From the IMG/VR virus record IMGVR_UViG_3300037466_002980, positions 298,811 to 362,810 of that record: a stretch of DNA of 64,000 nt; one strand, given 5' to 3'. Source of the DNA: a virus. Its lineage: Duplodnaviria; Heunggongvirae; Uroviricota; Caudoviricetes. Position 1 is the stretch's first letter; every line of letters begins with the position of its first letter. Under the pieces are notes generated by a model, which worked only from the letters and a program-made list of their open reading frames with translations, ran no database searches and was not told the DNA's origin. The translations under genes were made by a program, and so were the position numbers. This document shows positions 1 through 64,000 of this stretch, in pieces.

Positions 1-71
1 GGCGATGGGTTTGGATCACCATTCTTCATGTGCGGTCGCAGCATGGAGAATTTTGGAGAAGGCCTGAAGGA

Positions 72-170
72 GAAATTCAAGAAATTCAAGAAATTCGTTG
101 GTTTTCGATTGAAGAAAAGGAATTCGAATTTCTTCGGAATTCGAAACGATTTTCATTTCATTTCAATTCC
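72..170. repeat. cluster of short tandem and palindromic repeats: (GAAATTCAA)x3, AATTCGAATT / GAATTCGAAAC palindromes, (TTTCA)x3
   Basis: read directly from the sequence at 72-170; noncoding. Confidence 0.6.
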
Positions 171-259
171 TTTTGATTTTTACGTATAGCAGAAGGATTT
201 TTCTGTGTTCACCAAATCAAAATAAAGAGGAGATTGACAGATAGTAGGAGAAAATATAA

Positions 260-442
260 TTACCATCGTACCTTGTTTTTTCTTTTAATTCCTAAGAAAG
301 AAGAAGATGTGAACAATTCATTCATTGTTTTTCTATAATGCTTTAGGGCACGAAGTGCTATTGGCCATGGAAATCTTTTACTGAGAATTTTGATTCTACT
401 AAGAGGTGTTTCGGGAAAGACCAATTTTCTCTTTTTCTTCAT
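260..442 (-). CDS. small basic hypothetical protein
   Basis: 60-aa ORF; 4-nt overlap with the downstream minus-strand gene; lysine/arginine-rich. Confidence 0.3.
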   Translation of the reverse strand: MKKKRKLVFPETPLSRIKILSKRFPWPIALRALKHYRKTMNELFTSSSFLGIKRKNKVRW

Positions 443-648
443 ATTTTTATTTTTTCGGTTTCTTTAATTACTCTTAGATCTGGATAAGTTAATTTTAACA
501 TAAGGAGTTCTTCTTCATCCATCCATTTTGTTTGAATATATCCAAACTCAAAATCAATCCACACAAACTGAACAATCCATGACACTGGATCACTATTTTG
601 TAATTTGAAAAATTCCTCTTTAGGCAATGATATTCTATAAGATTTCAC
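439..648 (-). CDS. small protein of the terminal-motif paralog family (array B1)
   Basis: C-terminal 'DEEELLMLKLTYPDL' motif shared with the neighbouring paralogs. Confidence 0.5.
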   Translation of the reverse strand: MKSYRISLPKEEFFKLQNSDPVSWIVQFVWIDFEFGYIQTKWMDEEELLMLKLTYPDLRVIKETEKIKI

Positions 649-674
649 AAATTTATTTATAAAGAATTTTTCTT

Positions 675-785
675 ATTTTAAATTCCTAGGTCGGATTCCT
701 ATTTTAAATTCCGAATCTGACCTTCGGACCTGTGCAAGATTCCTAATCTCAGATTCCAAATTTAAATTCCAAATCTGGTCTTGAT
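675..785. repeat. imperfect direct repeats, TTTAAATTCC-N-AATCTG x3 plus GATTCC x3, in a 385-nt intergenic region
   Basis: TTTAAATTCC at 677, 704 and 761; AATCTG at 715 and 773; candidate iterons or regulatory sites. Confidence 0.5.
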
Positions 786-1033
786 TTTTATGCAGAATTT
801 TCTTATCTAAATCTCCATTTGCCTCGATTAGCTAGAATTCTATCACACGACTTTAATGCTTTTCTTGATTTCTTAAGCCTTCTCTTATATTTCAGTATGG
901 ATATTTTTTTCTTACCTTTTAGAAATATCGAATTTATTAGGAATCTTTTTTTAATTTTTCTTTTCTTCATTATTAGATATACAATCAATGTAACAATAAA
1001 TTCAAAATTAGGATTACAGAAAGTGTTGTAATA

Positions 1034-1339
1034 TTACCTTATGAATATTTCAACCATCCAGAAGAACCATGAAGAAATGAAGTATAGAATTTGATCTTTT
1101 ATTGTATAGACTCGAGCTTCAAATTTGAAACGTAATTTTAAGAAAAGAATATCTTCTTTGGTTGCCTTAATTATTAAATCATTGTTTTCTGTCTCGTAAG
1201 CTAATATTCCTAGATTTTTACATTCGTCGGTGCCTAAATATTTCACAACTGCCCAATAATCCTTTACTTCATCAAAATAAAGGATATATCTGATTGTTTT
1301 ATCAGGATTATGTTCTGAAGAAAAGAGAGGAAATGTCAT
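1034..1339 (-). CDS. small protein of the terminal-motif paralog family (array B1)
   Basis: 'TKEDILFLKLRFKFE' motif; tandem with its paralogs. Confidence 0.5.
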   Translation of the reverse strand: MTFPLFSSEHNPDKTIRYILYFDEVKDYWAVVKYLGTDECKNLGILAYETENNDLIIKATKEDILFLKLRFKFEARVYTIKDQILYFISSWFFWMVEIFIR

Positions 1340-1616
1340 TTCCCACCCGAGAAAGAATAGATGTAAATGGTTTCAGAAGATAAAAGAAATGCTCTCTGGA
1401 ACTTATTTTCTTGACTGAAATAATCTTGTGTTTTAATGAAAGTAATATAACATCTTCCTCTCTCATCTTTTTGGTTCGTATCGGAACATAAGCGACCTGA
1501 TAATTTGCAGAAAGTTCAACTAGATCTGTAGAATGATATTTTCCAATTTCCTCAAGCGATAGAGCAATTTCGCCATGATCTCGAATATCTGTTATAATTT
1601 CGTACCTGGATTTCAT
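1308..1616 (-). CDS. small protein of the terminal-motif paralog family (array B1)
   Basis: 'REEDVILLSLKHKII' motif; the N-terminus is probably shorter than the ORF track shows. Confidence 0.45.
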   Translation of the reverse strand: MKSRYEIITDIRDHGEIALSLEEIGKYHSTDLVELSANYQVAYVPIRTKKMREEDVILLSLKHKIISVKKISSREHFFYLLKPFTSILSRVGNDISSLFFRT

Positions 1617-1798
1617 TCTATAATTCCGATATGAACATCGAATTTTAATTTGATATAGATCATATCATCGTTATCCATACGCTTCGTACTCAGCGTATAA
1701 ACTTTCGGCCATTCGTCCTCTAATAGTTTCCTGACATACAAATGAAAGTAAACTGTATTATAATCTTCTGGACTGGTTACTATATAATATCTTTTCAT
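1613..1798 (-). CDS. small protein of the terminal-motif paralog family (array B1)
   Basis: C-terminal 'DNDDMIYIKLKFDVH'. Confidence 0.5.
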   Translation of the reverse strand: MKRYYIVTSPEDYNTVYFHLYVRKLLEDEWPKVYTLSTKRMDNDDMIYIKLKFDVHIGIIE

Positions 1799-1995
1799 AA
1801 ATCCAATAAAGTCAATCCTGTTTTTAATGCCAGGAAATCAAGTTCCTCCATATTCGGATCAACAACATATCCGATAACAACTCTTCTTCCATTTGGTAAT
1901 GGAAATCTTCCTCCGTATTTTCTTTCCGCAAAAAAGTAGGCAACCTCTTCAGCGAAATCACCAGGAACTTCATAAAAAATTATCTTCTCTGCCAT
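1795..1995 (-). CDS. small protein of the terminal-motif paralog family (array B1)
   Basis: C-terminal 'NMEELDFLALKTGL'; 4-nt overlap with its neighbour. Confidence 0.45.
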   Translation of the reverse strand: MAEKIIFYEVPGDFAEEVAYFFAERKYGGRFPLPNGRRVVIGYVVDPNMEELDFLALKTGLTLLDL

Positions 1996-2218
1996 AATAT
2001 GAATATCTGTTGGAATTTCGATTATATCTAAATGTGGGACAGGCCAATGATAGTTGAAGAAGATCCTCTTCAGTCAATCCGCTAATAGATACATAATATT
2101 TTATATTAGTTTCCGTTGCTTGTATAATGGTATAAGTTGACAACCGGAGTATATGAGATATGAGTAATTCCTTCTCGTGTTTCAACACCCAACAATCGAA
2201 TACTATACGTCCGCTCAT
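1970..2218 (-). CDS. small protein of the terminal-motif paralog family (array B1)
   Basis: 'TEEDLLQLSLACPTF' motif. Confidence 0.45.
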   Translation of the reverse strand: MSGRIVFDCWVLKHEKELLISHILRLSTYTIIQATETNIKYYVSISGLTEEDLLQLSLACPTFRYNRNSNRYSYYGREDNFL

Positions 2219-2457
2219 TTAAATCTATCGCTGATAATTAATTTAATTGTCTTTTGAACTTCTCCAAACTCAGCAGGAGAATGATGATAATAAAGTTTGA
2301 ATTTTAACTTCAATAAAACCAGAAGATCTTCATCTACGGTTGCTTCTATCGCCATCATTCCAGGTATGTTGGTATTTCTTTTAAGGTAATCTGTTTCCTT
2401 TATTTCCTCAATAAAAGAATCAATACTACCATATTCAACATAGAATTTATATTTCAT
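2215..2457 (-). CDS. small protein of the terminal-motif paralog family (array B1)
   Basis: 'VDEDLLVLLKLKFKL' motif; 4-nt overlap. Confidence 0.5.
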   Translation of the reverse strand: MKYKFYVEYGSIDSFIEEIKETDYLKRNTNIPGMMAIEATVDEDLLVLLKLKFKLYYHHSPAEFGEVQKTIKLIISDRFK

Positions 2458-2466
2458 AACTCTTTC

Positions 2467-2661
2467 TTAATTATCTATCTTCACAATTCGAAATCTGTAC
2501 TTAATCGAAAGAAATAATAAACAATCCTCATCTGAAGTTTGAAGATATCCCCAGGGACTATTACCAATATTTTCAATAATAGAAAATGAAAATCCATTAT
2601 TATGATCATTCATCATTTCTTCTATTGCATTCTTATCCGGAAATATAACCTTATATATCAT
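2467..2661 (-). CDS. small protein of the terminal-motif paralog family (array B1)
   Basis: 'SDEDCLLFLSIKYRF' motif. Confidence 0.5.
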   Translation of the reverse strand: MIYKVIFPDKNAIEEMMNDHNNGFSFSIIENIGNSPWGYLQTSDEDCLLFLSIKYRFRIVKIDN

Positions 2662-2879
2662 CTTCTGCCTAAAATCTTTTCCTTCTTATTTAGAATTTTA
2701 ATAGTAGGAAATTTCAACATTAAAACTAGAAGATCATCGTCTTCAATGTTAATTATATGAATTCCGGCTTCTTTGGTTACGGTTATTGAAATTAGAACAT
2801 CATAGCAACGCATTAGAGCAACATGGTGTCTGAAATCATGATAACAATTAATTGGAACCTCTATTGTTGCTTCATTCAT
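2658..2879 (-). CDS. small protein of the terminal-motif paralog family (array B1)
   Basis: 'EDDDLLVLMLKFPTI' motif. Confidence 0.5.
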   Translation of the reverse strand: MNEATIEVPINCYHDFRHHVALMRCYDVLISITVTKEAGIHIINIEDDDLLVLMLKFPTIKILNKKEKILGRR

Positions 2880-3111
2880 TTATAAGATCTTTTTTTACAA
2901 TATTAAATGATAAAGATAATAGTGTTAATTCTTCTTCGGAAATTCGCATATGAAATGTTAAGCATGAAAGCGGAGCAAGTTCTTCAATCATGGCTTGTAG
3001 GAGATCACCCGGTTCGTGTTTAACTTCTCGTTTTAATATTGAATCAATCTTAAATCTTATTTCGACTCTTGAACTCCTAGGTTCTCGAATAACAATACGC
3101 CAAATATTCAT
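2872..3111 (-). CDS. small protein of the terminal-motif paralog family (array B1)
   Basis: 'SEEELTLLSLSFNIV' motif. Confidence 0.45.
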   Translation of the reverse strand: MNIWRIVIREPRSSRVEIRFKIDSILKREVKHEPGDLLQAMIEELAPLSCLTFHMRISEEELTLLSLSFNIVKKDLINE

Positions 3112-3317
3112 CTAAATTTACCACCCAATAATATTAAATAATTCAATTCTTCATTATCCAAATATAAATTAAACCAACAGAATGGATAATAGACATTATA
3201 AAATTTTCTACCTTTTTCCTTTTTATTATCCATAAGGCTACCAATAAATTCACAGGCATGAACAGATGCAAGCTCATTTGGGAACACTATTTGATGATTT
3301 TGTACGACAGGGTTCAT
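3108..3317 (-). CDS. small protein of the terminal-motif paralog family (array B1)
   Basis: C-terminal 'DNEELNYLILLGGKF'. Confidence 0.45.
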   Translation of the reverse strand: MNPVVQNHQIVFPNELASVHACEFIGSLMDNKKEKGRKFYNVYYPFCWFNLYLDNEELNYLILLGGKFR

Positions 3318-3380
3318 AGAATAAAAAATGATTACACAGAAAAATCTGTATAAAATTTATTTAAAACTTTCTCATGTGTT

Positions 3381-3674
3381 CTAATTGCTTGGGCCGCGAT
3401 AGTGCAACATATTGTCCGGTAAACTAACTCTTATCATAGTTTCTGTTTCTACCACTTGTCTAAATGAATATTTCAATGTTAGAAGAGTAACAAATTCTTT
3501 ATCTGCCTTAAGTGAAATTATGGTATTATGATAAACATTTCTATACCATGTATAGCAAAGTCCTGTCAATATTCGTTTATTATGATAATTTTGAATTTCT
3601 TGAACGAGGTTGTTGAAAAAATCAGGATGTTCCTGTTCACTTTCGAATTCTATTAGAAAATAAGACATTTCCAT
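3381..3674 (-). CDS. small protein of the terminal-motif paralog family (array B1)
   Basis: 'KADKEFVTLLTLKYSF' motif. Confidence 0.45.
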   Translation of the reverse strand: MEMSYFLIEFESEQEHPDFFNNLVQEIQNYHNKRILTGLCYTWYRNVYHNTIISLKADKEFVTLLTLKYSFRQVVETETMIRVSLPDNMLHYRGPSN

Positions 3675-3858
3675 TTTATTAATACCTCAAGATCAAATGA
3701 GGTTTGGTCATTTGCTTTTCTTCTTATCTGATTCAGAAACAGGGGGTTTTGGAAATGTTGCTGAAACAAATCTTGCTTGTTCTTGCATCCATTTCGGCCA
3801 AGTTTTAATTGCCTTTCTAGCACGACTGAAATGTCTTAAGAAGGATTTACTCATTTCT

Positions 3859-4236
3859 TCATTCTCCCCATTTATATGGACCACCATCAAGAGGTATATT
3901 ATTCTGTCTCCAAAAACGCAATGATCCCCGAATTCCTTCTCCTGCTGTGATATGTGGCGCTAGTGTTAATTTAGAAACACACCTAGTTCCATATCCATTT
4001 CCTCTAAGTGATTTACGACAGAAGGCCATTACCATATTACGGTTAACCAATGCTGCGGCAACTGCAACACCATTGAGATGTCCTATTGCAACTTGATAGT
4101 CTTTATGGGGATTTATTAGAAACATTTCAAATACCCCCTTCATTGTCCAACCATTAACATATAATCGATGGGTTAGACAAATCATTGCACCTTCATCTAA
4201 GTTATTTCCTTGATATAACTTAACTTCAAATCCCAT
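3859..4236 (-). CDS. GNAT-family N-acetyltransferase
   Basis: acetyl-CoA-binding motif A 'RKSLRGNGYGTRCV' (Q/R-x-x-G-x-G/A) in a 125-aa ORF. Confidence 0.55.
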   Translation of the reverse strand: MGFEVKLYQGNNLDEGAMICLTHRLYVNGWTMKGVFEMFLINPHKDYQVAIGHLNGVAVAAALVNRNMVMAFCRKSLRGNGYGTRCVSKLTLAPHITAGEGIRGSLRFWRQNNIPLDGGPYKWGE

Positions 4237-4425
4237 AATTATCCTTTTAGAAGATCAAAAACAAATTGGCCTACTAACAATGTCTATGCCTACTGCCTTA
4301 ATTTTGTCGTTATAATCCGCTTAAATTCGCTATTAATTCGCAGGTAAGATCTAGGCCAATTACTGCAAGTCTAACAGATTTCAAGAAATAACGTCAATAG
4401 AAAGAGGTTTTGATTAGTTCGGAAA

Positions 4426-4460
4426 TAGAAAAAGGTCGCACAAAGGCGACCTTTTATCTT
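4426..4460 (-). terminator. bidirectional rho-independent terminator
   Basis: stem GGTCGC/GCGACC (4434-4451) with an A-run on one side and a T-run on the other; just downstream of the GC-rich gene at 4503..4892. Confidence 0.6.
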
Positions 4461-4502
4461 TGAATTGAAAAGGTTCGGCTAGAACCTTCTCAAATGGCCT
4501 GG

Positions 4503-4892
4503 TTAGGCCGACACCGTCTCGGCAGCCTTCTCGGTGCCTTCCGCCGGTGCAGCGGCTTGTTCCGGCTGAGCTTCAGCTTCCTTGGCCTTCGCGGGGCGAC
4601 CACGCTTGCCAGTGCTGGCGGGCTTTTCCTTCTTCGGGTCACGGCCCAGGCCGACTTCGGGGTTGGCCGTTTCCGCTTCCTTCTTCGCGGCGTTGTACAT
4701 CGTTGCCGCGGAGGCAACGCTCACGCCCAGGTCCTTCTGGATTTGCGTCAGAACTGCGGCGCGGAAGGCCTTGTTCGACGTGTACGCGCCGGTGGCACGT
4801 TGGTCCAGGTGCGACTTGAAGATGAGGGTCGCGCGCGCCTTTTTCGAAGGCGCCTTCGGTGCTTGCACCGTGGTGTTTTCAGCTTGTTCCAT
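4503..4892 (-). CDS. Ala/Lys-rich hypothetical protein with an AT-hook-like tail ('GKRGRPAKAKE'); the gene is a GC-rich island
   Basis: about 65% GC against about 30% in the flanks; AGGAG Shine-Dalgarno 9 nt upstream; the plus-strand ORFs overlapping it are antisense artefacts. Confidence 0.5.
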   Translation of the reverse strand: MEQAENTTVQAPKAPSKKARATLIFKSHLDQRATGAYTSNKAFRAAVLTQIQKDLGVSVASAATMYNAAKKEAETANPEVGLGRDPKKEKPASTGKRGRPAKAKEAEAQPEQAAAPAEGTEKAAETVSA

Positions 4893-4983
4893 AAATTAAC
4901 TCCTGTGTGTGTTGAACAAATTCGGTATTAGGATCATTTCCCGTTCACCGCAATATCAAGTCTATAGACATTTAACTTATTTG

Positions 4984-5226
4984 TCAATCAACCGGTATAA
5001 CCAACTTAAAGTCAGGGTCATTATTTTGATGCACCCAACGCGATGCCTTGCTATCTTGCGTTTGCCCAATCGGTGCTATAAAAAGCCAAGGTCCTTTCTT
5101 ATCGGGACTAAAGAGAACACGTTCTGTTTCGGCAAACACTGTCCATTCATTGCCGTGCTCACGGACACGATTTTTGCCCTTTTGGGTGATACCGTGTAAT
5201 TTAATTATCTTTCCAAGTAATGACAT
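4984..5226 (-). CDS. hypothetical protein
   Basis: 80-aa ORF with minus-strand colinearity. Confidence 0.4.
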   Translation of the reverse strand: MSLLGKIIKLHGITQKGKNRVREHGNEWTVFAETERVLFSPDKKGPWLFIAPIGQTQDSKASRWVHQNNDPDFKLVIPVD

Positions 5227-5266
5227 TACTTTAACCTTGTTGGAATAATATACATTTTAATGTAAG

Positions 5267-5464
5267 TTATAATTTTTCTGCAAATCCTAATTCATCTTCA
5301 TCAAAGACTCCCCATTCATTGGTAGGCCATTCTACCGCATAAGAAATCTTACCACTGAACATATCACTGCACGGCGGAGGAATAATTTTTGTGATAATAG
5401 CGATCTCACCATCGGCAATCACATGATCGCCTACTGAATATTTTGTTATAGGTTTTGCATTCAT
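5267..5464 (-). CDS. hypothetical protein
   Basis: 65-aa ORF. Confidence 0.4.
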   Translation of the reverse strand: MNAKPITKYSVGDHVIADGEIAIITKIIPPPCSDMFSGKISYAVEWPTNEWGVFDEDELGFAEKL

Positions 5465-5468
5465 TTTC

Positions 5469-5777
5469 TTACACTAATTCTGCATTCGATCTCAATTCAG
5501 TCCAATAGACTTCACCCTCGAGACCATCTTCATTCTTTACTCGACAACAATTGCAAATTCCTTTAATTCTACGAGGTTTTTTCACAATTGTCAAAATTTC
5601 ACCGGGAACCGCACCGAATGCAATATCGACACCAATATACCGTTCGACATCCCATGCCCTAATTGCTGCCAGGTCGGGAAGATTAGGACTGGCGAAAATA
5701 ATTCCAGCAGTTTTTGACTTCAATGAGACAATTCGAACCTTCGTTCCTGGAATCATGTCTTCCTTTTTGAGCACCAT
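5469..5777 (-). CDS. hypothetical protein
   Basis: 102-aa ORF; contains a 'CNCC' cysteine pair. Confidence 0.45.
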   Translation of the reverse strand: MVLKKEDMIPGTKVRIVSLKSKTAGIIFASPNLPDLAAIRAWDVERYIGVDIAFGAVPGEILTIVKKPRRIKGICNCCRVKNEDGLEGEVYWTELRSNAELV

Positions 5778-6031
5778 TACATTTCTCCTTTCAGTCGTGC
5801 TGCAAGGAAATCATCGCCCGAAATACAAGGAGTTTTATATCCTCCTTGAATTGCTTGTCGATTGAGATCTTGTGCGCAGGATAGACACACCCAATTTTTA
5901 TCCGATTTGTTGTACCAGGTTGCCCTTCTAGGAGTCTTCGCAAAGAAACAACGAATGCTTGTGCATTGTCCGTTTTCGGTACCACCGCTCGCAAAGAAGG
6001 AACGTTCGGAAGAATCGAGAAGATTTCGCAT
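5777..6031 (-). CDS. Cys-rich hypothetical protein
   Basis: 84-aa ORF; 1-nt overlap with the downstream gene; multiple Cys residues. Confidence 0.4.
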   Translation of the reverse strand: MRNLLDSSERSFFASGGTENGQCTSIRCFFAKTPRRATWYNKSDKNWVCLSCAQDLNRQAIQGGYKTPCISGDDFLAARLKGEM

Positions 6032-6397
6032 TTAAATCACCAGACTGTCAGGAATATCAACTTCATTGCCGAGTTTTGAGGCAACGAAACAACGCATTGC
6101 AGCGATGAGTGGTGTTAAACCTTCAAATTCTTTATCAATACCGGGCCATTTGGCATAGTAGGTTCGGGAATTTGGATCACACAAATCGCCTTCCCATACC
6201 CAAACAATTCCAGTTCGTTCGATAATCGGTCCGCCTTGGGTCCAGTCAATGGAAGGTTGGTACCATTCCCAGCCACCATGCGGCCCTCGAATTTCGTAGC
6301 GCGGCCCATCTGCCGTTATTGCGCATTTGAATCCTTCGCACTTCGCCACCGCCCAATTTAGAGAATTACCGACAAGATCATTAACCTTAATTTTCAT
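6032..6397 (-). CDS. phage-associated Trp-rich protein that resembles DUF2591
   Basis: 'MKIKVNDLVGNSLNWAVAKCEG...' N-terminus resembles the DUF2591 phage family; the family name is recalled, not searched. Confidence 0.45.
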   Translation of the reverse strand: MKIKVNDLVGNSLNWAVAKCEGFKCAITADGPRYEIRGPHGGWEWYQPSIDWTQGGPIIERTGIVWVWEGDLCDPNSRTYYAKWPGIDKEFEGLTPLIAAMRCFVASKLGNEVDIPDSLVI

Positions 6398-6872
6398 TTT
6401 CCGGTACCTTATAAATCTTAATTCGTTTTCCGTTTATAGTGATAGTCTTCTTTGTACCTTGTGAAGGATCGAAAGATAGTATTGCACAAGGAGAACATGG
6501 ATAACCATGATTTTCTCTTGAATGTTTTATAAGTGTTTCTGCAATATATTTGACTGTATTTCCGGAAAGAACAAAATCATCTACAATAAGAAACTTTTTC
6601 AGCAGTAAATCTGCATTGCATTCAATCCTGGCACCGTGAGAGTTTTCATTATCTTTTCTCACATAGATCATTGGAATATTATTCATGTATCCAAGAATAA
6701 ATCCAACGGCACATCCAGAACTTCCACAGAAAGCAATTGCTTCAAATTTGTATTTTTCCTTCAATTCTTGGAATAAATCGTCGGCTTTATTCATGTACCT
6801 TCGAAAGGCACTAGGACTCATGCTTGACCAACCATATCCAACGAAATTGAGTTTCTTATATTTTTTGCCCAT
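6387..6872 (-). CDS. phosphoribosyltransferase-domain protein
   Basis: PRPP-binding motif 'KKFLIVDDFVLSGNTVKY'. Confidence 0.55.
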   Translation of the reverse strand: MGKKYKKLNFVGYGWSSMSPSAFRRYMNKADDLFQELKEKYKFEAIAFCGSSGCAVGFILGYMNNIPMIYVRKDNENSHGARIECNADLLLKKFLIVDDFVLSGNTVKYIAETLIKHSRENHGYPCSPCAILSFDPSQGTKKTITINGKRIKIYKVPENEN

Positions 6873-6873
6873 G

Positions 6874-7089
6874 TTAGATAATGGTTCGAATTTTTTCGGT
6901 TCTCTTCTGTTGATTTAGAACTCGATTTCTGTTCTGTGTATTGTGGGAATTTTCAATAGTTAAATTTTGAAACTTTCCCATAGCTTCTTTTCCGGAAGGA
7001 ACAAAAGCACCCATAAGAAGATCAGTAAGGGCAGATAATGGAAATGCCTGCTTCTTCTGTTGGAATTTACGAAGGGATCTAATCTTCAT
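6874..7089 (-). CDS. hypothetical protein
   Basis: 71-aa ORF. Confidence 0.3.
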   Translation of the reverse strand: MKIRSLRKFQQKKQAFPLSALTDLLMGAFVPSGKEAMGKFQNLTIENSHNTQNRNRVLNQQKRTEKIRTII

Positions 7090-7325
7090 TAGGACATCTC
7101 TTCTTCATCTTCTAATTCTGCCAATGCGGCTTCCACCTTCTCGTTCATCTCTGCCTTTACCTGCCTTTGCAAGGTAATGGTAGCGACAGATCTGGGGCGA
7201 ACTTCCCACAACGGGCAAGAACGAACCGAACAATTCTCGATTTGTTGAAGGTACGTACCCGGTGCGAACTGATCATAGGTGCATTGTTTGCACTTCGCTT
7301 GAATTGCCTTTTTTAGAGAAGCCAT
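7089..7325 (-). CDS. Cys-rich, zinc-ribbon-like hypothetical protein
   Basis: CxxC...CxxxxC pattern followed by an acidic tail. Confidence 0.4.
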   Translation of the reverse strand: MASLKKAIQAKCKQCTYDQFAPGTYLQQIENCSVRSCPLWEVRPRSVATITLQRQVKAEMNEKVEAALAELEDEEEMS

Positions 7326-7392
7326 TACAATCTCCTGATGTATTAGTCTATTTTAATGACTTCCTAAAAAATAGTCAACAGGTTTAATTAGA

Positions 7393-7767
7393 TCACATCT
7401 TCCTGCGTAATTTTTCAGCAAGCACTAATTGAAGGATTTCGTTTGCCAATTCGTCCTCTTCCATCACCAATGCCTGTTGGGCAAGTTCTCGAAGATCTTC
7501 CAACATTTTCTGTACACCATGACGAACAACTCTAATGCCGCCAAGTGATTTCAACAACACGATACGTTTTTCAACCTCAAAATTCACATCAGGATAGGTC
7601 GAAAGATAATGGGTATCAATCTTCATTCGTTGAACACCTGGACGTTCAGTTGCATCCTTGGCATCTTTTAAACCAAGTGCCGTGAGTTCCCTAAGTGTTT
7701 TGATTGCGGAAACACGGTTTGAGATTTTGTTGATATCTATTACTTCGAATTCGATAAATTCATCCAT
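7393..7767 (-). CDS. protein carrying a domain like the C-terminal domain of ribosomal protein bL12 (L7/L12)
   Basis: 'EFEVIDINKISNRVSAIKTLRELTALGLKDAKDATE' aligns with the bL12 C-terminal domain '[36 protein letters not shown]'; the bL12 N-terminal dimerisation domain is absent. Confidence 0.5.
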   Translation of the reverse strand: MDEFIEFEVIDINKISNRVSAIKTLRELTALGLKDAKDATERPGVQRMKIDTHYLSTYPDVNFEVEKRIVLLKSLGGIRVVRHGVQKMLEDLRELAQQALVMEEDELANEILQLVLAEKLRRKM

Positions 7768-7832
7768 TATTTTCTTCCATAGATTGACAGACTTTTTATT
7801 ATATTAAATATCATTATTTAAGTCTACAGGAT

Positions 7833-7858
7833 AGAGAAAAGCCCGCAGTCGCGGGCTT
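7833..7858 (-). terminator. rho-independent terminator
   Basis: stem AAGCCCGC/GCGGGCTT with loop AGTC, followed on the minus strand by TTTTCTC. Confidence 0.55.
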
Positions 7859-8351
7859 CAATGGCTTACATTGCGGAAGGTTGACAAGCATCCTACCGTC
7901 TCCGTCTCCATGTGTCAATGTGTTAACTTGGAGACTAACTTCAATTAAAACTAACTCACAATAATATGTGCATTACTCCAGACCAATTCTGGATGTAAGT
8001 GGCCGGGTTTCTTAGGCCCTAATTACTCAAATATTAAAAATTAAAAGCCCCTTGGATAATATCTCCGTTTTGCGCTTTTAACGCTCCAGTTGATACAAAT
8101 CAACCACAGACACTAATGAGTTCCTTAACCATCTCAGATTAAAGATATAGTCTGACATTGATACCCATTCACAATACGGTAAAAAGAAGGAGGATGTCTC
8201 GAATGTGCCCCAAACTCGTCCATGCCCACACATTCGGTCCTACAACTTCTTAGGTTTCGGGTTATTCTATATTTTACGCTTCGGCAATACAAAATACAGC
8301 CCGGCAACCTACCGTTTCGACAATTTTAAGGGATGTCTCTTCAGTTGTGCC

Positions 8352-8576
8352 CTACATCGTCTGTCTATACCAAAACTCCGGAATTTCTTGCTCTCCTTCT
8401 GCTGTTTCTTTTATTATATATCCAAATTCGTGCCACCATCCAGAATCAAGGAGAATGTCCCTTTCCCATCGTCTAAAATGAGTTGGATGAACTCCTTTTA
8501 ACGAAAGCAAAAATTCGTATTCCTTTAATTCTTTATAGTGTTCAAAACTCTCTATTTCGAGATATCTTAGTGTCAT
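8352..8576 (-). CDS. hypothetical protein
   Basis: 74-aa ORF. Confidence 0.4.
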   Translation of the reverse strand: MTLRYLEIESFEHYKELKEYEFLLSLKGVHPTHFRRWERDILLDSGWWHEFGYIIKETAEGEQEIPEFWYRQTM

Positions 8577-8665
8577 ATAAAAAAGTCCGCACCAGTTTTC
8601 TCACAACCTCTTCGAACATTTCGCGAGGACAACTGGTATTGGTGGTGCTCCTAGCGGACGAAACC

Positions 8666-8923
8666 TTACAATAAGCTCAAATACAACGAAGTCTGGGGAT
8701 CGTAATTTTCCGTGAAGATGTAAATCTTCGGAGATGCCGGTCTTCCAGATTTCAGAATGCGAAGAACTCTACCTTCCATTGTCCAGTTGTCCCTGCCCTT
8801 GCCGACATTCTTGTTCAGCCAGTTGACAATCTTGTAGAAATGTTCCGTGTTACGGATACTGACACGGAAGGAGAACTTAGCCTGTTCTTCCTTCAAATTC
8901 GGGAGTGTTTGTTTGAGCGTCAT
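8666..8923 (-). CDS. hypothetical protein
   Basis: 85-aa ORF. Confidence 0.4.
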   Translation of the reverse strand: MTLKQTLPNLKEEQAKFSFRVSIRNTEHFYKIVNWLNKNVGKGRDNWTMEGRVLRILKSGRPASPKIYIFTENYDPQTSLYLSLL

Positions 8924-9080
8924 ATTAATAATATAATTTAATTCCTATTTGCCGTCAACCTTCAAACCAAAATTATATCAACCCCCATCCAGGTCTTGAA
9001 CCTGGCAGGTTCCGGCTGTTAGAACATAATTAGGGCCCTAAAAGCACATCAATTCGGAACCAGCATCCCCATTTGGGAGT

Positions 9081-9395
9081 CTAACCTTTATTCAGTCTTT
9101 CATTTGCTTGAAAAACTGCAAATTGATTTTCAGCTAATCTTGATGCAATGTATCTGTCTTTGTTTTCACCAAGATACTTCCAATTGTCAACAACCTCACC
9201 ATGCCTGGGCTTGGTGAAATAGCCATCCAAAAGATCATCAGTCATGCCATTGAAGAATCCTTCCAAACCATTTGTATCTTTCATACCGGCTTGAAAGAAA
9301 TATTTCTGTGTACCATCGGAAATTCTGGTAATGATGCTATGCGCACCAGAATTAGCAATATGAACTAGAAAGATATATTTACTTGAAAGTTTCAT
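9081..9395 (-). CDS. hypothetical protein
   Basis: 104-aa ORF. Confidence 0.4.
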   Translation of the reverse strand: MKLSSKYIFLVHIANSGAHSIITRISDGTQKYFFQAGMKDTNGLEGFFNGMTDDLLDGYFTKPRHGEVVDNWKYLGENKDRYIASRLAENQFAVFQANERLNKG

Positions 9396-9753
9396 TCTTT
9401 AGTTTAAGAAAAATCATTGATTTTTTTAATTCTGATTGAAGAAATAAGGCTGTGGCACGTGAGCACATATTTCTTTCTTTGAATTTATTTGATACTTCTT
9501 CCTCATCACGACAAAATGATATCGCAGATATCCATCTTTCACCGTTGCCAAATGGAGCATTGCAAATCCAGACAGTAATTCCGTTTATCCGGGCGGTGTA
9601 TTTGTCATGTAATTTTTCAATCTTTCCGTCCTTTAAGGAGTTCCAGAGAAAATCATCCCAACTAGAATCAAATGATGAACCGATTCGGATCCAGACACCC
9701 GGAGTCCAAAGCACCTTCAATCTGAAATAAAGCCTCAACCAATCAATTTTCAT
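9379..9753 (-). CDS. hypothetical protein
   Basis: 124-aa ORF; C-terminal 'SMIFLKLKNETFK' resembles the family motif. Confidence 0.4.
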   Translation of the reverse strand: MKIDWLRLYFRLKVLWTPGVWIRIGSSFDSSWDDFLWNSLKDGKIEKLHDKYTARINGITVWICNAPFGNGERWISAISFCRDEEEVSNKFKERNMCSRATALFLQSELKKSMIFLKLKNETFK

Positions 9754-9847
9754 ATTAGAGACTGTTCCAATCAGACTTGAACTGATTTTTCTCTTGGGGC
9801 CATATAATTCAAGACCTTGAATTAGTTCCCGGAACAGAAAATTTAAA

Positions 9848-9894
9848 AGTTCCTTGAAGGACTCGAACCTTCGTCGCAGGTTATATGAGAACCA
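9848..9894 (-). other. tRNA-like 3' half: anticodon arm with a Met-type CAT anticodon loop, variable loop, T arm and 3' acceptor strand
   Basis: minus strand reads TGGTT-CTCATAT-AACCT GCGAC GAAGG-TTCGAGT-CCTTC AAGGAAC T, canonical 5+7+5 / 5 / 5+7+5 / 7 geometry with no D-arm; a 6-of-7 match to the acceptor 5' strand (GTTCCTG) lies about 50 nt upstream. Confidence 0.35.
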
Positions 9895-10025
9895 CGATGC
9901 TACCGAGAAAAGTGCCGGATGCAGCCAACACAGTCATGCAGGAACTTACAGTACAGCACGAAAGAACCGTATTGTAAATTCCTATGCTGTAAGTTTATGT
10001 AATTCCTACAGCTTTGGTCAACTGG

Positions 10026-10355
10026 TTACTTGATTCGAAAAACCAGACTTGTTTTTGTCGAAACAATTTCAATATTATTTTCTTGAACAAATTTATTCAG
10101 ATCATTGAATTCACTGACGTTCTGGAGAAGATCTGCTTTCTGCGGATGACCGACCTTGATTGCTATAAATTCTTTCCTGCAATTCAGTTTCACGATGCTG
10201 CGAAAATATGCAGCGTGAGCTAGGCTTTTCAGCTGTTGGGCTTTCAAATGTTGTTCGTCTGTGAAGTTATTCCAATACAGCTTATTCTGCCTATCAATAT
10301 CGGCAAAAACGACTGCCGCCGGTTGGGAAGATTCGTCGATGTCCAAATGCTTCAT
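10026..10355 (-). CDS. hypothetical protein
   Basis: 109-aa ORF. Confidence 0.4.
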   Translation of the reverse strand: MKHLDIDESSQPAAVVFADIDRQNKLYWNNFTDEQHLKAQQLKSLAHAAYFRSIVKLNCRKEFIAIKVGHPQKADLLQNVSEFNDLNKFVQENNIEIVSTKTSLVFRIK

Positions 10356-10367
10356 TGTTGTCTCCTC

Positions 10368-10628
10368 TTAATTCACCCTATTCGCTGGATCCACATAGAT
10401 CTCACGAATATGTTCTGCAACAATTTCGTTATCTGTATGAATTTCAAAATTAGAAGTTCCACTAGCAGTGGATGTGAAAGATGCTCTATATAATTCATCT
10501 TTCCATTTTGTTAGATCATCAAGCAGTTTTCCTGTTGGAATTATATCTTTTACGGAAAAATAATCAATCTTAAACCCGAAACGTGTCTTTCGCGCTTTGA
10601 TTTCTCTAAATCCAGAGATATAATTCAT
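10368..10628 (-). CDS. hypothetical protein
   Basis: 86-aa ORF. Confidence 0.4.
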   Translation of the reverse strand: MNYISGFREIKARKTRFGFKIDYFSVKDIIPTGKLLDDLTKWKDELYRASFTSTASGTSNFEIHTDNEIVAEHIREIYVDPANRVN

Positions 10629-10837
10629 TAATAACTCCGTGTCAAAATAACACCTTCTTTTTTAGCATGTAGAAGGAATTCTATCCATTCCCATCCGTGT
10701 CTTTTACAAAATTCTAACCTTGCAAATGAAGAGCGAAATTCTCCCGCAAAATTAGTCTTATTGTATAGATCAAGAAGAACATAAAAATCAAGCCTTTTGA
10801 GCTTATTAAATGTATCCTCTTCTGTTTTGGTCTCCAT
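10628..10837 (-). CDS. divergent member of the 'MTEEDTF' family
   Basis: 'METKTEEDTFNKLKRLDF...KRHGWEWIEF'. Confidence 0.5.
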   Translation of the reverse strand: METKTEEDTFNKLKRLDFYVLLDLYNKTNFAGEFRSSFARLEFCKRHGWEWIEFLLHAKKEGVILTRSY

Positions 10838-11010
10838 TACCGATATTCCCTGCGCATTTTCTTCTTTGCGCGAATCATATCTTTTTCTTTGAATTTCTTT
10901 CGATCCTTTGGATGCACATACTCATCCTGATCGTAATCATCTTCATAATCGAAGTTATCTTCTTGATAATCTTCTTGATAATCTTCTTGATTAGGATTAT
11001 TCTGCTTCAT
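10837..11010 (-). CDS. acidic low-complexity mini-protein with QEDY repeats
   Basis: 57-aa ORF below the track cutoff; contains a 12-nt DNA tandem repeat (ATCTTCTTGATA)x3; TAATG junction with the next gene. Confidence 0.35.
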   Translation of the reverse strand: MKQNNPNQEDYQEDYQEDNFDYEDDYDQDEYVHPKDRKKFKEKDMIRAKKKMRREYR

Positions 11011-11076
11011 AGCCCACGATGCTGTTTTGCTGCCCTTATTTTATGTAATATCAAATAAAGTGTCAACAGGAGGTTG

Positions 11077-11484
11077 TTATTTCACTTCTTCAAATTCAAT
11101 ATTGTTCACATCGGAAAGTTTTGCCCAGAAACGCACTGGTCGTTTCGGAATTTTTTGTGTATAGGTAAAATCTTCTCTATCTCGGCCAGAAGCGAATTTG
11201 GTAGCAGTTTTCTGTATAACTCTTGGAGCAGTAGTCATACCCTTCCAAAGGAAGGTAACTGAATCAAACTCATCTTGACCTTTACGAATGTAAATACGGT
11301 CGATTTTTAATTCGGCCTGTGCTGGAATTACAACCTTGATTGCTGTATCACGGTCGTCCCATGGATCGCGTTTATCACCAACAATTTCCATTAATGTAGA
11401 ATTTCTGTCTTCAGCATATAGATTAAATTCCCAATCTTGGGTAAGACGAATAATATCGCCGATAGAAGGAATATAGAGTTTCAT
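11077..11484 (-). CDS. hypothetical protein
   Basis: 135-aa ORF. Confidence 0.45.
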   Translation of the reverse strand: MKLYIPSIGDIIRLTQDWEFNLYAEDRNSTLMEIVGDKRDPWDDRDTAIKVVIPAQAELKIDRIYIRKGQDEFDSVTFLWKGMTTAPRVIQKTATKFASGRDREDFTYTQKIPKRPVRFWAKLSDVNNIEFEEVK

Positions 11485-11852
11485 GATTTCAGACTTTCAG
11501 TTTCCAAATTAAATTCTGCCCATGCTTCGAAAAATTCCTCAGCAGTCCAATTTAATTCTGGAAGAACATCTTTAAGAGGTTTGCGTGGTAAACCAATATC
11601 GAGGATTTCAGAAAATGATTTCCGTTTTAATTTTCTTATTACATCATCTTCGGTTGTATATTTAAATTTTTTCGAAACCTTTTCAAAATTTTGATCGGTT
11701 GTATAATACAGAATAGAACCTATATCACCCTGGATTGAGGATTCATAAATACCGGCCTGCATTGTACCGTTGTTAAGAACGTGAATTACAATTGCCCTAG
11801 CAGATCCTTTAAAAAGGGCAATTCTATCACCGATTTTATATTTTGATTCCAT
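11481..11852 (-). CDS. hypothetical protein with an 'MTEEDTF'-family-like module in its C-terminal half
   Basis: internal 'TTEDDVIRKLKRKSFSEILD...NWTAEEF'; ATGA overlap with its neighbour. Confidence 0.45.
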   Translation of the reverse strand: MESKYKIGDRIALFKGSARAIVIHVLNNGTMQAGIYESSIQGDIGSILYYTTDQNFEKVSKKFKYTTEDDVIRKLKRKSFSEILDIGLPRKPLKDVLPELNWTAEEFFEAWAEFNLETESLKS

Positions 11853-12069
11853 TTTGGTTCTTCATCCTCTGGAAATCTTGTTCCCTTTGTGTATTAATAG
11901 TAATCACCCATTCATTCCAAGTCCAGCCATGTTGTTTGAAAAATTCTTCACGGTCTGTATTATAACTATCCTGAATGAATGACTTGTCAGCTATCCAACC
12001 ACTAAAAAGACGTGTAATATCATCCAATGGAATTTGTTTTAATTTCTTAAATGTATCTTCTTCAGTCAT
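11836..12069 (-). CDS. MTEEDTF-family small protein
   Basis: 'MTEEDTFKKLKQIP...HGWTWNEW'. Confidence 0.55.
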   Translation of the reverse strand: MTEEDTFKKLKQIPLDDITRLFSGWIADKSFIQDSYNTDREEFFKQHGWTWNEWVITINTQREQDFQRMKNQNGIKI

Positions 12070-12326
12070 TTAAAGAATTCTTTCATAAATTCATCAAAGT
12101 CCCATCCGTGTGGATCTAGAAATTCACGACATATTTCTTTTTGTTTTCCACTGTTCCACCATCTATTACATTCTCTTCGAATCCAGAATTCTTGAAAAGG
12201 CTCAACAATATCTTCAAACGGAGTTCTTTTCAAACGTTCAAATGTCTTCTCTGAATTGTCGTTCACGAGCTGTTCGGTAATATTCTGACCAGGTCCATCC
12301 ATGTTTAGCAAGTAATGAATTAACAT
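12066..12326 (-). CDS. MTEEDTF-family small protein; the true start is probably downstream at GTG 12266
   Basis: 'SEKTFERLKRTPFED...HGWDFDEF'. Confidence 0.5.
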   Translation of the reverse strand: MLIHYLLNMDGPGQNITEQLVNDNSEKTFERLKRTPFEDIVEPFQEFWIRRECNRWWNSGKQKEICREFLDPHGWDFDEFMKEFFK

Positions 12327-12492
12327 TATCCGAAGTTAATGGTGTATTTCTAAGTATTTCTTGAAATTCATCAAATGGTGTTTGTCTTAATTTTCTTAAT
12401 AATTCTTCTTCATTAGACACTTTTATTCTCTTCTCTCCATTGTCTAAAATATTCATTCTTTTCTTTTTCATATTCGACAGAATTCCATCCAT
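12238..12492 (-). CDS. MTEEDTF-family small protein; the probable start is GTG at 12420, tiled as GTGTCTAA on the previous gene's stop
   Basis: 'SNEEELLRKLRQTPFDEF...HGWTWSEY'. Confidence 0.5.
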   Translation of the reverse strand: MDGILSNMKKKRMNILDNGEKRIKVSNEEELLRKLRQTPFDEFQEILRNTPLTSDNVNSLLAKHGWTWSEYYRTARERQFREDI

Positions 12493-12631
12493 GCACCCTT
12501 AGAAGATTCAGATTCGAATCGAAACGTTCTTGATTAGATCCATGCCTCTTCATATTATTTTGATTAATAATTGCAATTATGTCCTCAATAGGACTTCTTC
12601 TCAATCGATTGAATGTATCATCTTCAGTCAT
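12413..12631 (-). CDS. MTEEDTF-family small protein
   Basis: internal start 'MTEDDTFNRLRRSPIEDI...HGWNSVEY'; ATGA junction. Confidence 0.55.
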   Translation of the reverse strand: MTEDDTFNRLRRSPIEDIIAIINQNNMKRHGSNQERFDSNLNLLRVHGWNSVEYEKEKNEYFRQWREENKSV

Positions 12632-12825
12632 TTTATAAGATAAGTTCTTTTCCAATGCATAACCCTAGCAGTTTCATATTCGTCGGGATTCCATCCATTT
12701 GCCCTAAGAAGTCTTATATTTCTTTCAAAAGAAACTCCCGCTTCTATGTTTGATTTCTGAATTATCTCTATCATTTCTCCAATAGGAGTTCTTCTCAATC
12801 GATTGAATGTATCATCTTCAGTCAT
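12628..12825 (-). CDS. MTEEDTF-family small protein
   Basis: 'MTEDDTFNRLRRTPIGEM...NGWNPDEY'. Confidence 0.55.
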   Translation of the reverse strand: MTEDDTFNRLRRTPIGEMIEIIQKSNIEAGVSFERNIRLLRANGWNPDEYETARVMHWKRTYLIK

Positions 12826-13012
12826 TTTGTTGCCTATATTCTACGTATTCGTAGTAGGTCCACTTATATTGTTGAAAGAAGGTATCCACCTTTTTGTCCC
12901 AGTCTTTGCTATTAAGAGAAAAACCAACACTTAGTAACCAAGCATGATACTTGGTTTTCATTTCAATGAATGGAATTCTATTCAAAACTTTGAAGGTATC
13001 GTCCTCAGTCAT
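12818..13012 (-). CDS. MTEEDTF-family small protein
   Basis: 'MTEDDTFKVLNRIPFIEM...YKWTYYEY'; 8-nt overlap. Confidence 0.55.
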   Translation of the reverse strand: MTEDDTFKVLNRIPFIEMKTKYHAWLLSVGFSLNSKDWDKKVDTFFQQYKWTYYEYVEYRQQND

Positions 13013-13015
13013 ATC

Positions 13016-13201
13016 TTATAATCGATAAAGATAATCGTGCCAGGTCCATCCATGTTCTTCAAAAAACGAATTTCTTTTTTTGTAAAAGTCGGACGTCGGA
13101 GTAACAAAGTCAATATTCTCTGAAAACCATTTAAGGTAAAGAATTTTCATTTCTTGAAAAGAAACTTTTTTCAATCTTAGAAATGTATCTTCTTCAGTCA
13201 T
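13016..13201 (-). CDS. MTEEDTF-family small protein
   Basis: 'MTEEDTFLRLKKVSFQEM...HGWTWHDY'. Confidence 0.55.
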   Translation of the reverse strand: MTEEDTFLRLKKVSFQEMKILYLKWFSENIDFVTPTSDFYKKRNSFFEEHGWTWHDYLYRL

Positions 13202-13400
13202 AGAGTGTAGATCCAGCCTATCTTCTCTACCATCAATTTTGCCCTCTTGAGGCAGATGGTTTGAATATAGAGATACCAGGCTGTTGGAATAGGCATTGCT
13301 TGAACCAAGATGGCGATGGTAGTATAGGATTTGAATGCTTGAATATATATCTTCGCAAAGATATATTGAAGGATTGGTTTCACACGAATAGTGATTTGCA

Positions 13401-13625
13401 TTATTTCCCCATGAAACGTTGAACCAACATTACGGCCTGCTGGGTAGATATGTTCTGAACAGTCATACCTTTGGCACGATATTCTGAAAGACGTTTGTTG
13501 GTTTCGATTATACCATCCACTAGATGAATATTCTGACCATCGTAGATCATCCAATGAGAATTGGATGCACCGGGTAATTCCGGACGCAACATCGAAAGAA
13601 GAACAGTTTTCATTTCAATACTCAA
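13401..13625 (-). CDS. hypothetical protein
   Basis: 74-aa ORF; preferred over the overlapping 13198..13554 ORF, which has odd composition. Confidence 0.35.
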   Translation of the reverse strand: MSIEMKTVLLSMLRPELPGASNSHWMIYDGQNIHLVDGIIETNKRLSEYRAKGMTVQNISTQQAVMLVQRFMGK

Positions 13626-13821
13626 CGTGACCGTTAATCTCTACATAGACGATGGCTTCGCCATATTCGGCTGACAGATGTTCTTTGATGAATTTAATTA
13701 CATTCTTTTCGTTGTATTCGCTGATATAAGGAACTATAGCAATTCCATCTTTTTCGGAAAGGGTCTTGAAGGTTGTCCTAATCTTCCCGTCATCGACACA
13801 ACGTCTAAACCAATCAGGCAT
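13615..13821 (-). CDS. hypothetical protein
   Basis: 68-aa ORF. Confidence 0.4.
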   Translation of the reverse strand: MPDWFRRCVDDGKIRTTFKTLSEKDGIAIVPYISEYNEKNVIKFIKEHLSAEYGEAIVYVEINGHVEY

Positions 13822-13902
13822 AGAATTTCCTATACATCAGCAGGTAGAAATGTGACTTAAAAACACATTATGGGATGCACTTATATAATGATGCATCATA
13901 CC

Positions 13903-14202
13903 TTACCAATATTCGGCATCCTTCTTATCTTTTTCAATTCTCTTTTCGCATTCTTGTTCGATTTGTTTGCGAATTTCGATCATGTTATGATAATCTGCTA
14001 AACACATTGGATCGAAGTGTGGATCTTTCATACTCTCCTCCATGCGTTTGGTTTCTTGTTTATGATTGTCAAGAAGGAGATGAATCAGAAAACTGTCTGC
14101 ACAGTTTTTCATAATTCTTTCACATTGTTCAGTCTGATCTTCGTAAGTCATAATAAATTGTATTCCAGATCGGTCAATTCTGGTCCACTTGCTGTGCTCC
14201 AA
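13903..14202 (-). CDS. hypothetical protein
   Basis: 99-aa ORF. Confidence 0.4.
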   Translation of the reverse strand: MEHSKWTRIDRSGIQFIMTYEDQTEQCERIMKNCADSFLIHLLLDNHKQETKRMEESMKDPHFDPMCLADYHNMIEIRKQIEQECEKRIEKDKKDAEYW

Positions 14203-14359
14203 GCTTCAAATGGAGATAACGATTATGTTAGTGAGTATGCCAAAAACCTTACACCAAATACAAAATAGATCGGTAGAAATATATATTCATTTTATGAATA
14301 TATACTAAGGATATTAACAGTCACCATTTGGTATATTCCATTAATATCATACCAATTTC

Positions 14360-14451
14360 TGGTGCCCCGAGCCGGACTCGAACCGGCACGCCGCGATCAG
14401 GCAAGCGAGGGATTTTAAGTCCCTTGTGTCTACCAATTTCACCACCGGGGC
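14360..14451 (-). tRNA. tRNA-Leu (anticodon TAA), type II with a long variable arm; CCA is encoded
   Basis: reverse complement reads GCCCCGG TG GTGA AATTGGTAGA CACA AGGGA-CTTAAAA-TCCCT CGCTTGCCTGATCGCGGCGTG CCGG-TTCGAGT-CCGG CTCGGGGC A CCA; cloverleaf folded by hand. Confidence 0.8.
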
Positions 14452-14469
14452 AAATTTTTAACAGTCTTT

Positions 14470-14498
14470 ATTTTAGACTTATTCCTAAAAGCCGTCAA
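14470..14498 (-). promoter_or_regulatory. sigma70-like promoter for tRNA-Leu: TTGACG, 17-nt spacer, TAAAAT
   Basis: -35 element at 14493-14498 and -10 element at 14470-14475 on the minus strand, about 19 nt upstream of the tRNA 5' end. Confidence 0.45.
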
Positions 14499-14502
14499 AT
14501 AC

Positions 14503-14700
14503 TCATTGTCGGTGTTTTTCCAATTCCTTCTTTTCTTTTTTCCATTCTTGTTTAGCCTGTTCCTTAGTTTCACCGATGCCGGTTACAAGGTAATTTGGAT
14601 TTTCGTTTGATTGGCAATACCAATTATTGTTCGCATAGAACATGCAGAATTCTTCTTTCATGATTATTCCTAAATATGCTTTCTTACTATTGAGAAGCAT
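14503..14700 (-). CDS. hypothetical protein
   Basis: 65-aa ORF; 'WYCQSNENPNY'. Confidence 0.35.
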   Translation of the reverse strand: MLLNSKKAYLGIIMKEEFCMFYANNNWYCQSNENPNYLVTGIGETKEQAKQEWKKEKKELEKHRQ

Positions 14701-14715
14701 ATTTACCGGAATAAT

Positions 14716-15333
14716 TTATTTTCCTAATGTTATTTCCATCTCTTGAATAAAAATCTTATCGAGTTGTTTTTGATTTTCATCTTCCCATAGAAATTCATGA
14801 TGCATACCTCGATGAGGTTTTCCACTCAATTTAGCTATTAATTTTCCTTCATCATAGAGCTTATTTTCATCAATGAATGGCCAATCTAGATCGAAAAATC
14901 GATAATCCCAACTATAACAATGGTTTGATACCTTAGAATAATATTTACTGCCGGAAGAATATATTAATCCTAAGATTCTTTCCCAGGGTCCACTATAAGA
15001 ACCATATCCACCTGTGCCTGTGTATGTCATGGTAGGACCAAATGGACTACTTCCAAATTGGTTAGGTTTATCTTCATATCGAATCCAAACTCTTCCTGAC
15101 CAACCGGGTCCATCATGCGATTTATAATAATGATGGAGTTTTTCCATGCGACATATTTGCCATTGAAATCCAACTACCTTATAATTCTTATATTTCTTTC
15201 TAGGACGATCATATCCGGTGTTTTCTTGATTATTGATAACCGCAATTATGCATTGAGCCAATTCGTCTAGGCTCTCTGGTTCTTTTCCAAAGACATCTAA
15301 AATTCTTTGCTTTGCAGGAGAAATAATATCCAT
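14716..15333 (-). CDS. Gly/Tyr/Ser-rich hypothetical protein
   Basis: 205-aa ORF; 'TYTGTGGYGSYSGPW'. Confidence 0.45.
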   Translation of the reverse strand: MDIISPAKQRILDVFGKEPESLDELAQCIIAVINNQENTGYDRPRKKYKNYKVVGFQWQICRMEKLHHYYKSHDGPGWSGRVWIRYEDKPNQFGSSPFGPTMTYTGTGGYGSYSGPWERILGLIYSSGSKYYSKVSNHCYSWDYRFFDLDWPFIDENKLYDEGKLIAKLSGKPHRGMHHEFLWEDENQKQLDKIFIQEMEITLGK

Positions 15334-15334
15334 A

Positions 15335-15556
15335 TCAATACCTTAGATTAAACATAACAATATCTTCTTCGGTCGGAAAGACAACCATCCAACCTCTATC
15401 CTCGACATACTTTTCATAGATATTATATTTCTGAAGTTCTTGTGATAAATCATCGTTGGTTATAATATGAAAATTACCAATCTTACTTTCAACCTTATCC
15501 CACATTCTAGCATAGGCACGAATAATTCTTTCATCGTGGATACTAATTTCAATCAT
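15335..15556 (-). CDS. WW-array small protein of the terminal-motif family
   Basis: 'MIEISIHDERII...RGWMVVFPTEEDIVMFNLRY'. Confidence 0.55.
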   Translation of the reverse strand: MIEISIHDERIIRAYARMWDKVESKIGNFHIITNDDLSQELQKYNIYEKYVEDRGWMVVFPTEEDIVMFNLRY

Positions 15557-15557
15557 A

Positions 15558-15761
15558 TTAATTCTTTAGAATAAACATGATCAGATCTTCTTCATTTTCA
15601 AAGATAAGATACCAACCATATGCTCCTCGTTTGAAATTACAATTATACTTTTTCAATTCGTCGGTAATAAAATCAATTACATCCGATGTTTGAATACCTT
15701 TGTGCCAAATCCTATGATATTGTTTTGCTACCCTCAAATCATCAATGCTAATCTCTACCAT
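15558..15761 (-). CDS. WW-array small protein of the terminal-motif family
   Basis: '...YNCNF..GWYLIFENEEDLIMFILKN'; 2-nt spacing from its neighbour. Confidence 0.55.
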   Translation of the reverse strand: MVEISIDDLRVAKQYHRIWHKGIQTSDVIDFITDELKKYNCNFKRGAYGWYLIFENEEDLIMFILKN

Positions 15762-15762
15762 A

Positions 15763-15972
15763 TCAATTTAATAATATAAAAGCAAGTGCATCTTCTTCAT
15801 TATCGAAGCAGAGCCACCATTCTCCATCTTCATATTCAAACTTGCAATTATATTTTCTTAATTCTTTTTTTAGTTGTTCGATTCTAAATTCAAGACGTAC
15901 ATCAACAACAAGATCGAATATCTTATCATAGAAATTTACTACCTTAGGATCATGAATTCTAAATTTAACCAT
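15763..15972 (-). CDS. WW-array small protein of the terminal-motif family
   Basis: '...YNCKF..WWLCFDNEEDALAFILLN'. Confidence 0.55.
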   Translation of the reverse strand: MVKFRIHDPKVVNFYDKIFDLVVDVRLEFRIEQLKKELRKYNCKFEYEDGEWWLCFDNEEDALAFILLN

Positions 15973-15973
15973 T

Positions 15974-16183
15974 TTAATTCAATAATAGAAAGGCAACTGC
16001 ATCTTGTTCATTCTCGAAGCAAAGCCACCAGCGATCATCATGCCATTGAAAGAAACAATTATATTGATATAATTCCTCCCTCAAAAGTTCAATTCTATAT
16101 CCTGGAGATGCATTACGGATATTATCGTATATCTTATCATAGATATTCGATATTTTCGGATCATTAATGTGATATTCAATCAT
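15974..16183 (-). CDS. WW-array small protein of the terminal-motif family
   Basis: '...YNCFF..WWLCFENEQDAVAFLLLN'. Confidence 0.55.
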   Translation of the reverse strand: MIEYHINDPKISNIYDKIYDNIRNASPGYRIELLREELYQYNCFFQWHDDRWWLCFENEQDAVAFLLLN

Positions 16184-16184
16184 A

Positions 16185-16397
16185 CTAATTCAATAATAGA
16201 AATAAGATCGCATCTTCTTCTCTTTCAAATTGAAGCCACCATGTTCCACCATCAAATGTAAAATCACATTTGTATTTTTTGAATTCTTCTACTAAGGCTG
16301 GAATTTCAACCAATCTGGGGCTACAGCCTTGAACATCACTGTAAATTTTCACATATATATTAGATATTCGTATATCATTAATTTGATATTTTAGCAT
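16185..16397 (-). CDS. WW-array small protein of the terminal-motif family
   Basis: '...YKCDF..WWLQFEREEDAILFLLLN'. Confidence 0.55.
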   Translation of the reverse strand: MLKYQINDIRISNIYVKIYSDVQGCSPRLVEIPALVEEFKKYKCDFTFDGGTWWLQFEREEDAILFLLLN

Positions 16398-16415
16398 TTT
16401 TAAGCAGTATCAGAA

Positions 16416-16658
16416 TCAAGTAACCTGTTCAGTTTCGAAATCATAAATTATCTTAAATCTTAGAACATCGTTTTCGTCTTGAAATTTTATTCCGAGGTTG
16501 TAATCCGGTGGACCTTTGTATAAGAAAAGCGAAGCATTGAAATCTTTTAAGACTTCGTCCATTTCGAAACCCGATGGTCCATGCCCAAGTTTTTTCTTAA
16601 CAATATTCCAGAATCTCCGATATGTCTCACTATCCCTTAGAATTATTGTGGAGTCCAT
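16416..16658 (-). CDS. small protein of the terminal-motif family
   Basis: 'FQDENDVLRFKIIYDF'. Confidence 0.5.
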   Translation of the reverse strand: MDSTIILRDSETYRRFWNIVKKKLGHGPSGFEMDEVLKDFNASLFLYKGPPDYNLGIKFQDENDVLRFKIIYDFETEQVT

Positions 16659-17329
16659 ACCTCTCCCTCATATTTTAATCTGAATACAAGATAATCGTGT
16701 TCAGACTTAAAACGAATGCACCAATTGAATCTGCCATTTTGATTTAGGATAAAATTTAATTTTCCATTTAATTTTTCGACATTTTCAATTGCTTGTACGT
16801 CACTAATATATCTTTGGTTGAGTTCTTTTCTTAAACCATGGAAAAAGGATACATAGAGTGTTGAATAATCCCAAATTCTGATTTCCGACATATAATATAT
16901 ATTCTTATCATCTCGATAATCTTCTATCATACCGGCACGTTTCATTACACCCTGGCTTCTAAGATTTTCTAATCTTACCTGTCCGCGAACATATACACCT
17001 GTCTCATCAATTACCTTTCTTAAAGCTTCTGATGCATACTTATTTCCGCGATGTCGAATATCGATCCAATATCCAACTTCGCAATGTAACGTCTTATTTC
17101 TTAATTCAATTACACCTACAAATTCATTTGTATCAATTTTTCTAATTCCATGCATCTTATTTCCGTTTTCTATTGTAGAACGGATATAATCCTGAACGCT
17201 TTCAAGTGTGGCAGTTTCTGCCCAAATTAGATTTTTAAGATGAGGACGTGAGAAATCGACGCACTGATATACTTCGTGTGCATCCGATATTTCCAATTCA
17301 ACTAATTTTATTCTGTCCATTCTGTCCAT
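16643..17329 (-). CDS. RimJ/RimL-like GNAT N-acetyltransferase fused to a C-terminal family-motif module
   Basis: 'VGVIEL...HCEVGYWIDIRHRGNKYASEAL' of the Acetyltransf_3 type, plus C-terminal 'FKSEHDYLVFRLKYEG'. Confidence 0.5.
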   Translation of the reverse strand: MDRMDRIKLVELEISDAHEVYQCVDFSRPHLKNLIWAETATLESVQDYIRSTIENGNKMHGIRKIDTNEFVGVIELRNKTLHCEVGYWIDIRHRGNKYASEALRKVIDETGVYVRGQVRLENLRSQGVMKRAGMIEDYRDDKNIYYMSEIRIWDYSTLYVSFFHGLRKELNQRYISDVQAIENVEKLNGKLNFILNQNGRFNWCIRFKSEHDYLVFRLKYEGEVWTPQ

Positions 17330-17547
17330 TGTGAATATTTTAACTTAAACGCTAATTCATCTTCCTCTGTCTCGAAAACTATGTTTTGCATTGGAAATAG
17401 CATTAAACCTGGAAAAACAGTCTTAATGTGGTTTTCCTTCATCCATTTATTACGTTGTTTTATCCATTCTTCATCGTCATTAGCAGTGGCCTGATTAACA
17501 GGCTCAAGTTCATTCCACAGAATTCGTTGAAAGACCAGAAAGTTCAT
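17308..17547 (-). CDS. small protein of the terminal-motif family
   Basis: 'FETEEDELAFKLKYSQW'. Confidence 0.5.
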   Translation of the reverse strand: MNFLVFQRILWNELEPVNQATANDDEEWIKQRNKWMKENHIKTVFPGLMLFPMQNIVFETEEDELAFKLKYSQWTEWTE

Positions 17548-17787
17548 CTACTAAATTTCAATTTGAATGCAATTTCATCCTCTGGTGTTTCAAATTCAAA
17601 CATGCCATTAACTGTCCACTACCTTGGGCGTTCCTCACATCTAAATTTTAGTCCCGAAACACCGTGATAACATATGATTTTATTTTCATCAAACCAATTA
17701 AGTATAACCTTATGCTTTTCGTTTTCGGATCCATTAAGCAATCTGAAATTAATGCATTTGTGCATCGCGTCGCTAACAAATCCACCA

Positions 17788-18330
17788 TTAAGCATATTTG
17801 AATAATCTCATAAACCAGTTTGATTTTTTAGGCAATTCCGGCTTTTTTATTCTTGTTTTAATGTCGAGTATGGCCTTGACACGTCTAGATTTATGAAATC
17901 TTGTCCTTTCTTCATTTCTTAGTTGAAGTCTGTCATTCAATGTTTTAATAACTTCTTCCACTTCACGGTCGGAGAAGTAATGAAATAAATTTCGACTTAA
18001 TTCTTCTGCTGTTTCTTGGGTATCTAACTGATACGAGTCGATGCCGATGTCTTGAAGATAATCTCCCCTAGAAAGATCTAATCTATGTCTTAGCCTCGAA
18101 CGTTCGTGTATAATTTTTAGTCTTTCTGAAGAATAGAGATAAATTGTGGAAATTGTTTTTGATTTCCATTCTAGATTAGGTTCTTCGAGTTCTCTGCAAA
18201 AATATTGATAGGAATATACTTTCGTCTTCCAGAATTTCTTCTTTATCTCATAATGAGCATCTTCGACAAGTTTATCAATATATTCATTTACACGAATAAG
18301 CGCATTCTCAGCTTCTTTTTCAATATTCAT
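17788..18330 (-). CDS. hypothetical protein
   Basis: 180-aa ORF, rich in charged residues. Confidence 0.45.
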   Translation of the reverse strand: MNIEKEAENALIRVNEYIDKLVEDAHYEIKKKFWKTKVYSYQYFCRELEEPNLEWKSKTISTIYLYSSERLKIIHERSRLRHRLDLSRGDYLQDIGIDSYQLDTQETAEELSRNLFHYFSDREVEEVIKTLNDRLQLRNEERTRFHKSRRVKAILDIKTRIKKPELPKKSNWFMRLFKYA

Positions 18331-18545
18331 ATTAAGCCTTGATTGTGTGCTGCTTTCCAGGTTGTCTTAGTCAATCTCGGATATCGTAATTTGAATATAA
18401 TATATTCCGGTTCTGACAGATATAATGAAATTAAGATACTACCTCCGAGGATATCATAACAAATTGGAGGATGAGGAGTAGTAGCCTTTCTAAAGGCTGT
18501 ATCTTCCTCAGCTTTTTCAATTGGTATTAGATATTGGCAGAACAT
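18327..18545 (-). CDS. small protein of the terminal-motif family
   Basis: 'SEPEYIIFKLRYPRL'; ATGA overlap. Confidence 0.45.
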   Translation of the reverse strand: MFCQYLIPIEKAEEDTAFRKATTPHPPICYDILGGSILISLYLSEPEYIIFKLRYPRLTKTTWKAAHNQGLI

Positions 18546-18637
18546 ACTTAAAAAGTAGGGTTTATTTGGCCATGCCTACCTTATCCTTGCAGGGTAAATC
18601 TATTTTAAATGATTCCGATTTTTAAATCAAATACTCG

Positions 18638-19093
18638 TTAACGAGCACTACAAAGATATTCTTGACCTTCGACTTTGAATTCTTTTTCGAATTCTCTCGC
18701 AATCAAAGGAATACATATTCTAATAGAAAGACGTTCTTCAACTCTATCCCTGTCGTTGGTATAATATATACGATTAAGAATATAATATGACCTTCTTTCT
18801 GGCCTTTTAAAATCAAACCATTCAGCCACTTCTTGAAATTTAAAAGGAGGTAATTCGAATTCAAAATATCCCGGATTCAATTCATCTACGGGCAATTCTT
18901 CATCATAAGAAAAATCAACTTGATCTTTCCATGCAATTCGAAACATCATTGATAATTCATCTGTATAAATTATAATTCTCTTATCTCGATCCCATTCCTG
19001 AATTTTATAATCTCCATTATAATTTTTCAGCCAAGGTTCGGCTTGCTTGCAAAAATCACTGGAAACTATATAATAATGCCTTGTTTCGAGCAT
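18638..19093 (-). CDS. hypothetical protein; start trimmed to the internal ATG
   Basis: start at 19093 gives a TAA-G-ATG junction with the upstream gene; the longer ORF would overlap by 107 nt. Confidence 0.4.
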   Translation of the reverse strand: MLETRHYYIVSSDFCKQAEPWLKNYNGDYKIQEWDRDKRIIIYTDELSMMFRIAWKDQVDFSYDEELPVDELNPGYFEFELPPFKFQEVAEWFDFKRPERRSYYILNRIYYTNDRDRVEERLSIRICIPLIAREFEKEFKVEGQEYLCSAR

Positions 19094-19094
19094 C

Positions 19095-19424
19095 TTAATC
19101 TTGCCAATCAGGATCTCGAACCAAATCAAATTCAGATTCAAGAAATTGCCATTTTTCGGGTCGATATCTTCCTCTAGAATCAGAATAATACCATTGCACA
19201 CCTCTTCTCAATGCAAACTGTAACCAAATTATGATCGTTTCATCGTTTGATAATCTTGTCGGCCACCAAATGAATTTTCGATGCCATTTAGAAAGGCGAT
19301 TCATCCTTTCTTTTTCTTTCTGTACTTTTGTAAGTTTTTTAAATTTCATATTAAATCTTTCCACGAAGTGCGTTCGCTGTATCTTCTTCACTAATTTCAG
19401 AATATCTAGGAATTTCAGGATCAT
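19095..19424 (-). CDS. hypothetical basic protein
   Basis: 109-aa ORF. Confidence 0.4.
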   Translation of the reverse strand: MILKFLDILKLVKKIQRTHFVERFNMKFKKLTKVQKEKERMNRLSKWHRKFIWWPTRLSNDETIIIWLQFALRRGVQWYYSDSRGRYRPEKWQFLESEFDLVRDPDWQD

Positions 19425-19677
19425 GCCTTCCGTTCAACCAACGACTAATTTTCTTATTATATAATTCCGAAGATTTAACATAATCATTCATCATATCTTC
19501 GGGAACCGAAAGCACACCTGAGATATTTTCAATTTTTCTTCTTCCAGACGAAGATTCTAGAAGATGAATATAGATTACCAAATTTGTCTGTTTGCTTCCG
19601 TGTCTAACTTTCGCAGGTAACTCTAATACCTTAACTTCGACAAATTTTTCTTTCTTAAAGAGATTTAAGATGCCCAT
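19351..19677 (-). CDS. hypothetical protein
   Basis: 108-aa ORF; its N-terminus may be shorter than the track shows. Confidence 0.4.
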   Translation of the reverse strand: MGILNLFKKEKFVEVKVLELPAKVRHGSKQTNLVIYIHLLESSSGRRKIENISGVLSVPEDMMNDYVKSSELYNKKISRWLNGRHDPEIPRYSEISEEDTANALRGKI

Positions 19678-19686
19678 TTTTGTTCC

Positions 19687-19893
19687 TTAGAGTAAAGAAA
19701 GTAAGAAGAAAATGATTGTCACAGCAATCTTAATCAGAAGGGTAACTATTGCAAGGAATGCTCCACCAAAGAACATTGCTCCGAATATATTTTCATAGGT
19801 TCCGATTTTGTTTATAACGATAACACCAATTACCGCACAGATAACACAAAACAGAAAAATCCAAAACCAAAGCCAAATCATAATCAACCCCAT
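19687..19893 (-). CDS. small integral membrane protein with two transmembrane helices
   Basis: two long hydrophobic stretches across 68 aa. Confidence 0.45.
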   Translation of the reverse strand: MGLIMIWLWFWIFLFCVICAVIGVIVINKIGTYENIFGAMFFGGAFLAIVTLLIKIAVTIIFFLLSLL

Positions 19894-20108
19894 TTGAGTT
19901 TAAACATTATCGCATCTTCTTCATTGCGAAATCGAAATTCGTTTCGAACAGTTACAGATTTCCACCAACGACAATCTCCACGCGGATTTTGATTTAAACA
20001 CCAACCAAAATTTTCATCTAACCATTTGTATATATTCACAATATGGTCATAATAGTTGGTTGAATTTATCCTAACTACATGAGGAAAATCTTCAGAATAG
20101 GTGCCCAT
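19884..20108 (-). CDS. small protein of the terminal-motif family
   Basis: 'FRNEEDAIMFKLKWG' at the C-terminus. Confidence 0.5.
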   Translation of the reverse strand: MGTYSEDFPHVVRINSTNYYDHIVNIYKWLDENFGWCLNQNPRGDCRWWKSVTVRNEFRFRNEEDAIMFKLKWG

Positions 20109-20850
20109 ATTTCATTTCATAGGCTAACCTATCCTCTGCGTTTTTAAATGTATATGGAACCAATTTCTTTCTTATGTCTTGTCTTCCATATACCTTTCTA
20201 GGTAGAAGAGGATTCGGTGTACATGTATCATCCTCAATCTCAATTGGTACGAATGAAATTCTAATAAAAGTACGTTTCGTGCCGTCGGGAATTTTTGGCC
20301 TGCGATGCACCACATATGGATCGATAAGATACAGATATTTGTATCTGCATTCAACAATATTCGATTCCTTTGCCCTACTCTGGAAAAAAGTATGAATATT
20401 ATGTTTCATCGGATCAAAATCATCCGGCAATTTAAATTTTTGATTTAGTAATTGGGTTGTATATTTGTTGTTGGTCCAGATATAATTCTGTTCTGGAACA
20501 TGTGGAACTCTCATTGAGAAGCCATCCACGTGCCATTCATCATCTGTAACAGAAGTGACTTCACCGTGCCTTACCGTCACATAGATATATGGTTGTTCAT
20601 TGCGAAGGAAATAGTTACGAAGTATCCTTATAGTTTTCAATTCTTCCCTCATCCATTCCAATTCTGGAGGAATAACTAATTCGCCATCTGTTTCCGGTGA
20701 GTACACCATCATTCTAAGAATATATTGCGGTTCTTTTGGAATATTTTCAAAATCAAATGTAAAACATGTTTCACTGAACGTTGCCTTCTCGAAGATAGAA
20801 GGATCTAAGAGATGTGAAGCGCGTTCGTAGATGTTCATGATTTTTTCCAA
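20092..20850 (-). CDS. 252-aa hypothetical protein ending in the family motif
   Basis: C-terminal 'FKNAEDRLAYEMKYGHLF'. Confidence 0.5.
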   Translation of the reverse strand: MEKIMNIYERASHLLDPSIFEKATFSETCFTFDFENIPKEPQYILRMMVYSPETDGELVIPPELEWMREELKTIRILRNYFLRNEQPYIYVTVRHGEVTSVTDDEWHVDGFSMRVPHVPEQNYIWTNNKYTTQLLNQKFKLPDDFDPMKHNIHTFFQSRAKESNIVECRYKYLYLIDPYVVHRRPKIPDGTKRTFIRISFVPIEIEDDTCTPNPLLPRKVYGRQDIRKKLVPYTFKNAEDRLAYEMKYGHLF

Positions 20851-21071
20851 CGCACTTCCATATTTTCAACAAATATACGAAAATCGTTTAAACGATCTTC
20901 AACTGGCTTCGAAGTAATAACACCAGTTTGATATCGGCCTTTGAAAACATAATTAGCCCACGAGTTTCTCGAAGATATTTTAAAGAACTTATATCTTCCA
21001 TCATTGCATCTGGTTTTATAGATACGCTCAAGAAGAGAAGAGAATTCTTTGTTAAGTTCAAAGGGATCCAT
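20835..21071 (-). CDS. hypothetical protein
   Basis: 78-aa ORF. Confidence 0.4.
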   Translation of the reverse strand: MDPFELNKEFSSLLERIYKTRCNDGRYKFFKISSRNSWANYVFKGRYQTGVITSKPVEDRLNDFRIFVENMEVRWKKS

Positions 21072-21432
21072 TTTTACACTTATCGTGATTATGAAATTGA
21101 TTAGAAAAGAAGAAATTCCTTAATTTAAAAATTATAATTCGAATTCTTAGAAGAAAGAATGTCGAATGGAATTTAATTCTATTCTTAATTTTCCACGAAA
21201 TAGTTTCATCGGGTAGCTTTTCGATCACCCTAAGAACTTTGCTCGCTGCATTATATATCTGAACTTCGATTTTGAATCTCTGTCCTTCCTTGACAGTTGT
21301 TATATCAACGTTAGGTGTATTTTTATTAAAAGAATATTTTCGTCTTTCGTTATCATAAAGATAAACCAACTCAAACATAGGAATACAGGCTTCAACCGTA
21401 GCCTCAATTTCAATTATTTCGTCGGTTATCAT
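21058..21432 (-). CDS. hypothetical protein
   Basis: 124-aa ORF. Confidence 0.4.
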
Positions 21433-21438
21433 AGATAT

Positions 21439-21515
<77 letters not shown>

Positions 21516-21902
21516 AAAATTCTTAATTGAAGAATCCGGTCAGGACAGGGATATAAATTGTGGCGTAAAATTCCCAATTGGGAGTATATGCAAGCCAGCA
21601 ATTGATTACATCCAAAATCATTTCTTTAAAGGATTGGTCCATAAGTTACCCCTTTTGATTATTATACTAATCTTCCTTTGTATCGTCAAACGGCTTTATT
21701 GAATTCTTTCAATTGTTCCAGATGTCTCTTATGTACCTTCATTAAATAGTATAAGGCAATAAGTTTAATTCCGATAAGGATGGCAACTGCAATTTCAGCG
21801 ATTAACATATCTTTCTTTCACCATTGCGGGGTTTTCTTGGGCTTCTTATAATGAGGAAGTTTCTGGTCGCCTGGTGGTCCATTTGGCTTTGGATCATCTG
21901 TG

Positions 21903-22079
21903 TTATTCATCGTGCTCTTCTCCATAAGTTCTTTTATCTTCAAGTATATCGTTTTCAATTTCTAGCTTTCTAGCCTTTTCATGCAGGATTTCGGCAAATC
22001 CCGAGATAAGGTCTCCGAAAATTCCCTGAATTATCATGGATAATAGAATAGTAAAAGCTATTATGAATAGATATATCAT
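21903..22079 (-). CDS. 58-aa mini membrane protein
   Basis: 'MIYLFIIAFTILLSMIIQGIFGDLISGF...'; TAA-ATG junction with the upstream gene; two more tiny ORFs with transmembrane segments (30 and 40 aa) follow. Confidence 0.35.
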   Translation of the reverse strand: MIYLFIIAFTILLSMIIQGIFGDLISGFAEILHEKARKLEIENDILEDKRTYGEEHDE

Positions 22080-22277
22080 TTACATTTCATTGCCGATCGG
22101 TTCCCAATCCATTACTAATTCGTGATGCGTTTCGGGATTAAATCGTTCTAACAATTCCGTTAGTGATGGACGCTTCTGTCTATAAGGAATATCTTCATTG
22201 TATTCGATATCTCCTTGTATTTCATCGAGTTTTGCATCAATTGCTTCACGAGATCTATATTTCGAATAGGTGGTCAT
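22080..22277 (-). CDS. hypothetical protein
   Basis: 65-aa ORF. Confidence 0.4.
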   Translation of the reverse strand: MTTYSKYRSREAIDAKLDEIQGDIEYNEDIPYRQKRPSLTELLERFNPETHHELVMDWEPIGNEM

Positions 22278-22332
22278 ACCTTATACCTCCATAAGTATAA
22301 ACTAACTAAAAGAAAATATCAATGAACTTTGG

Positions 22333-22764
22333 TTATTTCTTATTTTCACATAAGAGCTTATAGGAAAATGAATCTTTCTTTACAGCCCTGGGTCCATCCG
22401 CATCCTCGTATTTATGAGAATAGACTGGTGGATTTTTTCCATCTGGCATTTTCTCTGAGAAAAACATTATAAATGAATTTATATATTCGCCTGTTTCACA
22501 ATCCATGATTACCCTTGTAATTTCGGATTGAACTGGGAGAGTTGTTTCCTTACTAAGTGGAATTGGTTTATCGAATGTTGAAAGAAACCATCCAATTGCT
22601 AATTTCGATCCATTATTGTCAACTGTGGTGATTGATTCGGGATCATAATAGAATGACATTCCTGAATTGTTTGGAATATCAATTGGTTTCCAATTTACGG
22701 TGGCAAAGGATGAAATAGAGGAAAAGATAAGAACTGATGAAATAAGAAGACCTTTTAGGTTCAT
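22333..22764 (-). CDS. secreted hypothetical protein with a signal peptide
   Basis: N-terminal 'MNLKGLLISSVLIFSSISSFATV'. Confidence 0.5.
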   Translation of the reverse strand: MNLKGLLISSVLIFSSISSFATVNWKPIDIPNNSGMSFYYDPESITTVDNNGSKLAIGWFLSTFDKPIPLSKETTLPVQSEITRVIMDCETGEYINSFIMFFSEKMPDGKNPPVYSHKYEDADGPRAVKKDSFSYKLLCENKK

Positions 22765-22780
22765 TGAATACCTCGGTAAG

Positions 22781-23017
22781 TTAAGTGGTAATTAAATTAT
22801 CCACTTTATTACTTACCATTTTAATTTCAATATGTGGGTATTTTACCAAAAGGAAACTTATATCATCTTCCTCCATTGCCATTTGATATTTTCTATATTC
22901 GTAACCACCACTAATAAAATAATCTAAAAATTTAATATCAATTGCACGTGAATTTACAAAATATTCTAATTTCTCGGCATCTTTTCGAACACGACAGATA
23001 AGAATGAAGGTAATCAT
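22781..23017 (-). CDS. small protein of the terminal-motif family
   Basis: 'MEEDDISFLLVKYPHIEI'. Confidence 0.45.
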   Translation of the reverse strand: MITFILICRVRKDAEKLEYFVNSRAIDIKFLDYFISGGYEYRKYQMAMEEDDISFLLVKYPHIEIKMVSNKVDNLITT

Positions 23018-23250
23018 TAAATCTTCACAACATTATTATTGAAATCTCCGGACAATCGGATCAACATTTCTTCTTCGGAGTTGAGAGAAATATAATATCG
23101 ATAAGTCCCAAATCCCGGATTAACTTTGGATTCAATAACAAGCCTTGAATCATTGGAGAATCTTGAGATTCCTAAATCGTGTAATAGATCTAGGAATCTC
23201 AATCTCTTTTCGAATTCGGTATTATCGAATTCGAAACAACAGATGTTCAT
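23017..23250 (-). CDS. small hypothetical protein
   Basis: 77-aa ORF; 'NSEEEMLIRLSGDF'. Confidence 0.4.
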   Translation of the reverse strand: MNICCFEFDNTEFEKRLRFLDLLHDLGISRFSNDSRLVIESKVNPGFGTYRYYISLNSEEEMLIRLSGDFNNNVVKI

Positions 23251-23579
23251 GGGGTTGCGGAAGGAACTCCGGGAGTACCGGGAGGAACAATCACAGTGAT
23301 CTTTGTGGTGTGTCGATCAAGACGTTCCTGTTCTTCCTTTTGTTCTTCTTCGGTACGTTCGCGTCGGATTTTCACTGAGTTGCCCATTCCCATGCGGAAA
23401 GTAAGGCAACATTCCGAATCCATTTCCACAATGGCTTCTTTATTGGAATATCGAGGATTTTCGGAATCAACTGGAGCAGGTTCCTTGATAACCTTGTACT
23501 CGGTTTCATCGAGACGATTTAGGATCGAGCGAAATTTGCCTTCATCGCGCGGATCAAAGGTAAAGGTATAATTCGGCAT
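23247..23579 (-). CDS. hypothetical protein
   Basis: 110-aa ORF; GC-richer; ATGA overlap. Confidence 0.45.
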   Translation of the reverse strand: MPNYTFTFDPRDEGKFRSILNRLDETEYKVIKEPAPVDSENPRYSNKEAIVEMDSECCLTFRMGMGNSVKIRRERTEEEQKEEQERLDRHTTKITVIVPPGTPGVPSATP

Positions 23580-23636
23580 GTGATATCACCTATTAAAAAC
23601 AATCATTATTTTACTAAATTTTCAACAACTTGTCTA

Positions 23637-23831
23637 TTAAATTTTCTGGACGGTGCCTAGAAATAATCGAAGGCATAATTCTTGATATGCATCGAAACAT
23701 ACGACCATAAAAAGATGTTTTCCAGGTCCATACAATTTGTTAAGTCGATAGTTGATATTATTTCTGTTTAAGAAATTTTCAATATCCTCAGATTTTTCAA
23801 TATCAGATTTAAAGATCATCCTATTTTTCAT
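23637..23831 (-). CDS. hypothetical protein
   Basis: 64-aa ORF. Confidence 0.4.
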   Translation of the reverse strand: MKNRMIFKSDIEKSEDIENFLNRNNINYRLNKLYGPGKHLFMVVCFDAYQELCLRLFLGTVQKI

Positions 23832-24025
23832 TTCAGACTTTCGAAAGGAATTTTAAAACCAAGCTGGTTGTATATTTCTTTTTCCAGCCTAACACAAACT
23901 CTAAGAAATCTTTCCGATTGAATCAATTGATAGGAAATCCTATTCTGCACAAAGAAGTGTAGAAGTTTCAACCAATCTAGCGGATCGATAACAATTTCAA
24001 TATTCTTTATTACCTTTGTGTTCAT
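23828..24025 (-). CDS. hypothetical protein
   Basis: 65-aa ORF. Confidence 0.4.
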   Translation of the reverse strand: MNTKVIKNIEIVIDPLDWLKLLHFFVQNRISYQLIQSERFLRVCVRLEKEIYNQLGFKIPFESLK

Positions 24026-24185
24026 ATTGAGGATATTTCAAACGAAGATATAAAATAGTTTCGGGATTCTCAATTTCGTATTCTGTTAGTATGCCCCATA
24101 TTATTCTACGATTGGCAGAAGATAAAGAACTGAATTCTTTTATTAATTCTTTATCTCTTGTTGGAATTACAAATTTAACCAACAT
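23997..24185 (-). CDS. small protein of the terminal-motif family
   Basis: 'ILYLRLKYPQYEHK'. Confidence 0.45.
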   Translation of the reverse strand: MLVKFVIPTRDKELIKEFSSLSSANRRIIWGILTEYEIENPETILYLRLKYPQYEHKGNKEY

Positions 24186-24963
24186 CTTTAATTAGTCTTT
24201 CTGCATCGGGAATTCTTGTATGTGTATTCTTGCTACCAAGTAGGATAACAATTCTTCTTCCAATTTCAGTCTGTACAATCATTAGGAGACATCCACCAGC
24301 AGGATTAGTGAATCCTGTTTTAGAAAGAAGTACCGCAATTCTAGCTGTAAGCGGATTGGTGTTGTTAACGTGAATTTTCTTATTCTCAGCAACAATTTCC
24401 GCATTTGGCATTCTGGAGATTTCGCCAATTATTTCTTTTCCTGCTGCCGCCTGTATAAGTTTAAGAAGATCGCGAGCAGTGCTAACATTTTCTTTGCTCA
24501 ATCCGGTAGGTTCAACATAATGGGTATTTGCCATTCCGAGTTCGTTCGCTTTGCTATTCATTCTATCAATACAATCATTAAGATTGTTACATAGAATTTG
24601 GGCTGCAAAGTTATCGGATTTTACCAGTGCTAGTGTAAGCAATTCCCTTCGTGTAAGGAAATGAACACTTTGTGGAATACTACTATGAACAGTTCTTGTT
24701 TTAGGAATTTCAATTCTTTCACTAAGATCTTGATCTGAAACAAGAAGTGCTAACATTAATTTGGAGATGGAAGCAATAGGTCTTACTGTATCACTATCCT
24801 GTTCTTTGATTATCTGTCCAGTTTCATCTGCGACAAGAAAGCTTCTTGTACTAAAGACAGGTTTGGAAGGTGTATATCGATGATGATGCCTTCCATGTGC
24901 GAAGGCCGGAATTGTAAATATTGAAGCTATCGCAGCAGCGACAACGATCTTCACCATTGACAT
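24175..24963 (-). CDS. D-alanyl-D-alanine carboxypeptidase/endopeptidase of peptidase family S11 (PBP5/PBP7-like), with a signal peptide
   Basis: SxxK 'SISKLM', SxN 'KSDNF' and KTG 'SKTGFT' motifs; signal peptide 'MSMVKIVVAAAIASIFTIPAFA' (the ORF track start at 24993 is probably too far upstream). Confidence 0.6.
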   Translation of the reverse strand: MSMVKIVVAAAIASIFTIPAFAHGRHHHRYTPSKPVFSTRSFLVADETGQIIKEQDSDTVRPIASISKLMLALLVSDQDLSERIEIPKTRTVHSSIPQSVHFLTRRELLTLALVKSDNFAAQILCNNLNDCIDRMNSKANELGMANTHYVEPTGLSKENVSTARDLLKLIQAAAGKEIIGEISRMPNAEIVAENKKIHVNNTNPLTARIAVLLSKTGFTNPAGGCLLMIVQTEIGRRIVILLGSKNTHTRIPDAERLIKDVG

Positions 24964-24976
24964 AGTATAATATATA

Positions 24977-25342
24977 TCATGTGTCAAGGTCAAAGGTTTT
25001 TGGAATATAGTATCTAATGAATAGATTCTTCTTCACTTCAAAATCCTCATCGGGTCCAAGATTTTGAGTTATGCAGGTTTGCCAAGAAGCTAATATGTTA
25101 TTAGAGATAATACAGAATGCGGTTAAATCCACTTCTTCAATTATATATTCTCTTCGTAATTGTCTGGCTACAAATGGATGTTCATTAGTGGTTTTAGAAA
25201 TAATAGTCCAAACTTTTCCCTTCTGCGAATAATTTTCAAGAAACCTAAATTCTTGATCGGTAAGTAATTGCCAACTTCTTAGAATTAGACTTACTTCTTC
25301 CATTAATTGCCTGTAATGAGCCCCACATCGGGCGGTTGCCAA
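24977..25342 (-). CDS. hypothetical protein
   Basis: 121-aa ORF. Confidence 0.4.
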   Translation of the reverse strand: MATARCGAHYRQLMEEVSLILRSWQLLTDQEFRFLENYSQKGKVWTIISKTTNEHPFVARQLRREYIIEEVDLTAFCIISNNILASWQTCITQNLGPDEDFEVKKNLFIRYYIPKTFDLDT

Positions 25343-25698
25343 AGTGGCATACCCGAAACCGGACCGTAGGTTTTTACAGGAAGTTGAAGTGTGGTTCCGT
25401 CATCAATTCGAAAACTAAGATATCCCTGCCTATCACTATTATCGAGATAGTTATCTAATATTTTCACCATGAAGGTACCTTGCGTACTATCAGGATATAA
25501 TATTAGATTTCTTGTTTCGATTAAGACAGATGCGGGATTGCGTGGATACCAATTTACAGAAACAATCCTGTCGAGATTTGCACCATTGACTTTATAAAAA
25601 TTGGACACTCCGGTTGTGATTACCAATCCAACAAAATCGCTCCCATTATAGATACTACCTGGAAGAAGATTTACTGAAGAGATAACAACGGAGGACAT
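25303..25698 (-). CDS. hypothetical protein
   Basis: 131-aa ORF. Confidence 0.4.
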   Translation of the reverse strand: MSSVVISSVNLLPGSIYNGSDFVGLVITTGVSNFYKVNGANLDRIVSVNWYPRNPASVLIETRNLILYPDSTQGTFMVKILDNYLDNSDRQGYLSFRIDDGTTLQLPVKTYGPVSGMPLWQPPDVGLITGN

Positions 25699-25708
25699 AA
25701 CATATTTA

Positions 25709-25957
25709 TCATGTCTTTCTGTATTTGTTTTTCAGATCATCGGAAATATAGGATATTGCCATCCTATCAGAGAGATATTTGTTCTGCATGGAAATCAGAG
25801 TAGCCAATTGTGCTTCCATACGGCATCCGAATACATGCGGATATTCTCCCATTACAGTAAGAGATATTATCTTCTCATTTGTTAGATACTTTTTTAATTC
25901 ATCTAACACTTCTTCACGATCGGTGCATATAAAATGTACGAAAACTTCTTCATTCAT
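25709..25957 (-). CDS. hypothetical protein
   Basis: 82-aa ORF. Confidence 0.4.
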   Translation of the reverse strand: MNEEVFVHFICTDREEVLDELKKYLTNEKIISLTVMGEYPHVFGCRMEAQLATLISMQNKYLSDRMAISYISDDLKNKYRKT

Positions 25958-26268
25958 ACAATTAAAACTTCCGAATATACCACCCTAATTAGTTTATCAT
26001 TTATTTTCTGACACGCAGGTGCATAATTTATTCTGTTTATCTGAATGGTATTAATTTCTAATGTATCTAAAATTTCTTGGCAGGTAACAGGACCTTTGAG
26101 TATGAAATCTATATTAACTTTCTTGCCATTAACATTGGTATGAATATCTTCGATATTCATTAAAATTCTTTCTTCTTTATTAATAACTATATATTCGTAT
26201 ATTGAAAATATCGAAGCAATAACTAAAAAACTCACCAGAATTAATATTGCAATTTCTTTGATTTTCAT
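25954..26268 (-). CDS. membrane-anchored hypothetical protein
   Basis: N-terminal transmembrane segment 'ILILVSFLVIASIFSIYEYIV'. Confidence 0.45.
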   Translation of the reverse strand: MKIKEIAILILVSFLVIASIFSIYEYIVINKEERILMNIEDIHTNVNGKKVNIDFILKGPVTCQEILDTLEINTIQINRINYAPACQKINDKLIRVVYSEVLIV

Positions 26269-26357
26269 GGTAACTGACCTTCATTGATTGTTTATTATAC
26301 AATCTGTTATAATCTATCGTCAAGGTACGGTAAATAATTAAACAAGGGTTTTAATAA

Positions 26358-27389
26358 ATGCAAGATATCTTTCTACTAATTGATAAGAATAGGAATATTT
26401 CTTTAAACAAATATATCATTATAAAGAAAACATTCGAATCATTTCATTTAACCGAAAATATATTGTTGCAAATGGTTGATAGTTGTTCAACTGAATATTT
26501 CTATGTTATAAGTCCCAAAAATGATGTTTCTTTTCTATTTTTTGATTTTAAGTTTAAACCAATAGATTGGGATAAGGAATACATGCACATCTGGAATAAC
26601 GATTCCACGATAAGATTATTTCATAAGGAAACAGTAAGAAAGAATCCACATTTGTTTACTGATAGCTTTCTAAGAAGAGGTAAGACTGAAATAAAATCCT
26701 TAACGTACAAAGTTCCTCCTTTAGATATTATTTTTCTTAGCTATGATGAATTATATGCTGATGAAAATTACCAAAAACTAAAATCTAGATTTCCGCGAAC
26801 CAAACGTATTCATGGAGTGAAGGGAATTATGAATGCACATATTGAAGCAGCTAGAATTTCTAATACAGAGTATTTCTATGTTGTAGATGCTGATGCTGAG
26901 ATATCACATTCATTTAATTTTGATTATCTCCCGAGTGCATGGGACTTAGATTCTGTTCATGTATGGTATTCACAAAATCCAATAAATGATTTGGTATATG
27001 GTTATGGTGGCGTGAAATTATTTCCTAGGAAGAAACTTCTTGACCTAATAAATGGTAATATAGATTTCACAACTGGTTTGGGAAGTTTTAAAGTAATACC
27101 GGAAATTAGTAATATAACGCAATTCAATATGGATCCATTTTCAACATGGAGAAGTGCATTTAGAGAATGTGCTAAATTGGCTTCTAAAATTATACCTAAT
27201 CAAGATAATACAGAAACCGAGGAAAGATTAAAAATTTGGTGTACTATTGGTACTGACAGAGATTTTGGAGACTTGGCTATCGCAGGCGCCAATGAAGGAG
27301 CCGAGTTTGGAAGGAAATTTGCCGACCAACCAGAACAATTAAAATTGATTAATGATTTTGATTGGTTAGCTGAAAGATACTCTAATTAG
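26358..27389 (+). CDS. glycosyltransferase resembling family 2 (GT-A fold)
   Basis: 'LDIIFLSYDELYADE' resembles the first nucleotide-binding motif; 'GVKGIMNAHIEAARISNTEYFYVVDADAEI' resembles the 'NxGxAxARNxG...YIxFLDxDD' pattern; only plus-strand gene in this stretch. Confidence 0.45.
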   Translation: MQDIFLLIDKNRNISLNKYIIIKKTFESFHLTENILLQMVDSCSTEYFYVISPKNDVSFLFFDFKFKPIDWDKEYMHIWNNDSTIRLFHKETVRKNPHLFTDSFLRRGKTEIKSLTYKVPPLDIIFLSYDELYADENYQKLKSRFPRTKRIHGVKGIMNAHIEAARISNTEYFYVVDADAEISHSFNFDYLPSAWDLDSVHVWYSQNPINDLVYGYGGVKLFPRKKLLDLINGNIDFTTGLGSFKVIPEISNITQFNMDPFSTWRSAFRECAKLASKIIPNQDNTETEERLKIWCTIGTDRDFGDLAIAGANEGAEFGRKFADQPEQLKLINDFDWLAERYSN

Positions 27390-27715
27390 CAATACTTGCC
27401 GAGACTATCTTCAACCATTTTATTAATATCTTCTTCTAACCTATCCGTATTTACGAATATTCTTACATCTTTCATTCTTTTGAAGACTTCATCTAAATCT
27501 TCCCAAGAAATGTCACCTTGTAAAGGAATAGGATGTGTAATATCATCACCATTCAATTCGACCACTGTGCCATCTAGATATTGAACTAATACTTGATCCA
27601 CATACTTGGCTGGAATTTCTTTCGCATCAATTTCTTTTACAATTCGGTCAAAGATATTAGGCTTTGACACTCGGTTAATGGCCCTGTCAAGGTTGAAGTT
27701 TGTTTTCTTACTCAT
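27386..27715 (-). CDS. hypothetical protein
   Basis: 109-aa ORF. Confidence 0.4.
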   Translation of the reverse strand: MSKKTNFNLDRAINRVSKPNIFDRIVKEIDAKEIPAKYVDQVLVQYLDGTVVELNGDDITHPIPLQGDISWEDLDEVFKRMKDVRIFVNTDRLEEDINKMVEDSLGKYC

Positions 27716-27743
27716 TACAATCTCCCAAGTATCTATTATTTAC

Positions 27744-27780
27744 CAAAAAAATAACCGGCCATAAAATAACCGGTTATTGA
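27744..27780 (-). terminator. rho-independent terminator
   Basis: 8-bp stem ATAACCGG/CCGGTTAT followed on the minus strand by a T7 run. Confidence 0.5.
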
Positions 27781-27797
27781 TTTAGTTGGAGATTTCT

Positions 27798-28553
27798 TTA
27801 AATTCTTTCAGCATCTCTTCTGAGTTTAGCTTCAACCTTATTGTTCAATACTGTTTCAGCCTTTTCGACTTTGGCAGAGGCTGCCTTAGCCCTATCACGT
27901 TCGCGTCTTTTATTCTTACGATCTTCCAACTTTTGAGCCTTCAACTCATCTGGTGTAGCTGGTCTGCCCCTTGTTGGTTTGAGATCTGGAGCCATGGCAT
28001 AAGCTAATTCTCTTTTTGCAGCGGCATCCGCTTCGAGAGCTTCAGCTTGTTGAATTAATGCTTTGGCATTTGCAGTTGGATCCTGCATCTTCGCAGCTAA
28101 TTCCTCAGCTGCTTTTTGCCTTTCTTCTGGAGTTCTTGTATCAACTTTTTCTTCCGGCTTCTCGCTTTGCTTTTTATTATATTCATCCAATTTCTTATCA
28201 ATGGTTGCATTAATAAGTCCAAGAGGAACTGGTTGATTTGGAAGAGGATACATTGTTATATTCGAAACTGGTTCCTTTCTGAGGAAACCCTTCTGGTGAA
28301 GTGTAGATAGGCAGTTAGTTCCATCCGGAAATGTTCTGCGATTTAAAACTTCAAAAAAATCGTTTGTTTCTAATGCTTCCCTGCTATTCAAAATTTGAAT
28401 AACTGCATCGTGATAACTGTCCGGTAATCTTTCTGTTTCTACAATAAGACAAGAGCTATCATCATTTGGTAATTTTCTAAAAACTACCGCTACTCTAACT
28501 CCAGTATTGGTTAATTGCCCCATGTGTTTCTTTAAATTTTCAATATTAGCCAT
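27798..28553 (-). CDS. hypothetical protein with an Ala/Lys/Glu-rich coiled-coil C-terminal half
   Basis: 251-aa ORF; GC-richer than the flanks. Confidence 0.5.
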   Translation of the reverse strand: MANIENLKKHMGQLTNTGVRVAVVFRKLPNDDSSCLIVETERLPDSYHDAVIQILNSREALETNDFFEVLNRRTFPDGTNCLSTLHQKGFLRKEPVSNITMYPLPNQPVPLGLINATIDKKLDEYNKKQSEKPEEKVDTRTPEERQKAAEELAAKMQDPTANAKALIQQAEALEADAAAKRELAYAMAPDLKPTRGRPATPDELKAQKLEDRKNKRRERDRAKAASAKVEKAETVLNNKVEAKLRRDAERI

Positions 28554-28791
28554 TGTTGCTTTCCTTATTTGATTGATCGGTTGCTGATAGGAATTTAGCT
28601 AATCTATCATAGACTGTTCCTACCATTAATAAATCTGCTGCTCCAAAGGCACCGCGTCTGGTAGCTAGATCAATTATTTTCGCTAAATTCTGAAGGTCTG
28701 CCACAGATAATTGAACCTGTGTTTCCTGTTTTACAGCTTCAGGTTGTTTTTGTGCTTCCTTTTGCTGAATTTCCTTTTGTGGATTTGCCAT
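28546..28791 (-). CDS. hypothetical protein
   Basis: 81-aa ORF; Gln/Glu-rich N-terminus. Confidence 0.4.
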   Translation of the reverse strand: MANPQKEIQQKEAQKQPEAVKQETQVQLSVADLQNLAKIIDLATRRGAFGAADLLMVGTVYDRLAKFLSATDQSNKESNNG

Positions 28792-28864
28792 ATTTCTCCC
28801 TAATTATATACCAACATATTTATCATTTCGTCCAATTAATTCTGAATTTCATGGTAAAAATAGC

Positions 28865-28896
28865 CAAAAAAAGAGCCCCTTAAGGGCTCGATTTTC
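28865..28896 (-). terminator. bidirectional rho-independent terminator
   Basis: stem GAGCCC/GGGCTC with loop CTTAA, flanked by an A7 run and a T-run. Confidence 0.55.
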
Positions 28897-28909
28897 GATT
28901 TCGGAAGAC

Positions 28910-29509
28910 TTAATCTTCCTGTGATTCGGTGCTGCTATGATGTGCAGAACCTGACACCCTAATTAGGTGTTCTGGCCAATCTATGAAGTTTTTCCAATAC
29001 TCATCTCTAATATGTAAGGGTAGAGACTTTCGTTTATTCAAAATTTCATAGTAGCTTGGCTTGTATGGCTTCTTGATCGGAAGAATGGTATGATCGTTTC
29101 CTTTCTTACTATTACAATCCTTACATGAAGTGCATACGTTTACCCAGTTGGTCTTACCACCATCTGATTTTGGCAATACATGGTCAAGGGTTAATTCTGA
29201 TACCTTCACCTTACCGTGTAATTCCTTACACCTATTTGTAATTTGAAGCTGGCATGAGAAATCATCCCTAAGATAGACGTTGGAACGACTATATTTCAAA
29301 TGCTTACTCCATTTTACAAATTCAGTCATAATCACAATAGAAGGAACTTTCATTTCCAAATGTTGTGATCTAACTACCCAATCGTCGTATTCTTTGATAA
29401 CTTTTACCTTACCAAGAAAAAGAAGACGTAAGGCTACCTGCCAAGTAATGACAGATAACGGAACTTGTGAAAGTGGTGTCCCGTCAGCATTGAGCAAGAG
29501 TACATCCAT
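28910..29509 (-). CDS. HNH endonuclease
   Basis: 'LDHVLPKSDGGKTNWVNVCTSCKDCNSKKG', an HNH motif with a zinc-binding Cys pair. Confidence 0.55.
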   Translation of the reverse strand: MDVLLLNADGTPLSQVPLSVITWQVALRLLFLGKVKVIKEYDDWVVRSQHLEMKVPSIVIMTEFVKWSKHLKYSRSNVYLRDDFSCQLQITNRCKELHGKVKVSELTLDHVLPKSDGGKTNWVNVCTSCKDCNSKKGNDHTILPIKKPYKPSYYEILNKRKSLPLHIRDEYWKNFIDWPEHLIRVSGSAHHSSTESQED

Positions 29510-29577
29510 AATAACCTATTTTATTTGATATTTCTATTTTACAAATTTTCTTCGAAAGAAGTCAACTGAAAATAATG

Positions 29578-29853
29578 TTAGATTGTGAGATTTTTAATAT
29601 AGCTTTGAAGATCTTCTGGTATGCCTTTTAATTTCATAGCAGTTGCATCTTCTTCATTATTGAAATCGACACGTATAATTTCGTCCCACCACGAATATGA
29701 AATATTTCTTAGATTGGGACTTGCCAAGACAGTTGTATATTTGATTTCTTGGTTACAGATTCCTTCTGCCCAATCTTCAAAAAACATTCTAAGGATTGAT
29801 TCTTTATCTTTTGTCGTACTTATCTTGTAGTATAAAGAAGTTCTATACATCAA
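29578..29853 (-). CDS. small protein of the terminal-motif family
   Basis: 'FNNEEDATAMKLKGIPEDL'. Confidence 0.45.
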   Translation of the reverse strand: MMYRTSLYYKISTTKDKESILRMFFEDWAEGICNQEIKYTTVLASPNLRNISYSWWDEIIRVDFNNEEDATAMKLKGIPEDLQSYIKNLTI

Positions 29854-29883
29854 AGATCCTTTATCTTTGATGTATTTATCTTC

Positions 29884-30168
29884 TTATGAAGGCATTTTAA
29901 GAATCTCTAGATTAATTGCACGGATGGCAGCCTCTGCGTCTTTTCTATAATCGCGCTTAGAATGCTCATCCTGAGGACTATTTCCATACCAGAGTCGATC
30001 GAAAGTCTGATCAACGGATTTTTCAAGAAGAGCTTCGGGATAATTTGAAGATCCTCCGTGTGTTCTGTTCAATGTTTCTACCACTTCGCGGTGAAAACGA
30101 TCATGAGCAATTGCTTTTGCAATCAATTCAATAAATTCTTGATTGTTAGGGATAAGATATTGACTCAT
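29884..30168 (-). CDS. hypothetical protein
   Basis: 94-aa ORF. Confidence 0.4.
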   Translation of the reverse strand: MSQYLIPNNQEFIELIAKAIAHDRFHREVVETLNRTHGGSSNYPEALLEKSVDQTFDRLWYGNSPQDEHSKRDYRKDAEAAIRAINLEILKMPS

Positions 30169-30347
30169 GTGTTTCCTTTGCTAGTATTTATCTTCGATCT
30201 ACCTTTATAATATTTCACTATTCTATCACCAACGACATACAGTGAAAGCCAAAATGGTATCCATGCCCAGATTGTTACCGGTCCTACAAAAATCCTTACA
30301 AACAGGACTGCAAGTATCCAGGAAATTGGTATTAATAAATTATTCAT
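30165..30347 (-). CDS. small membrane protein
   Basis: hydrophobic 'ISWILAVLFVRIFVGPVTIWAWIPFWLSLYVV'. Confidence 0.4.
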   Translation of the reverse strand: MNNLLIPISWILAVLFVRIFVGPVTIWAWIPFWLSLYVVGDRIVKYYKGRSKINTSKGNT

Positions 30348-30552
30348 ATATGTTTAATTGTGAGTTACGGAACTTTCTATATTCTTTGTATGTCCAGTTA
30401 TGTTTTTCAAAAAATTTATTACGTTCTTTCATATATTCTTCTTCTGACTGATTAAAGATATTTCTGTTATCAGTTACCCAATTAAGAAAATAGGATCTCA
30501 TTTCAGTAAATGAAATTCTTTTCAATCGACTGAATGTATCATCTTCAGTCAT
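30340..30552 (-). CDS. MTEEDTF-family small protein
   Basis: internal start 'MTEDDTFSRLKRISFTEM...HNWTYKEY'; 8-nt ATGACTGA overlap. Confidence 0.55.
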   Translation of the reverse strand: MTEDDTFSRLKRISFTEMRSYFLNWVTDNRNIFNQSEEEYMKERNKFFEKHNWTYKEYRKFRNSQLNIYE

Positions 30553-30823
30553 ATATCTTTTCTCTTTCCTTCTTATATTCTTGAAGTGTCCATCCATGAC
30601 TTTCGAAAAATTTATCACGTTGTATAATCATATCTTCCCACGATGGAAATATATGATTATCGGATGCCCATTGGATGAAATATTCCCTCATCTTATTAAA
30701 GGGAGGTTTTTTTAATTTTCTAAATACTTCATCCTCAGTTGAAATATCTTGCATCACTAAATTCCTTTGATGTCCAATAATGTTTTTTAAAGAATTTTTC
30801 TCTTGCCACTTCAAATTTATCAC
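30545..30823 (-). CDS. MTEEDTF-family small protein; the probable start is M24 at 30754
   Basis: 'STEDEVFRKLKKPPFNKM...HGWTLQEY'. Confidence 0.5.
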   Translation of the reverse strand: MINLKWQEKNSLKNIIGHQRNLVMQDISTEDEVFRKLKKPPFNKMREYFIQWASDNHIFPSWEDMIIQRDKFFESHGWTLQEYKKEREKIYD

Positions 30824-30923
30824 GTTCTAAAAGAGCTGTTTCAGCACAAAATTCTCCATAGAGATCCCACATTTTTTCCTTTGAAGGTCTCTTTAATATT
30901 CTAAATATTTTATCCTCAGACAT
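30735..30923 (-). CDS. MTEEDTF-family small protein
   Basis: 'MSEDKIFRILKRPSKEKM...HYWTSKEF'. Confidence 0.5.
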   Translation of the reverse strand: MSEDKIFRILKRPSKEKMWDLYGEFCAETALLERDKFEVAREKFFKKHYWTSKEFSDARYFN

Positions 30924-31110
30924 AATTCATAAAATATTGTTGCATCCATTCTTCCCAGGTCCATCCAAGTTGGTTGAAGAATTTTTCGCGATTTTTTAAG
31001 AAATCCTTATCCACGACATTTCCCGGTATATCTAACCAAAGTTTATATTTTTCCCATGCTTCGAGAAACGTGGACTTCTTAAGAGTATTAAACGTATCTT
31101 CTTCAGTCAT
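30916..31110 (-). CDS. MTEEDTF-family small protein
   Basis: 'MTEEDTFNTLKK...LGWTWEEW'. Confidence 0.55.
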   Translation of the reverse strand: MTEEDTFNTLKKSTFLEAWEKYKLWLDIPGNVVDKDFLKNREKFFNQLGWTWEEWMQQYFMNYV

Positions 31111-31297
31111 TTGTTTTAATGTTGTCTCTTTCTAGAATGAATTCCTTATATGTCCATCCATGTTTTTCTAATAGTGTAGAAAACATTGTTTTATCTGTAA
31201 GATCAATTAACCATGCCTTATAAGTTTCCATTATTACATTAAAGGGTGGTTTCTTTAAAATTCTAATTAATTTGTCTTCAGATGATTCTTCTGTCAT
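31103..31297 (-). CDS. MTEEDTF-family small protein
   Basis: 'MTEESSEDKLIRILKKPPF...HGWTYKEF'. Confidence 0.55.
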   Translation of the reverse strand: MTEESSEDKLIRILKKPPFNVIMETYKAWLIDLTDKTMFSTLLEKHGWTYKEFILERDNIKTND

Positions 31298-31470
31298 TCT
31301 CTTTTCTCTATGAATTCTTCATATGTCCAACCATGTTTATCTAGTAAATCATGTACTGGTGTTCTGTCCGTAAAATTGAATAACCATTTGTTATAGATAC
31401 TTGTCATTTCCTGCAGACTTACTCTTCTTAGAATTCTAGCTAACTTATCCTCCGAAACTTCCCTGTCCAT
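31294..31470 (-). CDS. MTEEDTF-family small protein, 58 aa (below the ORF-track cutoff)
   Basis: translated by hand: 'MDREVSEDKLARILRRVSLQEM...HGWTYEEF'; ATGA junctions on both sides. Confidence 0.45.
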   Translation of the reverse strand: MDREVSEDKLARILRRVSLQEMTSIYNKWLFNFTDRTPVHDLLDKHGWTYEEFIEKRE

Positions 31471-31661
31471 CACTCGTCTCTAATAAGGTTAAACGGCATG
31501 TCGTTTAATGCCAGCTTATATGCCTTGTTTAATCCTGCAATAATGCCAGAATAATACCGCCTTACGCCCGGGTCAGCGGTCCTGTGCTCGAGTTGTGTAA
31601 AATGATCGGACATTTTATCAATCTGTTCAAGAAATTTGTCTTTTTCTTTCATACCAGGCAT
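31470..31661 (-). CDS. hypothetical protein
   Basis: 63-aa ORF; GC-richer. Confidence 0.35.
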   Translation of the reverse strand: MPGMKEKDKFLEQIDKMSDHFTQLEHRTADPGVRRYYSGIIAGLNKAYKLALNDMPFNLIRDE

Positions 31662-31836
31662 CCCTTTGAGTTACAAATTCATCTAATGTCCAACCATTCG
31701 TCTCTAGAAATTCAGATATACCAATGTGCGTTACTTTCTTATTGTCATCCCAATACCAGTTATAATATAAATTATAAATTTCTACAAAGGTAGGTCTCTT
31801 TAGTTTTAGAAAAAGCCAATCCTCAGAATTTTCCAC
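31627..31836 (-). CDS. MTEEDTF-family small protein
   Basis: 'MENSEDWLFLKLKRPTF...NGWTLDEF'. Confidence 0.5.
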   Translation of the reverse strand: MENSEDWLFLKLKRPTFVEIYNLYYNWYWDDNKKVTHIGISEFLETNGWTLDEFVTQRDAWYERKRQIS

Positions 31837-31853
31837 CAGACGTTATTTCCTTT

Positions 31854-32234
31854 TTATGGTTTGCATTCCAAACCGGTTAAATCAGCATGAGATGTAAAGG
31901 TTCTGTTTTCTGGTATCTCATCCATCCAGTAGGTTCCGTTTGAGACCTTATGGAAATGCATATCATTCCAGGTAATCAAAAACATACCATGCCAGACCCC
32001 ATCATCTTTTTCTCCGGATGTTTGTTCTGGACCATAATCAAGAAAGAAACCCCATGCTTCATCATAACAGATTTTTTGTGCATGTGGATAATTTCTTGCC
32101 ACAGCATCAAACGCATGTGATAAATCCGGCCAGTCGGCTTGAGTTTGAGTAGATGAGGTAGTTTGTGGTGGTTCACTCTTTTTACCACATGCTATTAAGG
32201 AACATGCCAAGAGAAGAATAATTAAATTTTTCAT
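31854..32234 (-). CDS. lipoprotein
   Basis: signal peptide with a lipobox, 'MKNLIILLLACSLIACGKK'. Confidence 0.5.
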   Translation of the reverse strand: MKNLIILLLACSLIACGKKSEPPQTTSSTQTQADWPDLSHAFDAVARNYPHAQKICYDEAWGFFLDYGPEQTSGEKDDGVWHGMFLITWNDMHFHKVSNGTYWMDEIPENRTFTSHADLTGLECKP

Positions 32235-32437
32235 TTTAGATACTTACTGTAATATTCGTTAAAATGTTTATTCATCATTTTATTATATTCATCTGATGTC
32301 CATCCATAATTTTTCATAAATTTATGCCATTCTTCCGTTGGCATATAACCCGTTTCCCTATTCCGTTTTATGACCAACGACATCATTTCAAATATCGTTG
32401 GTTTTCTTAATGCATTGAATGTATCTTCTTCGGTCAT
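32231..32437 (-). CDS. MTEEDTF-family small protein
   Basis: 'MTEEDTFNALRKPTIFEM...YGWTSDEY'. Confidence 0.55.
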   Translation of the reverse strand: MTEEDTFNALRKPTIFEMMSLVIKRNRETGYMPTEEWHKFMKNYGWTSDEYNKMMNKHFNEYYSKYLK

Positions 32438-32613
32438 TATAAACAATCGAGGTAAAATTTCTTTCGTATAAATTCTTCAGTAGTCCAGCCATATTTGTTC
32501 AGAAATTCTTCTAGATCCCGGCGTGCGGTTCCGGTATATTTTCTATACCATATATCATCTATTTCCGAAAATGATAATTTCTTTAATCTTAAGAATGTGT
32601 CGTCTTCAGTCAT
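32437..32613 (-). CDS. MTEEDTF-family small protein, 58 aa (below the cutoff)
   Basis: translated by hand: 'MTEDDTFLRLKKLSFSEI...YGWTTEEF'; ATGACTGA and TAATG junctions. Confidence 0.45.
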   Translation of the reverse strand: MTEDDTFLRLKKLSFSEIDDIWYRKYTGTARRDLEEFLNKYGWTTEEFIRKKFYLDCL

Positions 32614-32812
32614 ATGATCTTATTCTATTATAATAATCATCTTCTACTGCTTGATGGTATTCGGCATAATTCCAGCCGTTTGTTTCTAACAATCGAAAAA
32701 ATTCTTCCTGTCTTGCAGGCCAATCATCTACAAAGTGTTCCTTCGTAACTAATTTCATCATTTCTTGGTATGGTATTCTTCTGAGACGATTAAAGGTGTC
32801 TTTTTCAGTCAT
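32606..32812 (-). CDS. MTEEDTF-family small protein
   Basis: internal start 'MTEKDTFNRLRRIPYQEM...NGWNYAEY'. Confidence 0.55.
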   Translation of the reverse strand: MTEKDTFNRLRRIPYQEMMKLVTKEHFVDDWPARQEEFFRLLETNGWNYAEYHQAVEDDYYNRIRSYD

Positions 32813-32996
32813 AGAATTTTGACCTTCTTCTTTCTCTTTCATCGTCAAATTCATCAACTGTCCAATTACCTTCATTCAGCAATGATCTATAACTTCTATC
32901 ATCGCTCCAATTTCTTGCCCAATCTGTAACCTTCCGATCCATTTCATCAAAAGAAATTCTTTTTAGTTTTCGAATAAGTTCAATTTCTGAGCTCAT
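32805..32996 (-). CDS. MTEEDTF-family small protein
   Basis: 'MSSEIELIRKLKRISFDEM...GNWTVDEF'. Confidence 0.5.
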   Translation of the reverse strand: MSSEIELIRKLKRISFDEMDRKVTDWARNWSDDRSYRSLLNEGNWTVDEFDDERERRRSKFYD

Positions 32997-33044
32997 AGCT
33001 ATATTATATGATTTTGATCATTGGAGGGCAAAGACACCTCAAAA

Positions 33045-33075
33045 GAAAACCCACCTTTTGAGTGGGTTTTCTGGT
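33045..33075 (-). terminator. rho-independent terminator
   Basis: stem AAAACCCAC/GTGGGTTTT followed by a T-run; immediately downstream of the vWA gene. Confidence 0.5.
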
Positions 33076-33091
33076 CTCCTCCTGTTAAGGA

Positions 33092-34288
33092 TTATCGACG
33101 ATTTTGCGGGCTATGCGCATCGGGTTCGTACCAGCATGTCATGCCATGCGGTGCGGTAATGTTATGTCTAGCATCGCCGTGAATGACAAACACACTTTCG
33201 CACCAATCCGGATCGCCCCAGCCGTCGCCGGTATAACCGTCAGTAAACATGATGAATCGCTCGGGTTGCAATTCATTGTCTTTCATGTATTGCCAATTCA
33301 CATCAAACGATGTGCCGCCGCCACCATGAATCTCATATGTATCGATGTCGTCGAGATTTTCTGCCGTAAAGCGTTGGTGGTTGTAAACACGAGTATCGAA
33401 ACACCAGACATCCAGGTCGAAGTCGGTAAACTGCTCCATAATGCCTTTCACTTCAGTAAGAAGGTCTCGAAGCATATCGTCCGACATAGAACCCGAACAG
33501 TCAATTGAAACTGCTGCCTTAACTTTTTCTTGATCCTTCTGTCCCGGAAGGTAGAAACCAGCGGATTGCGCCTTACGCGAACAACGCATCCAGGTAAAGT
33601 CATTCTTCAGCATCGATTTCAGGCGCATCTGAAGAATTTCTCGCCAATCCATTTGCGGATCAGTGAGGTCCTTCAACATACGACGCACACCAGCCGGCGT
33701 ATTTCCAGCACCAGCTGCCTTGGCGGCCTGCATCACCGCAGCACGGATCTCATCCGACAGCATACGGCGTTCTTCTTCGGTCATCGGTTCACCCTTGCCA
33801 TCTCCAGGTTCCAGGTGAATATCGAAATCACCAAAGTTGCCAGCATTGGGGTCATCAAGAAGTTTTTCGTAAACTTCTTCTGCGAACATACCCTTGTATT
33901 TCGGATCGAAGCAAGGAGTTACGCCGGATGTCTTGGGATCGGGAAGTTTGCCGATATTGTGTTCGTGCAGTTCCCAATTGATAACAAAGTCTGCCGCTGC
34001 GTTCCACAGTTTCGGCTTACGGCTACCACGACGACTCATGTGGTCATACACGCAGTGTTCCACTTCGTGTGCCACAAGGAATACGGTTTCTGGTTTGGTC
34101 AACTTCAGAATGAAGTTACGGTTGTAGTAGAAGTAACGTCCGTCTGTTGCAGCAGTCGGACACCAATCCTCTTCAGTCGCATCTTTCAGAATAAGACGTG
34201 TTGCCAACGTCCCCCAGAAAGGCTGTTGAAGCAGCAACGAAATACGTGCCCGCGTCAGTTGCTCTTTGGCTTTTTCCTTGTCATCCAT
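33092..34288 (-). CDS. putative HExxH metallopeptidase domain fused to a vWA domain (DUF2201-type partner of MoxR-like ATPases)
   Basis: 'VAHEVEHCVYDH' HExxH motif in the N-terminal half; C-terminal 'VSIDCSGSM' (DxSxS MIDAS motif) typical of vWA; GC-rich island; the plus-strand ORFs on it are antisense. Confidence 0.55.
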   Translation of the reverse strand: MDDKEKAKEQLTRARISLLLQQPFWGTLATRLILKDATEEDWCPTAATDGRYFYYNRNFILKLTKPETVFLVAHEVEHCVYDHMSRRGSRKPKLWNAAADFVINWELHEHNIGKLPDPKTSGVTPCFDPKYKGMFAEEVYEKLLDDPNAGNFGDFDIHLEPGDGKGEPMTEEERRMLSDEIRAAVMQAAKAAGAGNTPAGVRRMLKDLTDPQMDWREILQMRLKSMLKNDFTWMRCSRKAQSAGFYLPGQKDQEKVKAAVSIDCSGSMSDDMLRDLLTEVKGIMEQFTDFDLDVWCFDTRVYNHQRFTAENLDDIDTYEIHGGGGTSFDVNWQYMKDNELQPERFIMFTDGYTGDGWGDPDWCESVFVIHGDARHNITAPHGMTCWYEPDAHSPQNRR

Positions 34289-34303
34289 GTTAATGTTTCC
34301 TGG

Positions 34304-34486
34304 TTAAATGTCATCTGCACAATTTCTCTCACAATCCTCACAGCAATTGCACAACGTATAATCGTTGTGTATTTCTGTGGAAAAAGGACAGGTATGTGGT
34401 GATTGTGCAATTCCGCCACACCTTCTTAAACAATAACCATGCATCAATACCTGCATGGTTTTATCCATCTCATTATCACCTGTCAT
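34304..34486 (-). CDS. Cys-rich small protein
   Basis: 60 aa with 8 Cys ('CNCCEDCERNC'). Confidence 0.4.
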   Translation of the reverse strand: MTGDNEMDKTMQVLMHGYCLRRCGGIAQSPHTCPFSTEIHNDYTLCNCCEDCERNCADDI

Positions 34487-34538
34487 TGTTATTTGTTATG
34501 CCTATAGTGTATTGTAATTTCTTTTTGCAGTCAACAGG

Positions 34539-34715
34539 TTACTTTTGATTTTCCACTTCTCTAATTAATGCTTGTGCCAGATAACAAGAACGTTCAGTCC
34601 CAGCTACCACCAAAGAACCTTCTAACACCCAACCCTGATTTAATAGGTCTGCAACTTTTTTTGAAAAATACGCATCTTGAGTGGTACTTTCGACTATTAC
34701 CTTATATTCTATCAT
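34539..34715 (-). CDS. 58-aa hypothetical protein
   Basis: translated by hand: 'MIEYKVIVESTTQDAYFSKKVADLLNQGWVLEGSLVVAG...'; ATGA overlap with the upstream gene. Confidence 0.4.
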   Translation of the reverse strand: MIEYKVIVESTTQDAYFSKKVADLLNQGWVLEGSLVVAGTERSCYLAQALIREVENQK

Positions 34716-35035
34716 TCCTCACCTTCATATTCTTCTAATGCGGTCCGTAACATTTCCATTCCAATACTCGTACATTCATCTGAATTGCTACCCATAATTA
34801 CGGAGAGCCTAATTGTTAATGGAATAATTATACTTTCGAATAAGATCTCATTAGATTGTAATTTCTCAATGGATTCAATTTCATGATCATATCCAGTTTC
34901 AATTCCATATTTCTTAATTTCTTCTTGACGTATTCTTTCAAGAAGAATAGTACCCCAGCGTCGAAGAACCCAAATAGGACATTCCTCTGCAGTAATATGT
35001 CCATCACCATGTTTAATTACATCAAACAAGCTCAT
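34712..35035 (-). CDS. hypothetical protein of the 'M-S-L-x-x-V-I-K' paralog trio
   Basis: 'MSLFDVIKHGDGHITAEE'. Confidence 0.45.
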   Translation of the reverse strand: MSLFDVIKHGDGHITAEECPIWVLRRWGTILLERIRQEEIKKYGIETGYDHEIESIEKLQSNEILFESIIIPLTIRLSVIMGSNSDECTSIGMEMLRTALEEYEGEE

Positions 35036-35109
35036 TTTAATCCCTCGACGAAAATCCTTCTATTCTTAGTAATCATCTAATAATAGCATACTTTCATAGA
35101 AATATGCGA

Positions 35110-35424
35110 TTATGCTCCGTATTTTACAAGAAAATCCTTCAAAACTTCTTCTAATTTATTTTCAGCATTATTGTTATAAACAGAATAATATAAACTCACC
35201 ATGTGAGAATGCCACATATTTATAGAATGAGCTCTATCAAGAATATAATCCCATAACATTCTTTCTTCAACTTGCTGTGAATAGGAAAGTTTTCCTTTAT
35301 CTTTTCTTTCTAAAATACACCTACTTCCATATTTCAAAAATGATTTATAAAGTGTAAGTGGAAGAATTCTACCGGCGTTACGAAAAGTAACATCAGAATA
35401 TTTAATCACATGAAGTATCGTCAT
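35110..35424 (-). CDS. hypothetical protein of the 'M-S-L-x-x-V-I-K' paralog trio
   Basis: 'MTILHVIKYSDVTF'. Confidence 0.45.
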   Translation of the reverse strand: MTILHVIKYSDVTFRNAGRILPLTLYKSFLKYGSRCILERKDKGKLSYSQQVEERMLWDYILDRAHSINMWHSHMVSLYYSVYNNNAENKLEEVLKDFLVKYGA

Positions 35425-35719
35425 ATTCGTATAGAAATTCTTTAATTAATTCATTAATATAATTCTCAGATAAATTAGTACCATTGGATTGACTGGCTTG
35501 TATAACGTACTTTTCAAAAGCATTATCCAATCTATCTGCTGTGATAGTCAAACCAACTTGGTTATTTTGTGTTTTATAATCAAATTCAAATGATGGATTT
35601 TTTATACGAATCTTTTCGATAAATCTATCCATTATGTAGAATGTTAAATCAAGTGGAAGAATTAATTCGTATTCTGTTACTGATATATTTCCGTATTTGA
35701 TAACATGTAATAAACTCAA
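35402..35719 (-). CDS. hypothetical protein of the 'M-S-L-x-x-V-I-K' paralog trio
   Basis: 'MSLLHVIKYGNISVTEYELILPL'. Confidence 0.45.
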   Translation of the reverse strand: MSLLHVIKYGNISVTEYELILPLDLTFYIMDRFIEKIRIKNPSFEFDYKTQNNQVGLTITADRLDNAFEKYVIQASQSNGTNLSENYINELIKEFLYEYDDTSCD

Positions 35720-35750
35720 TTCTTAATCCCTTATATGTCCATATATTCGA

Positions 35751-35936
35751 TTATAATTTTCTCGTTGCCATTCTCTTACTGTCCAACCATTTATGTGCAA
35801 TTCTATTTCTTTCGCTTGTCCAGATATTATAGGATTTAGGATCACCCTTATATTGATATTTTAATCTCTGAAACTCCGATTCTAAATGTTCAAAGGAACT
35901 CTTCTTTAATCGGTTAAATGTATCATCTTCGTTCAT
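35751..35936 (-). CDS. MTEEDTF-family small protein
   Basis: 'MNEDDTFNRLKKSSFEHL'. Confidence 0.5.
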   Translation of the reverse strand: MNEDDTFNRLKKSSFEHLESEFQRLKYQYKGDPKSYNIWTSERNRIAHKWLDSKRMATRKL

Positions 35937-36135
35937 TTAATGTCTTTTCATAATATTCGTTGAAATGAATAAACAACTGTTCATTATATTCACGACGAGT
36001 CCATCCATTACAACGAAATAGTGAATCCCAATCATAATCTCTCCCGGCATACTTACTATTGATTTCTGAAACTTTAGAAATCATTTCTAAAATCGGAGTT
36101 TTCCTTAAGGCGTTAAATGTATCGTCTTCTGTCAT
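35923..36135 (-). CDS. MTEEDTF-family small protein
   Basis: 'MTEDDTFNALRKTPILEM...NGWTRREY'. Confidence 0.55.
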   Translation of the reverse strand: MTEDDTFNALRKTPILEMISKVSEINSKYAGRDYDWDSLFRCNGWTRREYNEQLFIHFNEYYEKTLNERR

Positions 36136-36143
36136 TTTTCAAC

Positions 36144-36326
36144 TCATAATGAAGATCCACCTTGGTGTATCCAAAGTATGTATTCGCTGCGTTTCCACCC
36201 ATTTGCATTAAGTAGCTCATCAAAATTTCTTTTATCTTTAGAGTTAAGTCTCCAGAGCTTAATTTCGCCAATTAAATGCGGTATAGGAACTTTTTTCAAA
36301 AGACGAATTGTATCCTCTTCCTTCAA
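36144..36326 (-). CDS. MTEEDTF-family small protein
   Basis: 'MKEEDTIRLLKKVPIPHL...NGWKRSEY'. Confidence 0.5.
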   Translation of the reverse strand: MKEEDTIRLLKKVPIPHLIGEIKLWRLNSKDKRNFDELLNANGWKRSEYILWIHQGGSSL

Positions 36327-36559
36327 GATATATCGCCCCTAATCATAAGTGTTTCTTTAGTTCCTTCGACTCTGATTTCTCTAAATGTATATCCATTTTC
36401 TTTCCAGAACTCTTTCCATGTTTTTAACACAATTTCATTTTTGGTCTGAATTGCAATAATACTTACATCTTCTACTTCCTCGGTAAGAGAAAAATAGGAA
36501 TAACTTCCGTGTGATTTCTTAAAATATTTCAATACCAAATAGGTTTCATCAATGCTCAT
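36323..36559 (-). CDS. small protein of the N-terminal-motif type
   Basis: 'MSIDETYLVLKYF...LMIRGDIS'. Confidence 0.45.
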   Translation of the reverse strand: MSIDETYLVLKYFKKSHGSYSYFSLTEEVEDVSIIAIQTKNEIVLKTWKEFWKENGYTFREIRVEGTKETLMIRGDIS

Positions 36560-36753
36560 TTGAAAATTTCCTTATGATCGTCTATCCACACTGCTTGCCA
36601 AAAATCAATTCGATTCCATCCATATCCATTTAAAAATTCTGATTCTGTCAATAAATTTTCGTTGTCACCTTTAATGGTCCATTCTCTATATAATTCTCTC
36701 ATCTTTTCAAGAGAGGGCCTTTTTAATTTTCTAAAGGTATCTTCTTCAGTCAT
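36556..36753 (-). CDS. MTEEDTF-family small protein
   Basis: 'MTEEDTFRKLKRPSLEKM...YGWNRIDF'. Confidence 0.55.
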   Translation of the reverse strand: MTEEDTFRKLKRPSLEKMRELYREWTIKGDNENLLTESEFLNGYGWNRIDFWQAVWIDDHKEIFK

Positions 36754-36919
36754 TCCAACCTAACCTTTTTAATGCTTCTTCGACTATTTCATCATATGTC
36801 CAGCCTGTTCCATTTAGTGCTGAAATTCTATCTAGAATGTTTGTTGGCCTATTGAATACAGTTCTCGTTTCCTCATATGGCATCTTCTTCAATTTATTAA
36901 ATGTTTCTTCTTCACTCAT
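36746..36919 (-). CDS. MTEEDTF-family small protein, 57 aa (below the cutoff)
   Basis: translated by hand: 'MSEEETFNKLKKMPYEET...TGWTYDEI'; ATGA and ATGACTGA junctions. Confidence 0.45.
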   Translation of the reverse strand: MSEEETFNKLKKMPYEETRTVFNRPTNILDRISALNGTGWTYDEIVEEALKRLGWND

Positions 36920-37155
36920 ATCAACGAATCGTCCCTATAAACAAGTATTTGATTACCTAATGCTGACATCGAATAAGGAATATCACGTCGATGCCATGAT
37001 AATTTCCACGATAGTAATGGAGATATTTCTTTGAAGTTATTCGGATCATAAAGAAAAGCCATTACCTCATCATCAGTCGCAAAAATTGTGACCGAAAAAT
37101 GAGTTTCAATACGATATTTCAAACTTAAAAGCGTAATTCTTTCATCATCTATCAT
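36916..37155 (-). CDS. family C small protein with the motif at the N-terminus
   Basis: 'MIDDERITLLSLKYR...ILVYRDDSLI'. Confidence 0.5.
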   Translation of the reverse strand: MIDDERITLLSLKYRIETHFSVTIFATDDEVMAFLYDPNNFKEISPLLSWKLSWHRRDIPYSMSALGNQILVYRDDSLI

Positions 37156-37382
37156 AATGCATCATTTCTAACCACATACACATAATTGCCAATCTTATGA
37201 AGGGAATATTTACGTTCGCTTAGTTTAAATCGATATTGCCATGATCTGACTATACTAACGTGATTAGATCTTACGGCCATTGTTTCAAAACCCTTTTCGG
37301 TTTCCTTATAATAAGAATCGAAATATCTTCCAATTCTTTTATTAAATTTTAATTCTAATAATATTTCTATTTCATCATTCAT
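37152..37382 (-). CDS. family C small protein
   Basis: 'MNDEIEILLELKFN...YVYVVRNDAL'. Confidence 0.55.
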   Translation of the reverse strand: MNDEIEILLELKFNKRIGRYFDSYYKETEKGFETMAVRSNHVSIVRSWQYRFKLSERKYSLHKIGNYVYVVRNDAL

Positions 37383-37603
37383 AGAGCGTCTTCTCGAACC
37401 AATAGTATAACATCGTTTTCATCGATTCGTCTATAATCAATGTGATGTGCGTCCCAGTATGTTTCCCAACCACCGGCTAGATATTTATAATCCTCGTTTT
37501 TAATTAAAACCGACATCGTTAAGTTATTATCGACAAATATTTCATACGTATAATAATTTCTGTGTTGATATTTTAATGACAAAATTATTAACAATTCATT
37601 CAT
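37379..37603 (-). CDS. family C small protein
   Basis: 'MNELLIILSLKYQ...VILLVREDAL'. Confidence 0.55.
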   Translation of the reverse strand: MNELLIILSLKYQHRNYYTYEIFVDNNLTMSVLIKNEDYKYLAGGWETYWDAHHIDYRRIDENDVILLVREDAL

Positions 37604-37824
37604 AATGCATCCATTCTAACTACGAGTATCCTATCATTATCGATAAAAGTTTTTGCTGGAATACCTGCATCTTTCCAAATTGTTAATATTGTTTTAGTTG
37701 ATCTATCATTAATATTAGTCCAGATTGCAACTGTAAAGTTATTCTGATTATAGAATGCTATACAATCAGGATAATACTTATTCATCCTATATTTCAATTT
37801 TAGAATTGTTAGTATTTCGTTCAT
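37600..37824 (-). CDS. family C small protein
   Basis: 'MNEILTILKLKYR...RILVVRMDAL'. Confidence 0.55.
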   Translation of the reverse strand: MNEILTILKLKYRMNKYYPDCIAFYNQNNFTVAIWTNINDRSTKTILTIWKDAGIPAKTFIDNDRILVVRMDAL

Positions 37825-38038
37825 AACGAATTAGAAAAGTATAACTGCCAATCACTTCTTCTGAATAAGGATATAATCGATTATAGTCAAAGGAATTCTT
37901 CCAGCGCTCTAACATCGTGGGATTGTTGCTATGAATCCTGACTGCCCAAACTCTTGTATCTTCATCAAAATATACACTGCCGTAAGGCCTTTCTACCTCT
38001 TTATATTTTAATCCGAGAAAGGTTTCAATTTCAGACAT
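37787..38038 (-). CDS. family C small protein
   Basis: 'MSEIETFLGLKYK...YTFLIRYERN'. Confidence 0.5.
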   Translation of the reverse strand: MSEIETFLGLKYKEVERPYGSVYFDEDTRVWAVRIHSNNPTMLERWKNSFDYNRLYPYSEEVIGSYTFLIRYERNTNNSKIEI

Positions 38039-38267
38039 AATCTGTTCTTACTAACCAATGATATTTTTTATTTCCGAAAAACTTCCATGTCCTGTGATAA
38101 TAACAACTTTTCACTTTATTTAATTCACCTATGGAATCTGTCTTATAAAATATTAATTCACCCTTCTCATTCCGAATATAAGAATAAAAGACTCCCTTCT
38201 CTATTCCTTCTTCATGATCCGGATATTTCAATCTCAGATAAGTTTCGAGTTCATGTATGTTGGACAT
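38031..38267 (-). CDS. family C small protein
   Basis: 'MSNIHELETYLRLKYP...YHWLVRTDYV'. Confidence 0.5.
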   Translation of the reverse strand: MSNIHELETYLRLKYPDHEEGIEKGVFYSYIRNEKGELIFYKTDSIGELNKVKSCYYHRTWKFFGNKKYHWLVRTDYV

Positions 38268-38505
38268 ATTCTTTTCTTATTAGAAATATAAATCCATCCC
38301 GATTAATTTCCGAAAACATATTCATGTTGACAGGATTATTCCTCTTAACACGTTCAATCAATTCTCTTGATGCTGTTTTATAGAATACCAGTCTAAATTT
38401 TTCATCCAGAATATAAAAATATTCTGCATATGGAAAAGAAACAGTATAACAACCCGAATAACAATTGTTATATTTTAATCGAAGAAAAGCTTCAATTTCA
38501 TTCAT
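38251..38505 (-). CDS. family C small protein
   Basis: 'MNEIEAFLRLKYN...FIFLIRKEYV'. Confidence 0.5.
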   Translation of the reverse strand: MNEIEAFLRLKYNNCYSGCYTVSFPYAEYFYILDEKFRLVFYKTASRELIERVKRNNPVNMNMFSEINRDGFIFLIRKEYVQHT

Positions 38506-38735
38506 AATGCATATTCTTTTATGATAAGTATTCTGTTTTTCTTCTTATATCTCTTATATGGAACAGAAATTTTATTCCAATGTACTTCCCATCTGCGAAT
38601 CAAGTCTAAATTATCCTCGCATTTATTTTTGGTTAATATACCAATTAATTGTTCATCAGAATTATCAATTCTTATAAAGTCTTTATATTCTCTAAAATTA
38701 TATTTTAGTTTCAATAGAATTAGGATTTCATTCAT
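38502..38735 (-). CDS. family C small protein
   Basis: 'MNEILILLKLKYN...RILIIKEYAL'. Confidence 0.55.
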   Translation of the reverse strand: MNEILILLKLKYNFREYKDFIRIDNSDEQLIGILTKNKCEDNLDLIRRWEVHWNKISVPYKRYKKKNRILIIKEYAL

Positions 38736-38971
38736 AACACATCATTTCTAACTAAAATAATATATTCATGTGTCCTATATTCAGTGAATGAAATATTTTC
38801 TAAATGCCATAAATTTGTCCAGTCTGACAATTTTTTCAAATCATATATCTTAGCATATAATACCTGGCCGGTTTCAGCATTACGAAAATATTCATATGAA
38901 CGCTTAGGTGTAGAAGGTATTTCCATCATACCTTTATATTTCAACGCAATCAAAGTTTCAATCTCATGCAT
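38732..38971 (-). CDS. family C small protein
   Basis: 'MHEIETLIALKYK...YIILVRNDVL'. Confidence 0.55.
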   Translation of the reverse strand: MHEIETLIALKYKGMMEIPSTPKRSYEYFRNAETGQVLYAKIYDLKKLSDWTNLWHLENISFTEYRTHEYIILVRNDVL

Positions 38972-39206
38972 GATCTGTTCTTACCAGGTAATAGAATTCA
39001 TCCTGTGTATATTCTTCAAACTGAAATTTTTCATCTGACCATATTTCTTTAACAGTATCGGATAATATCTTGCTAGTGGTTTTATGAAAAATCAAATCAA
39101 CCTCATCATCCCATATAATCCAAGTTTTTGATCCATTGGTATGGTTATACCCTTGATCGGAATATTTCATCCTTAAAAAAGATTCTATTTCATTAATATC
39201 AGACAT
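38964..39206 (-). CDS. family C small protein
   Basis: 'MSDINEIESFLRMKYS...YYLVRTDHA'. Confidence 0.55.
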   Translation of the reverse strand: MSDINEIESFLRMKYSDQGYNHTNGSKTWIIWDDEVDLIFHKTTSKILSDTVKEIWSDEKFQFEEYTQDEFYYLVRTDHA

Positions 39207-39447
39207 GATCTATTCTTACTAGATAGTAGAATTCATCCTTTTTATATTCTTTAAATTGAATGTCTACATTTGCTAACCAGGTTCCTCTAACAGAATCGAT
39301 TAATTTTTCATTTGTGCTCTTGAAGAAAATTGGAACAGATTTACAATCCCATATAATCCAAGTTTTCGATCCAAAAAGTTCAGAACATGAGTGATAAGGA
39401 TGTTTCATCCTTAAAAAGAATTCGAGTTCTTCAATATTTTCTGTCAT
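39199..39447 (-). CDS. family C small protein
   Basis: 'MTENIEELEFFLRMKHP...YYLVRIDHV'. Confidence 0.55.
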   Translation of the reverse strand: MTENIEELEFFLRMKHPYHSCSELFGSKTWIIWDCKSVPIFFKSTNEKLIDSVRGTWLANVDIQFKEYKKDEFYYLVRIDHV

Positions 39448-39462
39448 TTTTCTTCAAACTAC

Positions 39463-39735
39463 CTAACACATTAATTTAACAAGAATCATTAATTCATCTG
39501 CCAATTTATGTAATTCATCACTGCTTAATTTTTCAGATGGATTATAAATAAATCTTGGTTCATCATATCCTCGATTGAATCTAATTAGATATTTTTTGCT
39601 AACTGTTACATATGATAGGTCATTCGTAACCGATACTATATCATAGTTAGTAACCAATCCAGTTGAATAATATCTATTCCTATAAAGAACATCTACATCA
39701 TCTGATTTTCTTTCATTCCAATCTTTTATTATCAT
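39463..39735 (-). CDS. MIIKDW-family small protein (family D)
   Basis: 'MIIKDWNERK...KLADELMILVKLMC'. Confidence 0.55.
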   Translation of the reverse strand: MIIKDWNERKSDDVDVLYRNRYYSTGLVTNYDIVSVTNDLSYVTVSKKYLIRFNRGYDEPRFIYNPSEKLSSDELHKLADELMILVKLMC

Positions 39736-40022
39736 ATTTCGTCCATTAATTTAACAATAATATATATTTCCTCTGCAAATTTTTTTATTTCTCTCTCTTC
39801 TTTTATGGAAGCAGGAATAATATAGATATATTTAATAGCATCATATGAATTAATAAATCTGATTATTTTTCTTGGTCCGAAAAAATCTAATTCGGTTATT
39901 GGTTCATTGACACTTTTAATTTCATATCCGACTATTGGAAAAATACTTTTAGAACGAACTCTAAATAAGATTCCATCATCCTCTTTTAAATATGTTCTAT
40001 CCTCCCAATCTTTTATTATCAT
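39732..40022 (-). CDS. MIIKDW-family small protein (family D)
   Basis: 'MIIKDWEDRT...KFAEEIYIIVKLMDEI'. Confidence 0.55.
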   Translation of the reverse strand: MIIKDWEDRTYLKEDDGILFRVRSKSIFPIVGYEIKSVNEPITELDFFGPRKIIRFINSYDAIKYIYIIPASIKEEREIKKFAEEIYIIVKLMDEI

Positions 40023-40025
40023 ATT

Positions 40026-40316
40026 TCAGCCCATTAGTTTAATAATAACAAATAGTTCTTTTAGGTACTTGTTTAATTTTTCATTATCATCTAAATAGAA
40101 TGGAAGAATATAGATATATTTAACACCGTTTACTGAACTAAAAAATCTAACTATTTTTCGTTGTCCATTCATATCCAGCGTAGAAATTGTTCTATTGACA
40201 GTTCTAATTTCATAATTGTCTATTCTTACTGGATAATTTTCCTTAGAAACTTTGAATAGAGTTTCATCTTTTTCTTCCACAGAGTTTGTTCTATCCTCCC
40301 AATCTTTTATTATCAT
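40026..40316 (-). CDS. MIIKDW-family small protein (family D)
   Basis: 'MIIKDWEDRT...YLKELFVIIKLMG'. Confidence 0.55.
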   Translation of the reverse strand: MIIKDWEDRTNSVEEKDETLFKVSKENYPVRIDNYEIRTVNRTISTLDMNGQRKIVRFFSSVNGVKYIYILPFYLDDNEKLNKYLKELFVIIKLMG

Positions 40317-40319
40317 ATT

Positions 40320-40619
40320 TCAACCCATTAATTTAATGAAAATCATTAATTCATCTGCTAATTTGTTGCTTTCTTCGGAGGATATGGATTTAGGAAGTAC
40401 ATAGATATATTTTATATGATATTTAGACATGAATCTAATTACAAATCTAGTTGATGTTTCTGATAAACGACCAATGTTGTTTTCATCGACCGAAATTATA
40501 TCGTAACCTGTGACAGGATGTTTTTCCCATAACGAATTTAATTCATGAACCCTATATAGGGCATGATCCTCAAAATAATCGTTTTTCCTGGTGTACCAAT
40601 CCTGTACATTCATTTTCAA
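40320..40619 (-). CDS. MIIKDW-family small protein (family D)
   Basis: '...KLADELMIFIKLMG'. Confidence 0.55.
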   Translation of the reverse strand: MKMNVQDWYTRKNDYFEDHALYRVHELNSLWEKHPVTGYDIISVDENNIGRLSETSTRFVIRFMSKYHIKYIYVLPKSISSEESNKLADELMIFIKLMG

Positions 40620-40897
40620 CTCATTAATTTAATAATAATAAAAAGTTCTTCTGCCAATCTATTCATTTCTTCACATGACATAAATTTGGGAAGAGTATAG
40701 ATATATCTCACAGCCGCAAATTCATCTAAGAATCTAATTATGAATCTATCAGACACTGTTGATAGATAAGAAAGTGATGGTTCGTCTACTCTTATCACAT
40801 CATATTTTACAGGTGCATGGATACCAAGAAAGACTTGATAAAGAACATGCTCCTCGCAATGAGTTCTATCTCTTTTATTCCAATCCTTCACAACCAT
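40616..40897 (-). CDS. MIIKDW-family small protein (family D)
   Basis: 'MVVKDWNKRD...RLAEELFIIIKLMS'. Confidence 0.55.
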   Translation of the reverse strand: MVVKDWNKRDRTHCEEHVLYQVFLGIHAPVKYDVIRVDEPSLSYLSTVSDRFIIRFLDEFAAVRYIYTLPKFMSCEEMNRLAEELFIIIKLMS

Positions 40898-40982
40898 CAG
40901 ATCACCTCATATATCTTATTGTATTATAAATCCAATGAGTTAGTCAATTGACAGAGTTATCAAAATTCTATATATTGTTTCA

Positions 40983-41948
40983 ATGAAAAATATGAAATTA
41001 CATCAATGTCAAAATTCCGAATGTCAGAATATAGCATTAAAGGACAGATATGGAAATTATAAAAGGTACTGTTCTGAGGAATGTCGGAATGCTACGACTA
41101 AACTAAAATACAAAGACACTTATTCTAGGAAAGACATGGTTGCTATACTTAAAAAACGCGAAAAAACCAATATGTCTAAATACGACAAGGCCAACGTAGC
41201 ACAGACAGATCAAGTACGCGAGACTCTTCGTAAAACTACTACAGCCACAATTGATATCCGTTTACAGAAAACTAAAGAAACGAATATGCGTAATTATGGA
41301 GTTGAAAGTACGAATTCTCTACCAGAGATTAAAGAGAAGAAAAAGAAAACTTTTCAAGAAAGGTACGGTGTTGACCATCAACTTCAAATACCAGAGATAG
41401 CTTCCAAGGTTTCTGAAAAGAATTCAGAAAATGCACAAGAGAGATTGGCTGTTGCCGCCATTACTAAGGAAGAGAGGTATGGTGATAAGAATTATAATAA
41501 TAGGGAGAAGTACGTTGAAACCTGTTTAGAGAAATTTGGAGTGGAAAATCCATCACAAGATCCTGGCGTACATCAGAAGAAGCTCGAAAGCGATTATCGA
41601 TCTAAGGAATATATCTTCCCTTCTGGTAGAAGAGTAATAGTTCAAGGACACGAACCACAGGGAATTAACTTATTATTGAAATCTTATAAGGAAGAAGATC
41701 TCATGATTGGAATTACAGAAGTTCCCAGAATTAAATACGGAAATGGAAAAGGAAGAGGTGCATATTATTTTCCCGATATCTATATTCCAAAGGAAAATCT
41801 AATAATAGAAGTCAAGTCCCAACATACCTATAATGATAATACACCAAAACATCATCAGAAGGCAAGGGCGTGTATCGAATTAGGATATAAATTTAAATTT
41901 TTGGTTATCGAAAAGAATGGTTCATATTATTATTTAGATATTACATAA
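40983..41948 (+). CDS. zinc-finger protein with tandem ~30-aa 'xRYGVxxxxQxPEIxxK' repeats and a C-terminal PD-(D/E)xK-like nuclease motif; possibly a free-standing endonuclease
   Basis: N-terminal 'CQNSECQ...CSEECRN'; three or more 'RNYGVESTNSLPEIKEK' / 'ERYGVDHQLQIPEIASK' repeats; C-terminal 'YFPDIYIPKENLIIEVKSQ'; sole plus-strand gene between minus-strand arrays. Confidence 0.5.
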   Translation: MKNMKLHQCQNSECQNIALKDRYGNYKRYCSEECRNATTKLKYKDTYSRKDMVAILKKREKTNMSKYDKANVAQTDQVRETLRKTTTATIDIRLQKTKETNMRNYGVESTNSLPEIKEKKKKTFQERYGVDHQLQIPEIASKVSEKNSENAQERLAVAAITKEERYGDKNYNNREKYVETCLEKFGVENPSQDPGVHQKKLESDYRSKEYIFPSGRRVIVQGHEPQGINLLLKSYKEEDLMIGITEVPRIKYGNGKGRGAYYFPDIYIPKENLIIEVKSQHTYNDNTPKHHQKARACIELGYKFKFLVIEKNGSYYYLDIT

Positions 41949-41950
41949 CA

Positions 41951-41976
41951 AAAACCGCCCGAAGGCGGTTTTTTGG
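41951..41976 (+). terminator. bidirectional rho-independent terminator between convergent genes
   Basis: AAAACCGCC-CGAA-GGCGGTTTTTT. Confidence 0.65.
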
Positions 41977-42004
41977 TTGACAATTGTAGCAATTTCGTGC
42001 TACA
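41975..42004 (+). promoter_or_regulatory. perfect 9-bp inverted repeat ATTGTAGCA-N6-TGCTACAAT overlapping a sigma70-like TTGACA-N18-TACAAT
   Basis: read directly from the sequence; it points antisense into the AAA+ gene, so function is unknown (operator, antisense promoter or second hairpin). Confidence 0.3.
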
Positions 42005-42018
42005 ATAATAGGTTCCCG

Positions 42019-43230
42019 TCAATCTTCGAGAATATACTTCCCGAACTTGTCATGGAAGGCCTTGAACGTCTTCATCTCACGGTGGTTGATCGGAAGTGCG
42101 TAATCACGGAGGGCCGTCTTCGCACCGAGCACGATCATTTCCGTCTGGAAGTTGTCCATCATGTACTGGAAGAAGAAGTCCACGCACTTGTGCCAATCGG
42201 ACATCGTGAACTTGTCATCCTTGTCGTTCGCCTTCGTACGACCCAGCCATTCCTGCAGCGTGTAGCACATGGAGATGGTGAGCGAGTACATGGCGCTCAG
42301 GTCCTTGACGTTCAGCTTCGTTTCCTTGCCCGTCAGCACATCTTCCGGCTTCGGCATCTTTGCCGCCACCTTCCGGTGTTGCGCGAACTCGGTTGCGAGA
42401 CCTTCACCAACCGTGCCGGCCACAAGTGCCGTGTTCATCGATTCGGGAAGTTCGTCCGTGATCAGCTGCGAAACGAACACCCAGGACCGCGGAGTTGCGA
42501 ACGCCTTGTCCGGGCTCTTCGGATCGAAGTTGAACAGCTTCTGCTTGTGATGGGAAAGGAAGCCCACCACGTCAGCGTGAACGCGAGCCATGATGGCCCA
42601 CTTCTGCCAGTCGTCGAAGTTAGACGTCATCTCGATGTGAACGAGACGGTTTGCCAACGGACTGGGCATACGGTAGGTAACACCCTTGTCACTGTCTCGG
42701 TTGCCGGCGCACACCATCGACACGCCATCCGGCAACTTGTATTCGCCGACGCGACGGTTCAGGATCAGCTGGTAAGCCGCGGCCTGCACGCTCGGAGGAG
42801 CAGCGTTGATTTCATCCAGGAACAGAATTGCTTTGCTGAATTCTTGTGCAATCTTCAGCGTTTCCAGCTTCTGGGTTTTTTCGTGGATCTCGTCTTCGTC
42901 CTTGCCTTCGATGGCCAGCGAGAGTGCCTTCTTGGCACGATTGATATCACGTTCAGTGATGGTTTGCGGCAGGTCCGCCGGTTGAGCCCAACGCATCGTC
43001 TGCGTGGCGGGATCATAGAACGGAATGCCCTTGATGTCGGTCGGTTCCAACAGAAGCAGACGCATGTCGATAACGGGGCGCTTTTGTTCCGCACCGATTT
43101 CAGCAATCAGTTCGGACTTGCCAATGCCGGGGGGTCCCCAAATCATTGCGGGGCGTCCAACCCGCATACAACGTTGCAGAAGTGTTTTTACGTCACGGGG
43201 ACGTTCTGCGCGATGAGTGTCAATAGCCAT
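42019..43230 (-). CDS. MoxR-like AAA+ ATPase of the AAA_5 / CbbQ / CobS-like clade
   Basis: Walker A 'GPPGIGKS', Walker B 'ILFLDEIN' and sensor 'VCAGNRD'; AGGAG Shine-Dalgarno; GC-rich island; the 442-aa plus-strand ORF across it is antisense. Confidence 0.65.
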   Translation of the reverse strand: MAIDTHRAERPRDVKTLLQRCMRVGRPAMIWGPPGIGKSELIAEIGAEQKRPVIDMRLLLLEPTDIKGIPFYDPATQTMRWAQPADLPQTITERDINRAKKALSLAIEGKDEDEIHEKTQKLETLKIAQEFSKAILFLDEINAAPPSVQAAAYQLILNRRVGEYKLPDGVSMVCAGNRDSDKGVTYRMPSPLANRLVHIEMTSNFDDWQKWAIMARVHADVVGFLSHHKQKLFNFDPKSPDKAFATPRSWVFVSQLITDELPESMNTALVAGTVGEGLATEFAQHRKVAAKMPKPEDVLTGKETKLNVKDLSAMYSLTISMCYTLQEWLGRTKANDKDDKFTMSDWHKCVDFFFQYMMDNFQTEMIVLGAKTALRDYALPINHREMKTFKAFHDKFGKYILED

Positions 43231-43347
43231 CTAAGTGTTCTCCTTGGTGGGGTTAAAAAGTTTGTGTATATGTATTGTGTCTTATACCAGCGTGTCTGTC
43301 AATAGGTTAAGAGTAAATTGTCTAATATCTTCCCTCTTTGTTTTCAA

Positions 43348-43653
43348 TTATTGTTCATCCTCATCAGAATAATATTGAAATTTTAGTTTCCACATTAAAA
43401 ATCCTTCATCAGAATTGAATTTTACGAAATTCCTACCAAAATCGTTATCTAAACAGTTTTGAATAACAAAATCACAATCAAAATTTGATAATTCGATAAT
43501 TGCACATTCATCAAATTGAAGATTATATTCTTGACCGCGTTTACCGCTGAGTTGAGCTATATTGGTTTGACGAATGTATCTTGCAAAATTCGTCCAACAT
43601 TTATAATCAGAATGATCTATTGATTGATGTTTGTATATATCAAAACTTTTCAT
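43348..43653 (-). CDS. family E (NWW array) small protein with a C-terminal motif
   Basis: 'DEGFLMWKLKFQYYSDEDEQ'. Confidence 0.5.
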   Translation of the reverse strand: MKSFDIYKHQSIDHSDYKCWTNFARYIRQTNIAQLSGKRGQEYNLQFDECAIIELSNFDCDFVIQNCLDNDFGRNFVKFNSDEGFLMWKLKFQYYSDEDEQ

Positions 43654-43655
43654 AA

Positions 43656-43946
43656 TTATTTTAGGTGTTCTGATACAGGATTGAAATTGTGATTAAATCT
43701 GATAAGGAATGCAGTTCGATCTTCTTCAGTCTCAAATATTACACTTGCAGGCGAATCGTCGGAAATGTCTCCTATGAATTTTGCATGAAATATTGCCAAT
43801 ACATCGAAAATACAATTGTCTCTGTATGTACCATTTTCTCTATTAGTTTCTGTTATAAAATTTATTTCAACGTAGTCGATAAAATTTTTCCACCAATTTG
43901 GACATTGATCGAATTCACCATTTAATTCTAAACTATATTCATTCAT
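43656..43946 (-). CDS. family E small protein
   Basis: 'CPNWWKNFIDY...FETEEDRTAFLIRFNHNF'. Confidence 0.55.
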   Translation of the reverse strand: MNEYSLELNGEFDQCPNWWKNFIDYVEINFITETNRENGTYRDNCIFDVLAIFHAKFIGDISDDSPASVIFETEEDRTAFLIRFNHNFNPVSEHLK

Positions 43947-44212
43947 TTTATTATTCTTTCACTATAAAATTTATCTGGAAATTTTAATTTAAATATCATA
44001 TAATCTTCGTTGGATTTAAACCAAATTCTATATCCTAATCCAGGATATACTCCAAAATAGAAATTATCTTCTATATTCTTATGTAAATATTCAAGAAAAA
44101 AATCGCTGAAGAAACCAATACCGAAAAGTGCAGAGGAGTATCGAGATGATAGGAAGATATGTTCTGAATCGGTCCTATAATATTTCTGTTTTAGAAAAAA
44201 CTTATCTTCCAT
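43943..44212 (-). CDS. family E small protein
   Basis: 'FKSNEDYMIFKLKFPDKF'. Confidence 0.5.
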   Translation of the reverse strand: MEDKFFLKQKYYRTDSEHIFLSSRYSSALFGIGFFSDFFLEYLHKNIEDNFYFGVYPGLGYRIWFKSNEDYMIFKLKFPDKFYSERIIK

Positions 44213-44471
44213 TATATTTTAATTTGAAGGCTAGATAATCTTCCTCGGTTTCGAAAATTATGTAATATTTGTTTCCACCCTCAATGATATGTTCACAATG
44301 ATATTTCTTTAATTCTATATCTCGATAATACTCATACTCTTTCATATAATCTCTATTTGATCTCAGAAATAGATTATGTTCTTTCTGAATATAACGATTG
44401 AAATTGTCCCAGAGATCAATTAATGTATCACCTACCGGGAATAAATTTATCTTTACTTTGTTACCAGCCAT
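44202..44471 (-). CDS. family E small protein
   Basis: 'FETEEDYLAFKLKYNGR'. Confidence 0.55.
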   Translation of the reverse strand: MAGNKVKINLFPVGDTLIDLWDNFNRYIQKEHNLFLRSNRDYMKEYEYYRDIELKKYHCEHIIEGGNKYYIIFETEEDYLAFKLKYNGR

Positions 44472-44721
44472 AACTTAACCTGAATAATACTAGATCTTCT
44501 TCGTGTTCAAAAATTAGATAAAATCTTGGAAACTCAATAATTTTACAGTGAAATGTGGTCAATATTTCGTCTCTTATTTTTCTAAATTTTCCTACGTAAT
44601 TGATATCAGAAGGATCTAACATAAATTCTTTCTGAAGACGAACAATAAAATTTTCCCAGAAATTCTCTAACATTCCGTTTTTGAATAAATCCAATTCGAT
44701 TGATGTTTTATTTTCTAGCAT
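44461..44721 (-). CDS. family E small protein
   Basis: 'FEHEEDLVLFRLSYGW'. Confidence 0.55.
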   Translation of the reverse strand: MLENKTSIELDLFKNGMLENFWENFIVRLQKEFMLDPSDINYVGKFRKIRDEILTTFHCKIIEFPRFYLIFEHEEDLVLFRLSYGW

Positions 44722-44986
44722 ATTCTACATTTACGTACGGAGAATCATATCTTAACATAAAAACAAGTTGCAGTTCACTATTCTTGAAATTTACCGTAGC
44801 ATGTTGAGTATAACCAAAGTCATAATATGAAGCTTCATATTTCTCAAATTCTTTAACAATATATTCGGTCCTAGCATGACCATTGATTTTCTTAAAATTG
44901 TTGTGTTCTTTGAAAATATCATTAATAAAATTTTTCCACCAATTAGGACAATCGTTAAAGGTAGAAGGAATGGTGAAGCATGTCAT
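44708..44986 (-). CDS. family E small protein
   Basis: 'CPNWWKNFINDI...FKNSELQLVFMLRYDSPY'. Confidence 0.55.
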   Translation of the reverse strand: MTCFTIPSTFNDCPNWWKNFINDIFKEHNNFKKINGHARTEYIVKEFEKYEASYYDFGYTQHATVNFKNSELQLVFMLRYDSPYVNVEYARK

Positions 44987-45234
44987 GAAAATTTTAATTT
45001 GAATACCAATAGGTCTTCTTCAGTTTCAAATTCAACAGAATATCCAGAATTCGAATCATGGATAAATTTAGCATTATATTTTTCTAATTCAAGATCAATT
45101 CCATTCCTGAATATTTTGTTTTCTTCATTTCCGTATGTGTTTACCAAATTATATAATTCTAGAATATATTTTTCAAAATTTTGCCACTCGACAGGACAGT
45201 TCCTTAAATATGTAGCAAGTTTAAAAATAACCAT
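44983..45234 (-). CDS. family E small protein
   Basis: 'CPVEWQNFEKYI...FETEEDLLVFKLKFS'. Confidence 0.55.
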   Translation of the reverse strand: MVIFKLATYLRNCPVEWQNFEKYILELYNLVNTYGNEENKIFRNGIDLELEKYNAKFIHDSNSGYSVEFETEEDLLVFKLKFS

Positions 45235-45484
45235 TATGAAAATTTTAATTTGAATGCTAATAAGTCTTCTTTAGTTTCAAATTCAACAGAATATCCAAAA
45301 TTCGAATCATGGATAAATTTCGCTCTATATTTTTTTAGTTCACCATTAAACATTCTTCCCCAGGTTGTTATCTGTTCTTTATCTGCATTGTGTATATCTA
45401 TAGACAATTTTTCTGAAATATAGCTTTCAAAATTTTGCCATTCTATTGGGCATCTATGGTTGGGGCAAGATTAAATATAACCAT
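45235..45484 (-). pseudogene. frameshifted paralog of the gene at 44983..45234
   Basis: starts 'MVIFNLAPTIDAQ*' and continues in another frame as 'HRCPIEWQNFESY...FETKEDLLAFKLKFS'; there is a 4-nt deletion relative to its neighbour, and this is why no ORF of 60 aa or more is listed here. Confidence 0.5.
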
Positions 45485-45711
45485 TATGAAAATCTCAATT
45501 TAAAAATCATAGCTTCTTCTTCTGAATCGAACATTAGACATGGACTCTTATCTTGAACATAATGCATAGATGCACTAAATTTTCGAAGCTCCTTGTCCCT
45601 ATAATTATAAAATTCTGGTGTTGCAAGAGATTTGTTGTTCAGAAGAAAATTTACAAATCTACTCCAATATGGATATGCGTGTCCCTTGTTATAGATTTCT
45701 AGAATATACAT
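45484..45711 (-). CDS. family E small protein
   Basis: 'FDSEEEAMIFKLRFS'. Confidence 0.55.
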   Translation of the reverse strand: MYILEIYNKGHAYPYWSRFVNFLLNNKSLATPEFYNYRDKELRKFSASMHYVQDKSPCLMFDSEEEAMIFKLRFS

Positions 45712-45941
45712 TATGAATATTTTATTTTGAATAAGATTGCATCGTTTTCTGTATCGAATTCTATTACAGGATTTTCATTATAACAAAAAAGCATGCGACC
45801 ATTAAATTCGGAAACAAGCGTATCTCGTATGATAAAAAGACTTACATTCTTCTTTTCTGCTTCCCAAAGAACATAATCTGAAAATCGAATCCAGTATGCT
45901 AAAAAATTACTCTCTGTATCACAAATTTCTAGAATATACAT
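45711..45941 (-). CDS. family E small protein
   Basis: 'FDTENDAILFKIKYS'. Confidence 0.55.
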   Translation of the reverse strand: MYILEICDTESNFLAYWIRFSDYVLWEAEKKNVSLFIIRDTLVSEFNGRMLFCYNENPVIEFDTENDAILFKIKYS

Positions 45942-45944
45942 TTT

Positions 45945-46241
45945 CTAAGTGCCAGACACACAATCATCAATTGTTTTATATTTCAATTTAAAAATTAGAA
46001 AATCATGTTCGTTAATAAACCAAATTTTGGTATTATCTAATTGAAAGGGTGTCTGCCATATCCAATCATTTCCAAATTGGGCATCAAATTCAATTCTATC
46101 TTTCTCATTTATTCTGTGATCAAGATATAGATGTGGAAAATTATAATCTAGATATGCTACTGCATCTCTAGGCCTATCTCGGAGATCACGGTCAATTCTG
46201 AAATTCTCAAGTTTTGTCATGATACACAGATTATCAATCAT
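45945..46241 (-). CDS. small protein of the terminal-motif family
   Basis: 'INEHDFLIFKLKYKTIDD'. Confidence 0.5.
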   Translation of the reverse strand: MIDNLCIMTKLENFRIDRDLRDRPRDAVAYLDYNFPHLYLDHRINEKDRIEFDAQFGNDWIWQTPFQLDNTKIWFINEHDFLIFKLKYKTIDDCVSGT

Positions 46242-46594
46242 TTTACCCTACCAGACAGCACTTCCAAAGATAATTTCATTTCAGCCTCATCCTTAAATGA
46301 AGGCCAAATTTCCATCAATCGTTGTTCTGTAATTTCGATATAACCCTTTTTGTCCATTTTCGAATTCTTCAATTTCTCAGTATCATAGACAGAATATACA
46401 TCTGGCTTGAATTGCATTGCTTTTCCGCGACGACCCCAGAAAATCACAATATTGCGACCTTCGTTAGCCCAATTTGTTCCGCCCTTCCAGGACCAATTGT
46501 TTGTTCCAGATGAACGGAAAAAATAACCCCAGATTTTGTCGTGGTTTTCTGTTGCGTCGAAACAATGTCCGATAAAACCATATTCAAAGTTCAT
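46238..46594 (-). CDS. hypothetical protein
   Basis: 118-aa ORF. Confidence 0.45.
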   Translation of the reverse strand: MNFEYGFIGHCFDATENHDKIWGYFFRSSGTNNWSWKGGTNWANEGRNIVIFWGRRGKAMQFKPDVYSVYDTEKLKNSKMDKKGYIEITEQRLMEIWPSFKDEAEMKLSLEVLSGRVK

Positions 46595-46686
46595 TTCTTT
46601 CCTTCAGAATCTTAAATGTTTCATCCATTGCCAAACTAGGCCATTCTTCGGCCCAGAATTCATTATTCCTAAATCCCGTTTTCATC

Positions 46687-47076
46687 TTAGAATCTCTTAA
46701 TTCTGTTCCTAAGGCTTTCCAACTTCTTTTCAAGTTGTTCCGCTTCTTCCTCTAATTTGAGTTTTTCTTCTACGGTGTTCTTGTCGATTTTCTTGGCATG
46801 AATTGCTTCAATACGACCACCGCCGCCCCATTGCCAAAAACGTGGTAATTCAACTGCATAGGAAATAACATCTCCTAATTTTCCTTCTACTGTTTCTAGC
46901 AGAGGAGTTACATGCGAACCACCCAAATCGCAATTTGGATCCTCACCAAAAATCTGCCAAAGACCATGTTGAGAAAGAGAATATTCCTCAAGGAGACCCT
47001 TTGCAGAATATCCTTCGAGGAATTTTAATACCCGTTCAGCGTGTTTTTGTTCCGACATTTGAACCTTCTTTAGCAA
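46687..47076 (-). CDS. hypothetical protein with a C-terminal coiled coil
   Basis: 129-aa ORF; 'EEKLKLEEEAEQLEKKLESLRNRIKRF'. Confidence 0.45.
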   Translation of the reverse strand: MLKKVQMSEQKHAERVLKFLEGYSAKGLLEEYSLSQHGLWQIFGEDPNCDLGGSHVTPLLETVEGKLGDVISYAVELPRFWQWGGGGRIEAIHAKKIDKNTVEEKLKLEEEAEQLEKKLESLRNRIKRF

Positions 47077-47108
47077 TTATAAATTAAACTAATTGAAGGC
47101 TCAAATAA

Positions 47109-47726
47109 TCAAATTGCGAAACATGCGCTGGCAATCAAGATGGTAAGAATAGTAAGACCCAGCGTAACCCAAACCATCAACCATTCACCATCGTGGTCTA
47201 GATCATGGAAAGACTTAGGTACCCGGACCTGTTTCGTTCCTTTATACAGACCCCAGAAGAGTGTGTAATCCATTGAAACGAATTTTTCAGTGAAAAGTCG
47301 GAGATAGAAAGTCCTAGCAAGGGTTAGGCCGATCACCAAAACCAACAGTCCAAATAGAATGTGAACTATACCAGTCCCTGCTACCTTCCAGATAATTAGT
47401 GCTGCGGTAAGCCGGCCTGCATCGGTGTGCAGGAAATCATTTACAGTAACGCCAAGCTCCTTTGCAGCGATATTCAGCGCCTTAGCGAATCCTTCGGCTG
47501 CAACGGCTGCCTGATTTCCCCAGGTAGCGGCCAAGGTTGCCACAGAACTTACATCCTTCAATGTGGAAGGAGAGTCCTGTTTAGCCTTTTCTGCCGCTTT
47601 CTGAGCAGCAATAGCCTTCAATTCAGCAACATCGGAATCTGAAAGATTTCCTGTATCGATTACAGTTGTGCTGGCGAATGCAGCAATCGAAGCTGCCATC
47701 AAGGTTGCGGCAATAAGTAGTTTCAT
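47109..47726 (-). CDS. secreted or membrane protein with a signal peptide and C-terminal transmembrane helices
   Basis: start trimmed to 'MKLLIAATLMAASIAAFA', which has an AGGAG Shine-Dalgarno 7 nt upstream; hydrophobic C-terminal helices. Confidence 0.5.
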   Translation of the reverse strand: MKLLIAATLMAASIAAFASTTVIDTGNLSDSDVAELKAIAAQKAAEKAKQDSPSTLKDVSSVATLAATWGNQAAVAAEGFAKALNIAAKELGVTVNDFLHTDAGRLTAALIIWKVAGTGIVHILFGLLVLVIGLTLARTFYLRLFTEKFVSMDYTLFWGLYKGTKQVRVPKSFHDLDHDGEWLMVWVTLGLTILTILIASACFAI

Positions 47727-47737
47727 TTGATCTCCTA

Positions 47738-48838
47738 TTAGAATGCAATATCTTGCCAATTTCGTTGCGCATATTCCTTACGTTTGATATTGACTACGAT
47801 ATTGGATCCACCTTCTGTAAAAACATAAGTGAAGACACCGTTATCGTAATCCACATTTCGCAGGTTATGTGCATTGATTGGAACTTCCTCCCAGGAACTA
47901 TCATTATCGAGTTCGTCCTGGTTTTCAGACGTTCCTTCCTTAACATCAAGGTAGGAAATAGTCAGCTCTTCTTGAGCAATCGGAATACCGCGGATTTGGT
48001 TTGGCGAAATATGTTCCACCTTCTTTCCGTTACGCATGATTTCAATCTCATGAAGAACGGATCCTGCATCGACGGGTTTTGCGTTGAGCATTTCCATTGC
48101 TTGCTTCGGACTTTCGTCGTATCGATTCATTTCTTCCACAAGAGCCTTCAACATATCAAAGTTGAAGGAATCGAACAAAATGGGAAGCCTGGCCATCTGA
48201 TCGATATGCTTCTGAAGTTCAGGCTTAAGGTTATCAGTTGCATATTCACGAATGAAGGTCGCATCCAGTCCCTTATAATCCAGCATGTAATAAATACGCC
48301 CTGGACGATTGCGCATATGATGACTGACTCGATATTTGTCATTTACAGTCAGAATGAACATCTTCTTGGAAGGATACATACCATCTAGAAGAGTAAGGAT
48401 AAGTTCCTGTTGTTCAGTATCGTACACCTTTTCAAATTCGTCAAAGATGACAATACATGCTTCATCGATCTTCTGAATGAAGGTATTAAATTCTTCGCCG
48501 CAGAAGGGTGTATTAATTACGATTGTCGAAATGCCATCCTTCAGTGCCTTCTCGGAGATTGATTTTGCAAGGAGTGTTTTTCCACTACCTTTTTCGCCAT
48601 TAAGGAGAACACCGGTGCAATGCGGACGATCTTTGAATGTGTTAAGAATTCTATCAGCTTGTTGGGTTGCGTTTCCGTAGATCTTTCCGGTAATCTTGAA
48701 ATCTTCGATAATCTCAAGGTACAATCCTTTCATGGATTGTTTCACTGTATAGGTTCCTACAGGAAGACTGTCCCTAAGATCTTGTGCTTCTTTCAGGGTC
48801 GGCCAAAGAATATTCTGTTCTTTTAGGTAATAACTCAT
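47738..48838 (-). CDS. AAA+ ATPase
   Basis: Walker A 'GEKGSGKT' and Walker B 'IVIFDEFEK'; AAGGAAA Shine-Dalgarno. Confidence 0.6.
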   Translation of the reverse strand: MSYYLKEQNILWPTLKEAQDLRDSLPVGTYTVKQSMKGLYLEIIEDFKITGKIYGNATQQADRILNTFKDRPHCTGVLLNGEKGSGKTLLAKSISEKALKDGISTIVINTPFCGEEFNTFIQKIDEACIVIFDEFEKVYDTEQQELILTLLDGMYPSKKMFILTVNDKYRVSHHMRNRPGRIYYMLDYKGLDATFIREYATDNLKPELQKHIDQMARLPILFDSFNFDMLKALVEEMNRYDESPKQAMEMLNAKPVDAGSVLHEIEIMRNGKKVEHISPNQIRGIPIAQEELTISYLDVKEGTSENQDELDNDSSWEEVPINAHNLRNVDYDNGVFTYVFTEGGSNIVVNIKRKEYAQRNWQDIAF

Positions 48839-48858
48839 TTATAATTTCCTTTTTTAAA

Positions 48859-49158
48859 TTAATCCACAATCCAAATATAGGCAGGTACCATTGAGGTATA
48901 ACATACCTGTTCGTCGTATTCGGGTTTGTCATCAGCATAATCCATATGCTGATCGTATTCGTCTTCTTGGATGGCCCTGAGATCTTTCAATTCGGGATCA
49001 TTTAGTTCTGTTGTGACATCCCAATTACCCCGTAACAATCCATCATCGAAAAGTTGCAGGGCAATGGTGTCTCGATGCGAAGAATAATCCAGACCACGCC
49101 CCTTCAAGGCAGTTATTACCTCTTCCGCGGCCCAGATTGCTTCATTGCACAATCTCAT
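48859..49158 (-). CDS. acidic hypothetical protein
   Basis: 99-aa ORF between the ATPase gene and the vWA gene. Confidence 0.4.
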   Translation of the reverse strand: MRLCNEAIWAAEEVITALKGRGLDYSSHRDTIALQLFDDGLLRGNWDVTTELNDPELKDLRAIQEDEYDQHMDYADDKPEYDEQVCYTSMVPAYIWIVD

Positions 49159-49169
49159 ATGTTCACCGA

Positions 49170-50210
49170 TTAGGCCGGCATTGCCGTCCAGATCATCAGG
49201 TTGGTACCTTTCGTGAGCTTACGATTAACGGAAGTGGATTGCACGAAGATTTCGTAATCTCCGTGATCTCCGGGGACAAGCTTCACTTCGCCGTATTGCG
49301 GAAGTCCCAGAAGGTCGCGTGCTGCAAATCCGCTGTAGACGGCACCGGTATTGGTGTCACGAATAGCGATTTGTTTATAATCCTGGACCTTCTCGGTCTT
49401 GTTCAGTTGGTAGAAAGCGCAACCCTTAGTGAAATGCACGCCCTGGGCTTCCACGAAATCACGGATTTCCACGCCATCGTTACGATGATCCACTTCGTAG
49501 ACATCCACTTGATTGGAAATGTCCACCAGGTTCTTTTTCAGTTCCTTTACCGTCACATCGCTGATATCTGCGTAGAACTTGTCCGTGCTGCGAACACCGG
49601 ATGCTCTCGCAGCATAGAAACCACGCATTGCAGATTTCGTTGCCGCAGTCGATTTTTCCATGCCCGCGGTGCTGGTATCCCATTCCAGGATATTGCCGGG
49701 TGCAATGCCATAACGTACAAGTTCTCTCGCGCCGCCTCTCGGAACACGGAAAGTGAATGTCCAACGATCCGTCTTCTGGAGTTCCTTGATTTTCTTGGAA
49801 AGTGAATTTCCGTTCCATTTTACCGAGCTGTTTTCTTCACCATCGGTAATGACCATAACTACGAAAGACACATCGGGATCATTTGCATCCGGAACGCTTT
49901 GAAGCTGTTCAATCAGATCACCGATACTGTCGAACAGCGGAGTCGAATAACCATCGGTTACGTAGTCTGAAGATTTCATTTCCTTCAGACGATTAATACT
50001 GGAATTGGTACTTTCACGTACCACCAATGCACCCCTACCATCATGGCCACCGACACCGCATTTTACCACACTCACTACGGTGTCGATATCATGTTCGTCG
50101 GCGCCTTCGCGAATGGAAAGGATCAGCTCGTTGTAATCCTTTGCGGCTGCGGAAGCGATGGGCAGCATCGAACGGCTATGATCACGGCTGATTCCGAAGT
50201 AGTTTTTCAT
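49170..50210 (-). CDS. vWA (von Willebrand factor A) domain protein
   Basis: MIDAS motifs 'DHSRSM' (DxSxS) and 'VITDGEEN'; GC-rich; the plus-strand and alternative-frame ORFs overlapping it are artefacts. Confidence 0.55.
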   Translation of the reverse strand: MKNYFGISRDHSRSMLPIASAAAKDYNELILSIREGADEHDIDTVVSVVKCGVGGHDGRGALVVRESTNSSINRLKEMKSSDYVTDGYSTPLFDSIGDLIEQLQSVPDANDPDVSFVVMVITDGEENSSVKWNGNSLSKKIKELQKTDRWTFTFRVPRGGARELVRYGIAPGNILEWDTSTAGMEKSTAATKSAMRGFYAARASGVRSTDKFYADISDVTVKELKKNLVDISNQVDVYEVDHRNDGVEIRDFVEAQGVHFTKGCAFYQLNKTEKVQDYKQIAIRDTNTGAVYSGFAARDLLGLPQYGEVKLVPGDHGDYEIFVQSTSVNRKLTKGTNLMIWTAMPA

Positions 50211-50283
50211 CTCAAAATCCTTTCAGGTAAGTGTGTAATGGCAAAATATATAATAGCTGTATTCCAAGAAGTCGTCAAATGGC

Positions 50284-50736
50284 TTATTGAATCCAGAGTA
50301 TTACAGGAACTGTAACAGTTTGTTCAATTATCTCTCTTACAATTTCCCAATTTCCACCGCCTAGTCCACATCCAATAAGTGGAATATGGATTTCTTTCTT
50401 AAAACTAGCATACCAATCACAATCAAGCGATTGTTGAATTAGTTTGAAGCAATTTTCAATTGCATCATAACTTACATGTCTTCGGTCAGTTCCAAAGTAT
50501 TCCTGGGTAATGGCATTCCAGACTAGGATTCCCTCTTCTGCGCGCACTGGATAAACATCTCCTACCGTTAGGCCTTTCTTTTCAAAGATGTCACGATAAT
50601 CTTGATAAACGTGTGGCCATTTATCTTTAATGGCTTTCGCCACACCAGATCCCATTACTCCTTGCGCATTACAACCATGCACAATATGCCCGGAAGGAAT
50701 ATCAAGAAGGCTACCGGTCTTCTTTTCAATTTTCAT
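50284..50736 (-). CDS. macro-domain (ADP-ribose-binding / ADP-ribosylhydrolase) protein
   Basis: 'GCNAQGVMGSGVAKAI' and 'IGCGLGGGNW' macro-domain glycine motifs; the start is taken as the internal M ('MKIEKK'), which has a GGAAA ribosome-binding site; the upstream ATG at 50826 would add a hydrophobic N-terminus. Confidence 0.55.
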   Translation of the reverse strand: MKIEKKTGSLLDIPSGHIVHGCNAQGVMGSGVAKAIKDKWPHVYQDYRDIFEKKGLTVGDVYPVRAEEGILVWNAITQEYFGTDRRHVSYDAIENCFKLIQQSLDCDWYASFKKEIHIPLIGCGLGGGNWEIVREIIEQTVTVPVILWIQ

Positions 50737-50913
50737 ATTATTTCCAGAAACGAATATATCTGTAATAGAGATAACGGAAAGTATTCCAATTAAGGAAAAG
50801 CAGACAACCGCCGATGATTCCAGCAATTATATCTGCACGAAAAATAAAGAAGAAAAGATTTAGAAGGGTAACAATTACCACAAACCAAGTCCAAAAATCA
50901 TTCTTAGGAGGCA

Positions 50914-51339
50914 TCATTTTATTTCCTTCACTTTCATAATAGCGTTTCGTTGATCGAATTTTGTTTTTGCTTTAGTCCACATTTCCCAATCAATCTCAAC
51001 CGGGCAATCATCGGATAGCGGATCAAAAATAATTGCTCCGGAATCTCTACAATTGTGTTTTGCATCATCGATTCCATTGATATGATGTTCTCCGAGCATC
51101 GAATATGCCTTTCCCGACCACCATACACGGACTCGATTCTCCATCCAATCCATAGAAAATGAATTTTCACATAATCCATTCCATGTTTCGATTATCGTAT
51201 TGTCGGGTCTTGAAATTTGCACCTTTTTCAAAACCACTCGCAGAGGAAGTAATCTTGAAAGATTGTATTTCAGGACTGTCGCAGTAGATTCTTCAGTATT
51301 CATTTGAATTCGACCTTCTTGCAATATTTTCCCTTCCAT
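50914..51339 (-). CDS. hypothetical protein
   Basis: 141-aa ORF. Confidence 0.4.
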   Translation of the reverse strand: MEGKILQEGRIQMNTEESTATVLKYNLSRLLPLRVVLKKVQISRPDNTIIETWNGLCENSFSMDWMENRVRVWWSGKAYSMLGEHHINGIDDAKHNCRDSGAIIFDPLSDDCPVEIDWEMWTKAKTKFDQRNAIMKVKEIK

Positions 51340-51731
51340 GATTGATATGCTTCCTTAACGAAGCTATCAACGGGAGTGTCAGAAACAGTATTAACAATAA
51401 TTTTCTTGGTTTTTCTAAACAACCAAGGAATTCCATAGAATATAAAGAGTAGAATAAGAGAAAAGCATAGAATTCCAAGAACCGCTACGCCAACATCACT
51501 AAACATGAATGTCTTATACAAGATGCTGAAATATACACCAAGAGCAAATTCTACAAGAAGATATTCAATTGTAGTTATAGCTACTAGAAGGACAAAACAA
51601 ACAAGAACACCAAAAATCACATGCCAGGTGTAGGCACAGATATTCTGCTTTTCATCATCTCGTTCATTGAAGCCGGTCATCTGAGCTAATTTATAATGAA
51701 TGCTCTTGCGATTCAACTTAACAGTTTTCAT
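51300..51731 (-). CDS. multi-pass membrane protein
   Basis: three or more hydrophobic helices. Confidence 0.45.
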   Translation of the reverse strand: MKTVKLNRKSIHYKLAQMTGFNERDDEKQNICAYTWHVIFGVLVCFVLLVAITTIEYLLVEFALGVYFSILYKTFMFSDVGVAVLGILCFSLILLFIFYGIPWLFRKTKKIIVNTVSDTPVDSFVKEAYQSWKGKYCKKVEFK

Positions 51732-51783
51732 GATTACTCCTGATTACCTATATTATACAATATTCCTATGTGTTCTGCAAACA

Positions 51784-51999
51784 TCAAAACGGAGATTTAA
51801 ATCCATTTATTCTTTTTACATTACCAGACAATTTTTCAACAGCTCTATCCATTTCCATTATTGCACGACATTCTCTTGGCATCCCAATACTACCAATAAC
51901 CGCCATGCAAGCTTCACACCGGTAGGAGAATCCACTTTCGTAATCAAAGAAAGCTCTATTTCCACAAGGTGCTGTTATAGGATCCATATCAGGAGACAA
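51784..51999 (-). CDS. Cys-rich, zinc-ribbon-like small protein
   Basis: 'CGNRAFFDYESGFSYRCEAC...MPRECRA'. Confidence 0.4.
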   Translation of the reverse strand: MSPDMDPITAPCGNRAFFDYESGFSYRCEACMAVIGSIGMPRECRAIMEMDRAVEKLSGNVKRINGFKSPF

Positions 52000-52231
52000 C
52001 TTCTTCTCCGGTGTTTATATGTTTTCTTGCATCAGAAATTGCTTCATCTGCTGTTTCCCAGGTAAGGTCACTAGTTTCAAAAACATCCTCGTCTTCAAAT
52101 GACCACCAAAAAATCAGTACATCATCTTCTTTTCTATAGGCAATATTATAACCATTATTGGATAGATCTACCGGAGTGTATTCATTCGTCATCATCTTCG
52201 TATTCTTCCTTTTCTTTCTTAATAATTTCAT
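51989..52231 (-). CDS. hypothetical protein
   Basis: 80-aa ORF. Confidence 0.4.
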   Translation of the reverse strand: MKLLRKKRKNTKMMTNEYTPVDLSNNGYNIAYRKEDDVLIFWWSFEDEDVFETSDLTWETADEAISDARKHINTGEEVVS

Positions 52232-53222
52232 TCATTGCATTAATAAGCAATTCATATCCGTGTGTTTCGGATTGTTGTGATCCTAATCCAATAGTGGGTG
52301 CCCATGATTTTCTTACATCAGTCATATATCGATTAATCCATATACCTACTAGAGCTTCATGAATTAGGGACTTAATTTCCTTCCACTTTTCTTTTTCTGC
52401 CAATTCAATAACAGTATCACCGAGTTGAACAATTACTGTATCCGTTCTGTGGCCATCGAAGGCTTGAAGCCATTTTAATGTTCTATTATCGATATCCGTG
52501 TCGAAGGGACGGCGGAACCTTGTATGTCCGAATAATCTATTATCTAAGAGATACTGTTGCATGATGAATTCCACGGTATCATCGACTTCAGCAACAATGT
52601 CTTTGAAATAGGTTCTTGAGTAGGAGTTTTGCCAACCATGTGTTCCTTTATTTTCTCCAACATAGTCTTCTATATAGAATTCGTTTATAATCTTATCAAA
52701 GATATCACCATGAATAACCACATGCTTAACTTTTCGCATCATTGGTTCGGGTTTCTTCATTATATTCAATAATTCATCTAGCCTTGCCTGTTGTTCCGAC
52801 GTAGGTCTTTTCTTTCCGATTTTTTCCATTAGGACATCATATTTTTCCCTAGCTGTCCACTTAGGACTTTCCAAATCAACAATACCAAGTCTTCCCTCAT
52901 GATCAGCCTGGAAAAGAAGATCGATATTGAAATCTTTTTTCTTAACTTCGATATCACGTGATTTATTCTTTCCGACATCCATTTCGAAAAGTTGGTCCCT
53001 TAATTTATCAAGGATTAAATCTAATGCAGGGCCTTCACATTCCTCCACTCCACCATAATCATCATATTTTCCATAGAACGGAATAAGGCAAGGAGTATAT
53101 TGTCCAGTAGTTCCGTAAAAGTCTGAAAATCTCAAATTTTCAGCAATTAGAAATACCACAACACGTTGTGGATGAATAATATGTAGATTAGATATCATGC
53201 AAGTGTGATTCCAGCAACCCAT
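52182..53222 (-). CDS. hypothetical protein
   Basis: 346-aa ORF with no recognisable motif; its start may be internal. Confidence 0.45.
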   Translation of the reverse strand: MGCWNHTCMISNLHIIHPQRVVVFLIAENLRFSDFYGTTGQYTPCLIPFYGKYDDYGGVEECEGPALDLILDKLRDQLFEMDVGKNKSRDIEVKKKDFNIDLLFQADHEGRLGIVDLESPKWTAREKYDVLMEKIGKKRPTSEQQARLDELLNIMKKPEPMMRKVKHVVIHGDIFDKIINEFYIEDYVGENKGTHGWQNSYSRTYFKDIVAEVDDTVEFIMQQYLLDNRLFGHTRFRRPFDTDIDNRTLKWLQAFDGHRTDTVIVQLGDTVIELAEKEKWKEIKSLIHEALVGIWINRYMTDVRKSWAPTIGLGSQQSETHGYELLINAMNEIIKKEKEEYEDDDE

Positions 53223-53223
53223 T

Positions 53224-53484
53224 TTATTTTCCCTTCAATTTATCAACAATATTTTGTTCTTCAATTCTTTTTTTGGCCAATTGTAAGATTTCAATCAGAT
53301 TATCGAGATTCACATCATGAAGTTGAAGATTTATTGTAATATAACCGTAGAAAGAAGCCTCAAACTCAATGCCACCATATTTGGTTACGCGAACTGTATA
53401 TCCACCATTATCAACATGTTGGTAAGCATCTATTACAAAACCCTCCCTGGGTTTTGAGTGTTCTTTAAATTTAAATTCAGGCAT
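53224..53484 (-). CDS. hypothetical protein, paralog of the gene at 53485..53772
   Basis: shared C-terminal 'LHDVNLDNLIEILQLAKKRIEE' / 'FHGLDLEELEEFIQNAKQFISE'. Confidence 0.45.
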   Translation of the reverse strand: MPEFKFKEHSKPREGFVIDAYQHVDNGGYTVRVTKYGGIEFEASFYGYITINLQLHDVNLDNLIEILQLAKKRIEEQNIVDKLKGK

Positions 53485-53772
53485 TTAATTACCTTTAATT
53501 GTTCTTACCATTTCTGCTTCAGAAATGAATTGTTTCGCATTTTGTATGAACTCTTCTAGTTCTTCCAAATCAAGACCGTGGAAGGCAATTCTTTGTGTTC
53601 TAACTGGCTTATTACGACTCCACTGCGGAAAATTATAAAGAGATACAATTAATCCGCCTGTTTCCGTAATTTCAATTCGAAGCTTTTCATTGCCAGTAAT
53701 CGAGACCGCCTCTGCGGCCAATGTGTCGGATTTATAATCATTTTCAGCAACGGATAATTCTTTAAGCTGCAT
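53485..53772 (-). CDS. hypothetical protein, paralog of the gene at 53224..53484
   Basis: see its paralog. Confidence 0.45.
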   Translation of the reverse strand: MQLKELSVAENDYKSDTLAAEAVSITGNEKLRIEITETGGLIVSLYNFPQWSRNKPVRTQRIAFHGLDLEELEEFIQNAKQFISEAEMVRTIKGN

Positions 53773-53995
53773 AAGGACCTATTCTATACAATTCTTCAGC
53801 AAAATCTTCCCACGTCCAACCATATTCATTAAATAATGCATCTACAGTATCGGAATAATTTTCGGAATGTGCATCGTGTGGTGAAATGCTCTTTATGTAA
53901 ATTTTTGACATTTCCTTAAAAGAAACCTTCCTGCGAAGTATTCTAAATGGTCTGTCCAGATCTTTTTCTTCGATTATATTCTTCATAGAATTCAT
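53762..53995 (-). CDS. MTEEDTF-family small protein
   Basis: 'EEKDLDRPFRILRRKVSFKEM...YGWTWEDF'. Confidence 0.5.
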   Translation of the reverse strand: MNSMKNIIEEKDLDRPFRILRRKVSFKEMSKIYIKSISPHDAHSENYSDTVDALFNEYGWTWEDFAEELYRIGPYAA

Positions 53996-54158
53996 TCCAG
54001 GTCCATCCCCTGGGATTTAAAAAGTTTTCCATTCCGGGACGATCATAATAAACATCCATTACCAATTTTTGTTGGTCATTACTTGGAAGCATTTTAAATT
54101 CTCTATCTACAATCTCCCACGGATCACGTCGAAGTTTTTTGAAGATCAAATCATCCAT
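53943..54158 (-). CDS. MTEEDTF-family small protein
   Basis: 'MDDLIFKKLRRDPWE...RGWTWNEF'; 8-nt overlap. Confidence 0.5.
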   Translation of the reverse strand: MDDLIFKKLRRDPWEIVDREFKMLPSNDQQKLVMDVYYDRPGMENFLNPRGWTWNEFYEEYNRRKRSGQTI

Positions 54159-54360
54159 ATTTGCCACGCCTGGTGGATTCGATTGTTATTTCTTCTAATG
54201 TCCATCCGTACTTAGGATAAAATTTTCTTAACCAATTCGTGTATTCGACTCCTTCGAGAGTCGAATTAGGAAATAATCTTATATTTCTTCTCCAGATATC
54301 TATCATTTCGTCGTAGGTAGGCTTTCTTAGCCGTTCAAATGTTTTATTAATATCATCCAT
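54151..54360 (-). CDS. MTEEDTF-family small protein
   Basis: 'MDDINKTFERLRKPTYDEM...YGWTLEEI'. Confidence 0.55.
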   Translation of the reverse strand: MDDINKTFERLRKPTYDEMIDIWRRNIRLFPNSTLEGVEYTNWLRKFYPKYGWTLEEITIESTRRGKYG

Positions 54361-54425
54361 GCTGGTCTATGTTAACCATTAGATTAACATAGAACAACAG
54401 GATGGGCAAAAGCCCATCCTTGTGT

Positions 54426-55628
54426 TTACTTCTTCACCGGAGTATTGGCTCGAATGCTCAGATCCAATCCGAGATCACGTGCAGCCTTGGCTGAAAGGAT
54501 GTCGATCATCGAAGTTGCACGATCCACACCGCCTGCACCAGCCTGTCCCATTTGCATCTGCGGAGACCATGCACCGGGTTGTGCCTTGGCAATCGAGTCG
54601 CCGAGTACCGTCATGACCTTTTCGTAGGTAGCGAGCTTCTTGTCGAGTTGACCGTCGGCTGCCATCACCGCACTTTTACGTGCAGCTTCACCTTCACCAC
54701 GCAGAGTTTCTGCCTTCTTGTAGAGTTCAGCTTCCTTGACGTTGGCTTCCGCGATGGTCACCTTGGCCTGGGCATCAGCAATGCTCTTCGCCGCAATAGT
54801 CTTTTGTTCCCATTCTGCCTTCTTGGCGGCCGCTTCACCTTGTGCAGCCGCAGTGATTGCATCCTGTTCCGCTCTTTTGGCGTTGGAGGCAGCAATGGTC
54901 ACTTGGTTGATGGCATCCTGTTGTGTCTTGATCTGTTTCGTAACAGCCTCATCGTAATCCATTTTCGACACGGTAAGAGGACGCATGTGAATGTTAAATT
55001 CAGACACGTACGAATCCTGTGCGCGTTGAGGTTTACCATCTGATCCCATAACGATTTCGACGGCTGTCACCTGGCGATGGATTTTCGTAATCGGATCTTC
55101 CACATCCATGGTTTTGGATTGCGTTTTGTAAACGCCGTGGAGCATTTGTTCATTGATGAGCTGGAGCAGTTCATTTCGTTTACCGGCTGCCGAATCCAAC
55201 GAACTCATGGTAGGGCCCGAGAAATATGCAGCTGATTCCATAGCACGACGAATTGCTCGCGTTTCCACACCTTCGGGACTACCGAATGCTTTGTGAATTG
55301 CAATAATGCTCTTCTTGTCCAATGGCATTTCCCAGGAAACTGCACCCTTAACGAATGCATGGCCACCGTCATAGAATTGAATCACCAGCGGATCTTGCTG
55401 AAAATTGAATTCTTTCATGATCGGATATTTTGTTACCGTACCCCACCAGGTCCACTTCCAGCCCGGTTCGGTATAAACAGTGAGATCACCAGTCATCGGT
55501 GCCTGCACCACCATTACGTGATGGGCATCGTTTTCTGCCCACATGCCGTACACCAACGGAATACCAACCAGCACGGCCGCAGCCAGCAGGAAGGTCGTGA
55601 TGACGCGCTTAAAAGACCAAGTGTTCAT
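54426..55628 (-). CDS. SPFH / Band-7 (HflK/HflC/flotillin-like) membrane protein
   Basis: N-terminal transmembrane helix; SPFH-like core followed by a long Ala/Gln/Lys-rich coiled coil ('ASNAKRAEQDAITAAAQGEAAAKKAEWEQ'); GC-rich; four overlapping plus-strand ORFs are antisense. Confidence 0.55.
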   Translation of the reverse strand: MNTWSFKRVITTFLLAAAVLVGIPLVYGMWAENDAHHVMVVQAPMTGDLTVYTEPGWKWTWWGTVTKYPIMKEFNFQQDPLVIQFYDGGHAFVKGAVSWEMPLDKKSIIAIHKAFGSPEGVETRAIRRAMESAAYFSGPTMSSLDSAAGKRNELLQLINEQMLHGVYKTQSKTMDVEDPITKIHRQVTAVEIVMGSDGKPQRAQDSYVSEFNIHMRPLTVSKMDYDEAVTKQIKTQQDAINQVTIAASNAKRAEQDAITAAAQGEAAAKKAEWEQKTIAAKSIADAQAKVTIAEANVKEAELYKKAETLRGEGEAARKSAVMAADGQLDKKLATYEKVMTVLGDSIAKAQPGAWSPQMQMGQAGAGGVDRATSMIDILSAKAARDLGLDLSIRANTPVKK

Positions 55629-55661
55629 GTGTGTTAACCTTTCAATGTGTTGAACGACTTC

Positions 55662-55910
55662 TTACTTCGGATCCAGTTTGTTTTCCAGATCCGCCTTCTT
55701 GTCGCGCAGAGAAACAAGTTCCTCTTGCACGGCAACCTTATCATGAAGGGTAGCAATTTCGTCTGCCGCCTTCGTGACTTCCTTCTTTAGGACATCCTTC
55801 CTAAAGATTGGAAAAAACTTTCCGCCCGTAACTGCTGGAATAATCACCTGTGTTATTAACACAGCGATAAGCAGCAATACCAAAGCAAGTCTAAACAATC
55901 CTAAAATCAT
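55662..55910 (-). CDS. small membrane protein (transmembrane helix plus coiled coil) upstream of the SPFH gene
   Basis: start trimmed to 'MILGLFRLALVLLLIAVLIT', which has an AGGAG Shine-Dalgarno 8 nt upstream; C-terminal coiled coil. Confidence 0.45.
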   Translation of the reverse strand: MILGLFRLALVLLLIAVLITQVIIPAVTGGKFFPIFRKDVLKKEVTKAADEIATLHDKVAVQEELVSLRDKKADLENKLDPK

Positions 55911-55988
55911 GTTTGTTCTCCTTGCGGCCATGAATAAAGGCCACTGCACATATTATAATATGCATGGCCCTTATAAGTCTGCTGGTTT

Positions 55989-56423
55989 TTAAGAAATAGA
56001 TTCTCTTGAATAGGTACCGTCACCGTTTGGTGTTAATTTAAGCCTCTTTGAAGGATATTTATAATCTCCTACTTGGGTAAAACTTTCGTTAAGATATCCC
56101 TCTCTAGTAATATCATAGACTTTCCAGTTTTCCATAGGGGAAACACCTTGTACGTAATCAATCCTTTTTCCATATGTTTGGAAGCACCAATCTTCAATCC
56201 ATGAACGAGAATTAATCCAGTAAAAAGCCTCATTATAAAATTCAACATGAACTGAACCGTAATATCCTCTACCTTCGGTTAGATCGGGACTGAAAACAAT
56301 ATTCCAATAGGTTGTAAATTTCTTTCTCTTTTCTATCTGTTCTTCGTAAGCAATACAATCTTTTTCGGTAGTAAATTCCGTGTTGTCGTCTGCTATATAT
56401 ATTGTGCTTGTTTTAGTTTTCAT
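55989..56423 (-). CDS. hypothetical protein
   Basis: 144-aa ORF. Confidence 0.45.
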   Translation of the reverse strand: MKTKTSTIYIADDNTEFTTEKDCIAYEEQIEKRKKFTTYWNIVFSPDLTEGRGYYGSVHVEFYNEAFYWINSRSWIEDWCFQTYGKRIDYVQGVSPMENWKVYDITREGYLNESFTQVGDYKYPSKRLKLTPNGDGTYSRESIS

Positions 56424-56617
56424 AATTCTTTCTTGCTTTCATTAATCCATTCCATATAAGTCCATCCATACGATTCGAATAACTTATCATTTTCCGGCCA
56501 ATAATTTTCTTTTAGGAAGGAATCTCTCCCTGCTGAAATCCACCAATCTTTATAATATTCTGACATTTGATTAAATGATACTCTCTTTAACCTTTTAAAT
56601 GTATCTTCTTCAGTCAT
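56420..56617 (-). CDS. MTEEDTF-family small protein
   Basis: 'MTEEDTFKRLKRVSFNQM...YGWTYMEW'. Confidence 0.55.
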   Translation of the reverse strand: MTEEDTFKRLKRVSFNQMSEYYKDWWISAGRDSFLKENYWPENDKLFESYGWTYMEWINESKKEL

Positions 56618-56815
56618 TTAATATTCTCGTCGGTAATATTCAATGCTATATTCTTCAACAGTCCATCCATGCCTTTTGAAGAATTTAAATGTATCAAAAT
56701 TAGGATGATAACGAGATTCTGAATTCGACTTAGGACGATAGGTACCTCCCCATAGTCGTTTCATCTCTTCATAATCGACTCGCCGAAGTCGGGCAATCAG
56801 ATCATCTTCGTCCAT
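56618..56815 (-). CDS. MTEEDTF-family small protein
   Basis: internal start 'MDEDDLIARLRRVDYEEM...HGWTVEEY'. Confidence 0.5.
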   Translation of the reverse strand: MDEDDLIARLRRVDYEEMKRLWGGTYRPKSNSESRYHPNFDTFKFFKRHGWTVEEYSIEYYRREY

Positions 56816-56997
56816 AAAGATTTTTGATATTCTATGTATTCGTTTATAAAATCCTGAACTTCCCAATTATATTCATCAAAGAATTCTTTTGGAACATCGC
56901 CTAAATCCTGAAAGAAGAATTTACTCTCCAATCTATCTTTTACAATATTGAATGGTGCTCTTTTTAATTTCCTAAAGGTATCATCCTCATTTGTCAT
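56797..56997 (-). CDS. MTEEDTF-family small protein
   Basis: 'MTNEDDTFRKLKRAPF...YNWEVQDF'. Confidence 0.55.
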   Translation of the reverse strand: MTNEDDTFRKLKRAPFNIVKDRLESKFFFQDLGDVPKEFFDEYNWEVQDFINEYIEYQKSLWTKMI

Positions 56998-57221
56998 GAC
57001 TGCAATTTGAATTTTGTAAAATATTCAGCCATTGGATGTGTTAATAGGGATCTAGCTCCAAAGGCAATATATCCGAATCTGGTATCTTGATCGATATAAT
57101 CCACACCCTTAATTACAAACGTTCCATCTATACATTCTAATTGTGTACCATCCGGCAATTGATTATATTCTTCCGGTGTGATAAGATATAGTGGATTTTC
57201 TTCATTGCTCCATTTTATCAA
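56994..57221 (-). CDS. hypothetical protein
   Basis: 75-aa ORF. Confidence 0.4.
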   Translation of the reverse strand: MIKWSNEENPLYLITPEEYNQLPDGTQLECIDGTFVIKGVDYIDQDTRFGYIAFGARSLLTHPMAEYFTKFKLQS

Positions 57222-57400
57222 TTACATCTCCATAATCCAATCTGGTGTTCTTTGTATTCTTTTATTGTCCATCCACGATGTTCGAAAAATTCTTCGACAC
57301 GTTCTGGATGATTTGGCGTTTCAAGATAATCTATTAGTGCCAATACCATTTCATCATATGGTATTTGTCTTAATTTTCTAACTGTATCTTCTTCAGTCAC
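57218..57400 (-). CDS. MTEEDTF-family small protein
   Basis: 'MTEEDTVRKLRQIPYDEM...RGWTIKEY'. Confidence 0.55.
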   Translation of the reverse strand: MTEEDTVRKLRQIPYDEMVLALIDYLETPNHPERVEEFFEHRGWTIKEYKEHQIGLWRCN

Positions 57401-57618
57401 TATTCACCTGTTGATAAATCGATGTTATTCTTTCTACATTCCTTGGCAAGGATATTCCAATTCCAACTTGTATTTTCCCAGAGTTGTTTCCAGATTTCAT
57501 TTACTTCATTAGAAGATAGATATGGATTACGATATACACCGGCGGTATCAAAATACCTATCTACTATTTCAGATAATGGTATTCTCTTCAATGCAAGAAA
57601 TGTATCATCTTCGGTCAT
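57400..57618 (-). CDS. MTEEDTF-family small protein
   Basis: 'MTEDDTFLALKRIPLSEI...TSWNWNIL'. Confidence 0.5.
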   Translation of the reverse strand: MTEDDTFLALKRIPLSEIVDRYFDTAGVYRNPYLSSNEVNEIWKQLWENTSWNWNILAKECRKNNIDLSTGE

Positions 57619-57803
57619 TGTTGTGAATTTTCATCCATTCTTCTATTATGTTCGTCAGCTAATTCCATTAATGTCCATCCACGTCGATATAAGAATTCAG
57701 ATTCTATCTCCGTGTTAACAAATGGAAGCCTCATCCATAATTTGAGCATTTCCTCATATGGAATTCTTTTTAATTTTTGAATTAATCTTTCTTCAGAATC
57801 CAT
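57615..57803 (-). CDS. MTEEDTF-family small protein
   Basis: internal start 'MDSEERLIQKLKRIPYEEM...RGWTLMEL'. Confidence 0.5.
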   Translation of the reverse strand: MDSEERLIQKLKRIPYEEMLKLWMRLPFVNTEIESEFLYRRGWTLMELADEHNRRMDENSQQ

Positions 57804-58107
57804 GTGTATTATAATCACTCATATCTAAACAATGATCTTTTGGAATATCTCCTCTAATGAATTCCATTCGAACATTAAATTCTTTCATTTCTTTTAGATA
57901 GTGTTCAATAGTCTTACCATGCCAAATTTTCGGAATAGCATATTTTACTTTACACCATTCGACATTGTTTTCGGGTCTTCCCGAATACTGGCATCTAAAT
58001 GAATAACTATCACTCAATCCACCAGACATTGTTTGAAGATAAAGTGGACGACACCAATCTTCTCCGTTTATAATGTCGGAAGGTTCAAGGAGTTGTATTG
58101 CTATCAT
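57793..58107 (-). CDS. hypothetical protein
   Basis: 104-aa ORF. Confidence 0.4.
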   Translation of the reverse strand: MIAIQLLEPSDIINGEDWCRPLYLQTMSGGLSDSYSFRCQYSGRPENNVEWCKVKYAIPKIWHGKTIEHYLKEMKEFNVRMEFIRGDIPKDHCLDMSDYNTHGF

Positions 58108-58330
58108 TAGGTGTATTCACTTGAACTGTAGATGTTGGCGTAATCAAAATACCCAAGATTAACCTGTTTTTTTTTGACCAGAGTTGTTTTTGAAATTCTT
58201 CAGGTTCCCAGAAATATTGTTTCATCAATTCATTTAATGAAAAATGTGATCTTTTGTTTTCCCAAATTTCATACATTTCCTCAAAGGATGGCTTCTTTAA
58301 TTTCTTAAACGTGTCGTCTTCAGCATTCAT
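58085..58330 (-). CDS. MTEEDTF-family small protein
   Basis: 'MNAEDDTFKKLKKPSFEEM...YFWEPEEF'. Confidence 0.55.
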   Translation of the reverse strand: MNAEDDTFKKLKKPSFEEMYEIWENKRSHFSLNELMKQYFWEPEEFQKQLWSKKNRLILGILITPTSTVQVNTPNDSNTTP

Positions 58331-58569
58331 TGATTACTCCTAATCAGTCCCTCAATGTGAACCGGCGTAATAGCTCGAGAACAATTTTCCTTTTCCGATC
58401 GATTAGGATATAAATCCACCAATCTTTCTCCACAACATTCACAACGATGTGATTGCATTATTCCGTGTTCCTCTTTAGGAAAAACACCCATACCTTTGAT
58501 TTTGATATGGGTTTTTCCTACCGTATATTCATATTCATTACCATCAACGATAATTTTCCTATACGACAT
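58327..58569 (-). CDS. hypothetical protein with a Cys cluster
   Basis: 80-aa ORF; 'HRCECCGERL'. Confidence 0.4.
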   Translation of the reverse strand: MSYRKIIVDGNEYEYTVGKTHIKIKGMGVFPKEEHGIMQSHRCECCGERLVDLYPNRSEKENCSRAITPVHIEGLIRSNQ

Positions 58570-58570
58570 A

Positions 58571-59785
58571 TTAGCCTTTCACACATAAAACTTGTTTTAG
58601 GGTATGCACAACTTCTACAAGATCTTCTTGTGCTTTCATAACCTCATCGATATCCTTGTATGCAGCTGGAATTTCATCAATCACAGCTTCATCCTTTCTG
58701 CATTCGATTCCAGCAGTCTGTTCTTCAAGTGCAGCAATATCGAAAAGTTTCTTAGCTTGATTACGGCTCATTCTTCTTCCTGCTCCGTGAGAACAAGAAC
58801 AATATGAATCGGCACAACCTTTACCTTTTACAATAAAGGATTTAGCGCCCATTGAACCTGGAATAATTCCCAGTTGTCCAAAATTGGCAGAAACTGCACC
58901 TTTTCTTGTAACCCACATTCCTTCTCCATTGTGTTCTTCCCACGATGTGAAATTGTGGTGACAGTTAACTACCTCGCCAAGAATTTTTAACGTAGGAAAT
59001 TTTCTCTTCAATCCAGCCACAACAAGATTCATCATTGTATCACGATTGAAACGAGCATAATTCTGTGCCCAAGTCATTGCTTCGATATAATCATCGAATT
59101 CTTTGGTTCCTTCGTCGAGCCATGCTAAATCCTGATCAGGGAGACCCCAATCTCTTTTCGCAGCTTGTTCCTTAGCTAATTGGATAGCGACCTCGCCTAT
59201 TTGATTACCAATGCCGCGAGATCCGGAATGGAGCATAATCCAAACTCTATTTTCTGAGTCTAGGCATAACTCAATGAAATGGTTACCGCCACCAAGTGTA
59301 CCAATTTGTCTTCCGATTCTCTTTTCATCGGCACGACCTAGCTTTTCTTTCATTCCAAGTGTTTCCCATTGATCCATTGTCTTTCTTAGATTCTTCCTAA
59401 GAATATCAGCATATGGACCCGACACAGAAGGAATTCCTGCCTTATGTTCATTAAAACCAACGGGAACATCTCTTTCGATTTGATGTCTTATTGATAATAA
59501 AGATTCTGGTAAATCATCTGCAGTAAGGTTGGTCATGGCAGCACACATTCCGCAACCAATGTCAACACCAACGGCAGCGGGAATGATAGCAGAACGTGTC
59601 GGAATAACGGAACCCACAGTGGCACCCTTACCAGCATGAACATCTGGCATGATAGCGATATGTCCTGCAAGGATAGGAACCTGCGAAATATTCATGATTT
59701 GCTGAAGAGCTGCCTCTTCAACATCCATGCTTCCTACCCACATTTTTACATTTTCAATTTCCATTTTTAACCTTTTAGTTTCCAA
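58571..59785 (-). CDS. rtcB: RNA-splicing ligase RtcB (joins 3'-phosphate or 2',3'-cyclic phosphate ends to 5'-OH ends)
   Basis: hallmark metal- and GTP-binding motifs 'MPDVHAGKG', 'GGGNHFIE', 'CHHNF' and 'SCSHGAGR'; 404 aa. Confidence 0.85.
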   Translation of the reverse strand: METKRLKMEIENVKMWVGSMDVEEAALQQIMNISQVPILAGHIAIMPDVHAGKGATVGSVIPTRSAIIPAAVGVDIGCGMCAAMTNLTADDLPESLLSIRHQIERDVPVGFNEHKAGIPSVSGPYADILRKNLRKTMDQWETLGMKEKLGRADEKRIGRQIGTLGGGNHFIELCLDSENRVWIMLHSGSRGIGNQIGEVAIQLAKEQAAKRDWGLPDQDLAWLDEGTKEFDDYIEAMTWAQNYARFNRDTMMNLVVAGLKRKFPTLKILGEVVNCHHNFTSWEEHNGEGMWVTRKGAVSANFGQLGIIPGSMGAKSFIVKGKGCADSYCSCSHGAGRRMSRNQAKKLFDIAALEEQTAGIECRKDEAVIDEIPAAYKDIDEVMKAQEDLVEVVHTLKQVLCVKG

Positions 59786-60012
59786 ATCAATACATCATTT
59801 TTATCAATTAAACACAAATCCTTTGCATTATGTCTCGATGTTGTTGTCGATAGAGATTTTCTTACCAAGATTAACTTACAAAGAAACTTCTTGGCATATT
59901 GCTTAATTTCTAGTATCTCATAGATGTTATTATAATACACGACAAAATCACCCACAACTAATGGACGAGCCAACATATCAAGCGGAGCTTTCTTTCCGTC
60001 AGTTAGATCCAT
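59767..60012 (-). CDS. small protein of the terminal-motif family
   Basis: C-terminal 'DKNDVLIWKLKG'; overlaps the rtcB start by 19 nt. Confidence 0.45.
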   Translation of the reverse strand: MDLTDGKKAPLDMLARPLVVGDFVVYYNNIYEILEIKQYAKKFLCKLILVRKSLSTTTSRHNAKDLCLIDKNDVLIWKLKG

Positions 60013-60337
60013 TTTTTAATTTCTTAACAACTTCTTTCTGTGAAATGCTATTTTTCAAAGTTTCAAGTTTGATATTATTGGTAACTTTCTTATAATCAAA
60101 AGATTCAAGTTTCGTATTTTCACTAATTGATAATTTATAAGTTACATCATTTTGAATAATAGTATTCATTTGTTTGATGTTGAATAATTTTCCTTCCTTA
60201 GTCCATCGTGGAACCGGAGCTCCATAATATGTATTCGGTTCATATATACCAATGCGAGTTACTCTATATGGTTTATATTCGAAGGTAGAAAGGTACAATC
60301 CATTATTCTTATGTTTTAATTTATATTTTCTTTCCAT
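59999..60337 (-). CDS. hypothetical protein, paralog of the gene at 60321..60650
   Basis: shared C-terminal 'ISQKE[VL]V[KR]KLK[ND]G'. Confidence 0.45.
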   Translation of the reverse strand: MERKYKLKHKNNGLYLSTFEYKPYRVTRIGIYEPNTYYGAPVPRWTKEGKLFNIKQMNTIIQNDVTYKLSISENTKLESFDYKKVTNNIKLETLKNSISQKEVVKKLKNGSN

Positions 60338-60650
60338 CTTTTAATTTCCTTACAAGTTCCTTTTGCGAAATTCTTTCTGTCATCTTTTCTAATTTTACAG
60401 TTGTAGGAACCTCACAATAGGCAAAAGCTACAATTTCAGAATTCTTTAACTTCTTTTTTGTTGGAGTTCGTTGAACATCAATTTTTACAATCTCCTCTAT
60501 CTTATCTAGTGCGTAATGCCTTATATTTTCTTTCCATACTGGCATTGATACAGTCGGGAGACCTGTCCACCAAAATGGATAGTTAAAATCAACATGAAGA
60601 TATTTTCCTGTTGATTTATTTCTTATTGCATACTTTCTATCAATAGCCAT
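60321..60650 (-). CDS. hypothetical protein, paralog of the gene at 59999..60337
   Basis: see its paralog. Confidence 0.45.
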   Translation of the reverse strand: MAIDRKYAIRNKSTGKYLHVDFNYPFWWTGLPTVSMPVWKENIRHYALDKIEEIVKIDVQRTPTKKKLKNSEIVAFAYCEVPTTVKLEKMTERISQKELVRKLKDGKKI

Positions 60651-61537
60651 TATAGTTCCTCTTCTTCTGTTTCGGATGGTATTTCTTCATCCTCTTCAAA
60701 TACCGACTTCATTGCTTTGTGAAACACTTTTGAAGATTTTGACTTTGAAGTTAACATTTCAGTTGTTAACTCTAATCTAATAATTTCTTCAAGCTCGGTA
60801 GGAATTTCCCATCCGTTAAAAATTTTCTCATTCTTCTTAAGACTTATTGTTCTAGAAATTAATAAAACCCATTCTTTATATGTTAATTTCGAATTCTTCA
60901 TTCTTTCATCGGTAAGAGATTTAATCAAATGAGGATATGCTGTAATAACATTTCGCAATTCTGTCTTATTCAAAAGTCTGTTCATATTATCAAGAAATAT
61001 TGTTTCATATTTCTTATTGAACTTAATCATACGTCTCCAGAAATTAGCATTCGTAGTAAATTCCTGCCAGTTTGGCGAAATTTTATCTAAGAATTTTGGA
61101 TTGGTATGTGCTAACGAATCTAAGGTATAGGAATCTAATTTAGGAAGATATCCGATAAGTTTATATATCTTCTCTGGATATTTTAAGAATAAAACATTCT
61201 TATAATAGGCACTGAGTTTTTCTACACGTTCTTTCTTTAAATATGTGCTATCGACATAAATTAATGTCTGATATGAATAATCGTTTAATTTCTCTAATTC
61301 CTTATCAGATAATGTCGCATAAGGACGATAATCAGCATAGACAGAATTTGTGAGAATATCATATTTCTCGATAGCAGATAATTTAAGTGTTATCTTATTT
61401 TTGTAGAAAGATTCATCAGTCCTAAGAAGATGTAATTTTTCAAATGTTGATAATTTACTAAGATCAAATAATGATGGATCTTTCTTTATTAATTTTCCTA
61501 AATCTAATGTTTTCGCCAAAATGGAATTCAAATGCAT
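60650..61537 (-). CDS. hypothetical protein
   Basis: 295-aa ORF with an acidic C-terminal tail. Confidence 0.45.
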   Translation of the reverse strand: MHLNSILAKTLDLGKLIKKDPSLFDLSKLSTFEKLHLLRTDESFYKNKITLKLSAIEKYDILTNSVYADYRPYATLSDKELEKLNDYSYQTLIYVDSTYLKKERVEKLSAYYKNVLFLKYPEKIYKLIGYLPKLDSYTLDSLAHTNPKFLDKISPNWQEFTTNANFWRRMIKFNKKYETIFLDNMNRLLNKTELRNVITAYPHLIKSLTDERMKNSKLTYKEWVLLISRTISLKKNEKIFNGWEIPTELEEIIRLELTTEMLTSKSKSSKVFHKAMKSVFEEDEEIPSETEEEEL

Positions 61538-61605
61538 AGTTTCCTCTGTGTATTATTATTTTTGTACTATAACACATGATTTTAGAAAACTACAAGATTT
61601 GATTA

Positions 61606-61839
61606 CTAATCGTATTCAACGTGTTTTGAAAGTTTTCCTGTTTCTTTATCAAACCATGTGGTTGCTAATGGTTTCTTGTTTTCATCAAAACTATCTATTC
61701 TTATTAAACGGTTATCTTTAGATCGATAATATTTTTTATATAAGGTATAACCATCTGGAATGGAAGAATAATGAAAAACTTCAGTTCGATATTGTATGCT
61801 ATCCTTTAAAGATAATTCCTCGTCAAATTTCATATTCAA
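61606..61839 (-). CDS. hypothetical protein
   Basis: 77-aa ORF. Confidence 0.4.
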   Translation of the reverse strand: MNMKFDEELSLKDSIQYRTEVFHYSSIPDGYTLYKKYYRSKDNRLIRIDSFDENKKPLATTWFDKETGKLSKHVEYD

Positions 61840-62053
61840 TTATCATAAAAGGAAATCCTGGACTTTCATACCATATTGTTTGGATAACAATATCTTCAAA
61901 AAGATAATCATTTCGTATTACATGTTCATTGTGATCATAATAAGTTTTCACTCTAGTAATCTTCTTACCATTTACTTCACCAAAGATATTGATAGTAGTG
62001 AAATGCTTAGAAAGATATTTTAATTCAAAGAATAGATCTTCATAATATTTCAT
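61823..62053 (-). CDS. hypothetical protein
   Basis: 76-aa ORF. Confidence 0.4.
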   Translation of the reverse strand: MKYYEDLFFELKYLSKHFTTINIFGEVNGKKITRVKTYYDHNEHVIRNDYLFEDIVIQTIWYESPGFPFMIIEYEI

Positions 62054-62529
62054 ACTTGACCTTTTCTTTTCCTTCGCTCAATTTCAATTTTGTATTGCTT
62101 AGGAGAAAGCTTCTGTCCTTCAATCCAATATTGTTTCGGTCCGCCACGATGAACAACTGCTGGACCATCCAGTCTGTGAAGTTCTCCATCCTTATAATAC
62201 ATGAAAATATCTTTATGACGAATTGCAGGTCCAACGTCGCGATGAATTAAACCTTCCTTACACCAAATTTCAAAATCATAATTCAAACTAATATAGGAAG
62301 GACCATAGAGCCTATGAAACTTTCCTTCCTTATTTCTATAGGCAATATCCTTATGAAGAAATTTTCCATTTTTATTCCAGGCGGACCAGAAATAATAACC
62401 AGCCATTTTTAATTCACCCGTCATTATATCGGCAATAAATCCGCCATAGGCAGGCATTAAAGGTTCTTCAAAAGTCTTTTCAACTTGAAGTGCTTCTAAC
62501 AATGCTTCGTAGTTATCCTCTTCGTTCAT
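62050..62529 (-). CDS. protein with tandem ~22-aa 'G-x-L-H-R-x-D-G-P-A' repeats (MORN-variant-like)
   Basis: 'FHRLYGPSYI', 'LIHRDVGPAIRH', 'ELHRLDGPAVVH' and 'QYWIEGQKLS' repeat units. Confidence 0.45.
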   Translation of the reverse strand: MNEEDNYEALLEALQVEKTFEEPLMPAYGGFIADIMTGELKMAGYYFWSAWNKNGKFLHKDIAYRNKEGKFHRLYGPSYISLNYDFEIWCKEGLIHRDVGPAIRHKDIFMYYKDGELHRLDGPAVVHRGGPKQYWIEGQKLSPKQYKIEIERRKRKGQV

Positions 62530-62890
62530 AGCAATTCTCTAAGAATCTTTCAACGCTTCCACATAATTTAATTGTTAAGGCATCACCCTCTGAAAATACA
62601 ACCAATTTCTTTCTAGAAAAATAATAAGGATATTCTAATGTTGATAATCCCAATATATGTTTGGTCTTTATGGTTAACGGAACATCAAAAACATAGATAT
62701 CAAACAATCTTTTAAAGACCTTATATCCTTCTCTTGATAATCTTAATCCAACTCTACTATTGAAAATAATTTTTTCTAAATCATCATCATTCTTATGCGA
62801 TAATTCAGATATTGAATCTCTAATTTCTTGAAAAATAGCATCTTTTAATTGACTCATTGAATATTTATAGAAGCCAACGAAAAATACCAA
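62513..62890 (-). CDS. hypothetical protein
   Basis: 125-aa ORF. Confidence 0.4.
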   Translation of the reverse strand: MVFFVGFYKYSMSQLKDAIFQEIRDSISELSHKNDDDLEKIIFNSRVGLRLSREGYKVFKRLFDIYVFDVPLTIKTKHILGLSTLEYPYYFSRKKLVVFSEGDALTIKLCGSVERFLENCYERRG

Positions 62891-63110
62891 TCACATTGAT
62901 TGCCATGAAGAAAAAATTCTGGTGTGTAAGTACCTTTGATGCATTTGATCTTTTCAAAAGATACATTGATCCAAAATTGGATGCTAGAAATAAAATATAT
63001 GCCCAACCGGAAAACGGTAGATGAAATGCAAGTAGTGCTGACGCAAGAACCGCACCCCAAAAAGAAATAATTTCGCAAAATTTTAACATATTATAATATA
63101 GCATAGTCAC
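62865..63110 (-). CDS. small membrane protein
   Basis: two hydrophobic helices; preferred over the ORF at 62854..63078 in the alternative frame. Confidence 0.4.
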   Translation of the reverse strand: MTMLYYNMLKFCEIISFWGAVLASALLAFHLPFSGWAYILFLASNFGSMYLLKRSNASKVLTHQNFFFMAINVIGIFRWLL

Positions 63111-63111
63111 A

Positions 63112-63534
63112 GTGGCAAAAACAATCGGAAAGGGGAATTCGAATATAAATAGTAGTATGAAGATCTTCGAAACAGTACAAAATCACATGATTTCCGAAAT
63201 GTTGAAATTATGCCAACATGAATTAGAAATAGATGATTTTCCTCCGATTGAATTTATTGACGAACCTTTCCTAAAAGGTGGTAATAAATATTCCTTTGGA
63301 GAATTCGATGGATCGAGTATAAAGGTTATAACCAAAAATAGACATCCAATGGATGTCATGCGAACACTCGCTCATGAATTAGTTCATTGGAAACAAATGT
63401 GTGAAAAGCAACCAATGGATGGCAATGATGGTAGTGAAACAGAGAATGCGGCCAATGCAGTAGCCGGAATTATCATGAGACGTTTTGGGGAAAGATATCC
63501 AGAGTATTTCATGGATATCCTACCAAACAATTAA
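63112..63534 (+). CDS. HExxH-motif protein, possibly an ImmA/IrrE-like or SprT-like metallopeptidase
   Basis: 'TLAHELVHWKQ'. Confidence 0.4.
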   Translation: MAKTIGKGNSNINSSMKIFETVQNHMISEMLKLCQHELEIDDFPPIEFIDEPFLKGGNKYSFGEFDGSSIKVITKNRHPMDVMRTLAHELVHWKQMCEKQPMDGNDGSETENAANAVAGIIMRRFGERYPEYFMDILPNN

Positions 63535-63535
63535 T

Positions 63536-63865
63536 TCAATCCTCTATAATGGGAACACCGGTGGTAAGTTTATATACTTGAAAATCGGTAGTCTTGAACA
63601 TCTTATTCAATTTATCAGCCACATTGAATGCTGATCCACTTGATGTAAAAGAAATTTTCTTATATTTCGGTCCGGGATAGGAAACCAATTTACTCAATGT
63701 TCTTAAATTGATAGGTTTACCTTGATAGAACACTGCATAGATGGCCTCTGCCTCTAATACCTGTTCAGCTTTGTATGTTTTCGGATGTACGCTTTCTAAT
63801 AAAACTTGGGGCTTTGGACGGGCCATTCTTTTTATTCTCCAATATTCCAATATTATATTTATCAA
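63536..63865 (-). CDS. hypothetical protein
   Basis: 109-aa ORF. Confidence 0.4.
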   Translation of the reverse strand: MINIILEYWRIKRMARPKPQVLLESVHPKTYKAEQVLEAEAIYAVFYQGKPINLRTLSKLVSYPGPKYKKISFTSSGSAFNVADKLNKMFKTTDFQVYKLTTGVPIIED

Positions 63866-64000
63866 AAATAGGGTTATATTGGACTCTTACTAAAATCAGA
63901 TAAATATCTATATGAAAATATTTGAAATTGAAGATACATCTAAAATGCAAGGAGATTTGTTTACAAATTTCGACAAACCAACATCCTTTAATGTTTTAAT

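Follow-up and report, generated by a model that had tools for sequence, protein, structure and literature searches.

A recurrent capped helix in amplified small-protein families of a putative jumbo-phage accessory region

Small-protein arrays in the window

The stretch of DNA analyzed here (the window, 64 kb) is rich in small genes lying side by side, and it raises the question of what a short acidic and hydrophobic element is doing in proteins whose bodies differ. The first-pass annotation had counted more than 100 small ORFs in at least seven distinct families under one motif, but six-frame HMM searches of the window lowered that count to about 91-93 small array genes in five or six families (six by sequence), which occupy about 33% of the window. 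These searches recovered 35 MTEEDTF copies, at least 31 having been claimed, 21 WW/E-type copies plus 2 motif-only cases, 12 copies of B1, 6 of B2, 12 of family C, and 5 of family D. Every array copy was on the minus strand, and no copy of any family was found in an alternative frame. The arrays are real, and B1, WW, C, D, and E were found at the positions proposed for them, with the MTEEDTF genes in five blocks (Table 1). The claim of one motif in seven separate families held in part only: WW, E, and most of the single genes are one family as judged by full-length sequence homology, and MTEEDTF is predicted to have another fold and another register. WW and E were merged by BLAST, and in profile comparison they matched with 96-99.8% probability over 34-93 columns. 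An exhaustive HMM search retrieved 524 representative metagenome clusters of 70-90 aa that match this WW/E-type family over the full length and end in ...FETEEDAxAFxLRWS; no entry for it was found in Pfam or PHROGs.

Table 1. Small-gene arrays and single genes carrying the families or the helix, in window coordinates
Feature	Position	Strand	Content
B1 array	439..3674	-	12 divergent genes, 61-102 aa
MTEEDTF block 1	10628..13201	-	9 copies; the domain is the C-terminus of a 123-aa protein at 11481-11852
WW array	15335..16397	-	5 genes, WW/E-type (ETEEDA...F-x-L-[RK]-W); 99.1% over 66 columns (profile comparison)
WW/E-type domain genes	16416..17547	-	3 genes, including a GNAT acetyltransferase (16643-17329) whose C-terminus is a near-complete WW/E-type domain
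Single 72-aa gene	18327..18545	-	B-type helix (EPEYIIFKLRYP)
Gene pair	19884..20850	-	19884-20108 and 20092-20850
B2 array	22781..24185	-	5 of the 6 B2-group genes; also an unassigned 110-aa ORF at 23247-23579
Sixth B2-group member, outlying	25709..25957	-	
Single 91-aa gene	29578..29853	-	WW/E profile match only over the strand-plus-helix end (FNNEEDATAMKLKG)
MTEEDTF block 2	30340..32996	-	11 copies, two unrelated small genes between
MTEEDTF block 3	35751..36919	-	5 copies; a family-C-like gene inside (36323-36559)
Family C array	36916..39447	-	11 genes
Family D array	39463..40897	-	5 close paralogs
E array	43348..46241	-	11 WW/E-type genes; 99.8% over 93 columns (profile comparison)
MTEEDTF block 4	53762..54360	-	3 copies
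MTEEDTF block 5	56420..58330	-	7 copies, two unrelated genes interspersed; 56420-56617 is the modelled copy
Single 81-aa gene	59767..60012	-	ends KNDVLIWKLKG; 13.5 bits, top motif score outside the families

The helix signature and the level of selection

The motif had been written as E-[ED]-D-x-h-x-[LF]-K-L-K-[YFR], a form matched by only three proteins, and three of the five strings quoted for it contained small transcription errors (FENEQDAVAFLLLN and MNDEIEILLELKF are the correct readings); no copy carries the exact string MTEEDTFNRLKR. A looser signature was defined as an 11-residue helix with an N-cap, acidic residues, a hydrophobic run, and L-K-aromatic. Leave-one-family-out matrices hit the annotated site in 12/12 B1, 21/23 WW/E-type, and 11/11 family C proteins, and the Mann-Whitney comparison of the signature site with shuffles gave p = 5e-4 to 5e-8, values that are inflated because paralogs are non-independent. 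At 8 bits or more, the other window proteins (12,963 residues) gave 3 hits to the signature, and the early genes in 50 kb of phage T4 (15,658 residues) gave 0. Profile comparison of C, B1, B2, and E gave alignments limited to 13-21 motif columns, at 19.8-24.4 versus a reversed-decoy maximum of 16.9. These sequence comparisons show the helix signature to be specifically shared by WW/E, B1/B2, and C beyond chance. Family D and MTEEDTF resemble it only marginally, the former scoring just over the 95th percentile of shuffles, with a C-terminal site in 4/5 members, and the latter showing a median of 1.2 bits that required a one-residue register shift.

The proposal that the same element sits on differing bodies was borne out to the extent that the strand-plus-helix unit does recur on other bodies, although these are not seven unrelated architectures. 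In several window proteins the match to the WW/E profile is restricted to its last 20-30 positions; it is confined to the strand-plus-helix end in the gene at 19884-20108 and to the C-terminal end in two genes of the E array (43943-44212 and 45945-46241), and the same end is repeated on other bodies in an array of a phage contig of 561 kb. The 252-aa protein encoded at 20092-20850 is homologous to phiRSL1 ORF306 over residues 1-233, and its C-terminus is a 19-aa motif-only tail (TFKNAEDRLAYEMKYGHLF) on an otherwise conserved protein. Such a tail on an enzyme-like protein, together with the proteins matching only the end of the profile, looks modular.

Selection on the motif acts at the protein level and not on the DNA. 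A purine-rich nucleic-acid signal (GAAGAAGAT) at gene junctions had been offered as an alternative, and the coding strand does contain 18 copies of GAAGAAGAT, versus 4 on the other strand; ATGA gene overlaps are also present, and they bias codon 2 to A-starting codons. Nevertheless, the codon-level check refuted this alternative, to which we assign practically no chance: the choice of Glu, Asp, and Lys codons in the motif is no different from genome-wide usage (GAA, 0.83 versus 0.85; GAT, 0.78 versus 0.80), there is free variation among Leu, Arg, and Thr codons, third codon positions are half as informative as the first two (0.66 versus 1.2 bits), and the peptide is kept in distant contigs that differ in GC content.

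Predicted folds of the motif-bearing proteins

Structure predictions cover two of the six families, WW/E-type and MTEEDTF. The AlphaFold2 model of the WW/E-type gene at 44983-45234 (pLDDT 95.7) places secondary structure at E2-6, H15-27, H36-51, E55-60, E64-69, and H72-82, a predicted beta-alpha-alpha-beta-beta-alpha topology in which the motif corresponds to E64-69 and H72-82. In the model it runs from the final beta-strand through a Thr N-cap and an E-E-D turn into the C-terminal helix, which has a pLDDT of about 96-98. The column statistics show little or no variation at F69, F78, and L80 and 63-100% hydrophobic residues at helix positions 75-80 and 82; in the C-terminal helix, 6-7/8 positions are hydrophobic. 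This pattern suggests that the helix forms the domain core, which would account for its having stayed the most conserved segment as the remainder drifted. L80 lies off the main hydrophobic face and might contribute to a second interface, and the conservation of E72, E73, and D74 (2.8-3.7 bits) exceeds the needs of helix capping, which would allow for a binding or metal site. The earlier view that only a terminal tag is conserved was right about the terminal segment, but the remaining WW/E domain is conserved too, and residues W17, N19, F20, L50, Y53, N54, and A55 argue for a whole domain rather than a tag.

The MTEEDTF model (56420-56617, pLDDT 91.8) consists of four helices; the motif corresponds to H3-11, and residues 1-10 have a pLDDT of 78. 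As modelled, MTEEDTF is an unrelated four-helix domain with the motif as helix 1 in a different register, and this helix looks alike only because an N-cap, an acidic first turn, and an L-K pair are also there. The B1 motif, [ED][ED][ED]-hh-x-h-x-L-K-[YF], forms an internal helix; Pro often comes next, and one more strand-like segment lies after the helix. B1 and B2 have a strand-plus-helix unit in the same register as WW/E and are probably its distant relatives. Family C carries an N-terminal helix, M-N-E-I-E-x-h-L-x-L-K-Y, and a conserved C-terminus, h-h-V-R-x-D-A-L, and the likeness of its helix may reflect either common descent or convergence. Family D ends in the helix A-[DE]-E-L-h-I-h-h-K-L-M. 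Hydrophobicity points to a core-element role of the helix in B1, B2, C, and D as well.

AP2 domains and numerous small phage proteins of no relation also contain the F-E-T-E-E-D-A half of the WW/E motif, which is a generic junction between strand and helix. The exact FETEEDA is found in at least 120 viral contigs, including the AP2 domains of HNH endonucleases, and at the strand-to-helix junction of many unrelated 60-80 aa proteins. The AP2 consensus is W-L-G-T-F-x-T-x-E-E-A-A-x-A-Y and the RRM RNP1 consensus F-V-E-F-x-x-x-E-D-A-x-x-A; the RRM junction is similar, and the WW/E profile gave a weak match there with the nucleolin RRM. Common to these are a hydrophobic strand ending in F, a Thr/Ser/Asp N-cap, an acidic first turn, Ala, and a sheet-packing amphipathic helix. 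In contrast, the topology predicted for WW/E is neither three strands plus a helix nor beta-alpha-beta-beta-alpha-beta, and only the WW/E family has the second half of the motif, the F-x-L-[RK]-W with which its proteins end. No window protein matched Pfam AP2 or RRM.

Alternative readings and the function of the arrays

The window is likely to be a jumbo-phage accessory region with five or six amplified mini-protein families, in which the motif is the capped alpha-helix of each mini-domain's fold. An unlikely, although the least improbable, alternative is that a single ancestral mini-domain gave rise to all helix-bearing families except MTEEDTF, with circular permutation accounting for family C and perhaps D; a shift of gene boundaries within a tandem array would then have put the same helix at the C-terminus in one array and at the N-terminus in another. 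A weak chain of profile matches links WW to B2 (42% over 44 columns), B2 to B1 (39%), and C to B1/B2 (22-32%), the strand-like end h-h-V-R-x-D-A-L of the C genes abuts the N-terminal helix of the next gene through ATGA overlaps, and arrays from other phages contain both long and short forms with a common end. However, doubled profiles and an explicitly permuted C alignment gave no extension past the helix and no gain in score, and the deep WW/E profile did not detect C, D, or B2. The odds are longer still for the helix as a modular docking element that would have been set on unrelated bodies, those of WW/E, B, C, and the 252-aa protein. Its conserved acidic turn and L-K-aromatic end would be recognized by a single common partner, for which a chaperone, a host hub, or a phage AAA+ ATPase together with its VWA partner would be candidates. 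The specificity of the signature, its presence on bodies without other detectable similarity, the motif-only tail at 20092-20850, the conservation of E72, E73, and D74, and the AAA+ ATPase and DUF2201/VWA genes located among the arrays are in its favor. Nevertheless, the helix is 63-100% hydrophobic at 7/8 positions and confidently predicted (pLDDT about 97-98) in a compact fold, the remaining WW/E domain is conserved as well, the motif is at different protein ends depending on the family and in another register in MTEEDTF, and the link to the ATPases is one of co-location.

The first-pass annotation had also suggested a linear tag, degron, or injection signal. Phage T4 internal proteins carry a conserved N-terminal capsid-targeting decapeptide on otherwise unrelated hypervariable proteins, and by this closest analogy the motif might be a capsid-targeting, injection, or degradation signal: it is terminal, with variable bodies after it, many paralogs have the same end, and small, fast-diverging phage proteins in variable loci are found in both cases. 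This is very improbable. The segment is confidently predicted as folded secondary structure in both models and is mostly hydrophobic in WW/E, where it is a helix in a domain conserved over the full length in the 524 clusters; it is C-terminal in most families and at opposite termini in different ones; and in the window there is no evident protease site or head-gene context, structural or head genes not having been found there.

The arrays diverge more quickly than the genes around them: relative to a 98.7%-identical strain, pN/pS was 0.26 for MTEEDTF and 0.39 for C, versus 0.06 for the remaining genes (Fisher p = 1e-4). Between the strains, 1-2 nt frameshifts occurred in three array genes, and 20/21 amino-acid changes fell outside the motif. 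The GC content of the arrays was 0.285-0.345 versus 0.385 for large genes. WW/E-type arrays were also present in contigs of 364,576 bp and 561,116 bp, 16 MTEEDTF copies lay inside 20 kb of a 379-kb contig, and a B1-like gene adjoined MTEEDTF genes in a 211-kb contig; no matches to the array families were found in Pfam, PHROGs, or GenBank phage isolates. Lineage-specific expansions of small accessory genes in large viruses, such as the T4 early small ORFs and giant-virus multigene families, share several traits with these arrays, namely same-strand tandem arrangement, a low GC content, raised pN/pS, copies that are frameshifted between near-identical strains, and a lack of any assigned function, but the scale of the window (about 91-93 genes, 33% of 64 kb, six families only) is unusual.

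The reading that we prefer is that this accessory region belongs to an uncultivated jumbo phage (362,810-bp contig) in which five or six small-protein families would have been amplified into tandem, translationally coupled arrays. Our best guess is that the arrays function as a diversifying arsenal of small binder proteins. Their products would be fast-evolving, individually dispensable small scaffolds whose variable surfaces may engage a range of targets, of host or phage origin, for instance during host takeover or counter-defence; holding the scaffold in its fold would be the role of the conserved helix.

Small-gene families and their genomic setting

The 193 minus-strand ORFs of the gene set, which were called heuristically and clustered by BLAST, yielded clusters of 35 members (MTEEDTF, spread over five blocks), 11 members (C) and 5 members (D), and one further cluster of 16 members that unites the WW array, the E array, a GNAT fusion protein and the gene at 17308-17547. 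Because they fall into a single BLAST cluster, WW and E are not architecturally different, and they are treated here as one family, WW/E-type. The B1 array and a second loose array, B2 (22781-24185 and 25709-25957), have diverged beyond the reach of BLAST. When the window was searched in six frames with HMMs, 35 MTEEDTF, 21 WW/E-type, 12 B1, 6 B2, 12 C and 5 D copies were found, all on the minus strand and none in an alternative frame. Since the matches are confined to the annotated frame and strand, the families are not frame-shifted copies of one sequence, a possibility that the first-pass annotation had raised against its own proposal. The six families thus hold about 91 genes, and with the motif-only cases included the total comes to about 93 (21.3 kb, 33% of the window), which confirms the arrays that had been described and lowers the accompanying count of more than 100 small ORFs.

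Searches of the Pfam and PHROGs libraries gave no assignment for any of the small families, a literature search recovered no description of them, and tblastn against phages with one MTEEDTF member and one WW/E-type member gave no match. PDB sequence profiles returned nothing better than an E-value of 0.15, and a BFVD fold search returned uncharacterised proteins only (best E-value 4e-3).

The window comes from a JGI metagenome contig of 362,810 bp. At the DNA level, megablast of 23 kb of the window against GenBank phages revealed no close match. The MoxR-like ATPase shares 53% identity with that of the PA5oct group of Pseudomonas jumbo phages; its identity to those of Atu_ph07, SCTP-2 and Phosso is 35-41%. 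Nearly all genes of the window lie on the minus strand, and the larger ones include RtcB, an AAA ATPase, a DUF2201 metallopeptidase/VWA-like protein, a Macro domain protein, a D-Ala-D-Ala carboxypeptidase and an HNH endonuclease; no Pfam match was obtained for the protein at 49170-50210, which looks VWA-like by eye. The window contains no virion genes and thus represents an accessory region of the jumbo phage genome. The RtcB RNA ligase (58571-59785; Pfam E = 2.6e-127) and the Macro domain protein (50284-50826) represent functions often tied to countering host tRNA-cleaving or ADP-ribosylating defences. The two tRNAs both decode A-ending codons, fitting the AT-rich genome. The longest plus-strand ORF, at 41977-43305, is almost certainly spurious.

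The GC content is strongly uneven, with islands of larger conserved genes at 0.44-0.46 versus 0.28-0.33 in the paralog arrays, and array genes at 0.285-0.345 versus 0.385 for large genes. Shine-Dalgarno-like sequences are almost absent from the array gene starts (e.g. at 15335-16397, 36916-39447 and 56420-58330), which are A/T-rich upstream, and the genes are linked by ATGA or TAATG overlaps or by 1-nt spacers. This arrangement suggests translational coupling, or a host independent of Shine-Dalgarno initiation. An ATGA overlap also requires that codon 2 begin with A (Thr, Asn, Ile or Lys).

Coordinates of selected features of the window
Feature	Position	Strand
123-aa protein in which an MTEEDTF-type domain follows about 60 unrelated residues and forms the C-terminus	11481-11852	
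tRNA-Leu(TAA) and tRNA-Arg(TCT)	14360-14451 and 21439-21515	minus
GNAT acetyltransferase (Acetyltransf_3, RimJ/RimL-like) with a near-complete WW/E-type domain at the C-terminus	16643-17329	
Two AAA+ ATPases (one MoxR-like, 42019-43230, minus), a DUF2201 metallopeptidase/VWA-like protein and a protein VWA-like by eye (49170-50210), among the arrays	33092-34288, 42019-43230, 47738-48838, 49170-50210	
442-aa ORF with a TTG start, antisense to the MoxR-like ATPase gene	41977-43305	plus
Examples of high-GC islands (0.44-0.46)	4001-6000, 42001-44000, 48001-50000, 54001-56000	
Examples of low-GC array segments (0.28-0.33)	38001-40000, 44001-46000	

Predicted folds of the two largest families

In profile comparisons WW and E matched each other at 96%, and at 99-99.8% when the deep WW/E-type profile A4 was used (WW, 99.1% over 66 columns; E, 99.8% over 93 columns). 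Seventeen window proteins match most of A4 and four match its last 20-30 positions only. B1 reached 10.6% over 21 columns, and B2, C, D and MTEEDTF 2.3% at most; because of these low scores none of them was assigned to the WW/E-type family. When 1.84 billion representative proteins were searched exhaustively by HMM, 524 clusters were retrieved at E-values up to 1e-3, nearly all of 70-90 aa, matching the profile end to end and terminating in ...[ILV]-x-F-E-T-E-E-D-A-x-x-F-x-L-[RK]-W-S; none had a Pfam or PHROG assignment or came from a GenBank phage isolate. Between the end of the motif and the stop codon lie 0-14 residues in the window copies and none in most of the 133 external homologues.

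The AlphaFold2 model of one representative, 44983-45234 (107-sequence alignment; pLDDT 95.7, pTM 0.84), predicts a beta-alpha-alpha-beta-beta-alpha fold, with a strand at 2-6, helices at 15-27 and 36-51, strands at 55-60 and 64-69, and a helix at 72-82. The motif corresponds in this model to strand 3 plus the C-terminal helix, the latter with a block pLDDT of 97-98. Conserved columns span the entire domain (W17, N19, F20, L50, Y53, N54, A55 and residues 67-83), and hydrophobic residues make up 63-100% at helix positions 75-80 and 82, a pattern that suggests a core helix, probably buried for the most part. T71 provides a classical N-cap for this helix and E-E-D its acidic first turn; the conservation of E72, E73 and D74 (2.8-3.7 bits) exceeds what capping needs, and the turn may be a binding site.

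The MTEEDTF family is defined in its 35 window copies by an N-terminal M-T-E-[ED]-D-T-F-x-x-L-K-R helix and a G-W-[TN] turn; L10 does not vary, and E3 and W52 hardly do. Its AlphaFold2 model (42 sequences; pLDDT 91.8) is all-helical, with helices at 3-11, 15-29, 39-49 and 54-64, the motif forming helix 1. This helix is amphipathic, ends in a basic stretch and conserves hydrophobic residues at just two positions; chemically it is unlike the WW/E core helix. The motif had been placed at the N-terminus of this family, which is true of the family start but not of the 123-aa protein, where it is internal. Members in other metagenome contigs keep the M-T-E-[ED]-D-T-F-x-x-L-K-R-I-P-L-x-E-M start and the G-W-T turn; a 379-kb contig carries 16 copies within 20 kb, and the family is also present in IMG/VR contigs of 211, 369 and 385 kb. 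Structural and sequence neighbour searches with MTEEDTF gave nothing informative.

Both models place the segment as a helix within a compact fold, at odds with a free, unstructured terminal tag outside the folded domains, such as a degron or a signal for capsid targeting or injection. In B1, B2, C and D, too, the helix may provide the folding core, and B1 and B2 may be distant relatives of WW/E. The two largest families are well-defined new domain families with confidently predicted folds.

Nature of the shared terminal segment

As an alternative to a protein motif, a selected nucleic-acid element at gene junctions had been proposed. Within the motif codons, third positions held 0.66 bits of information versus 1.2 bits for positions 1 and 2, and the Leu, Arg and Thr codons vary freely. 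GAA/GAG usage was 0.83 in MTEEDTF and 0.92 in WW/E versus 0.85 genome-wide, and GAT/GAC usage was 0.78 and 0.90 versus 0.80, so that Glu and Asp codon choice did not depart significantly from the genome in either family (binomial p 0.26-0.70); Lys AAA was enriched in the WW/E motif codons only (p = 0.005). With no synonymous-site conservation and with Glu and Asp codons chosen as elsewhere in the genome, the nucleic-acid element was rejected, and selection acts on the protein level. Since codon choice follows the genome, GAAGAAGAT is just how an AT-rich genome preferentially encodes E-E-D, and the motif lies within 40 nt of a gene boundary because the helix is terminal.

In the literal form E-[ED]-D-x-hydrophobic-x-[LF]-K-L-K-[YFR] the motif matches only 3 proteins, and 3 of the 5 strings first quoted for it were slightly mis-transcribed. 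A looser helix signature was nevertheless recovered. A 14-residue matrix built from the WW/E cluster detected 7 extra proteins above 10 bits, when shuffles give 0.23 per proteome, and its best position was the motif in most B1 members. In leave-one-family-out tests with an 11-residue matrix, for which the B1 training sites were chosen by eye, WW/E-type and B1 reciprocally pointed to the right site, in 12/12 B1 and 21/23 WW/E-type members, and the N-terminal helix of family C was found in 11/11 members, 10 of them above the 95th percentile of the shuffles. Family D was just over the threshold at a C-terminal site in 4 of 5 close paralogs. In MTEEDTF the best position was the N-terminal helix in 24 of 35 members, with a median of 1.2 bits and a register shift of one residue, and the last position is basic there but aromatic in the other families. 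The p values of these tests (5e-4 to 5e-8) are inflated because paralogs are not independent, and the consistency of position is the stronger argument for a shared signature. The other window proteins (12,963 residues) contain the signature at 8 bits or more 3 times, all three looking like additional instances, and 15,658 residues encoded by a 50-kb stretch of phage T4 early genes with comparable GC contain it 0 times. These controls ruled out a generic helix, common to AT-rich phage proteins, as the source of the composite signature, and they show that it is specific among WW/E, B and C.

Outside the helix, the bodies of C, B and E appear unrelated at the sequence level and may still share a remote ancestor, whereas WW and E are alike over the entire domain. 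Alignments of C-B1, C-B2, B1-B2 and E-B1 were limited to 13-21 motif columns (19.8-24.4 versus at most 16.9 for reversed decoys); WW-B2 reached 42% over 44 columns, MTEEDTF-C reached 6.7%, and D gave nothing. Doubled profiles and a permuted C alignment (C against B/WW/E) never extended past the helix, so that circular permutation or a gene-boundary shift is not supported as the origin of the family C helix. Outside the window, a word-indexed search, which is insensitive for short divergent proteins, saw family C only in this phage and near-identical strains.

The acidic first half of the signature has a wider distribution. DNA encoding F-E-T-E-E-D-A was found at no fewer than 120 loci (>=120) in viral contigs and, among the matches listed, the WW/E-type family accounts for 7; at the other listed loci the heptapeptide lies at a strand-to-helix junction in unrelated proteins, which include AP2 domains of HNH homing endonucleases (sub-threshold Pfam AP2, E down to 8e-6) and many 60-80 aa proteins with a helix at the end. 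The WW/E profile also gave a weak match to the nucleolin RRM, located at its RNP1/helix-2 junction. No Pfam AP2 or RRM match was obtained for the window proteins (E up to 1) or for 107 family members (E up to 0.01), and the likeness to these domains is limited to the local junction pattern. Because it recurs in unrelated proteins, the F-E-T-E-E-D-A half is a generic, recurrent supersecondary junction, and the phage families are set apart by the hydrophobic run after it, with L-[KR]-aromatic.

The search for the motif in related phages also recovered arrays. One contig of 364,576 bp (IMGVR_UViG_3300017716_001697) carries six full-length WW/E-type genes and a profile-matching 56-aa short form, together with 58- and 63-aa genes alike at the motif end only. 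A second, of 561,116 bp (IMGVR_UViG_3300046616_000314), has ten tandem genes of about 87 aa whose common part is only the ...F-x-t-x-E-D-A-x-x-F-K-L-K-W-L end, with a distinct conserved W-C-x-x-x-L-x-x-x-P element upstream of it. Both arrays terminate in ...EDAxxFKLKW[LS].

The WW/E domain also appears, from sequence, to be modular. Its fusion to the GNAT acetyltransferase hints that the mini-domain can serve as a targeting or binding module. The 252-aa protein 20092-20850 (phrog_1843) is 53% identical over residues 1-233 to ORF306 of Ralstonia phage phiRSL1, and it ends in a 19-residue strand-plus-helix, motif-only tail that ORF306 lacks. The gene after ORF306 in phiRSL1, ORF307, ends in ...SEEDELSIYRFQVSWA, a vague likeness to the motif with different spacing. 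A further reading is that the capped helix (the E-T-E-E-D turn plus F-x-L-[KR]-aromatic) would be a portable docking module for one conserved partner, carried by unrelated mini-bodies and occasionally by enzymes (the GNAT fusion and the 252-aa protein being examples), in a phage-encoded adaptor-plus-variable-cargo system of several 360-560 kb phages; we consider this improbable. If it were true, a single partner would handle a large, fast-diversifying repertoire of small effectors.

Taken together, these data do not show one linear motif on seven unrelated architectures, since WW and E are the same family by both BLAST and profile comparison, nor a short linear motif of one sequence and register in all carriers, since MTEEDTF is shifted by one. 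What stands of the shared terminal motif is the looser helix signature in WW/E, B and C, with D marginal and MTEEDTF in another register.

Evolution of the arrays and significance

The IMG/VR contig IMGVR_UViG_3300037471_000790 is 98.7% identical to window positions 25510-38068. The two are collinear as far as 38068, a position within the family C array, and that contig has different C members there. Over this segment, MTEEDTF genes had a pN/pS of 0.26 and C genes one of 0.39, compared with 0.06 in the remaining genes (Fisher p = 1e-4; small counts), showing that the array genes evolve faster. Three array genes carry 1-2 nt frameshifts (at 32349, 35792 and 37521) and one an in-frame 3-nt deletion. 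Of the 21 amino-acid changes, 20 lie outside the motif, the exception being an S-to-N change at the N-cap position. The window copy 35751-35936, which lacks the G-W-T end of its family, is probably a frameshifted pseudogene.

For motif scans, these results mean that a conserved terminal "tag" in paralog arrays can turn out to consist of a mini-domain's folding core plus a generic strand-to-helix junction, and that codon-level and structure-level checks are a cheap way to tell such cases apart. The expansions of uncatalogued mini-domain families in this jumbo phage are massive and real, with a third of a 64-kb stretch devoted to tiny genes. The arrays may encode small, diversifying binders that act in host takeover or counter-defence. 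The two largest families, which recur as arrays in other phage contigs of 200-560 kb and are found neither in Pfam or PHROGs nor in the genomes of cultured phages, merit registration and testing as candidate repertoires for host takeover or counter-defence.

Follow-up and report, generated by a model that had tools for sequence, protein, structure and literature searches.

Phages have been known since 2019 to encode proteins built around a domain of ribosomal protein bL12. Mizuno et al. described such proteins either as the bL12 domain alone, in 98-126 amino acids (aa), or embedded in larger proteins, and found them in genomes under 80 kb only (PMC6375957). The residues that contact the translation factors and uL11 are conserved in these phage proteins, and mass spectrometry detected one of them in purified 70S ribosomes; affinity purification of ribosomes through a tagged phage bL12 protein did not succeed (PMC6375957). 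On function, the papers that we found on phage bL12-domain proteins contain speculation and that one mass-spectrometry detection. Al-Shayeb et al. (2020) place rpL7/L12 among the genes of huge phages (PMC7162821), and several phage entries in BFVD are titled 'bL12 C-terminal domain-containing protein'. A first-pass annotation of the locus described here had presented a viral protein that keeps only the helix core of the bL12 C-terminal domain (CTD) as apparently unprecedented; since bL12-domain-only phage proteins were described in 2019 and rpL7/L12 in huge phages in 2020, this claim of novelty fails.

Many phage proteins have only one part of the domain, the pair of helices α4-α5. When the E. 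coli CTD was used as a tblastn query, the few deposited phages found to carry the pair were RSB3 and RSJ5, Enterobacter phages SABI and SonariX, and Streptomyces phages Anedea and Riptide. Proteins with the α4-α5 pair only, recognizable by a ...NK[IV]... motif, also occur at IMG/VR loci L021-L040 (for example L025 5001-5108 and L036 5001-5135; L023 is RSJ5), where the pair is fused to 90-290 aa of unrelated sequence and the motif sometimes lies at the extreme C-terminus. Among phages, the helix pair has the appearance of a portable module.

The protein analysed here comes from an uncultured phage genome of about 360 kb, of which we examined a 64,000-nucleotide stretch (the window). Like the proteins of Ralstonia phages RSB3 and RSJ5 and roseophages DFL12phi1 and DSS3P2 reported by Mizuno et al., it is a viral protein with the Pfam domain PF00542 and no bL12 N-terminal domain; some of those proteins are also of ~100-126 aa, keep the factor-contact residues and have been proposed to act on host translation. 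The differences are nevertheless clear: RSJ5 resembles bL12 only in β1 and the helix pair, none of the Mizuno et al. proteins has the invariant hairpin (...ELANEILQLVLAEKLRR) that ends the present protein, and their genomes are smaller than 80 kb, whereas members of the present family often lie on contigs of 140-390 kb. In this last respect the family is closer to the case of Al-Shayeb et al., which concerns huge (>200 kb) uncultured phages with an L7/L12-annotated gene, read as aiding elongation during infection (PMC7162821). With cellular bL12 (RplL) it shares the CTD fold and the factor-binding helix pair, the family consensus aligning with a 25-residue segment of the E. coli protein, but it lacks the N-terminal domain and hinge, has an additional C-terminal hairpin and carries a loop between β2 and the third helix that is ~10 residues longer. 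We found no description of the combination of CTD and invariant hairpin, or of its restriction to huge phages. As the most likely function we put forward, tentatively, that the protein is a docking module for translational GTPases, either tethered or oligomeric.

The gene and its family

The open reading frame lies exactly where the first-pass annotation had placed it, with an ATG start and 124 codons before the stop (Table 1), and its reality is supported by full-length homologues (40-55% identity, ~180 clusters) whose N-termini align across the whole family. An identical protein is present on a 362,810-bp JGI contig. The window has typical phage content (NinX, RtcB, HNH, a macro domain, tRNAs and long series of small ORFs that share one direction) and a GC content of ~35%, which is patchy when measured in 2-kb bins (0.28 to 0.46); the islands of higher GC (4001-6000, 42001-44000, 48001-50000 and 54001-56000) may contain acquired genes.

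Table 1 Features of the bL12-like gene and its surroundings in the window
Feature	Position	Strand	Basis or remark
Gene of the 124-aa bL12-like protein	7393..7767	-	ORF list; ATG start; stop codon 7393-7395
Complete bL12 CTD fold, aa 1-82 (predicted)	7522..7767	-	β-α-α-β-α-β order found
Counterpart of bL12 helices α4-α5, aa 17-41, NRVSAIKTLRELTALGLKDAKDATE	7645..7719	-	Pfam match aa 16-42; conservation
Family-specific α-hairpin, aa 83-124 (helix A 85/86-101, helix B 105-123)	7396..7521	-	
Near-invariant last helix, aa 103-122, EEDELANEILQLVLAEKLRR	7402..7461	-	Family consensus GEDELANEILQLVLAEKLRR
GGAAG, Shine-Dalgarno-like element	7774-7778	-	
Sigma-70-like promoter match, TAGACT-17-TATAAT	7798..7826	-	Scan, 10/12 matches
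Terminator-like GC-rich hairpin, AAGCCCGC-GACU-GCGGGCUU, then U-rich UUCUCUAU	7839..7858	-	Upstream of the gene
78-aa Cys-rich protein (CxxC...C...C)	7089-7325	-	Adjoins family members in 11 loci
161-aa phosphoribosyltransferase-like protein	6387-6872	-	Kept beside the family in L001 and L014
80-aa protein	4984-5226	-	Recurs near family members, 10 loci
129-aa Ala/Lys/Pro-rich protein, weak AT-hook match	4503-4892	-	Recurs, 15 loci

When 5.8 billion protein clusters were searched, relatives turned up in about 180 clusters at 90% identity; at 50% identity, 83 representatives were found, and all of these sequences are metagenomic. The best 120 of the 180 relatives have lengths of 105-137 aa and align with 85-100% of the query, at 41-55% identity; PF00542 is present in every one. 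In IMG/VR a member is encoded by 18-20 viral contigs, the largest of 385 kb. With the protein as tblastn query, none of 50,697 deposited phage genomes gave a match, and neither DNA nor protein searches brought up a close relative among deposited phages. Among 185,579 bacterial and archaeal species-representative genomes, the best 80 loci included no full-length member; they are genuine bL12 genes that match the query from aa 2 to ~50 only. In these searches, the family occurs on uncultured viral or phage-like contigs alone, and a large share of these contigs are very long. The cellular CTDs nearest the phage domain among those best 80 loci are mostly proteobacterial, many from Burkholderiales, which gives a weak hint as to the host.

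A complete bL12 C-terminal domain with a conserved factor-binding face

The 124-aa protein is a homologue of the bL12 CTD, and the similarity goes beyond chance. PF00542 (Ribosomal_L12 C-terminal domain) matches aa 16-42 with an E-value of 5.3e-6 and a score of 27.1 bits, slightly above the gathering score of 25.9, and is matched by all 42 aligned relatives, at best with E 1.7e-10. All PDB chains were also searched with phmmer, which returned bL12 entries, led by 2zjq_5 (E 2.4e-5, aa 2-47), plus one match at E 8, and a profile built from the 42-member family extended the match to T. maritima bL12 over aa 3-66 (E 1.4e-10). AlphaFold2 gave one and the same model from 42 and from 120 sequences (pLDDT 87 and 85, pTM 0.63), with predicted strands at aa 4-9, 44-49 and 78-82 and predicted helices at aa 18-29, 33-41, 61-74, 85/86-101 and 105-123. 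In the structural comparison that had been proposed as a check, Foldseek ranked 1ctf first, and its bL12 matches reach a probability of 0.97 at 26% identity.

Since these results recover the full CTD fold, the original assignment to bL12 is upheld and the similarity is not that of a generic helix-turn motif. They also enlarge it: the likeness had been thought to be confined to residues 1-40 and the rest of the protein unrelated, whereas the predicted domain spans aa 1-82, so that aa 43-82 belong to the CTD fold and only aa 83-124 are indeed unrelated to bL12. The reported absence of the N-terminal dimerisation and L10-binding domain and of the hinge was borne out, with no match to Ribosomal_L12_N in any of the 42 family members and a negative hhalign comparison; the protein begins at β1 of the CTD, without the flexible Ala/Pro-rich hinge. 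Because the N-terminal domain and hinge are missing and the score against the NCBIfam L12 equivalog (TIGR00855) is 23.6 bits, far under its cut-off of 84.4, the protein is, as judged from its sequence, not a bL12 (RplL) orthologue.

The most informative part of the domain is the surface formed by helices α4 and α5. In E. coli bL12, the residues that contact the G' domain of EF-G are V66-V68, K70, L80 and E82 (PMC5887453), and in a 182-member alignment of the family the corresponding residues are kept almost throughout: V/I66 in 178 members, V/A68 in 158, I69 in 172, K70 in 175, R73 in all 182, L80 in 181 and E/D82 in 176 (E. coli numbering). The window protein has V19, (S20), A21, K23, L33 and D35 at the EF-G-contact positions. 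The mean frequency of the top residue in the helix pair (aa 17-41) is 0.79, and the α4-α5 face of the family CTD is, to judge from this alignment, under purifying selection. Given the conservation of the EF-G-contact residues in the 182 members, it is reasonable to infer that the domain binds translational GTPases.

A surface of this kind might also have been retained for a different ligand, with the fold re-used outside translation, for example in a ClpS-like adaptor or a binder of phage proteins. ClpS shares its general fold class with the bL12-like CTD and ClpS structures do appear among the Foldseek matches; moreover, in the most distant members of the family the bL12 α5 motif erodes while the ...AEKLR... 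helix of the tail stays, and the genomic context has no link to translation. However, the ClpS matches are far weaker than those to bL12 (probability 0.13-0.54 at ~10% identity), and ClpS Pfam matches neither the protein (E<=10) nor anything in the family scan. Above all, the conserved residues coincide exactly with the EF-G contacts of bL12, which disfavours a role outside translation and leaves re-use the most improbable of the explanations that we considered.

A near-invariant hairpin found only in this architecture

The segment downstream of the CTD is predicted to fold into an α-hairpin, and its last helix (aa 103-122) is the most conserved segment of the entire protein, with a mean top-residue frequency of 0.93 and an entropy of 0.48 bits over the 182 members; outside this helix and aa 17-41, the corresponding frequencies of the segments are 0.34-0.59. 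It is the protein that is constrained, rather than the DNA or RNA, since the synonymous sites are saturated: across 10 distinct DNA versions, 18 of the 19 codons of the last helix are represented by two or more synonymous codons, with changes that include Leu CTN/TTR and Arg CGN/AGR switches. A constraint at the nucleic acid level was further rejected because overlap with the downstream gene is limited to a few bases at most and because Rfam finds only two tRNAs in the window.

To all appearances, the hairpin is also exclusive to this arrangement of CTD plus hairpin. A profile of the hairpin alone, searched against 1.84 billion representative proteins, returned 83 proteins, namely the family itself, its fragments, one 237-aa N-terminally extended member and three longer proteins with weak scores; the single one of these three that we read is a tandem-repeat protein without relation to the family. 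On the strength of this exhaustive profile search, a promiscuous module shared with other proteins or with those of the host was rejected. The 42-aa tail gave only a single fragment in a word-index search, which was uninformative. At loci L019/L020 and L021 of the wider set, the CTD is accompanied by a divergent hairpin (ELAxxILxVL).

One explanation for such a hairpin is that the phage protein replaces bL12 directly, the hairpin dimerising and wrapping helix α8 of uL10 to yield stalk arms without a hinge. Both anchors would be α-hairpins of similar size (for the architecture of bL12, see PMC5887453), and one phage bL12-domain protein, unrelated to the present one, was detected in 70S ribosomes by mass spectrometry (PMC6375957). 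The sequence comparisons nevertheless speak against it. In hhalign, the hairpin matched bL12 N-terminal domains with a probability of 0.5% in one comparison and 0.25% for 77 bacterial N-terminal domains taken from the scanned loci, in keeping with the lack of any Ribosomal_L12_N match and with an equivalog score well under the cut-off. The comparison with 72 uL10 C-terminal regions was likewise negative (P 0.5), and mimicry of uL10 helix α8 by the hairpin itself was rejected, the best local alignment (GEDELANEILQLVLA versus sreeLlxxllgxxxx, P 0.5) not being significant. A circular permutation of bL12, with the hairpin as the displaced N-terminal domain, is unsupported by the same Ribosomal_L12_N and hhalign results. 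In addition, uL10 α8 is variable among bacteria and would be a poor fit for an invariant phage helix. Without detectable likeness to the bL12 N-terminal domain or to uL10, nothing in the hairpin indicates the base of the stalk specifically, and we regard direct replacement as very unlikely.

In a helical-wheel projection, helix A is amphipathic with a single hydrophobic face, whereas the hydrophobic residues L116, L120 and A117 of helix B lie outside the side available for packing against helix A. Because more than one side of helix B is hydrophobic, a second interface is suggested. The relative orientation of the CTD and the hairpin is uncertain in the model (pTM 0.63), and the extra hydrophobic surface could thus be buried intramolecularly.

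These properties bear on the idea that the protein is a free CTD, which the first-pass annotation had proposed and which does not hold, as the hairpin is always present and more constrained than the bL12 part. In the corresponding model, the protein would act off the ribosome as a soluble decoy that occupies the surfaces by which EF-G, EF-Tu, IF2 or RF3 dock on bL12, so that host translation is reduced or redirected or a GTPase is protected against host defence, and the hairpin would merely dimerise for avidity. The conserved factor-binding face, the absence of the N-terminal domain, of the hinge and of any uL10-binding signature, and the position of the gene in an array of small co-directional ORFs, typical of host-takeover regions, would all suit a decoy. 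Single contacts between the bL12 CTD and the factors are, however, weak and short-lived, and cells contain a great deal of EF-Tu, making stoichiometric titration by a small phage protein demanding, and a plain dimerisation helix has no need to be nearly invariant on all faces in proteins of 40-55% overall identity. The weakness of the contacts and the invariance of the hairpin thus weaken the free-decoy model, which we consider unlikely. A constraint stronger on the hairpin than on the CTD argues instead for tethering or oligomerisation rather than for simple titration.

Expression signals and genomic context

The gene had been described as having its own TATAAT and lying just downstream of a terminator. 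Sequences resembling both elements are present (Table 1). The terminator-like hairpin folds with a dG of -17.7 kcal/mol (z -2.87) and is not among the listings of the terminator scan. Promoter-like matches in positions 1-20000, an AT-rich region, number 92 compared with 75.9 +/- 8.1 in shuffled sequences, only ~2 sd above; because such matches are barely enriched, an independent promoter for the bL12-like gene is plausible only and the evidence for it weak. In the ~480 bases upstream of the hairpin (7870-8350), the coding strand offers no convincing ORF, only overlapping candidates of 51 and 57 aa, and Rfam finds no match there.

Several neighbours of the gene recur with it. The three small downstream genes at 7089-7325, 4984-5226 and 4503-4892 are conserved at 42-67% identity across 10-15 related phage loci, but their products belong to no family in Pfam, PHROG or PADLOC, so that these conserved neighbours carry no informative assignment from which a function could be derived. 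The product of 6387-6872 is weakly similar to PRTase-CE, the PADLOC models PRTase_III-A and ShosT, and the 'phosphoribosyl transferase' family of PHROG. The bL12-like protein itself has no PADLOC match, and its identification as a component of a defence system was set aside. No translation-related gene was seen in the gene neighbourhoods examined.

Elsewhere in the window, all on the minus strand, we noted a GNAT acetyltransferase (16643-17329; Acetyltransf_3, RimJ/RimL-type, E 1.8e-14) whose sole NCBIfam match is to RimL, the enzyme that acetylates bL12 at serine; it scores 21 bits, where the cut-off is 184. This match may be a coincidence, and the N-terminus modified by RimL is missing from the bL12-like protein. 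A macro-domain protein (50284-50826) has a DarG-antitoxin-like match (E 1.6e-15, below cut-off) and could act against ADP-ribosylation by a host defence toxin. An RtcB RNA ligase (58571-59785), which shares 58% identity with its counterparts in the Burkholderia jumbo phages BcepSaruman and BcepSauron, and genes for tRNA-Leu(TAA) at 14360-14451 and tRNA-Arg(TCT) at 21439-21515 together look like a kit for tRNA repair and supply. The window further encodes a DUF2201 metallopeptidase with a VWA-like domain and two AAA-type ATPases (33092-34288, 42019-43230 and 47738-48838), the AAA gene at 42019-43230 and the DUF2201 gene being non-adjacent, as well as a phage D-alanyl-D-alanine carboxypeptidase (24175-24993; Peptidase_S11, E 2.3e-36).

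A candidate docking module for translational GTPases

In the docking-module reading, the protein would be composed of two functional modules. The first (aa 1-82) would most likely dock EF-G, EF-Tu, IF2 and RF3 in the manner of cellular bL12. The second (aa 83-124) would substitute for the missing N-terminal domain and hinge, the hairpin serving to anchor and/or oligomerise the protein, so that a single factor-binding domain or several of them would sit on a conserved partner; the most plausible partners are the host ribosome and a translation-associated protein encoded by the phage. In the infected cell, the phage would in this way either supply further GTPase-recruiting arms of its own or rival the stalk of the host. 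Several observations count against this proposal: the hairpin is unlike both the bL12 N-terminal domain and uL10, the CTD could not reach as bL12 does without a flexible hinge, the tagged protein of Mizuno et al. failed in the purification of ribosomes (PMC6375957), and the neighbouring genes are not translation-related.

A more specific arrangement would have the hairpin plant the bL12 domain away from the normal uL10 spine, at another ribosomal location, on host bL12 or uL10 by mimicry, or on a phage machine; we judge it distinctly unlikely. The partner of the last helix would tell stalk remodelling from decoy use in such phages. Compared with the phage bL12-domain proteins known so far, the family offers a cleaner case, in that the factor-binding face is intact, the usual anchor has been swapped for an extraordinarily constrained helix, and the arrangement occurs in many very large phages. 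Even if the function proved ordinary, the automatic 'ribosomal protein L7/L12' labels on these genes should become 'bL12 C-terminal-domain protein'. Were the hairpin indeed to plant the domain away from the uL10 spine, huge phages would build a 'stalk arm' of their own, biasing which ribosomes or which step of translation receive the factors, and the 20-residue helix, together with the K23/R26/L33 face, would provide a mutable handle on how these phages redirect translation.

Follow-up and report, generated by a model that had tools for sequence, protein, structure and literature searches.

Within a 64-kb window of an uncultured phage genome of ~363 kb, short genes that begin with nearly the same few codons follow one another in tight arrays. 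The question raised by this locus is whether the overlap between neighbors is built into that conserved start and, as an earlier note proposed, programs their translational coupling across a duplicating cassette. We asked what the genes encode, how their junctions are arranged, how much of the geometry follows from the protein sequence, and how old the arrays are.

An expanded family of small helical proteins

An iterated HMM run over all six-frame stop-to-stop segments of the window identified 35 family members, 35/35 on the minus strand and falling in five clusters, with HMM E values from 2e-9 to 3e-23. The product is a helical protein of ~65 residues; members are 57–81 aa long, and one is fused as a C-terminal domain. 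The earlier count of at least 31 copies in six arrays was right about the family and about all six arrays but was an underestimate, and its list omitted the gene at 10628–10837 and the C-terminal domain within the 123-aa ORF at 11481–11852. The three short members it had added at 31294, 32437, and 36746 (58, 58, and 57 aa) do exist, and its correction of over-extended ORF N termini holds for 12631, 30552, 32812, and 32437. The starts at 12420, 12266, 31836, 36326, and 53986 were placed by homology only.

Across the 35 members, L10 and W52 are invariant, and E3 (31/35), [KR]11 (34/35), G51 (26/35), T53 (24/35), and E56 (29/35) are widely conserved. The middle part is variable, in both sequence and length, and the C-terminal tails differ in length. 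The AF2 model of the member at 56420..56617 (pLDDT 89.9, pTM 0.73) confidently predicts a small bundle of four to five helices. In it, the conserved motifs are helix N-caps at T2, S/P14, and T53, all followed three positions later by an acidic residue, and the core hydrophobics F7, L10, F15, M18, W52, and F/Y57.

The family has no match in Pfam, PHROGs, NCBIfam, PADLOC, PDB, or cultured phages. An exhaustive search of metagenomic data recovered at least 1,775 homologous cluster representatives at E ≤ 1e-3, 219 of them at E ≤ 1e-10, and other jumbo-phage contigs also carry arrays. In a pattern search, 57 of the 108 distinct matches (all fetched loci minus the window phage's own contigs) were family members, as against 0/68 in representative bacterial and archaeal genomes, so the distribution appears to be virus-only. 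The remaining genes of the phage are similar to genes of T4-like and jumbo phages. Given the 35 one-strand HMM matches, the 1,775 metagenomic clusters, the confident fold, and the constraint between strains described below, these copies are real protein-coding genes of a family expanded in this lineage.

Arrangement of the arrays

All members are given here from high to low coordinates, with the HMM E value in parentheses. An 81-aa member (MNAEDDTF...) at 58085..58330 (1.3e-14) shares a 4-nt ATGA overlap with a nonmember gene upstream. The 62-aa member at 57615..57803 (9.8e-15; MDSEERLIQKLKR) likewise follows a nonmember, with an 11-nt overlap via TCTGA, and is itself overlapped by 4 nt by a 72-aa member at 57400..57618 (3.5e-16; start ATGACCGAA); a 60-aa member at 57218..57400 (9.1e-18; start GTGACTGAA) comes next with a 1-nt overlap (TAGTG). 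After another nonmember, overlapped by 4 nt, lies a 66-aa copy (MTNEDDTF) at 56797..56997 (1.2e-13), then 65 aa at 56618..56815 (3.2e-19; MDEDDLIARLRR; 19-nt overlap), and then the modeled 65-aa protein (3.1e-23), whose start ATGACTGAA abuts the upstream stop (TAA ATG). A three-gene array is opened by 69 aa at 54151..54360 (3.5e-15) and continues with 71 aa at 53943..54158 (3e-15; start ATGGATGA; 8-nt overlap) and 74 aa at 53762..53986 (3e-16), the start of which is uncertain (ATG 53986 or 53995) and the overlap at least 44 nt. Before this array stand a 400-aa gene (54426–55628) and a hairpin with a T-run at ~54400–54419.

In the middle of the window, a 57-aa member (MSEEETF) at 36746..36919 (1.1e-14; start ATGAGTGA) overlaps a nonmember by 4 nt and is followed with an 8-nt overlap via ATGACTGA by 65 aa at 36556..36753 (6.9e-20). 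The 60-aa member at 36144..36326 (2e-13) has TTG as its sole available start, within a 4-nt TTGA overlap with a nonmember, and an 8-nt gap separates it from 70 aa at 35923..36135 (2.4e-19; start ATGACAGAA). The copy at 35723..35936 (9.7e-11, with a weak match to the second frame) is frameshifted: its N-terminal part ends at the stop at 35751, and the C terminus (INGWTVREW...) lies in the other frame, down to 35723. Its counterpart in a 98.8%-identical strain is intact (71 aa, P0012), the two differing by a 2-nt indel at 35791. A four-gene array runs from 63 aa at 32805..32996 (2.2e-16) through 68 aa at 32606..32812 (2.7e-19) and 58 aa at 32437..32613 (9.9e-19), both joined by 8-nt overlaps via ATGACTGA, to 68 aa at 32231..32437 (1.3e-18; start ATGACCGAA; 1-nt overlap), the counterpart of which is frameshifted in a related strain (1-nt indel at 32348). 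A nonmember gene and a 17-nt gap precede the 69-aa member at 31627..31836 (1.3e-17; inferred GTG start), and a nonmember is overlapped by 1 nt at the 58-aa member at 31294..31470 (9.6e-19; MDREVSEDKLARILRR). From there the copies are continuous: 64 aa at 31103..31297 (9.1e-18; start ATGACAGAA; 4-nt overlap), 64 aa at 30916..31110 (8.7e-21; ATGACTGA; 8 nt), 62 aa at 30735..30923 (1.3e-19; ATGTCTGA; 8 nt), 69 aa (MQDISTEDEVF) at 30545..30754 (1.8e-21; 20 nt), and 70 aa at 30340..30552 (2.1e-21; ATGACTGA; 8 nt).

An eight-gene array is opened by 61 aa at 13016..13201 (8.2e-21; start ATGACTGAA). The 64-aa copy at 12818..13012 (5.1e-22; start ATGACTGAG) follows after a 3-nt gap in the same frame, the 65-aa copy at 12628..12825 (1.1e-18) with an 8-nt overlap via ATGACTGA, and the 72-aa copy at 12413..12631 (5.6e-19) with ATGACTGA serving as a 4-nt ATGA overlap. 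The member at 12238..12420 (4.4e-15) has 60 aa if GTG 12420 is its start, with an 8-nt overlap via GTGTCTAA, a GTG variant present as previously noted; public gene calls start it at ATG 12492, giving 84 aa. Next come a member of at least 66 aa at 12066..12266 (2.6e-15; start uncertain among GTG 12266, ATG 12302, and ATG 12326; overlap at least 29 nt) and 77 aa at 11836..12069 (3.6e-23), where ATGACTGA again forms a 4-nt ATGA overlap. In the 123-aa protein at 11481..11852 (2e-9; 17-nt overlap), the family domain occupies residues 70–120, after an unrelated N-terminal part of 69 residues. A further 69-aa member (METKTEEDTF) at 10628..10837 (2.3e-16) overlaps by 1 nt an acidic-repeat gene (10837–11010), itself preceded by a sigma-70-like promoter pattern at 11038–11066.

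Junctions and the stops within the start

The claim that neighbors overlap by exactly 8 nt was overstated: this is true of 9 of the 24 member-to-member junctions, the others being overlaps of 4 nt (four), 1 nt (two), and 14–44 nt (six), one abutting pair, and gaps of 3 and 8 nt. Six of the nine 8-nt overlaps use ATGACTGA, and ATGGATGA (54158), ATGTCTGA (30923), and GTGTCTAA (12420) account for one each. The 8-nt class is nevertheless enriched. With a family-blind nearest-start rule, it was found at 9/31 junctions with a downstream member and at 5/112 others (Fisher p = 3.4e-4), a roughly six-fold excess over the rest of the window. Overlaps of 4 nt showed no family excess, being equally common at nonfamily junctions (28/112), and in-frame neighbors are rare (2/31 family junctions). 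The geometry is an already known one, that of termination–reinitiation coupling: the commonest gene overlaps are −4, −1, and −8 nt, all counted compatible with it, and a spacing of −8 to +10 nt, within which 18/24 member-to-member junctions fall, is taken as predictive of reinitiation (PMC10666635).

In the start ATGACTGA, each of the two alternative frames has a TGA (within ATGA and ACTGA), which the first reading of the locus had overlooked. The first codons of the family encode Met, then Thr/Ser/Asn, then Glu/Asp, which yields a frame +1 stop through ATGA and a frame +2 stop through NNT-GA, the latter at 8, 11, or 14 nt. Since these codons hold both stops, an out-of-frame upstream gene ends at most a few bases from where the next one starts, which accounts for the excess of 8-nt overlaps. 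Within the first 18 nt, a +1 stop occurs in 25/35 members and a +2 stop in 26/35, in comparison with 26% and 36% of internal windows. The overlap is encoded in the conserved start, as claimed, but its length varies across junctions.

To a large extent, the +2-frame stops follow from the protein sequence, with its Thr/Ser helix cap and acidic residues, and the codon-level extra is modest: synonymous resampling gave an expectation of 10.7/35 for the first 9 nt (17 observed) and of 19.5/35 for the first 15 nt (24/35 observed). The extra is seen in codon choice. ACT encodes Thr2 in 12/17 members and Thr6 in 0/18, against a baseline of 21–35%, and in other phages it is found at codon 2 in 31/60 cases versus 27% (p = 6e-5). 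Synonymous choices of ACT and of GAT at codon 4 covary such that 48/52 MTEDD homologues have at least one +2-frame TGA among their first 14 nt, an association with a Fisher p of 1.7e-4 for all sequences and of 0.036 when each 50% cluster is represented once. The ACT preference is independent of the upstream gene's frame, as strong for +1 as for +2 (in other phages 15/31 and 6/16), and may therefore reflect a cause other than stops, for example an influence of the second codon on initiation. "Programmed" is accordingly too strong a word for a pattern largely expected from the amino acids; in other phages, moreover, 8-nt overlaps of the family (8/83) are fewer than those of 4 nt (25/83) and 14 nt (17/83).

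Age of the arrays and putative expression signals

Pairwise identity among copies is 17–48%, reciprocal best matches are adjacent in just three cases, and identity is slightly higher within arrays (0.265) than between them (0.244). With a maximum of 48% and so few adjacent best matches, the arrays are old and their genes old paralogs, not a duplicating cassette; no duplication in this genome is recent. Related strains, 98.8–99.2% identical, keep each copy in the same order, with occasional frameshifted copies in both strains. The differences within members, 13 synonymous and 16 nonsynonymous (p = 0.011 against ~24% synonymous, our own estimate of the neutral expectation), indicate purifying selection between strains.

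Just upstream of the array starting at 32996, the minus strand carries a terminator-like hairpin (33038–33062) and then a sigma-70-like promoter, TTGCCC-17-TATAAT (33003–33031); this pair at 33003..33062 is a consensus match only. The coding strand has three matches to TTGACW-N16-18-TAWAAT (0.37 expected), and promoter-like sites in 29500–37500 are not above shuffled sequence (35 vs. 33.3 expected). The Shine–Dalgarno signal is weak: a 4-mer stands before 18% of the starts in the family and 24% of the remaining starts, compared with 9% of positions chosen at random. Structure is weaker around family starts than in random windows (−6.1 vs. −8.2 kcal/mol), and each gene may therefore also be initiated on its own.

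Alternative explanations

A recent and still ongoing adaptive amplification ("genomic accordion") would fit the tandem arrangement and the slightly higher identity within arrays, but for this genome the 48% maximum, the three adjacent best pairs, and the unchanged copies and order in close strains refute it, and we give it almost no credence. Very unlikely, too, is that the peptide MTEEDTFxxLKRxPFxEM serves packaged or injected proteins as a removable signal, either a targeting sequence or a propeptide, on the model of the T4 internal proteins, whose capsid-targeting sequence is cleaved after Glu. Conservation over the ~1,800 clusters peaks at the N terminus, its first ~14 residues recur at the beginning of an otherwise different, unrelated small protein (L031, L035, L119), and the phage has T4-like relatives; the T4 prohead protease cleaves at L/I-x-E, which the family's [FIL]-x-E-M resembles. 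Yet helix 1 is part of the packed bundle in the AF2 model (pLDDT 96 over residues 11–20), and the C-terminal GWT..E[FY] is conserved to the same degree as the N terminus, which makes a single domain of the entire protein. The motif is also found internally, in 11481–11852 and in fusions of two domains (P0016, for example), and the genes lie among sigma-70-type early-like promoters rather than in a head module.

The remaining alternatives concern the start itself. In a strong version of the earlier note's idea, each cassette's 5′ end could be a selected frame-independent adaptor, in which ATGA and one +2-frame TGA stop any upstream gene; selection would act on the nucleotides as such, and cassettes could duplicate, shuffle, and frameshift yet keep tight coupling. 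The over-use of ACT as second codon, both in this window and in other phages, the ACT/GAT covariation (its direction opposite to a GC-heterogeneity effect), the variable tails, the frameshifted copies, and the scarcity of in-frame neighbors agree with this. We still think it rather improbable, as the amino acids alone predict ~80% of the +2-frame stops seen, ACT is no commoner where the upstream gene is in frame +2, 14-nt overlaps outnumber 8-nt ones in other phages, the covariation weakens on de-replication, and genes with both TGAs are in deficit, a shortage that a simple requirement for a stop would leave unexplained. Similarly doubtful is a pure by-product of compaction and the Thr/Ser-acidic N terminus, each gene being initiated independently on an unstructured A-rich leader. 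Synonymous resampling, the unstructured starts, the equally common 4-nt overlaps of nonfamily genes, and a bioRxiv survey that found short overlaps evolutionarily labile (10.64898/2026.09.10.750558) speak for it; against it stand the significant ACT excess at codon 2 that is absent at codon 6, the scarce Shine–Dalgarno motifs, which call for another initiation route, and the many junctions in the reinitiation range.

The explanation that we favor, and as a whole consider slightly better than evenly balanced, combines an old helical family, by-product overlaps with modest codon selection, reinitiation, and a binder role. The stop-bearing starts would mostly be a by-product of protein sequence in an AT-rich genome, and modest synonymous-site selection would retain one +2-frame TGA. 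The operon structure, true starts, and translational coupling are inferred from sequence patterns: the arrays would be polycistronic early transcripts from sigma-70-type promoters, and a ribosome ending one copy would reinitiate at the next overlapping or abutting start, to the benefit of genes mostly devoid of a Shine–Dalgarno motif. Six of the 24 junctions count against coupling, as their overlaps of 14–44 nt exceed the range taken as efficient for reinitiation; we also counted against this account the unstructured starts, the frame-independent ACT preference, and the de-replicated covariation. In its weakest step, the proteins would be cytoplasmic binders acting in early host takeover or counter-defense, with the variable middle region setting the target specificity of each.

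A family of small proteins on one strand

With all six frames translated into stop-to-stop segments and an HMM seeded with 12 clear members and iterated until convergence, we identified 35 members of the MTEEDTF family (~65 residues, with MTE[ED]DTF at the N terminus and GWT..E[FY] at the C terminus) in the window, with domain E values of 2e-9 to 3e-23. All lie on the minus strand: single members at 10628-10837, 31627-31836 and 58085-58330, two at 36556-36919, three each at 35751-36326, 53762-54360, 56420-56997 and 57218-57803, four at 32231-32996, six at 30340-31470 and eight at 11481-13201. The count of at least 31 copies in the earlier note was right about their abundance but too low; its arrays, its three members of 57-58 aa and the GTGTCTAA start at 12420 are all present. 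A relaxed HMM search that included the small genes between arrays gave no extra members, returning only the out-of-frame C terminus of the 35751-35936 copy. The family thus accounts for 35 of the ~185 genes in the 64-kb window. L10 and W52 do not vary in the alignment, and E3, [KR]11-12, G51, T53, E56 and [FYW]57 are near-invariant, while the region between the two terminal motifs varies in length and sequence; members are mostly mildly acidic (median pI 5.3). A 14-codon intergenic mini-ORF at ~46584-46628 (minus strand; MDETFKILKERNEL and a stop) resembles a relic of the family N terminus.

Public gene calls on three related contigs that correspond to window ~29950-33000 (L045, L046 and L047) disagree on starts for identical or near-identical DNA (for example 82 versus 68 aa, and 85 versus 70 aa), which makes automatic start assignment untrustworthy in these arrays. 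As callers disagree in this way and drop the 57-58-aa members when a 60-aa minimum applies, starts in such regions need to be called with the family in view.

Homologues and predicted fold

Four independent grounds establish the members as genuine genes. An exhaustive profile search covering 1.84 billion cluster representatives found 1,775 homologues at E<=1e-3, of which 219 reach E<=1e-10, nearly all of them 55-80 aa long with the MTE[ED]DTF start, and a few two-domain fusions. AlphaFold2, run on the 35-sequence alignment, gave a confident bundle of 4-5 helices (pLDDT 89.9, pTM 0.73). Contigs from other samples match the window at 100%, 99.2% and 98.8% identity, and the strain substitutions within members comprise 13 synonymous and 16 nonsynonymous changes, a higher synonymous share than the ~24% that we assumed for neutrality (p = 0.011). 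The likeness among members exists at the protein level only, the synonymous sites of the motif being free (GAT/GAC, TTT/TTC, GAA/GAG).

A scan of all 35 members against Pfam, PHROGs, NCBIfam and PADLOC gave only isolated single-member matches at E >= 8e-4, and no catalogued family was common to two or more members. A helical DNA-binding domain of the DEK_C or SAP-like type was considered and rejected, as sequence-profile matches in the PDB reached only E >= 0.02. Homologues in cultured phages were not found by tblastn with a natural member or with the HMM consensus, even at E<=10, though the low-complexity filter may have hidden part of the consensus, and megablast of window 28000-40000 against cultured phages gave zero matches. 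Homologues in other phages were fetched with degenerate N-terminal DNA patterns that left the wobble base free. Arrays recur among other uncultured jumbo phages: one 9.2-kb contig has 15 copies, 12.6 kb elsewhere has 8, and pieces of a 364.6-kb and a 211.6-kb contig have 6 each. None of the 68 matches to the N-terminal pattern in representative bacterial and archaeal genomes was a family member, and the matches therefore give no clue to the host. A literature search for paralog arrays in jumbo phages found nothing relevant.

Three of the fetched loci (L031, in a reverse-strand 74-aa ORF from 750; L035, at 4370-4594; and L119) encode another protein of ~74 aa that shares the first ~14 residues of the family (MTEDDTFxALxKPP), followed by an unrelated and possibly metal-binding body (…AFGRxVWIYCDQHMRxHxTGWCTV…). 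It is probably a chimera formed by recombination at the conserved 5' end. The idea that the N-terminal motif is a portable signal carried by many proteins was set aside, since this was the only other small protein type to bear it and the remaining pattern matches were chance or internal ones. A single-copy subfamily starting MTEDDTFRVLAxRIPFYDMMKLYRSG (L002, at 2757-4603, and five further loci, L032, L033, L037, L041 and L042) always follows a conserved protein of ~385 aa (phrog_11903), which adjoins a gene of the T4 gp13-like neck-protein family; the junction between the two is an ATGA overlap with an in-frame TAA. In Pseudomonas phage PA5oct no family member intervenes, and the annotated neck protein comes directly after the 385-aa gene. 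This neighbour was rejected as a clue to function, as phrog_11903 has no annotated function and PA5oct carries the gene without the family member.

Overlaps at gene junctions

With homology-based starts, the 24 member-to-member junctions comprise nine overlaps of 8 nt, four of 4 nt, two of 1 nt, one abutting pair, two gaps (3 and 8 nt) and six overlaps of 14-44 nt. Tiling by exactly 8 nt, as the earlier note had it, therefore holds for about three-eighths of the junctions. Six of the nine 8-nt overlaps are formed by ATGACTGA and one each by ATGGATGA, ATGTCTGA and GTGTCTAA. As a control for circularity, ~185 minus-strand genes were called by a codon-usage score and their starts assigned by a nearest-start rule blind to the family. 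Under this rule, 8-nt overlaps were found at 9/31 junctions with a member downstream and at 5/112 elsewhere (Fisher p = 3.4e-4), so the enrichment on which the earlier note had staked its reading is there; overlaps of 4 nt were equally frequent in the two groups (7/31 and 28/112). Three of the five 8-nt overlaps outside the family (ATGTCTGA, ATGCATGA and ATGTCTGA) fall within the small-gene families at 36916-39453 and 39463-40906.

The common start ATGACTGA holds two TGAs, one as ATGA in frame +1 and the other as ACTGA in frame +2, and an out-of-frame neighbour in either frame therefore stops at the start codon. Within the first 18 nt of members, a +1 stop is present in 25/35 and a +2 stop in 26/35, against 26% and 36%, respectively, in internal windows. 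The 83 family junctions in other phages are distributed differently, with 25 overlaps of 4 nt, 17 of 14 nt (through the GAT-GA of Asp-Asp) and 8 of 8 nt.

Overlapping stop and start codons and the coupling of termination to reinitiation are well described (PMC10666635; Huber et al. 2019, PMC6728339). Across 1,695 species the three commonest spacings are -4, -1 and -8 nt; the -8 overlap, the shortest possible in its phase, ranks third across prokaryotes, and reinitiation is reported to be less efficient there than at shorter overlaps (PMC10666635). Like known termination-reinitiation pairs (ATGA, TGATG and the -8 class), the family junctions are co-directional, and 15/24 overlap by 8, 4 or 1 nt; 18/24 fall within the range of about -8 to +10 nt for co-directional genes taken from PMC10666635. 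Unlike in those pairs, the stop of the upstream gene sits within a conserved N-terminal coding motif and does so in both alternative frames, and, against the usual ranking, 8-nt overlaps outnumber 4-nt overlaps in the window's family. Judged by this geometry, termination-reinitiation coupling at family junctions is plausible. Shine-Dalgarno 4-mers precede 18% of family starts and 24% of other starts, compared with 9% of random positions. Masking of start codons by RNA structure was rejected, the start regions being less structured than random windows.

Codon choice at the 5' end

In the AlphaFold2 model, T2, S/P14 and T53 each lie just before a helix and have an acidic residue three positions on. 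Thr, Ser or Asn as a cap with an acidic residue three positions later is the classic helix N-capping box, and the three sites would, on the model, be such boxes. Position 2 would then be Thr, Ser or Asn followed by Glu or Asp because the fold requires an N-cap. Codons for Thr, Ser and Asn at this position begin with A, which creates ATGA, and the GA of the next codon creates NNT-GA. The overlap is thus built into the start, as the earlier note proposed, in the sense that the motif yields short overlaps; it is largely a consequence of the N-terminal protein sequence.

When synonymous codons were resampled with the window's codon usage, a +2 stop was expected within the first 9 nt of 10.7/35 members, against 17/35 observed (P = 0.007), and within the first 15 nt of 19.5/35, against 24/35 observed (P = 0.04). 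Most +2 stops therefore come free with the protein sequence, and codon choice adds a modest excess. The excess resides mainly in codon 2, where ACT makes up 12/17 of the Thr2 codons in the window's members, compared with 0/18 of their Thr6 codons; its share is 21% in the rest of the members, 26% in long ORFs and 35% where a GA codon follows. In other phages, ACT is used at 31/60 Thr2 codons against a baseline of 27% (p = 6e-5) and at 12/56 Thr6 codons. A tie between ACT and an upstream gene in the +2 frame was rejected, as ACT was found in 15/31 cases with a +1 neighbour and in 6/16 with a +2 gene running into the start.

Among starts of the MTEDD type in other phages, codons 2 and 4 covary, ACT pairing with GAC and other codons with GAT: 8 starts combine ACT with GAT, 17 ACT with GAC, 23 a non-ACT codon with GAT and 4 a non-ACT codon with GAC (Fisher p = 1.7e-4). 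In 48/52 of these genes, therefore, one or more +2-frame TGAs are retained within 14 nt. The direction of the association is opposite to that expected from GC heterogeneity, and with one sequence per 50%-identity cluster the covariation weakens to p = 0.036. As a signal of selection it is suggestive. A stronger reading, which we think unlikely, is that the first five codons would be selected at synonymous sites for ATGA and for exactly one +2-frame TGA, supplied interchangeably by ACT-GA or GAT-GA, as a device for cassette modularity.

The ambush hypothesis holds that off-frame "hidden stops" are enriched in coding sequence. The family resembles this in that its off-frame stops exceed codon-usage expectation within coding sequence; it differs in that only the first ~14 nt of the gene are enriched and that the stops act on the frame of the upstream gene, not on frameshifted ribosomes of the same gene.

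Age and decay of the copies

Recent tandem amplification of the genomic-accordion type would leave near-identical copies and copy-number differences between strains, and we found neither. No two copies share more than 48% identity, adjacent pairs are mutual best matches in only three cases, and identity within arrays (0.265) is only slightly higher than between arrays (0.244). Two near-identical strain contigs (L011 and L048, 98.8-99.2% identical) match the window in both the set and the order of their copies. The duplicating cassette of the earlier note is thus not one that is duplicating now. In the sequences compared, the visible turnover is decay, not gain. The 35751-35936 copy, which spans 35723-35936 with its out-of-frame remainder, has a 2-nt deletion at window 35791 relative to an intact 71-aa version in the other strain, and that strain (L011, 6721-6967) has a 1-nt insertion, at window position 32348, that splits its version of the 32231-32437 copy. 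These two frameshifted copies, a different one in each of two 98.8%-identical strains, reflect either pseudogenisation or assembly error.

Poxvirus genomic accordions and the multigene families of giant viruses and jumbo phages are lineage-specific paralog expansions. The present case is like them in that a small family forms tandem arrays within an accessory-rich region (RtcB, Macro, HNH and tRNAs) and that single copies seem dispensable, since frameshifts occur in both strains. It is unlike them in that the copies are ancient and individually conserved, the family is unannotated, and this 64-kb stretch contains arrays of four or more further small-gene families.

A comparison with the internal-protein (IP) genes of T4 bears on the role of the N terminus. 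T4 has about three such genes, whose products share an N-terminal capsid-targeting sequence that is cleaved after Glu. Both sets are small phage genes with a conserved N-terminal peptide and divergence behind it, and the phage studied here has relatives among T4-like and jumbo phages. In contrast to the IP genes, the family also conserves its C terminus, has its N-terminal helix within the predicted fold, numbers 35 copies rather than about three, and has no head-module context. We rejected a capsid-targeting family of the T4 type because the whole protein is conserved, the bodies being homologous through the C-terminal GWT..E[FY], and because the N-terminal helix belongs to the confidently predicted fold.

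Genomic context

The window comes from a contig of 362,810 bp; GC content is ~0.34, and almost every gene lies on one strand. The window encodes RtcB, a Macro-domain protein, a DUF2201 metallopeptidase/VWA protein, an HNH endonuclease, two tRNAs and AAA+ ATPases, one with weak nSTAND/NACHT matches; no structural genes were identified in it. For individual genes, the top cultured relatives are T4-like or jumbo phages (Cr30, 52%; BcepSaruman, 58%). Perfect TTGACW-N16-18-TAWAAT sites lie in intergenic positions on the minus (coding) strand at 7350-7378, 11038-11066 and 29536-29565, three against 0.37 expected, and suggest transcription by a host sigma-70-type polymerase. Several looser promoter-like sites precede gene blocks, one of these sites lying with a terminator-like hairpin just before the array at 32996; across 29500-37500, which spans two arrays, their number (35 versus 33.3 expected) is at chance level. 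We infer that the window is an early accessory region of polycistronic blocks transcribed by the host RNA polymerase.

Other small genes are also arrayed here. A second tandem paralog family, of 16 proteins of ~70-100 aa, occupies 15335-17547 and 43348-45944 (minus strand) and has a C-terminal motif resembling F(E/D)xEEDxxxFKLK(F/Y), with no Pfam or PHROGs match. A 228-aa protein at 16643-17329 (minus strand) joins an N-terminal GNAT acetyltransferase (Pfam E 1.8e-14) to a C-terminal part of this family, a fusion that might hint at its role. Further tandem families at 36916-39453 and 39463-40906 (minus strand) consist of two linked groups of 4, with N-terminal M(N/S)EI..(F/L)L.LKY and C-terminal ..LV(V)R.D.., together with neighbours that are similar but unlinked, and a further group of five proteins of ~95 aa. 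With the MTEEDTF family, the 16-, 5- and 4+4-member families make up about a third of the ~185 called genes.

Directly upstream of a family member, 10837-11010 encodes a 57-aa highly acidic repeat protein (QEDYQEDYQED...) that differs between strains by a 12-nt in-frame indel (10957-10968) and follows the perfect promoter-like site at 11038-11066. Genes for tRNA-Leu(TAA) (14360-14451) and tRNA-Arg(TCT) (21439-21515), both on the minus strand, lie among the small-gene arrays, and RtcB (58571-59785) and the Macro-domain protein lie nearby; the gene content of tRNAs, RtcB and Macro suggests tRNA repair and counter-defence.

Discussion

Overlaps of this kind are a textbook mechanism; their scale and their built-in form within a single uncatalogued protein family are what stand out. 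The interest is thus twofold, in the scale of a family that has ~1,800 metagenome cluster representatives yet is absent from Pfam, PHROGs, NCBIfam and PADLOC, and in the possible selection for one off-frame TGA at the 5' end of each gene. If such selection were real, each gene of ~200 bp would be a self-contained cassette that ends any upstream frame beside its own start, and genes for host-directed binders could duplicate, shuffle, frameshift or vanish with downstream expression of the early operon intact. Should the covariation of ACT and GAT prove robust to phylogeny-aware analysis, it would offer a clean example of off-frame stops being selected where genes meet.

For the proteins themselves we commit, tentatively, to the proposal that a stable helical scaffold here carries a variable face, and that the family may have diverged so that its members bind different host proteins or defence proteins during early infection. 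Expanded families of small early proteins with individually conserved members are natural candidates for host takeover and anti-defence, and this family offers a well-defined test set.
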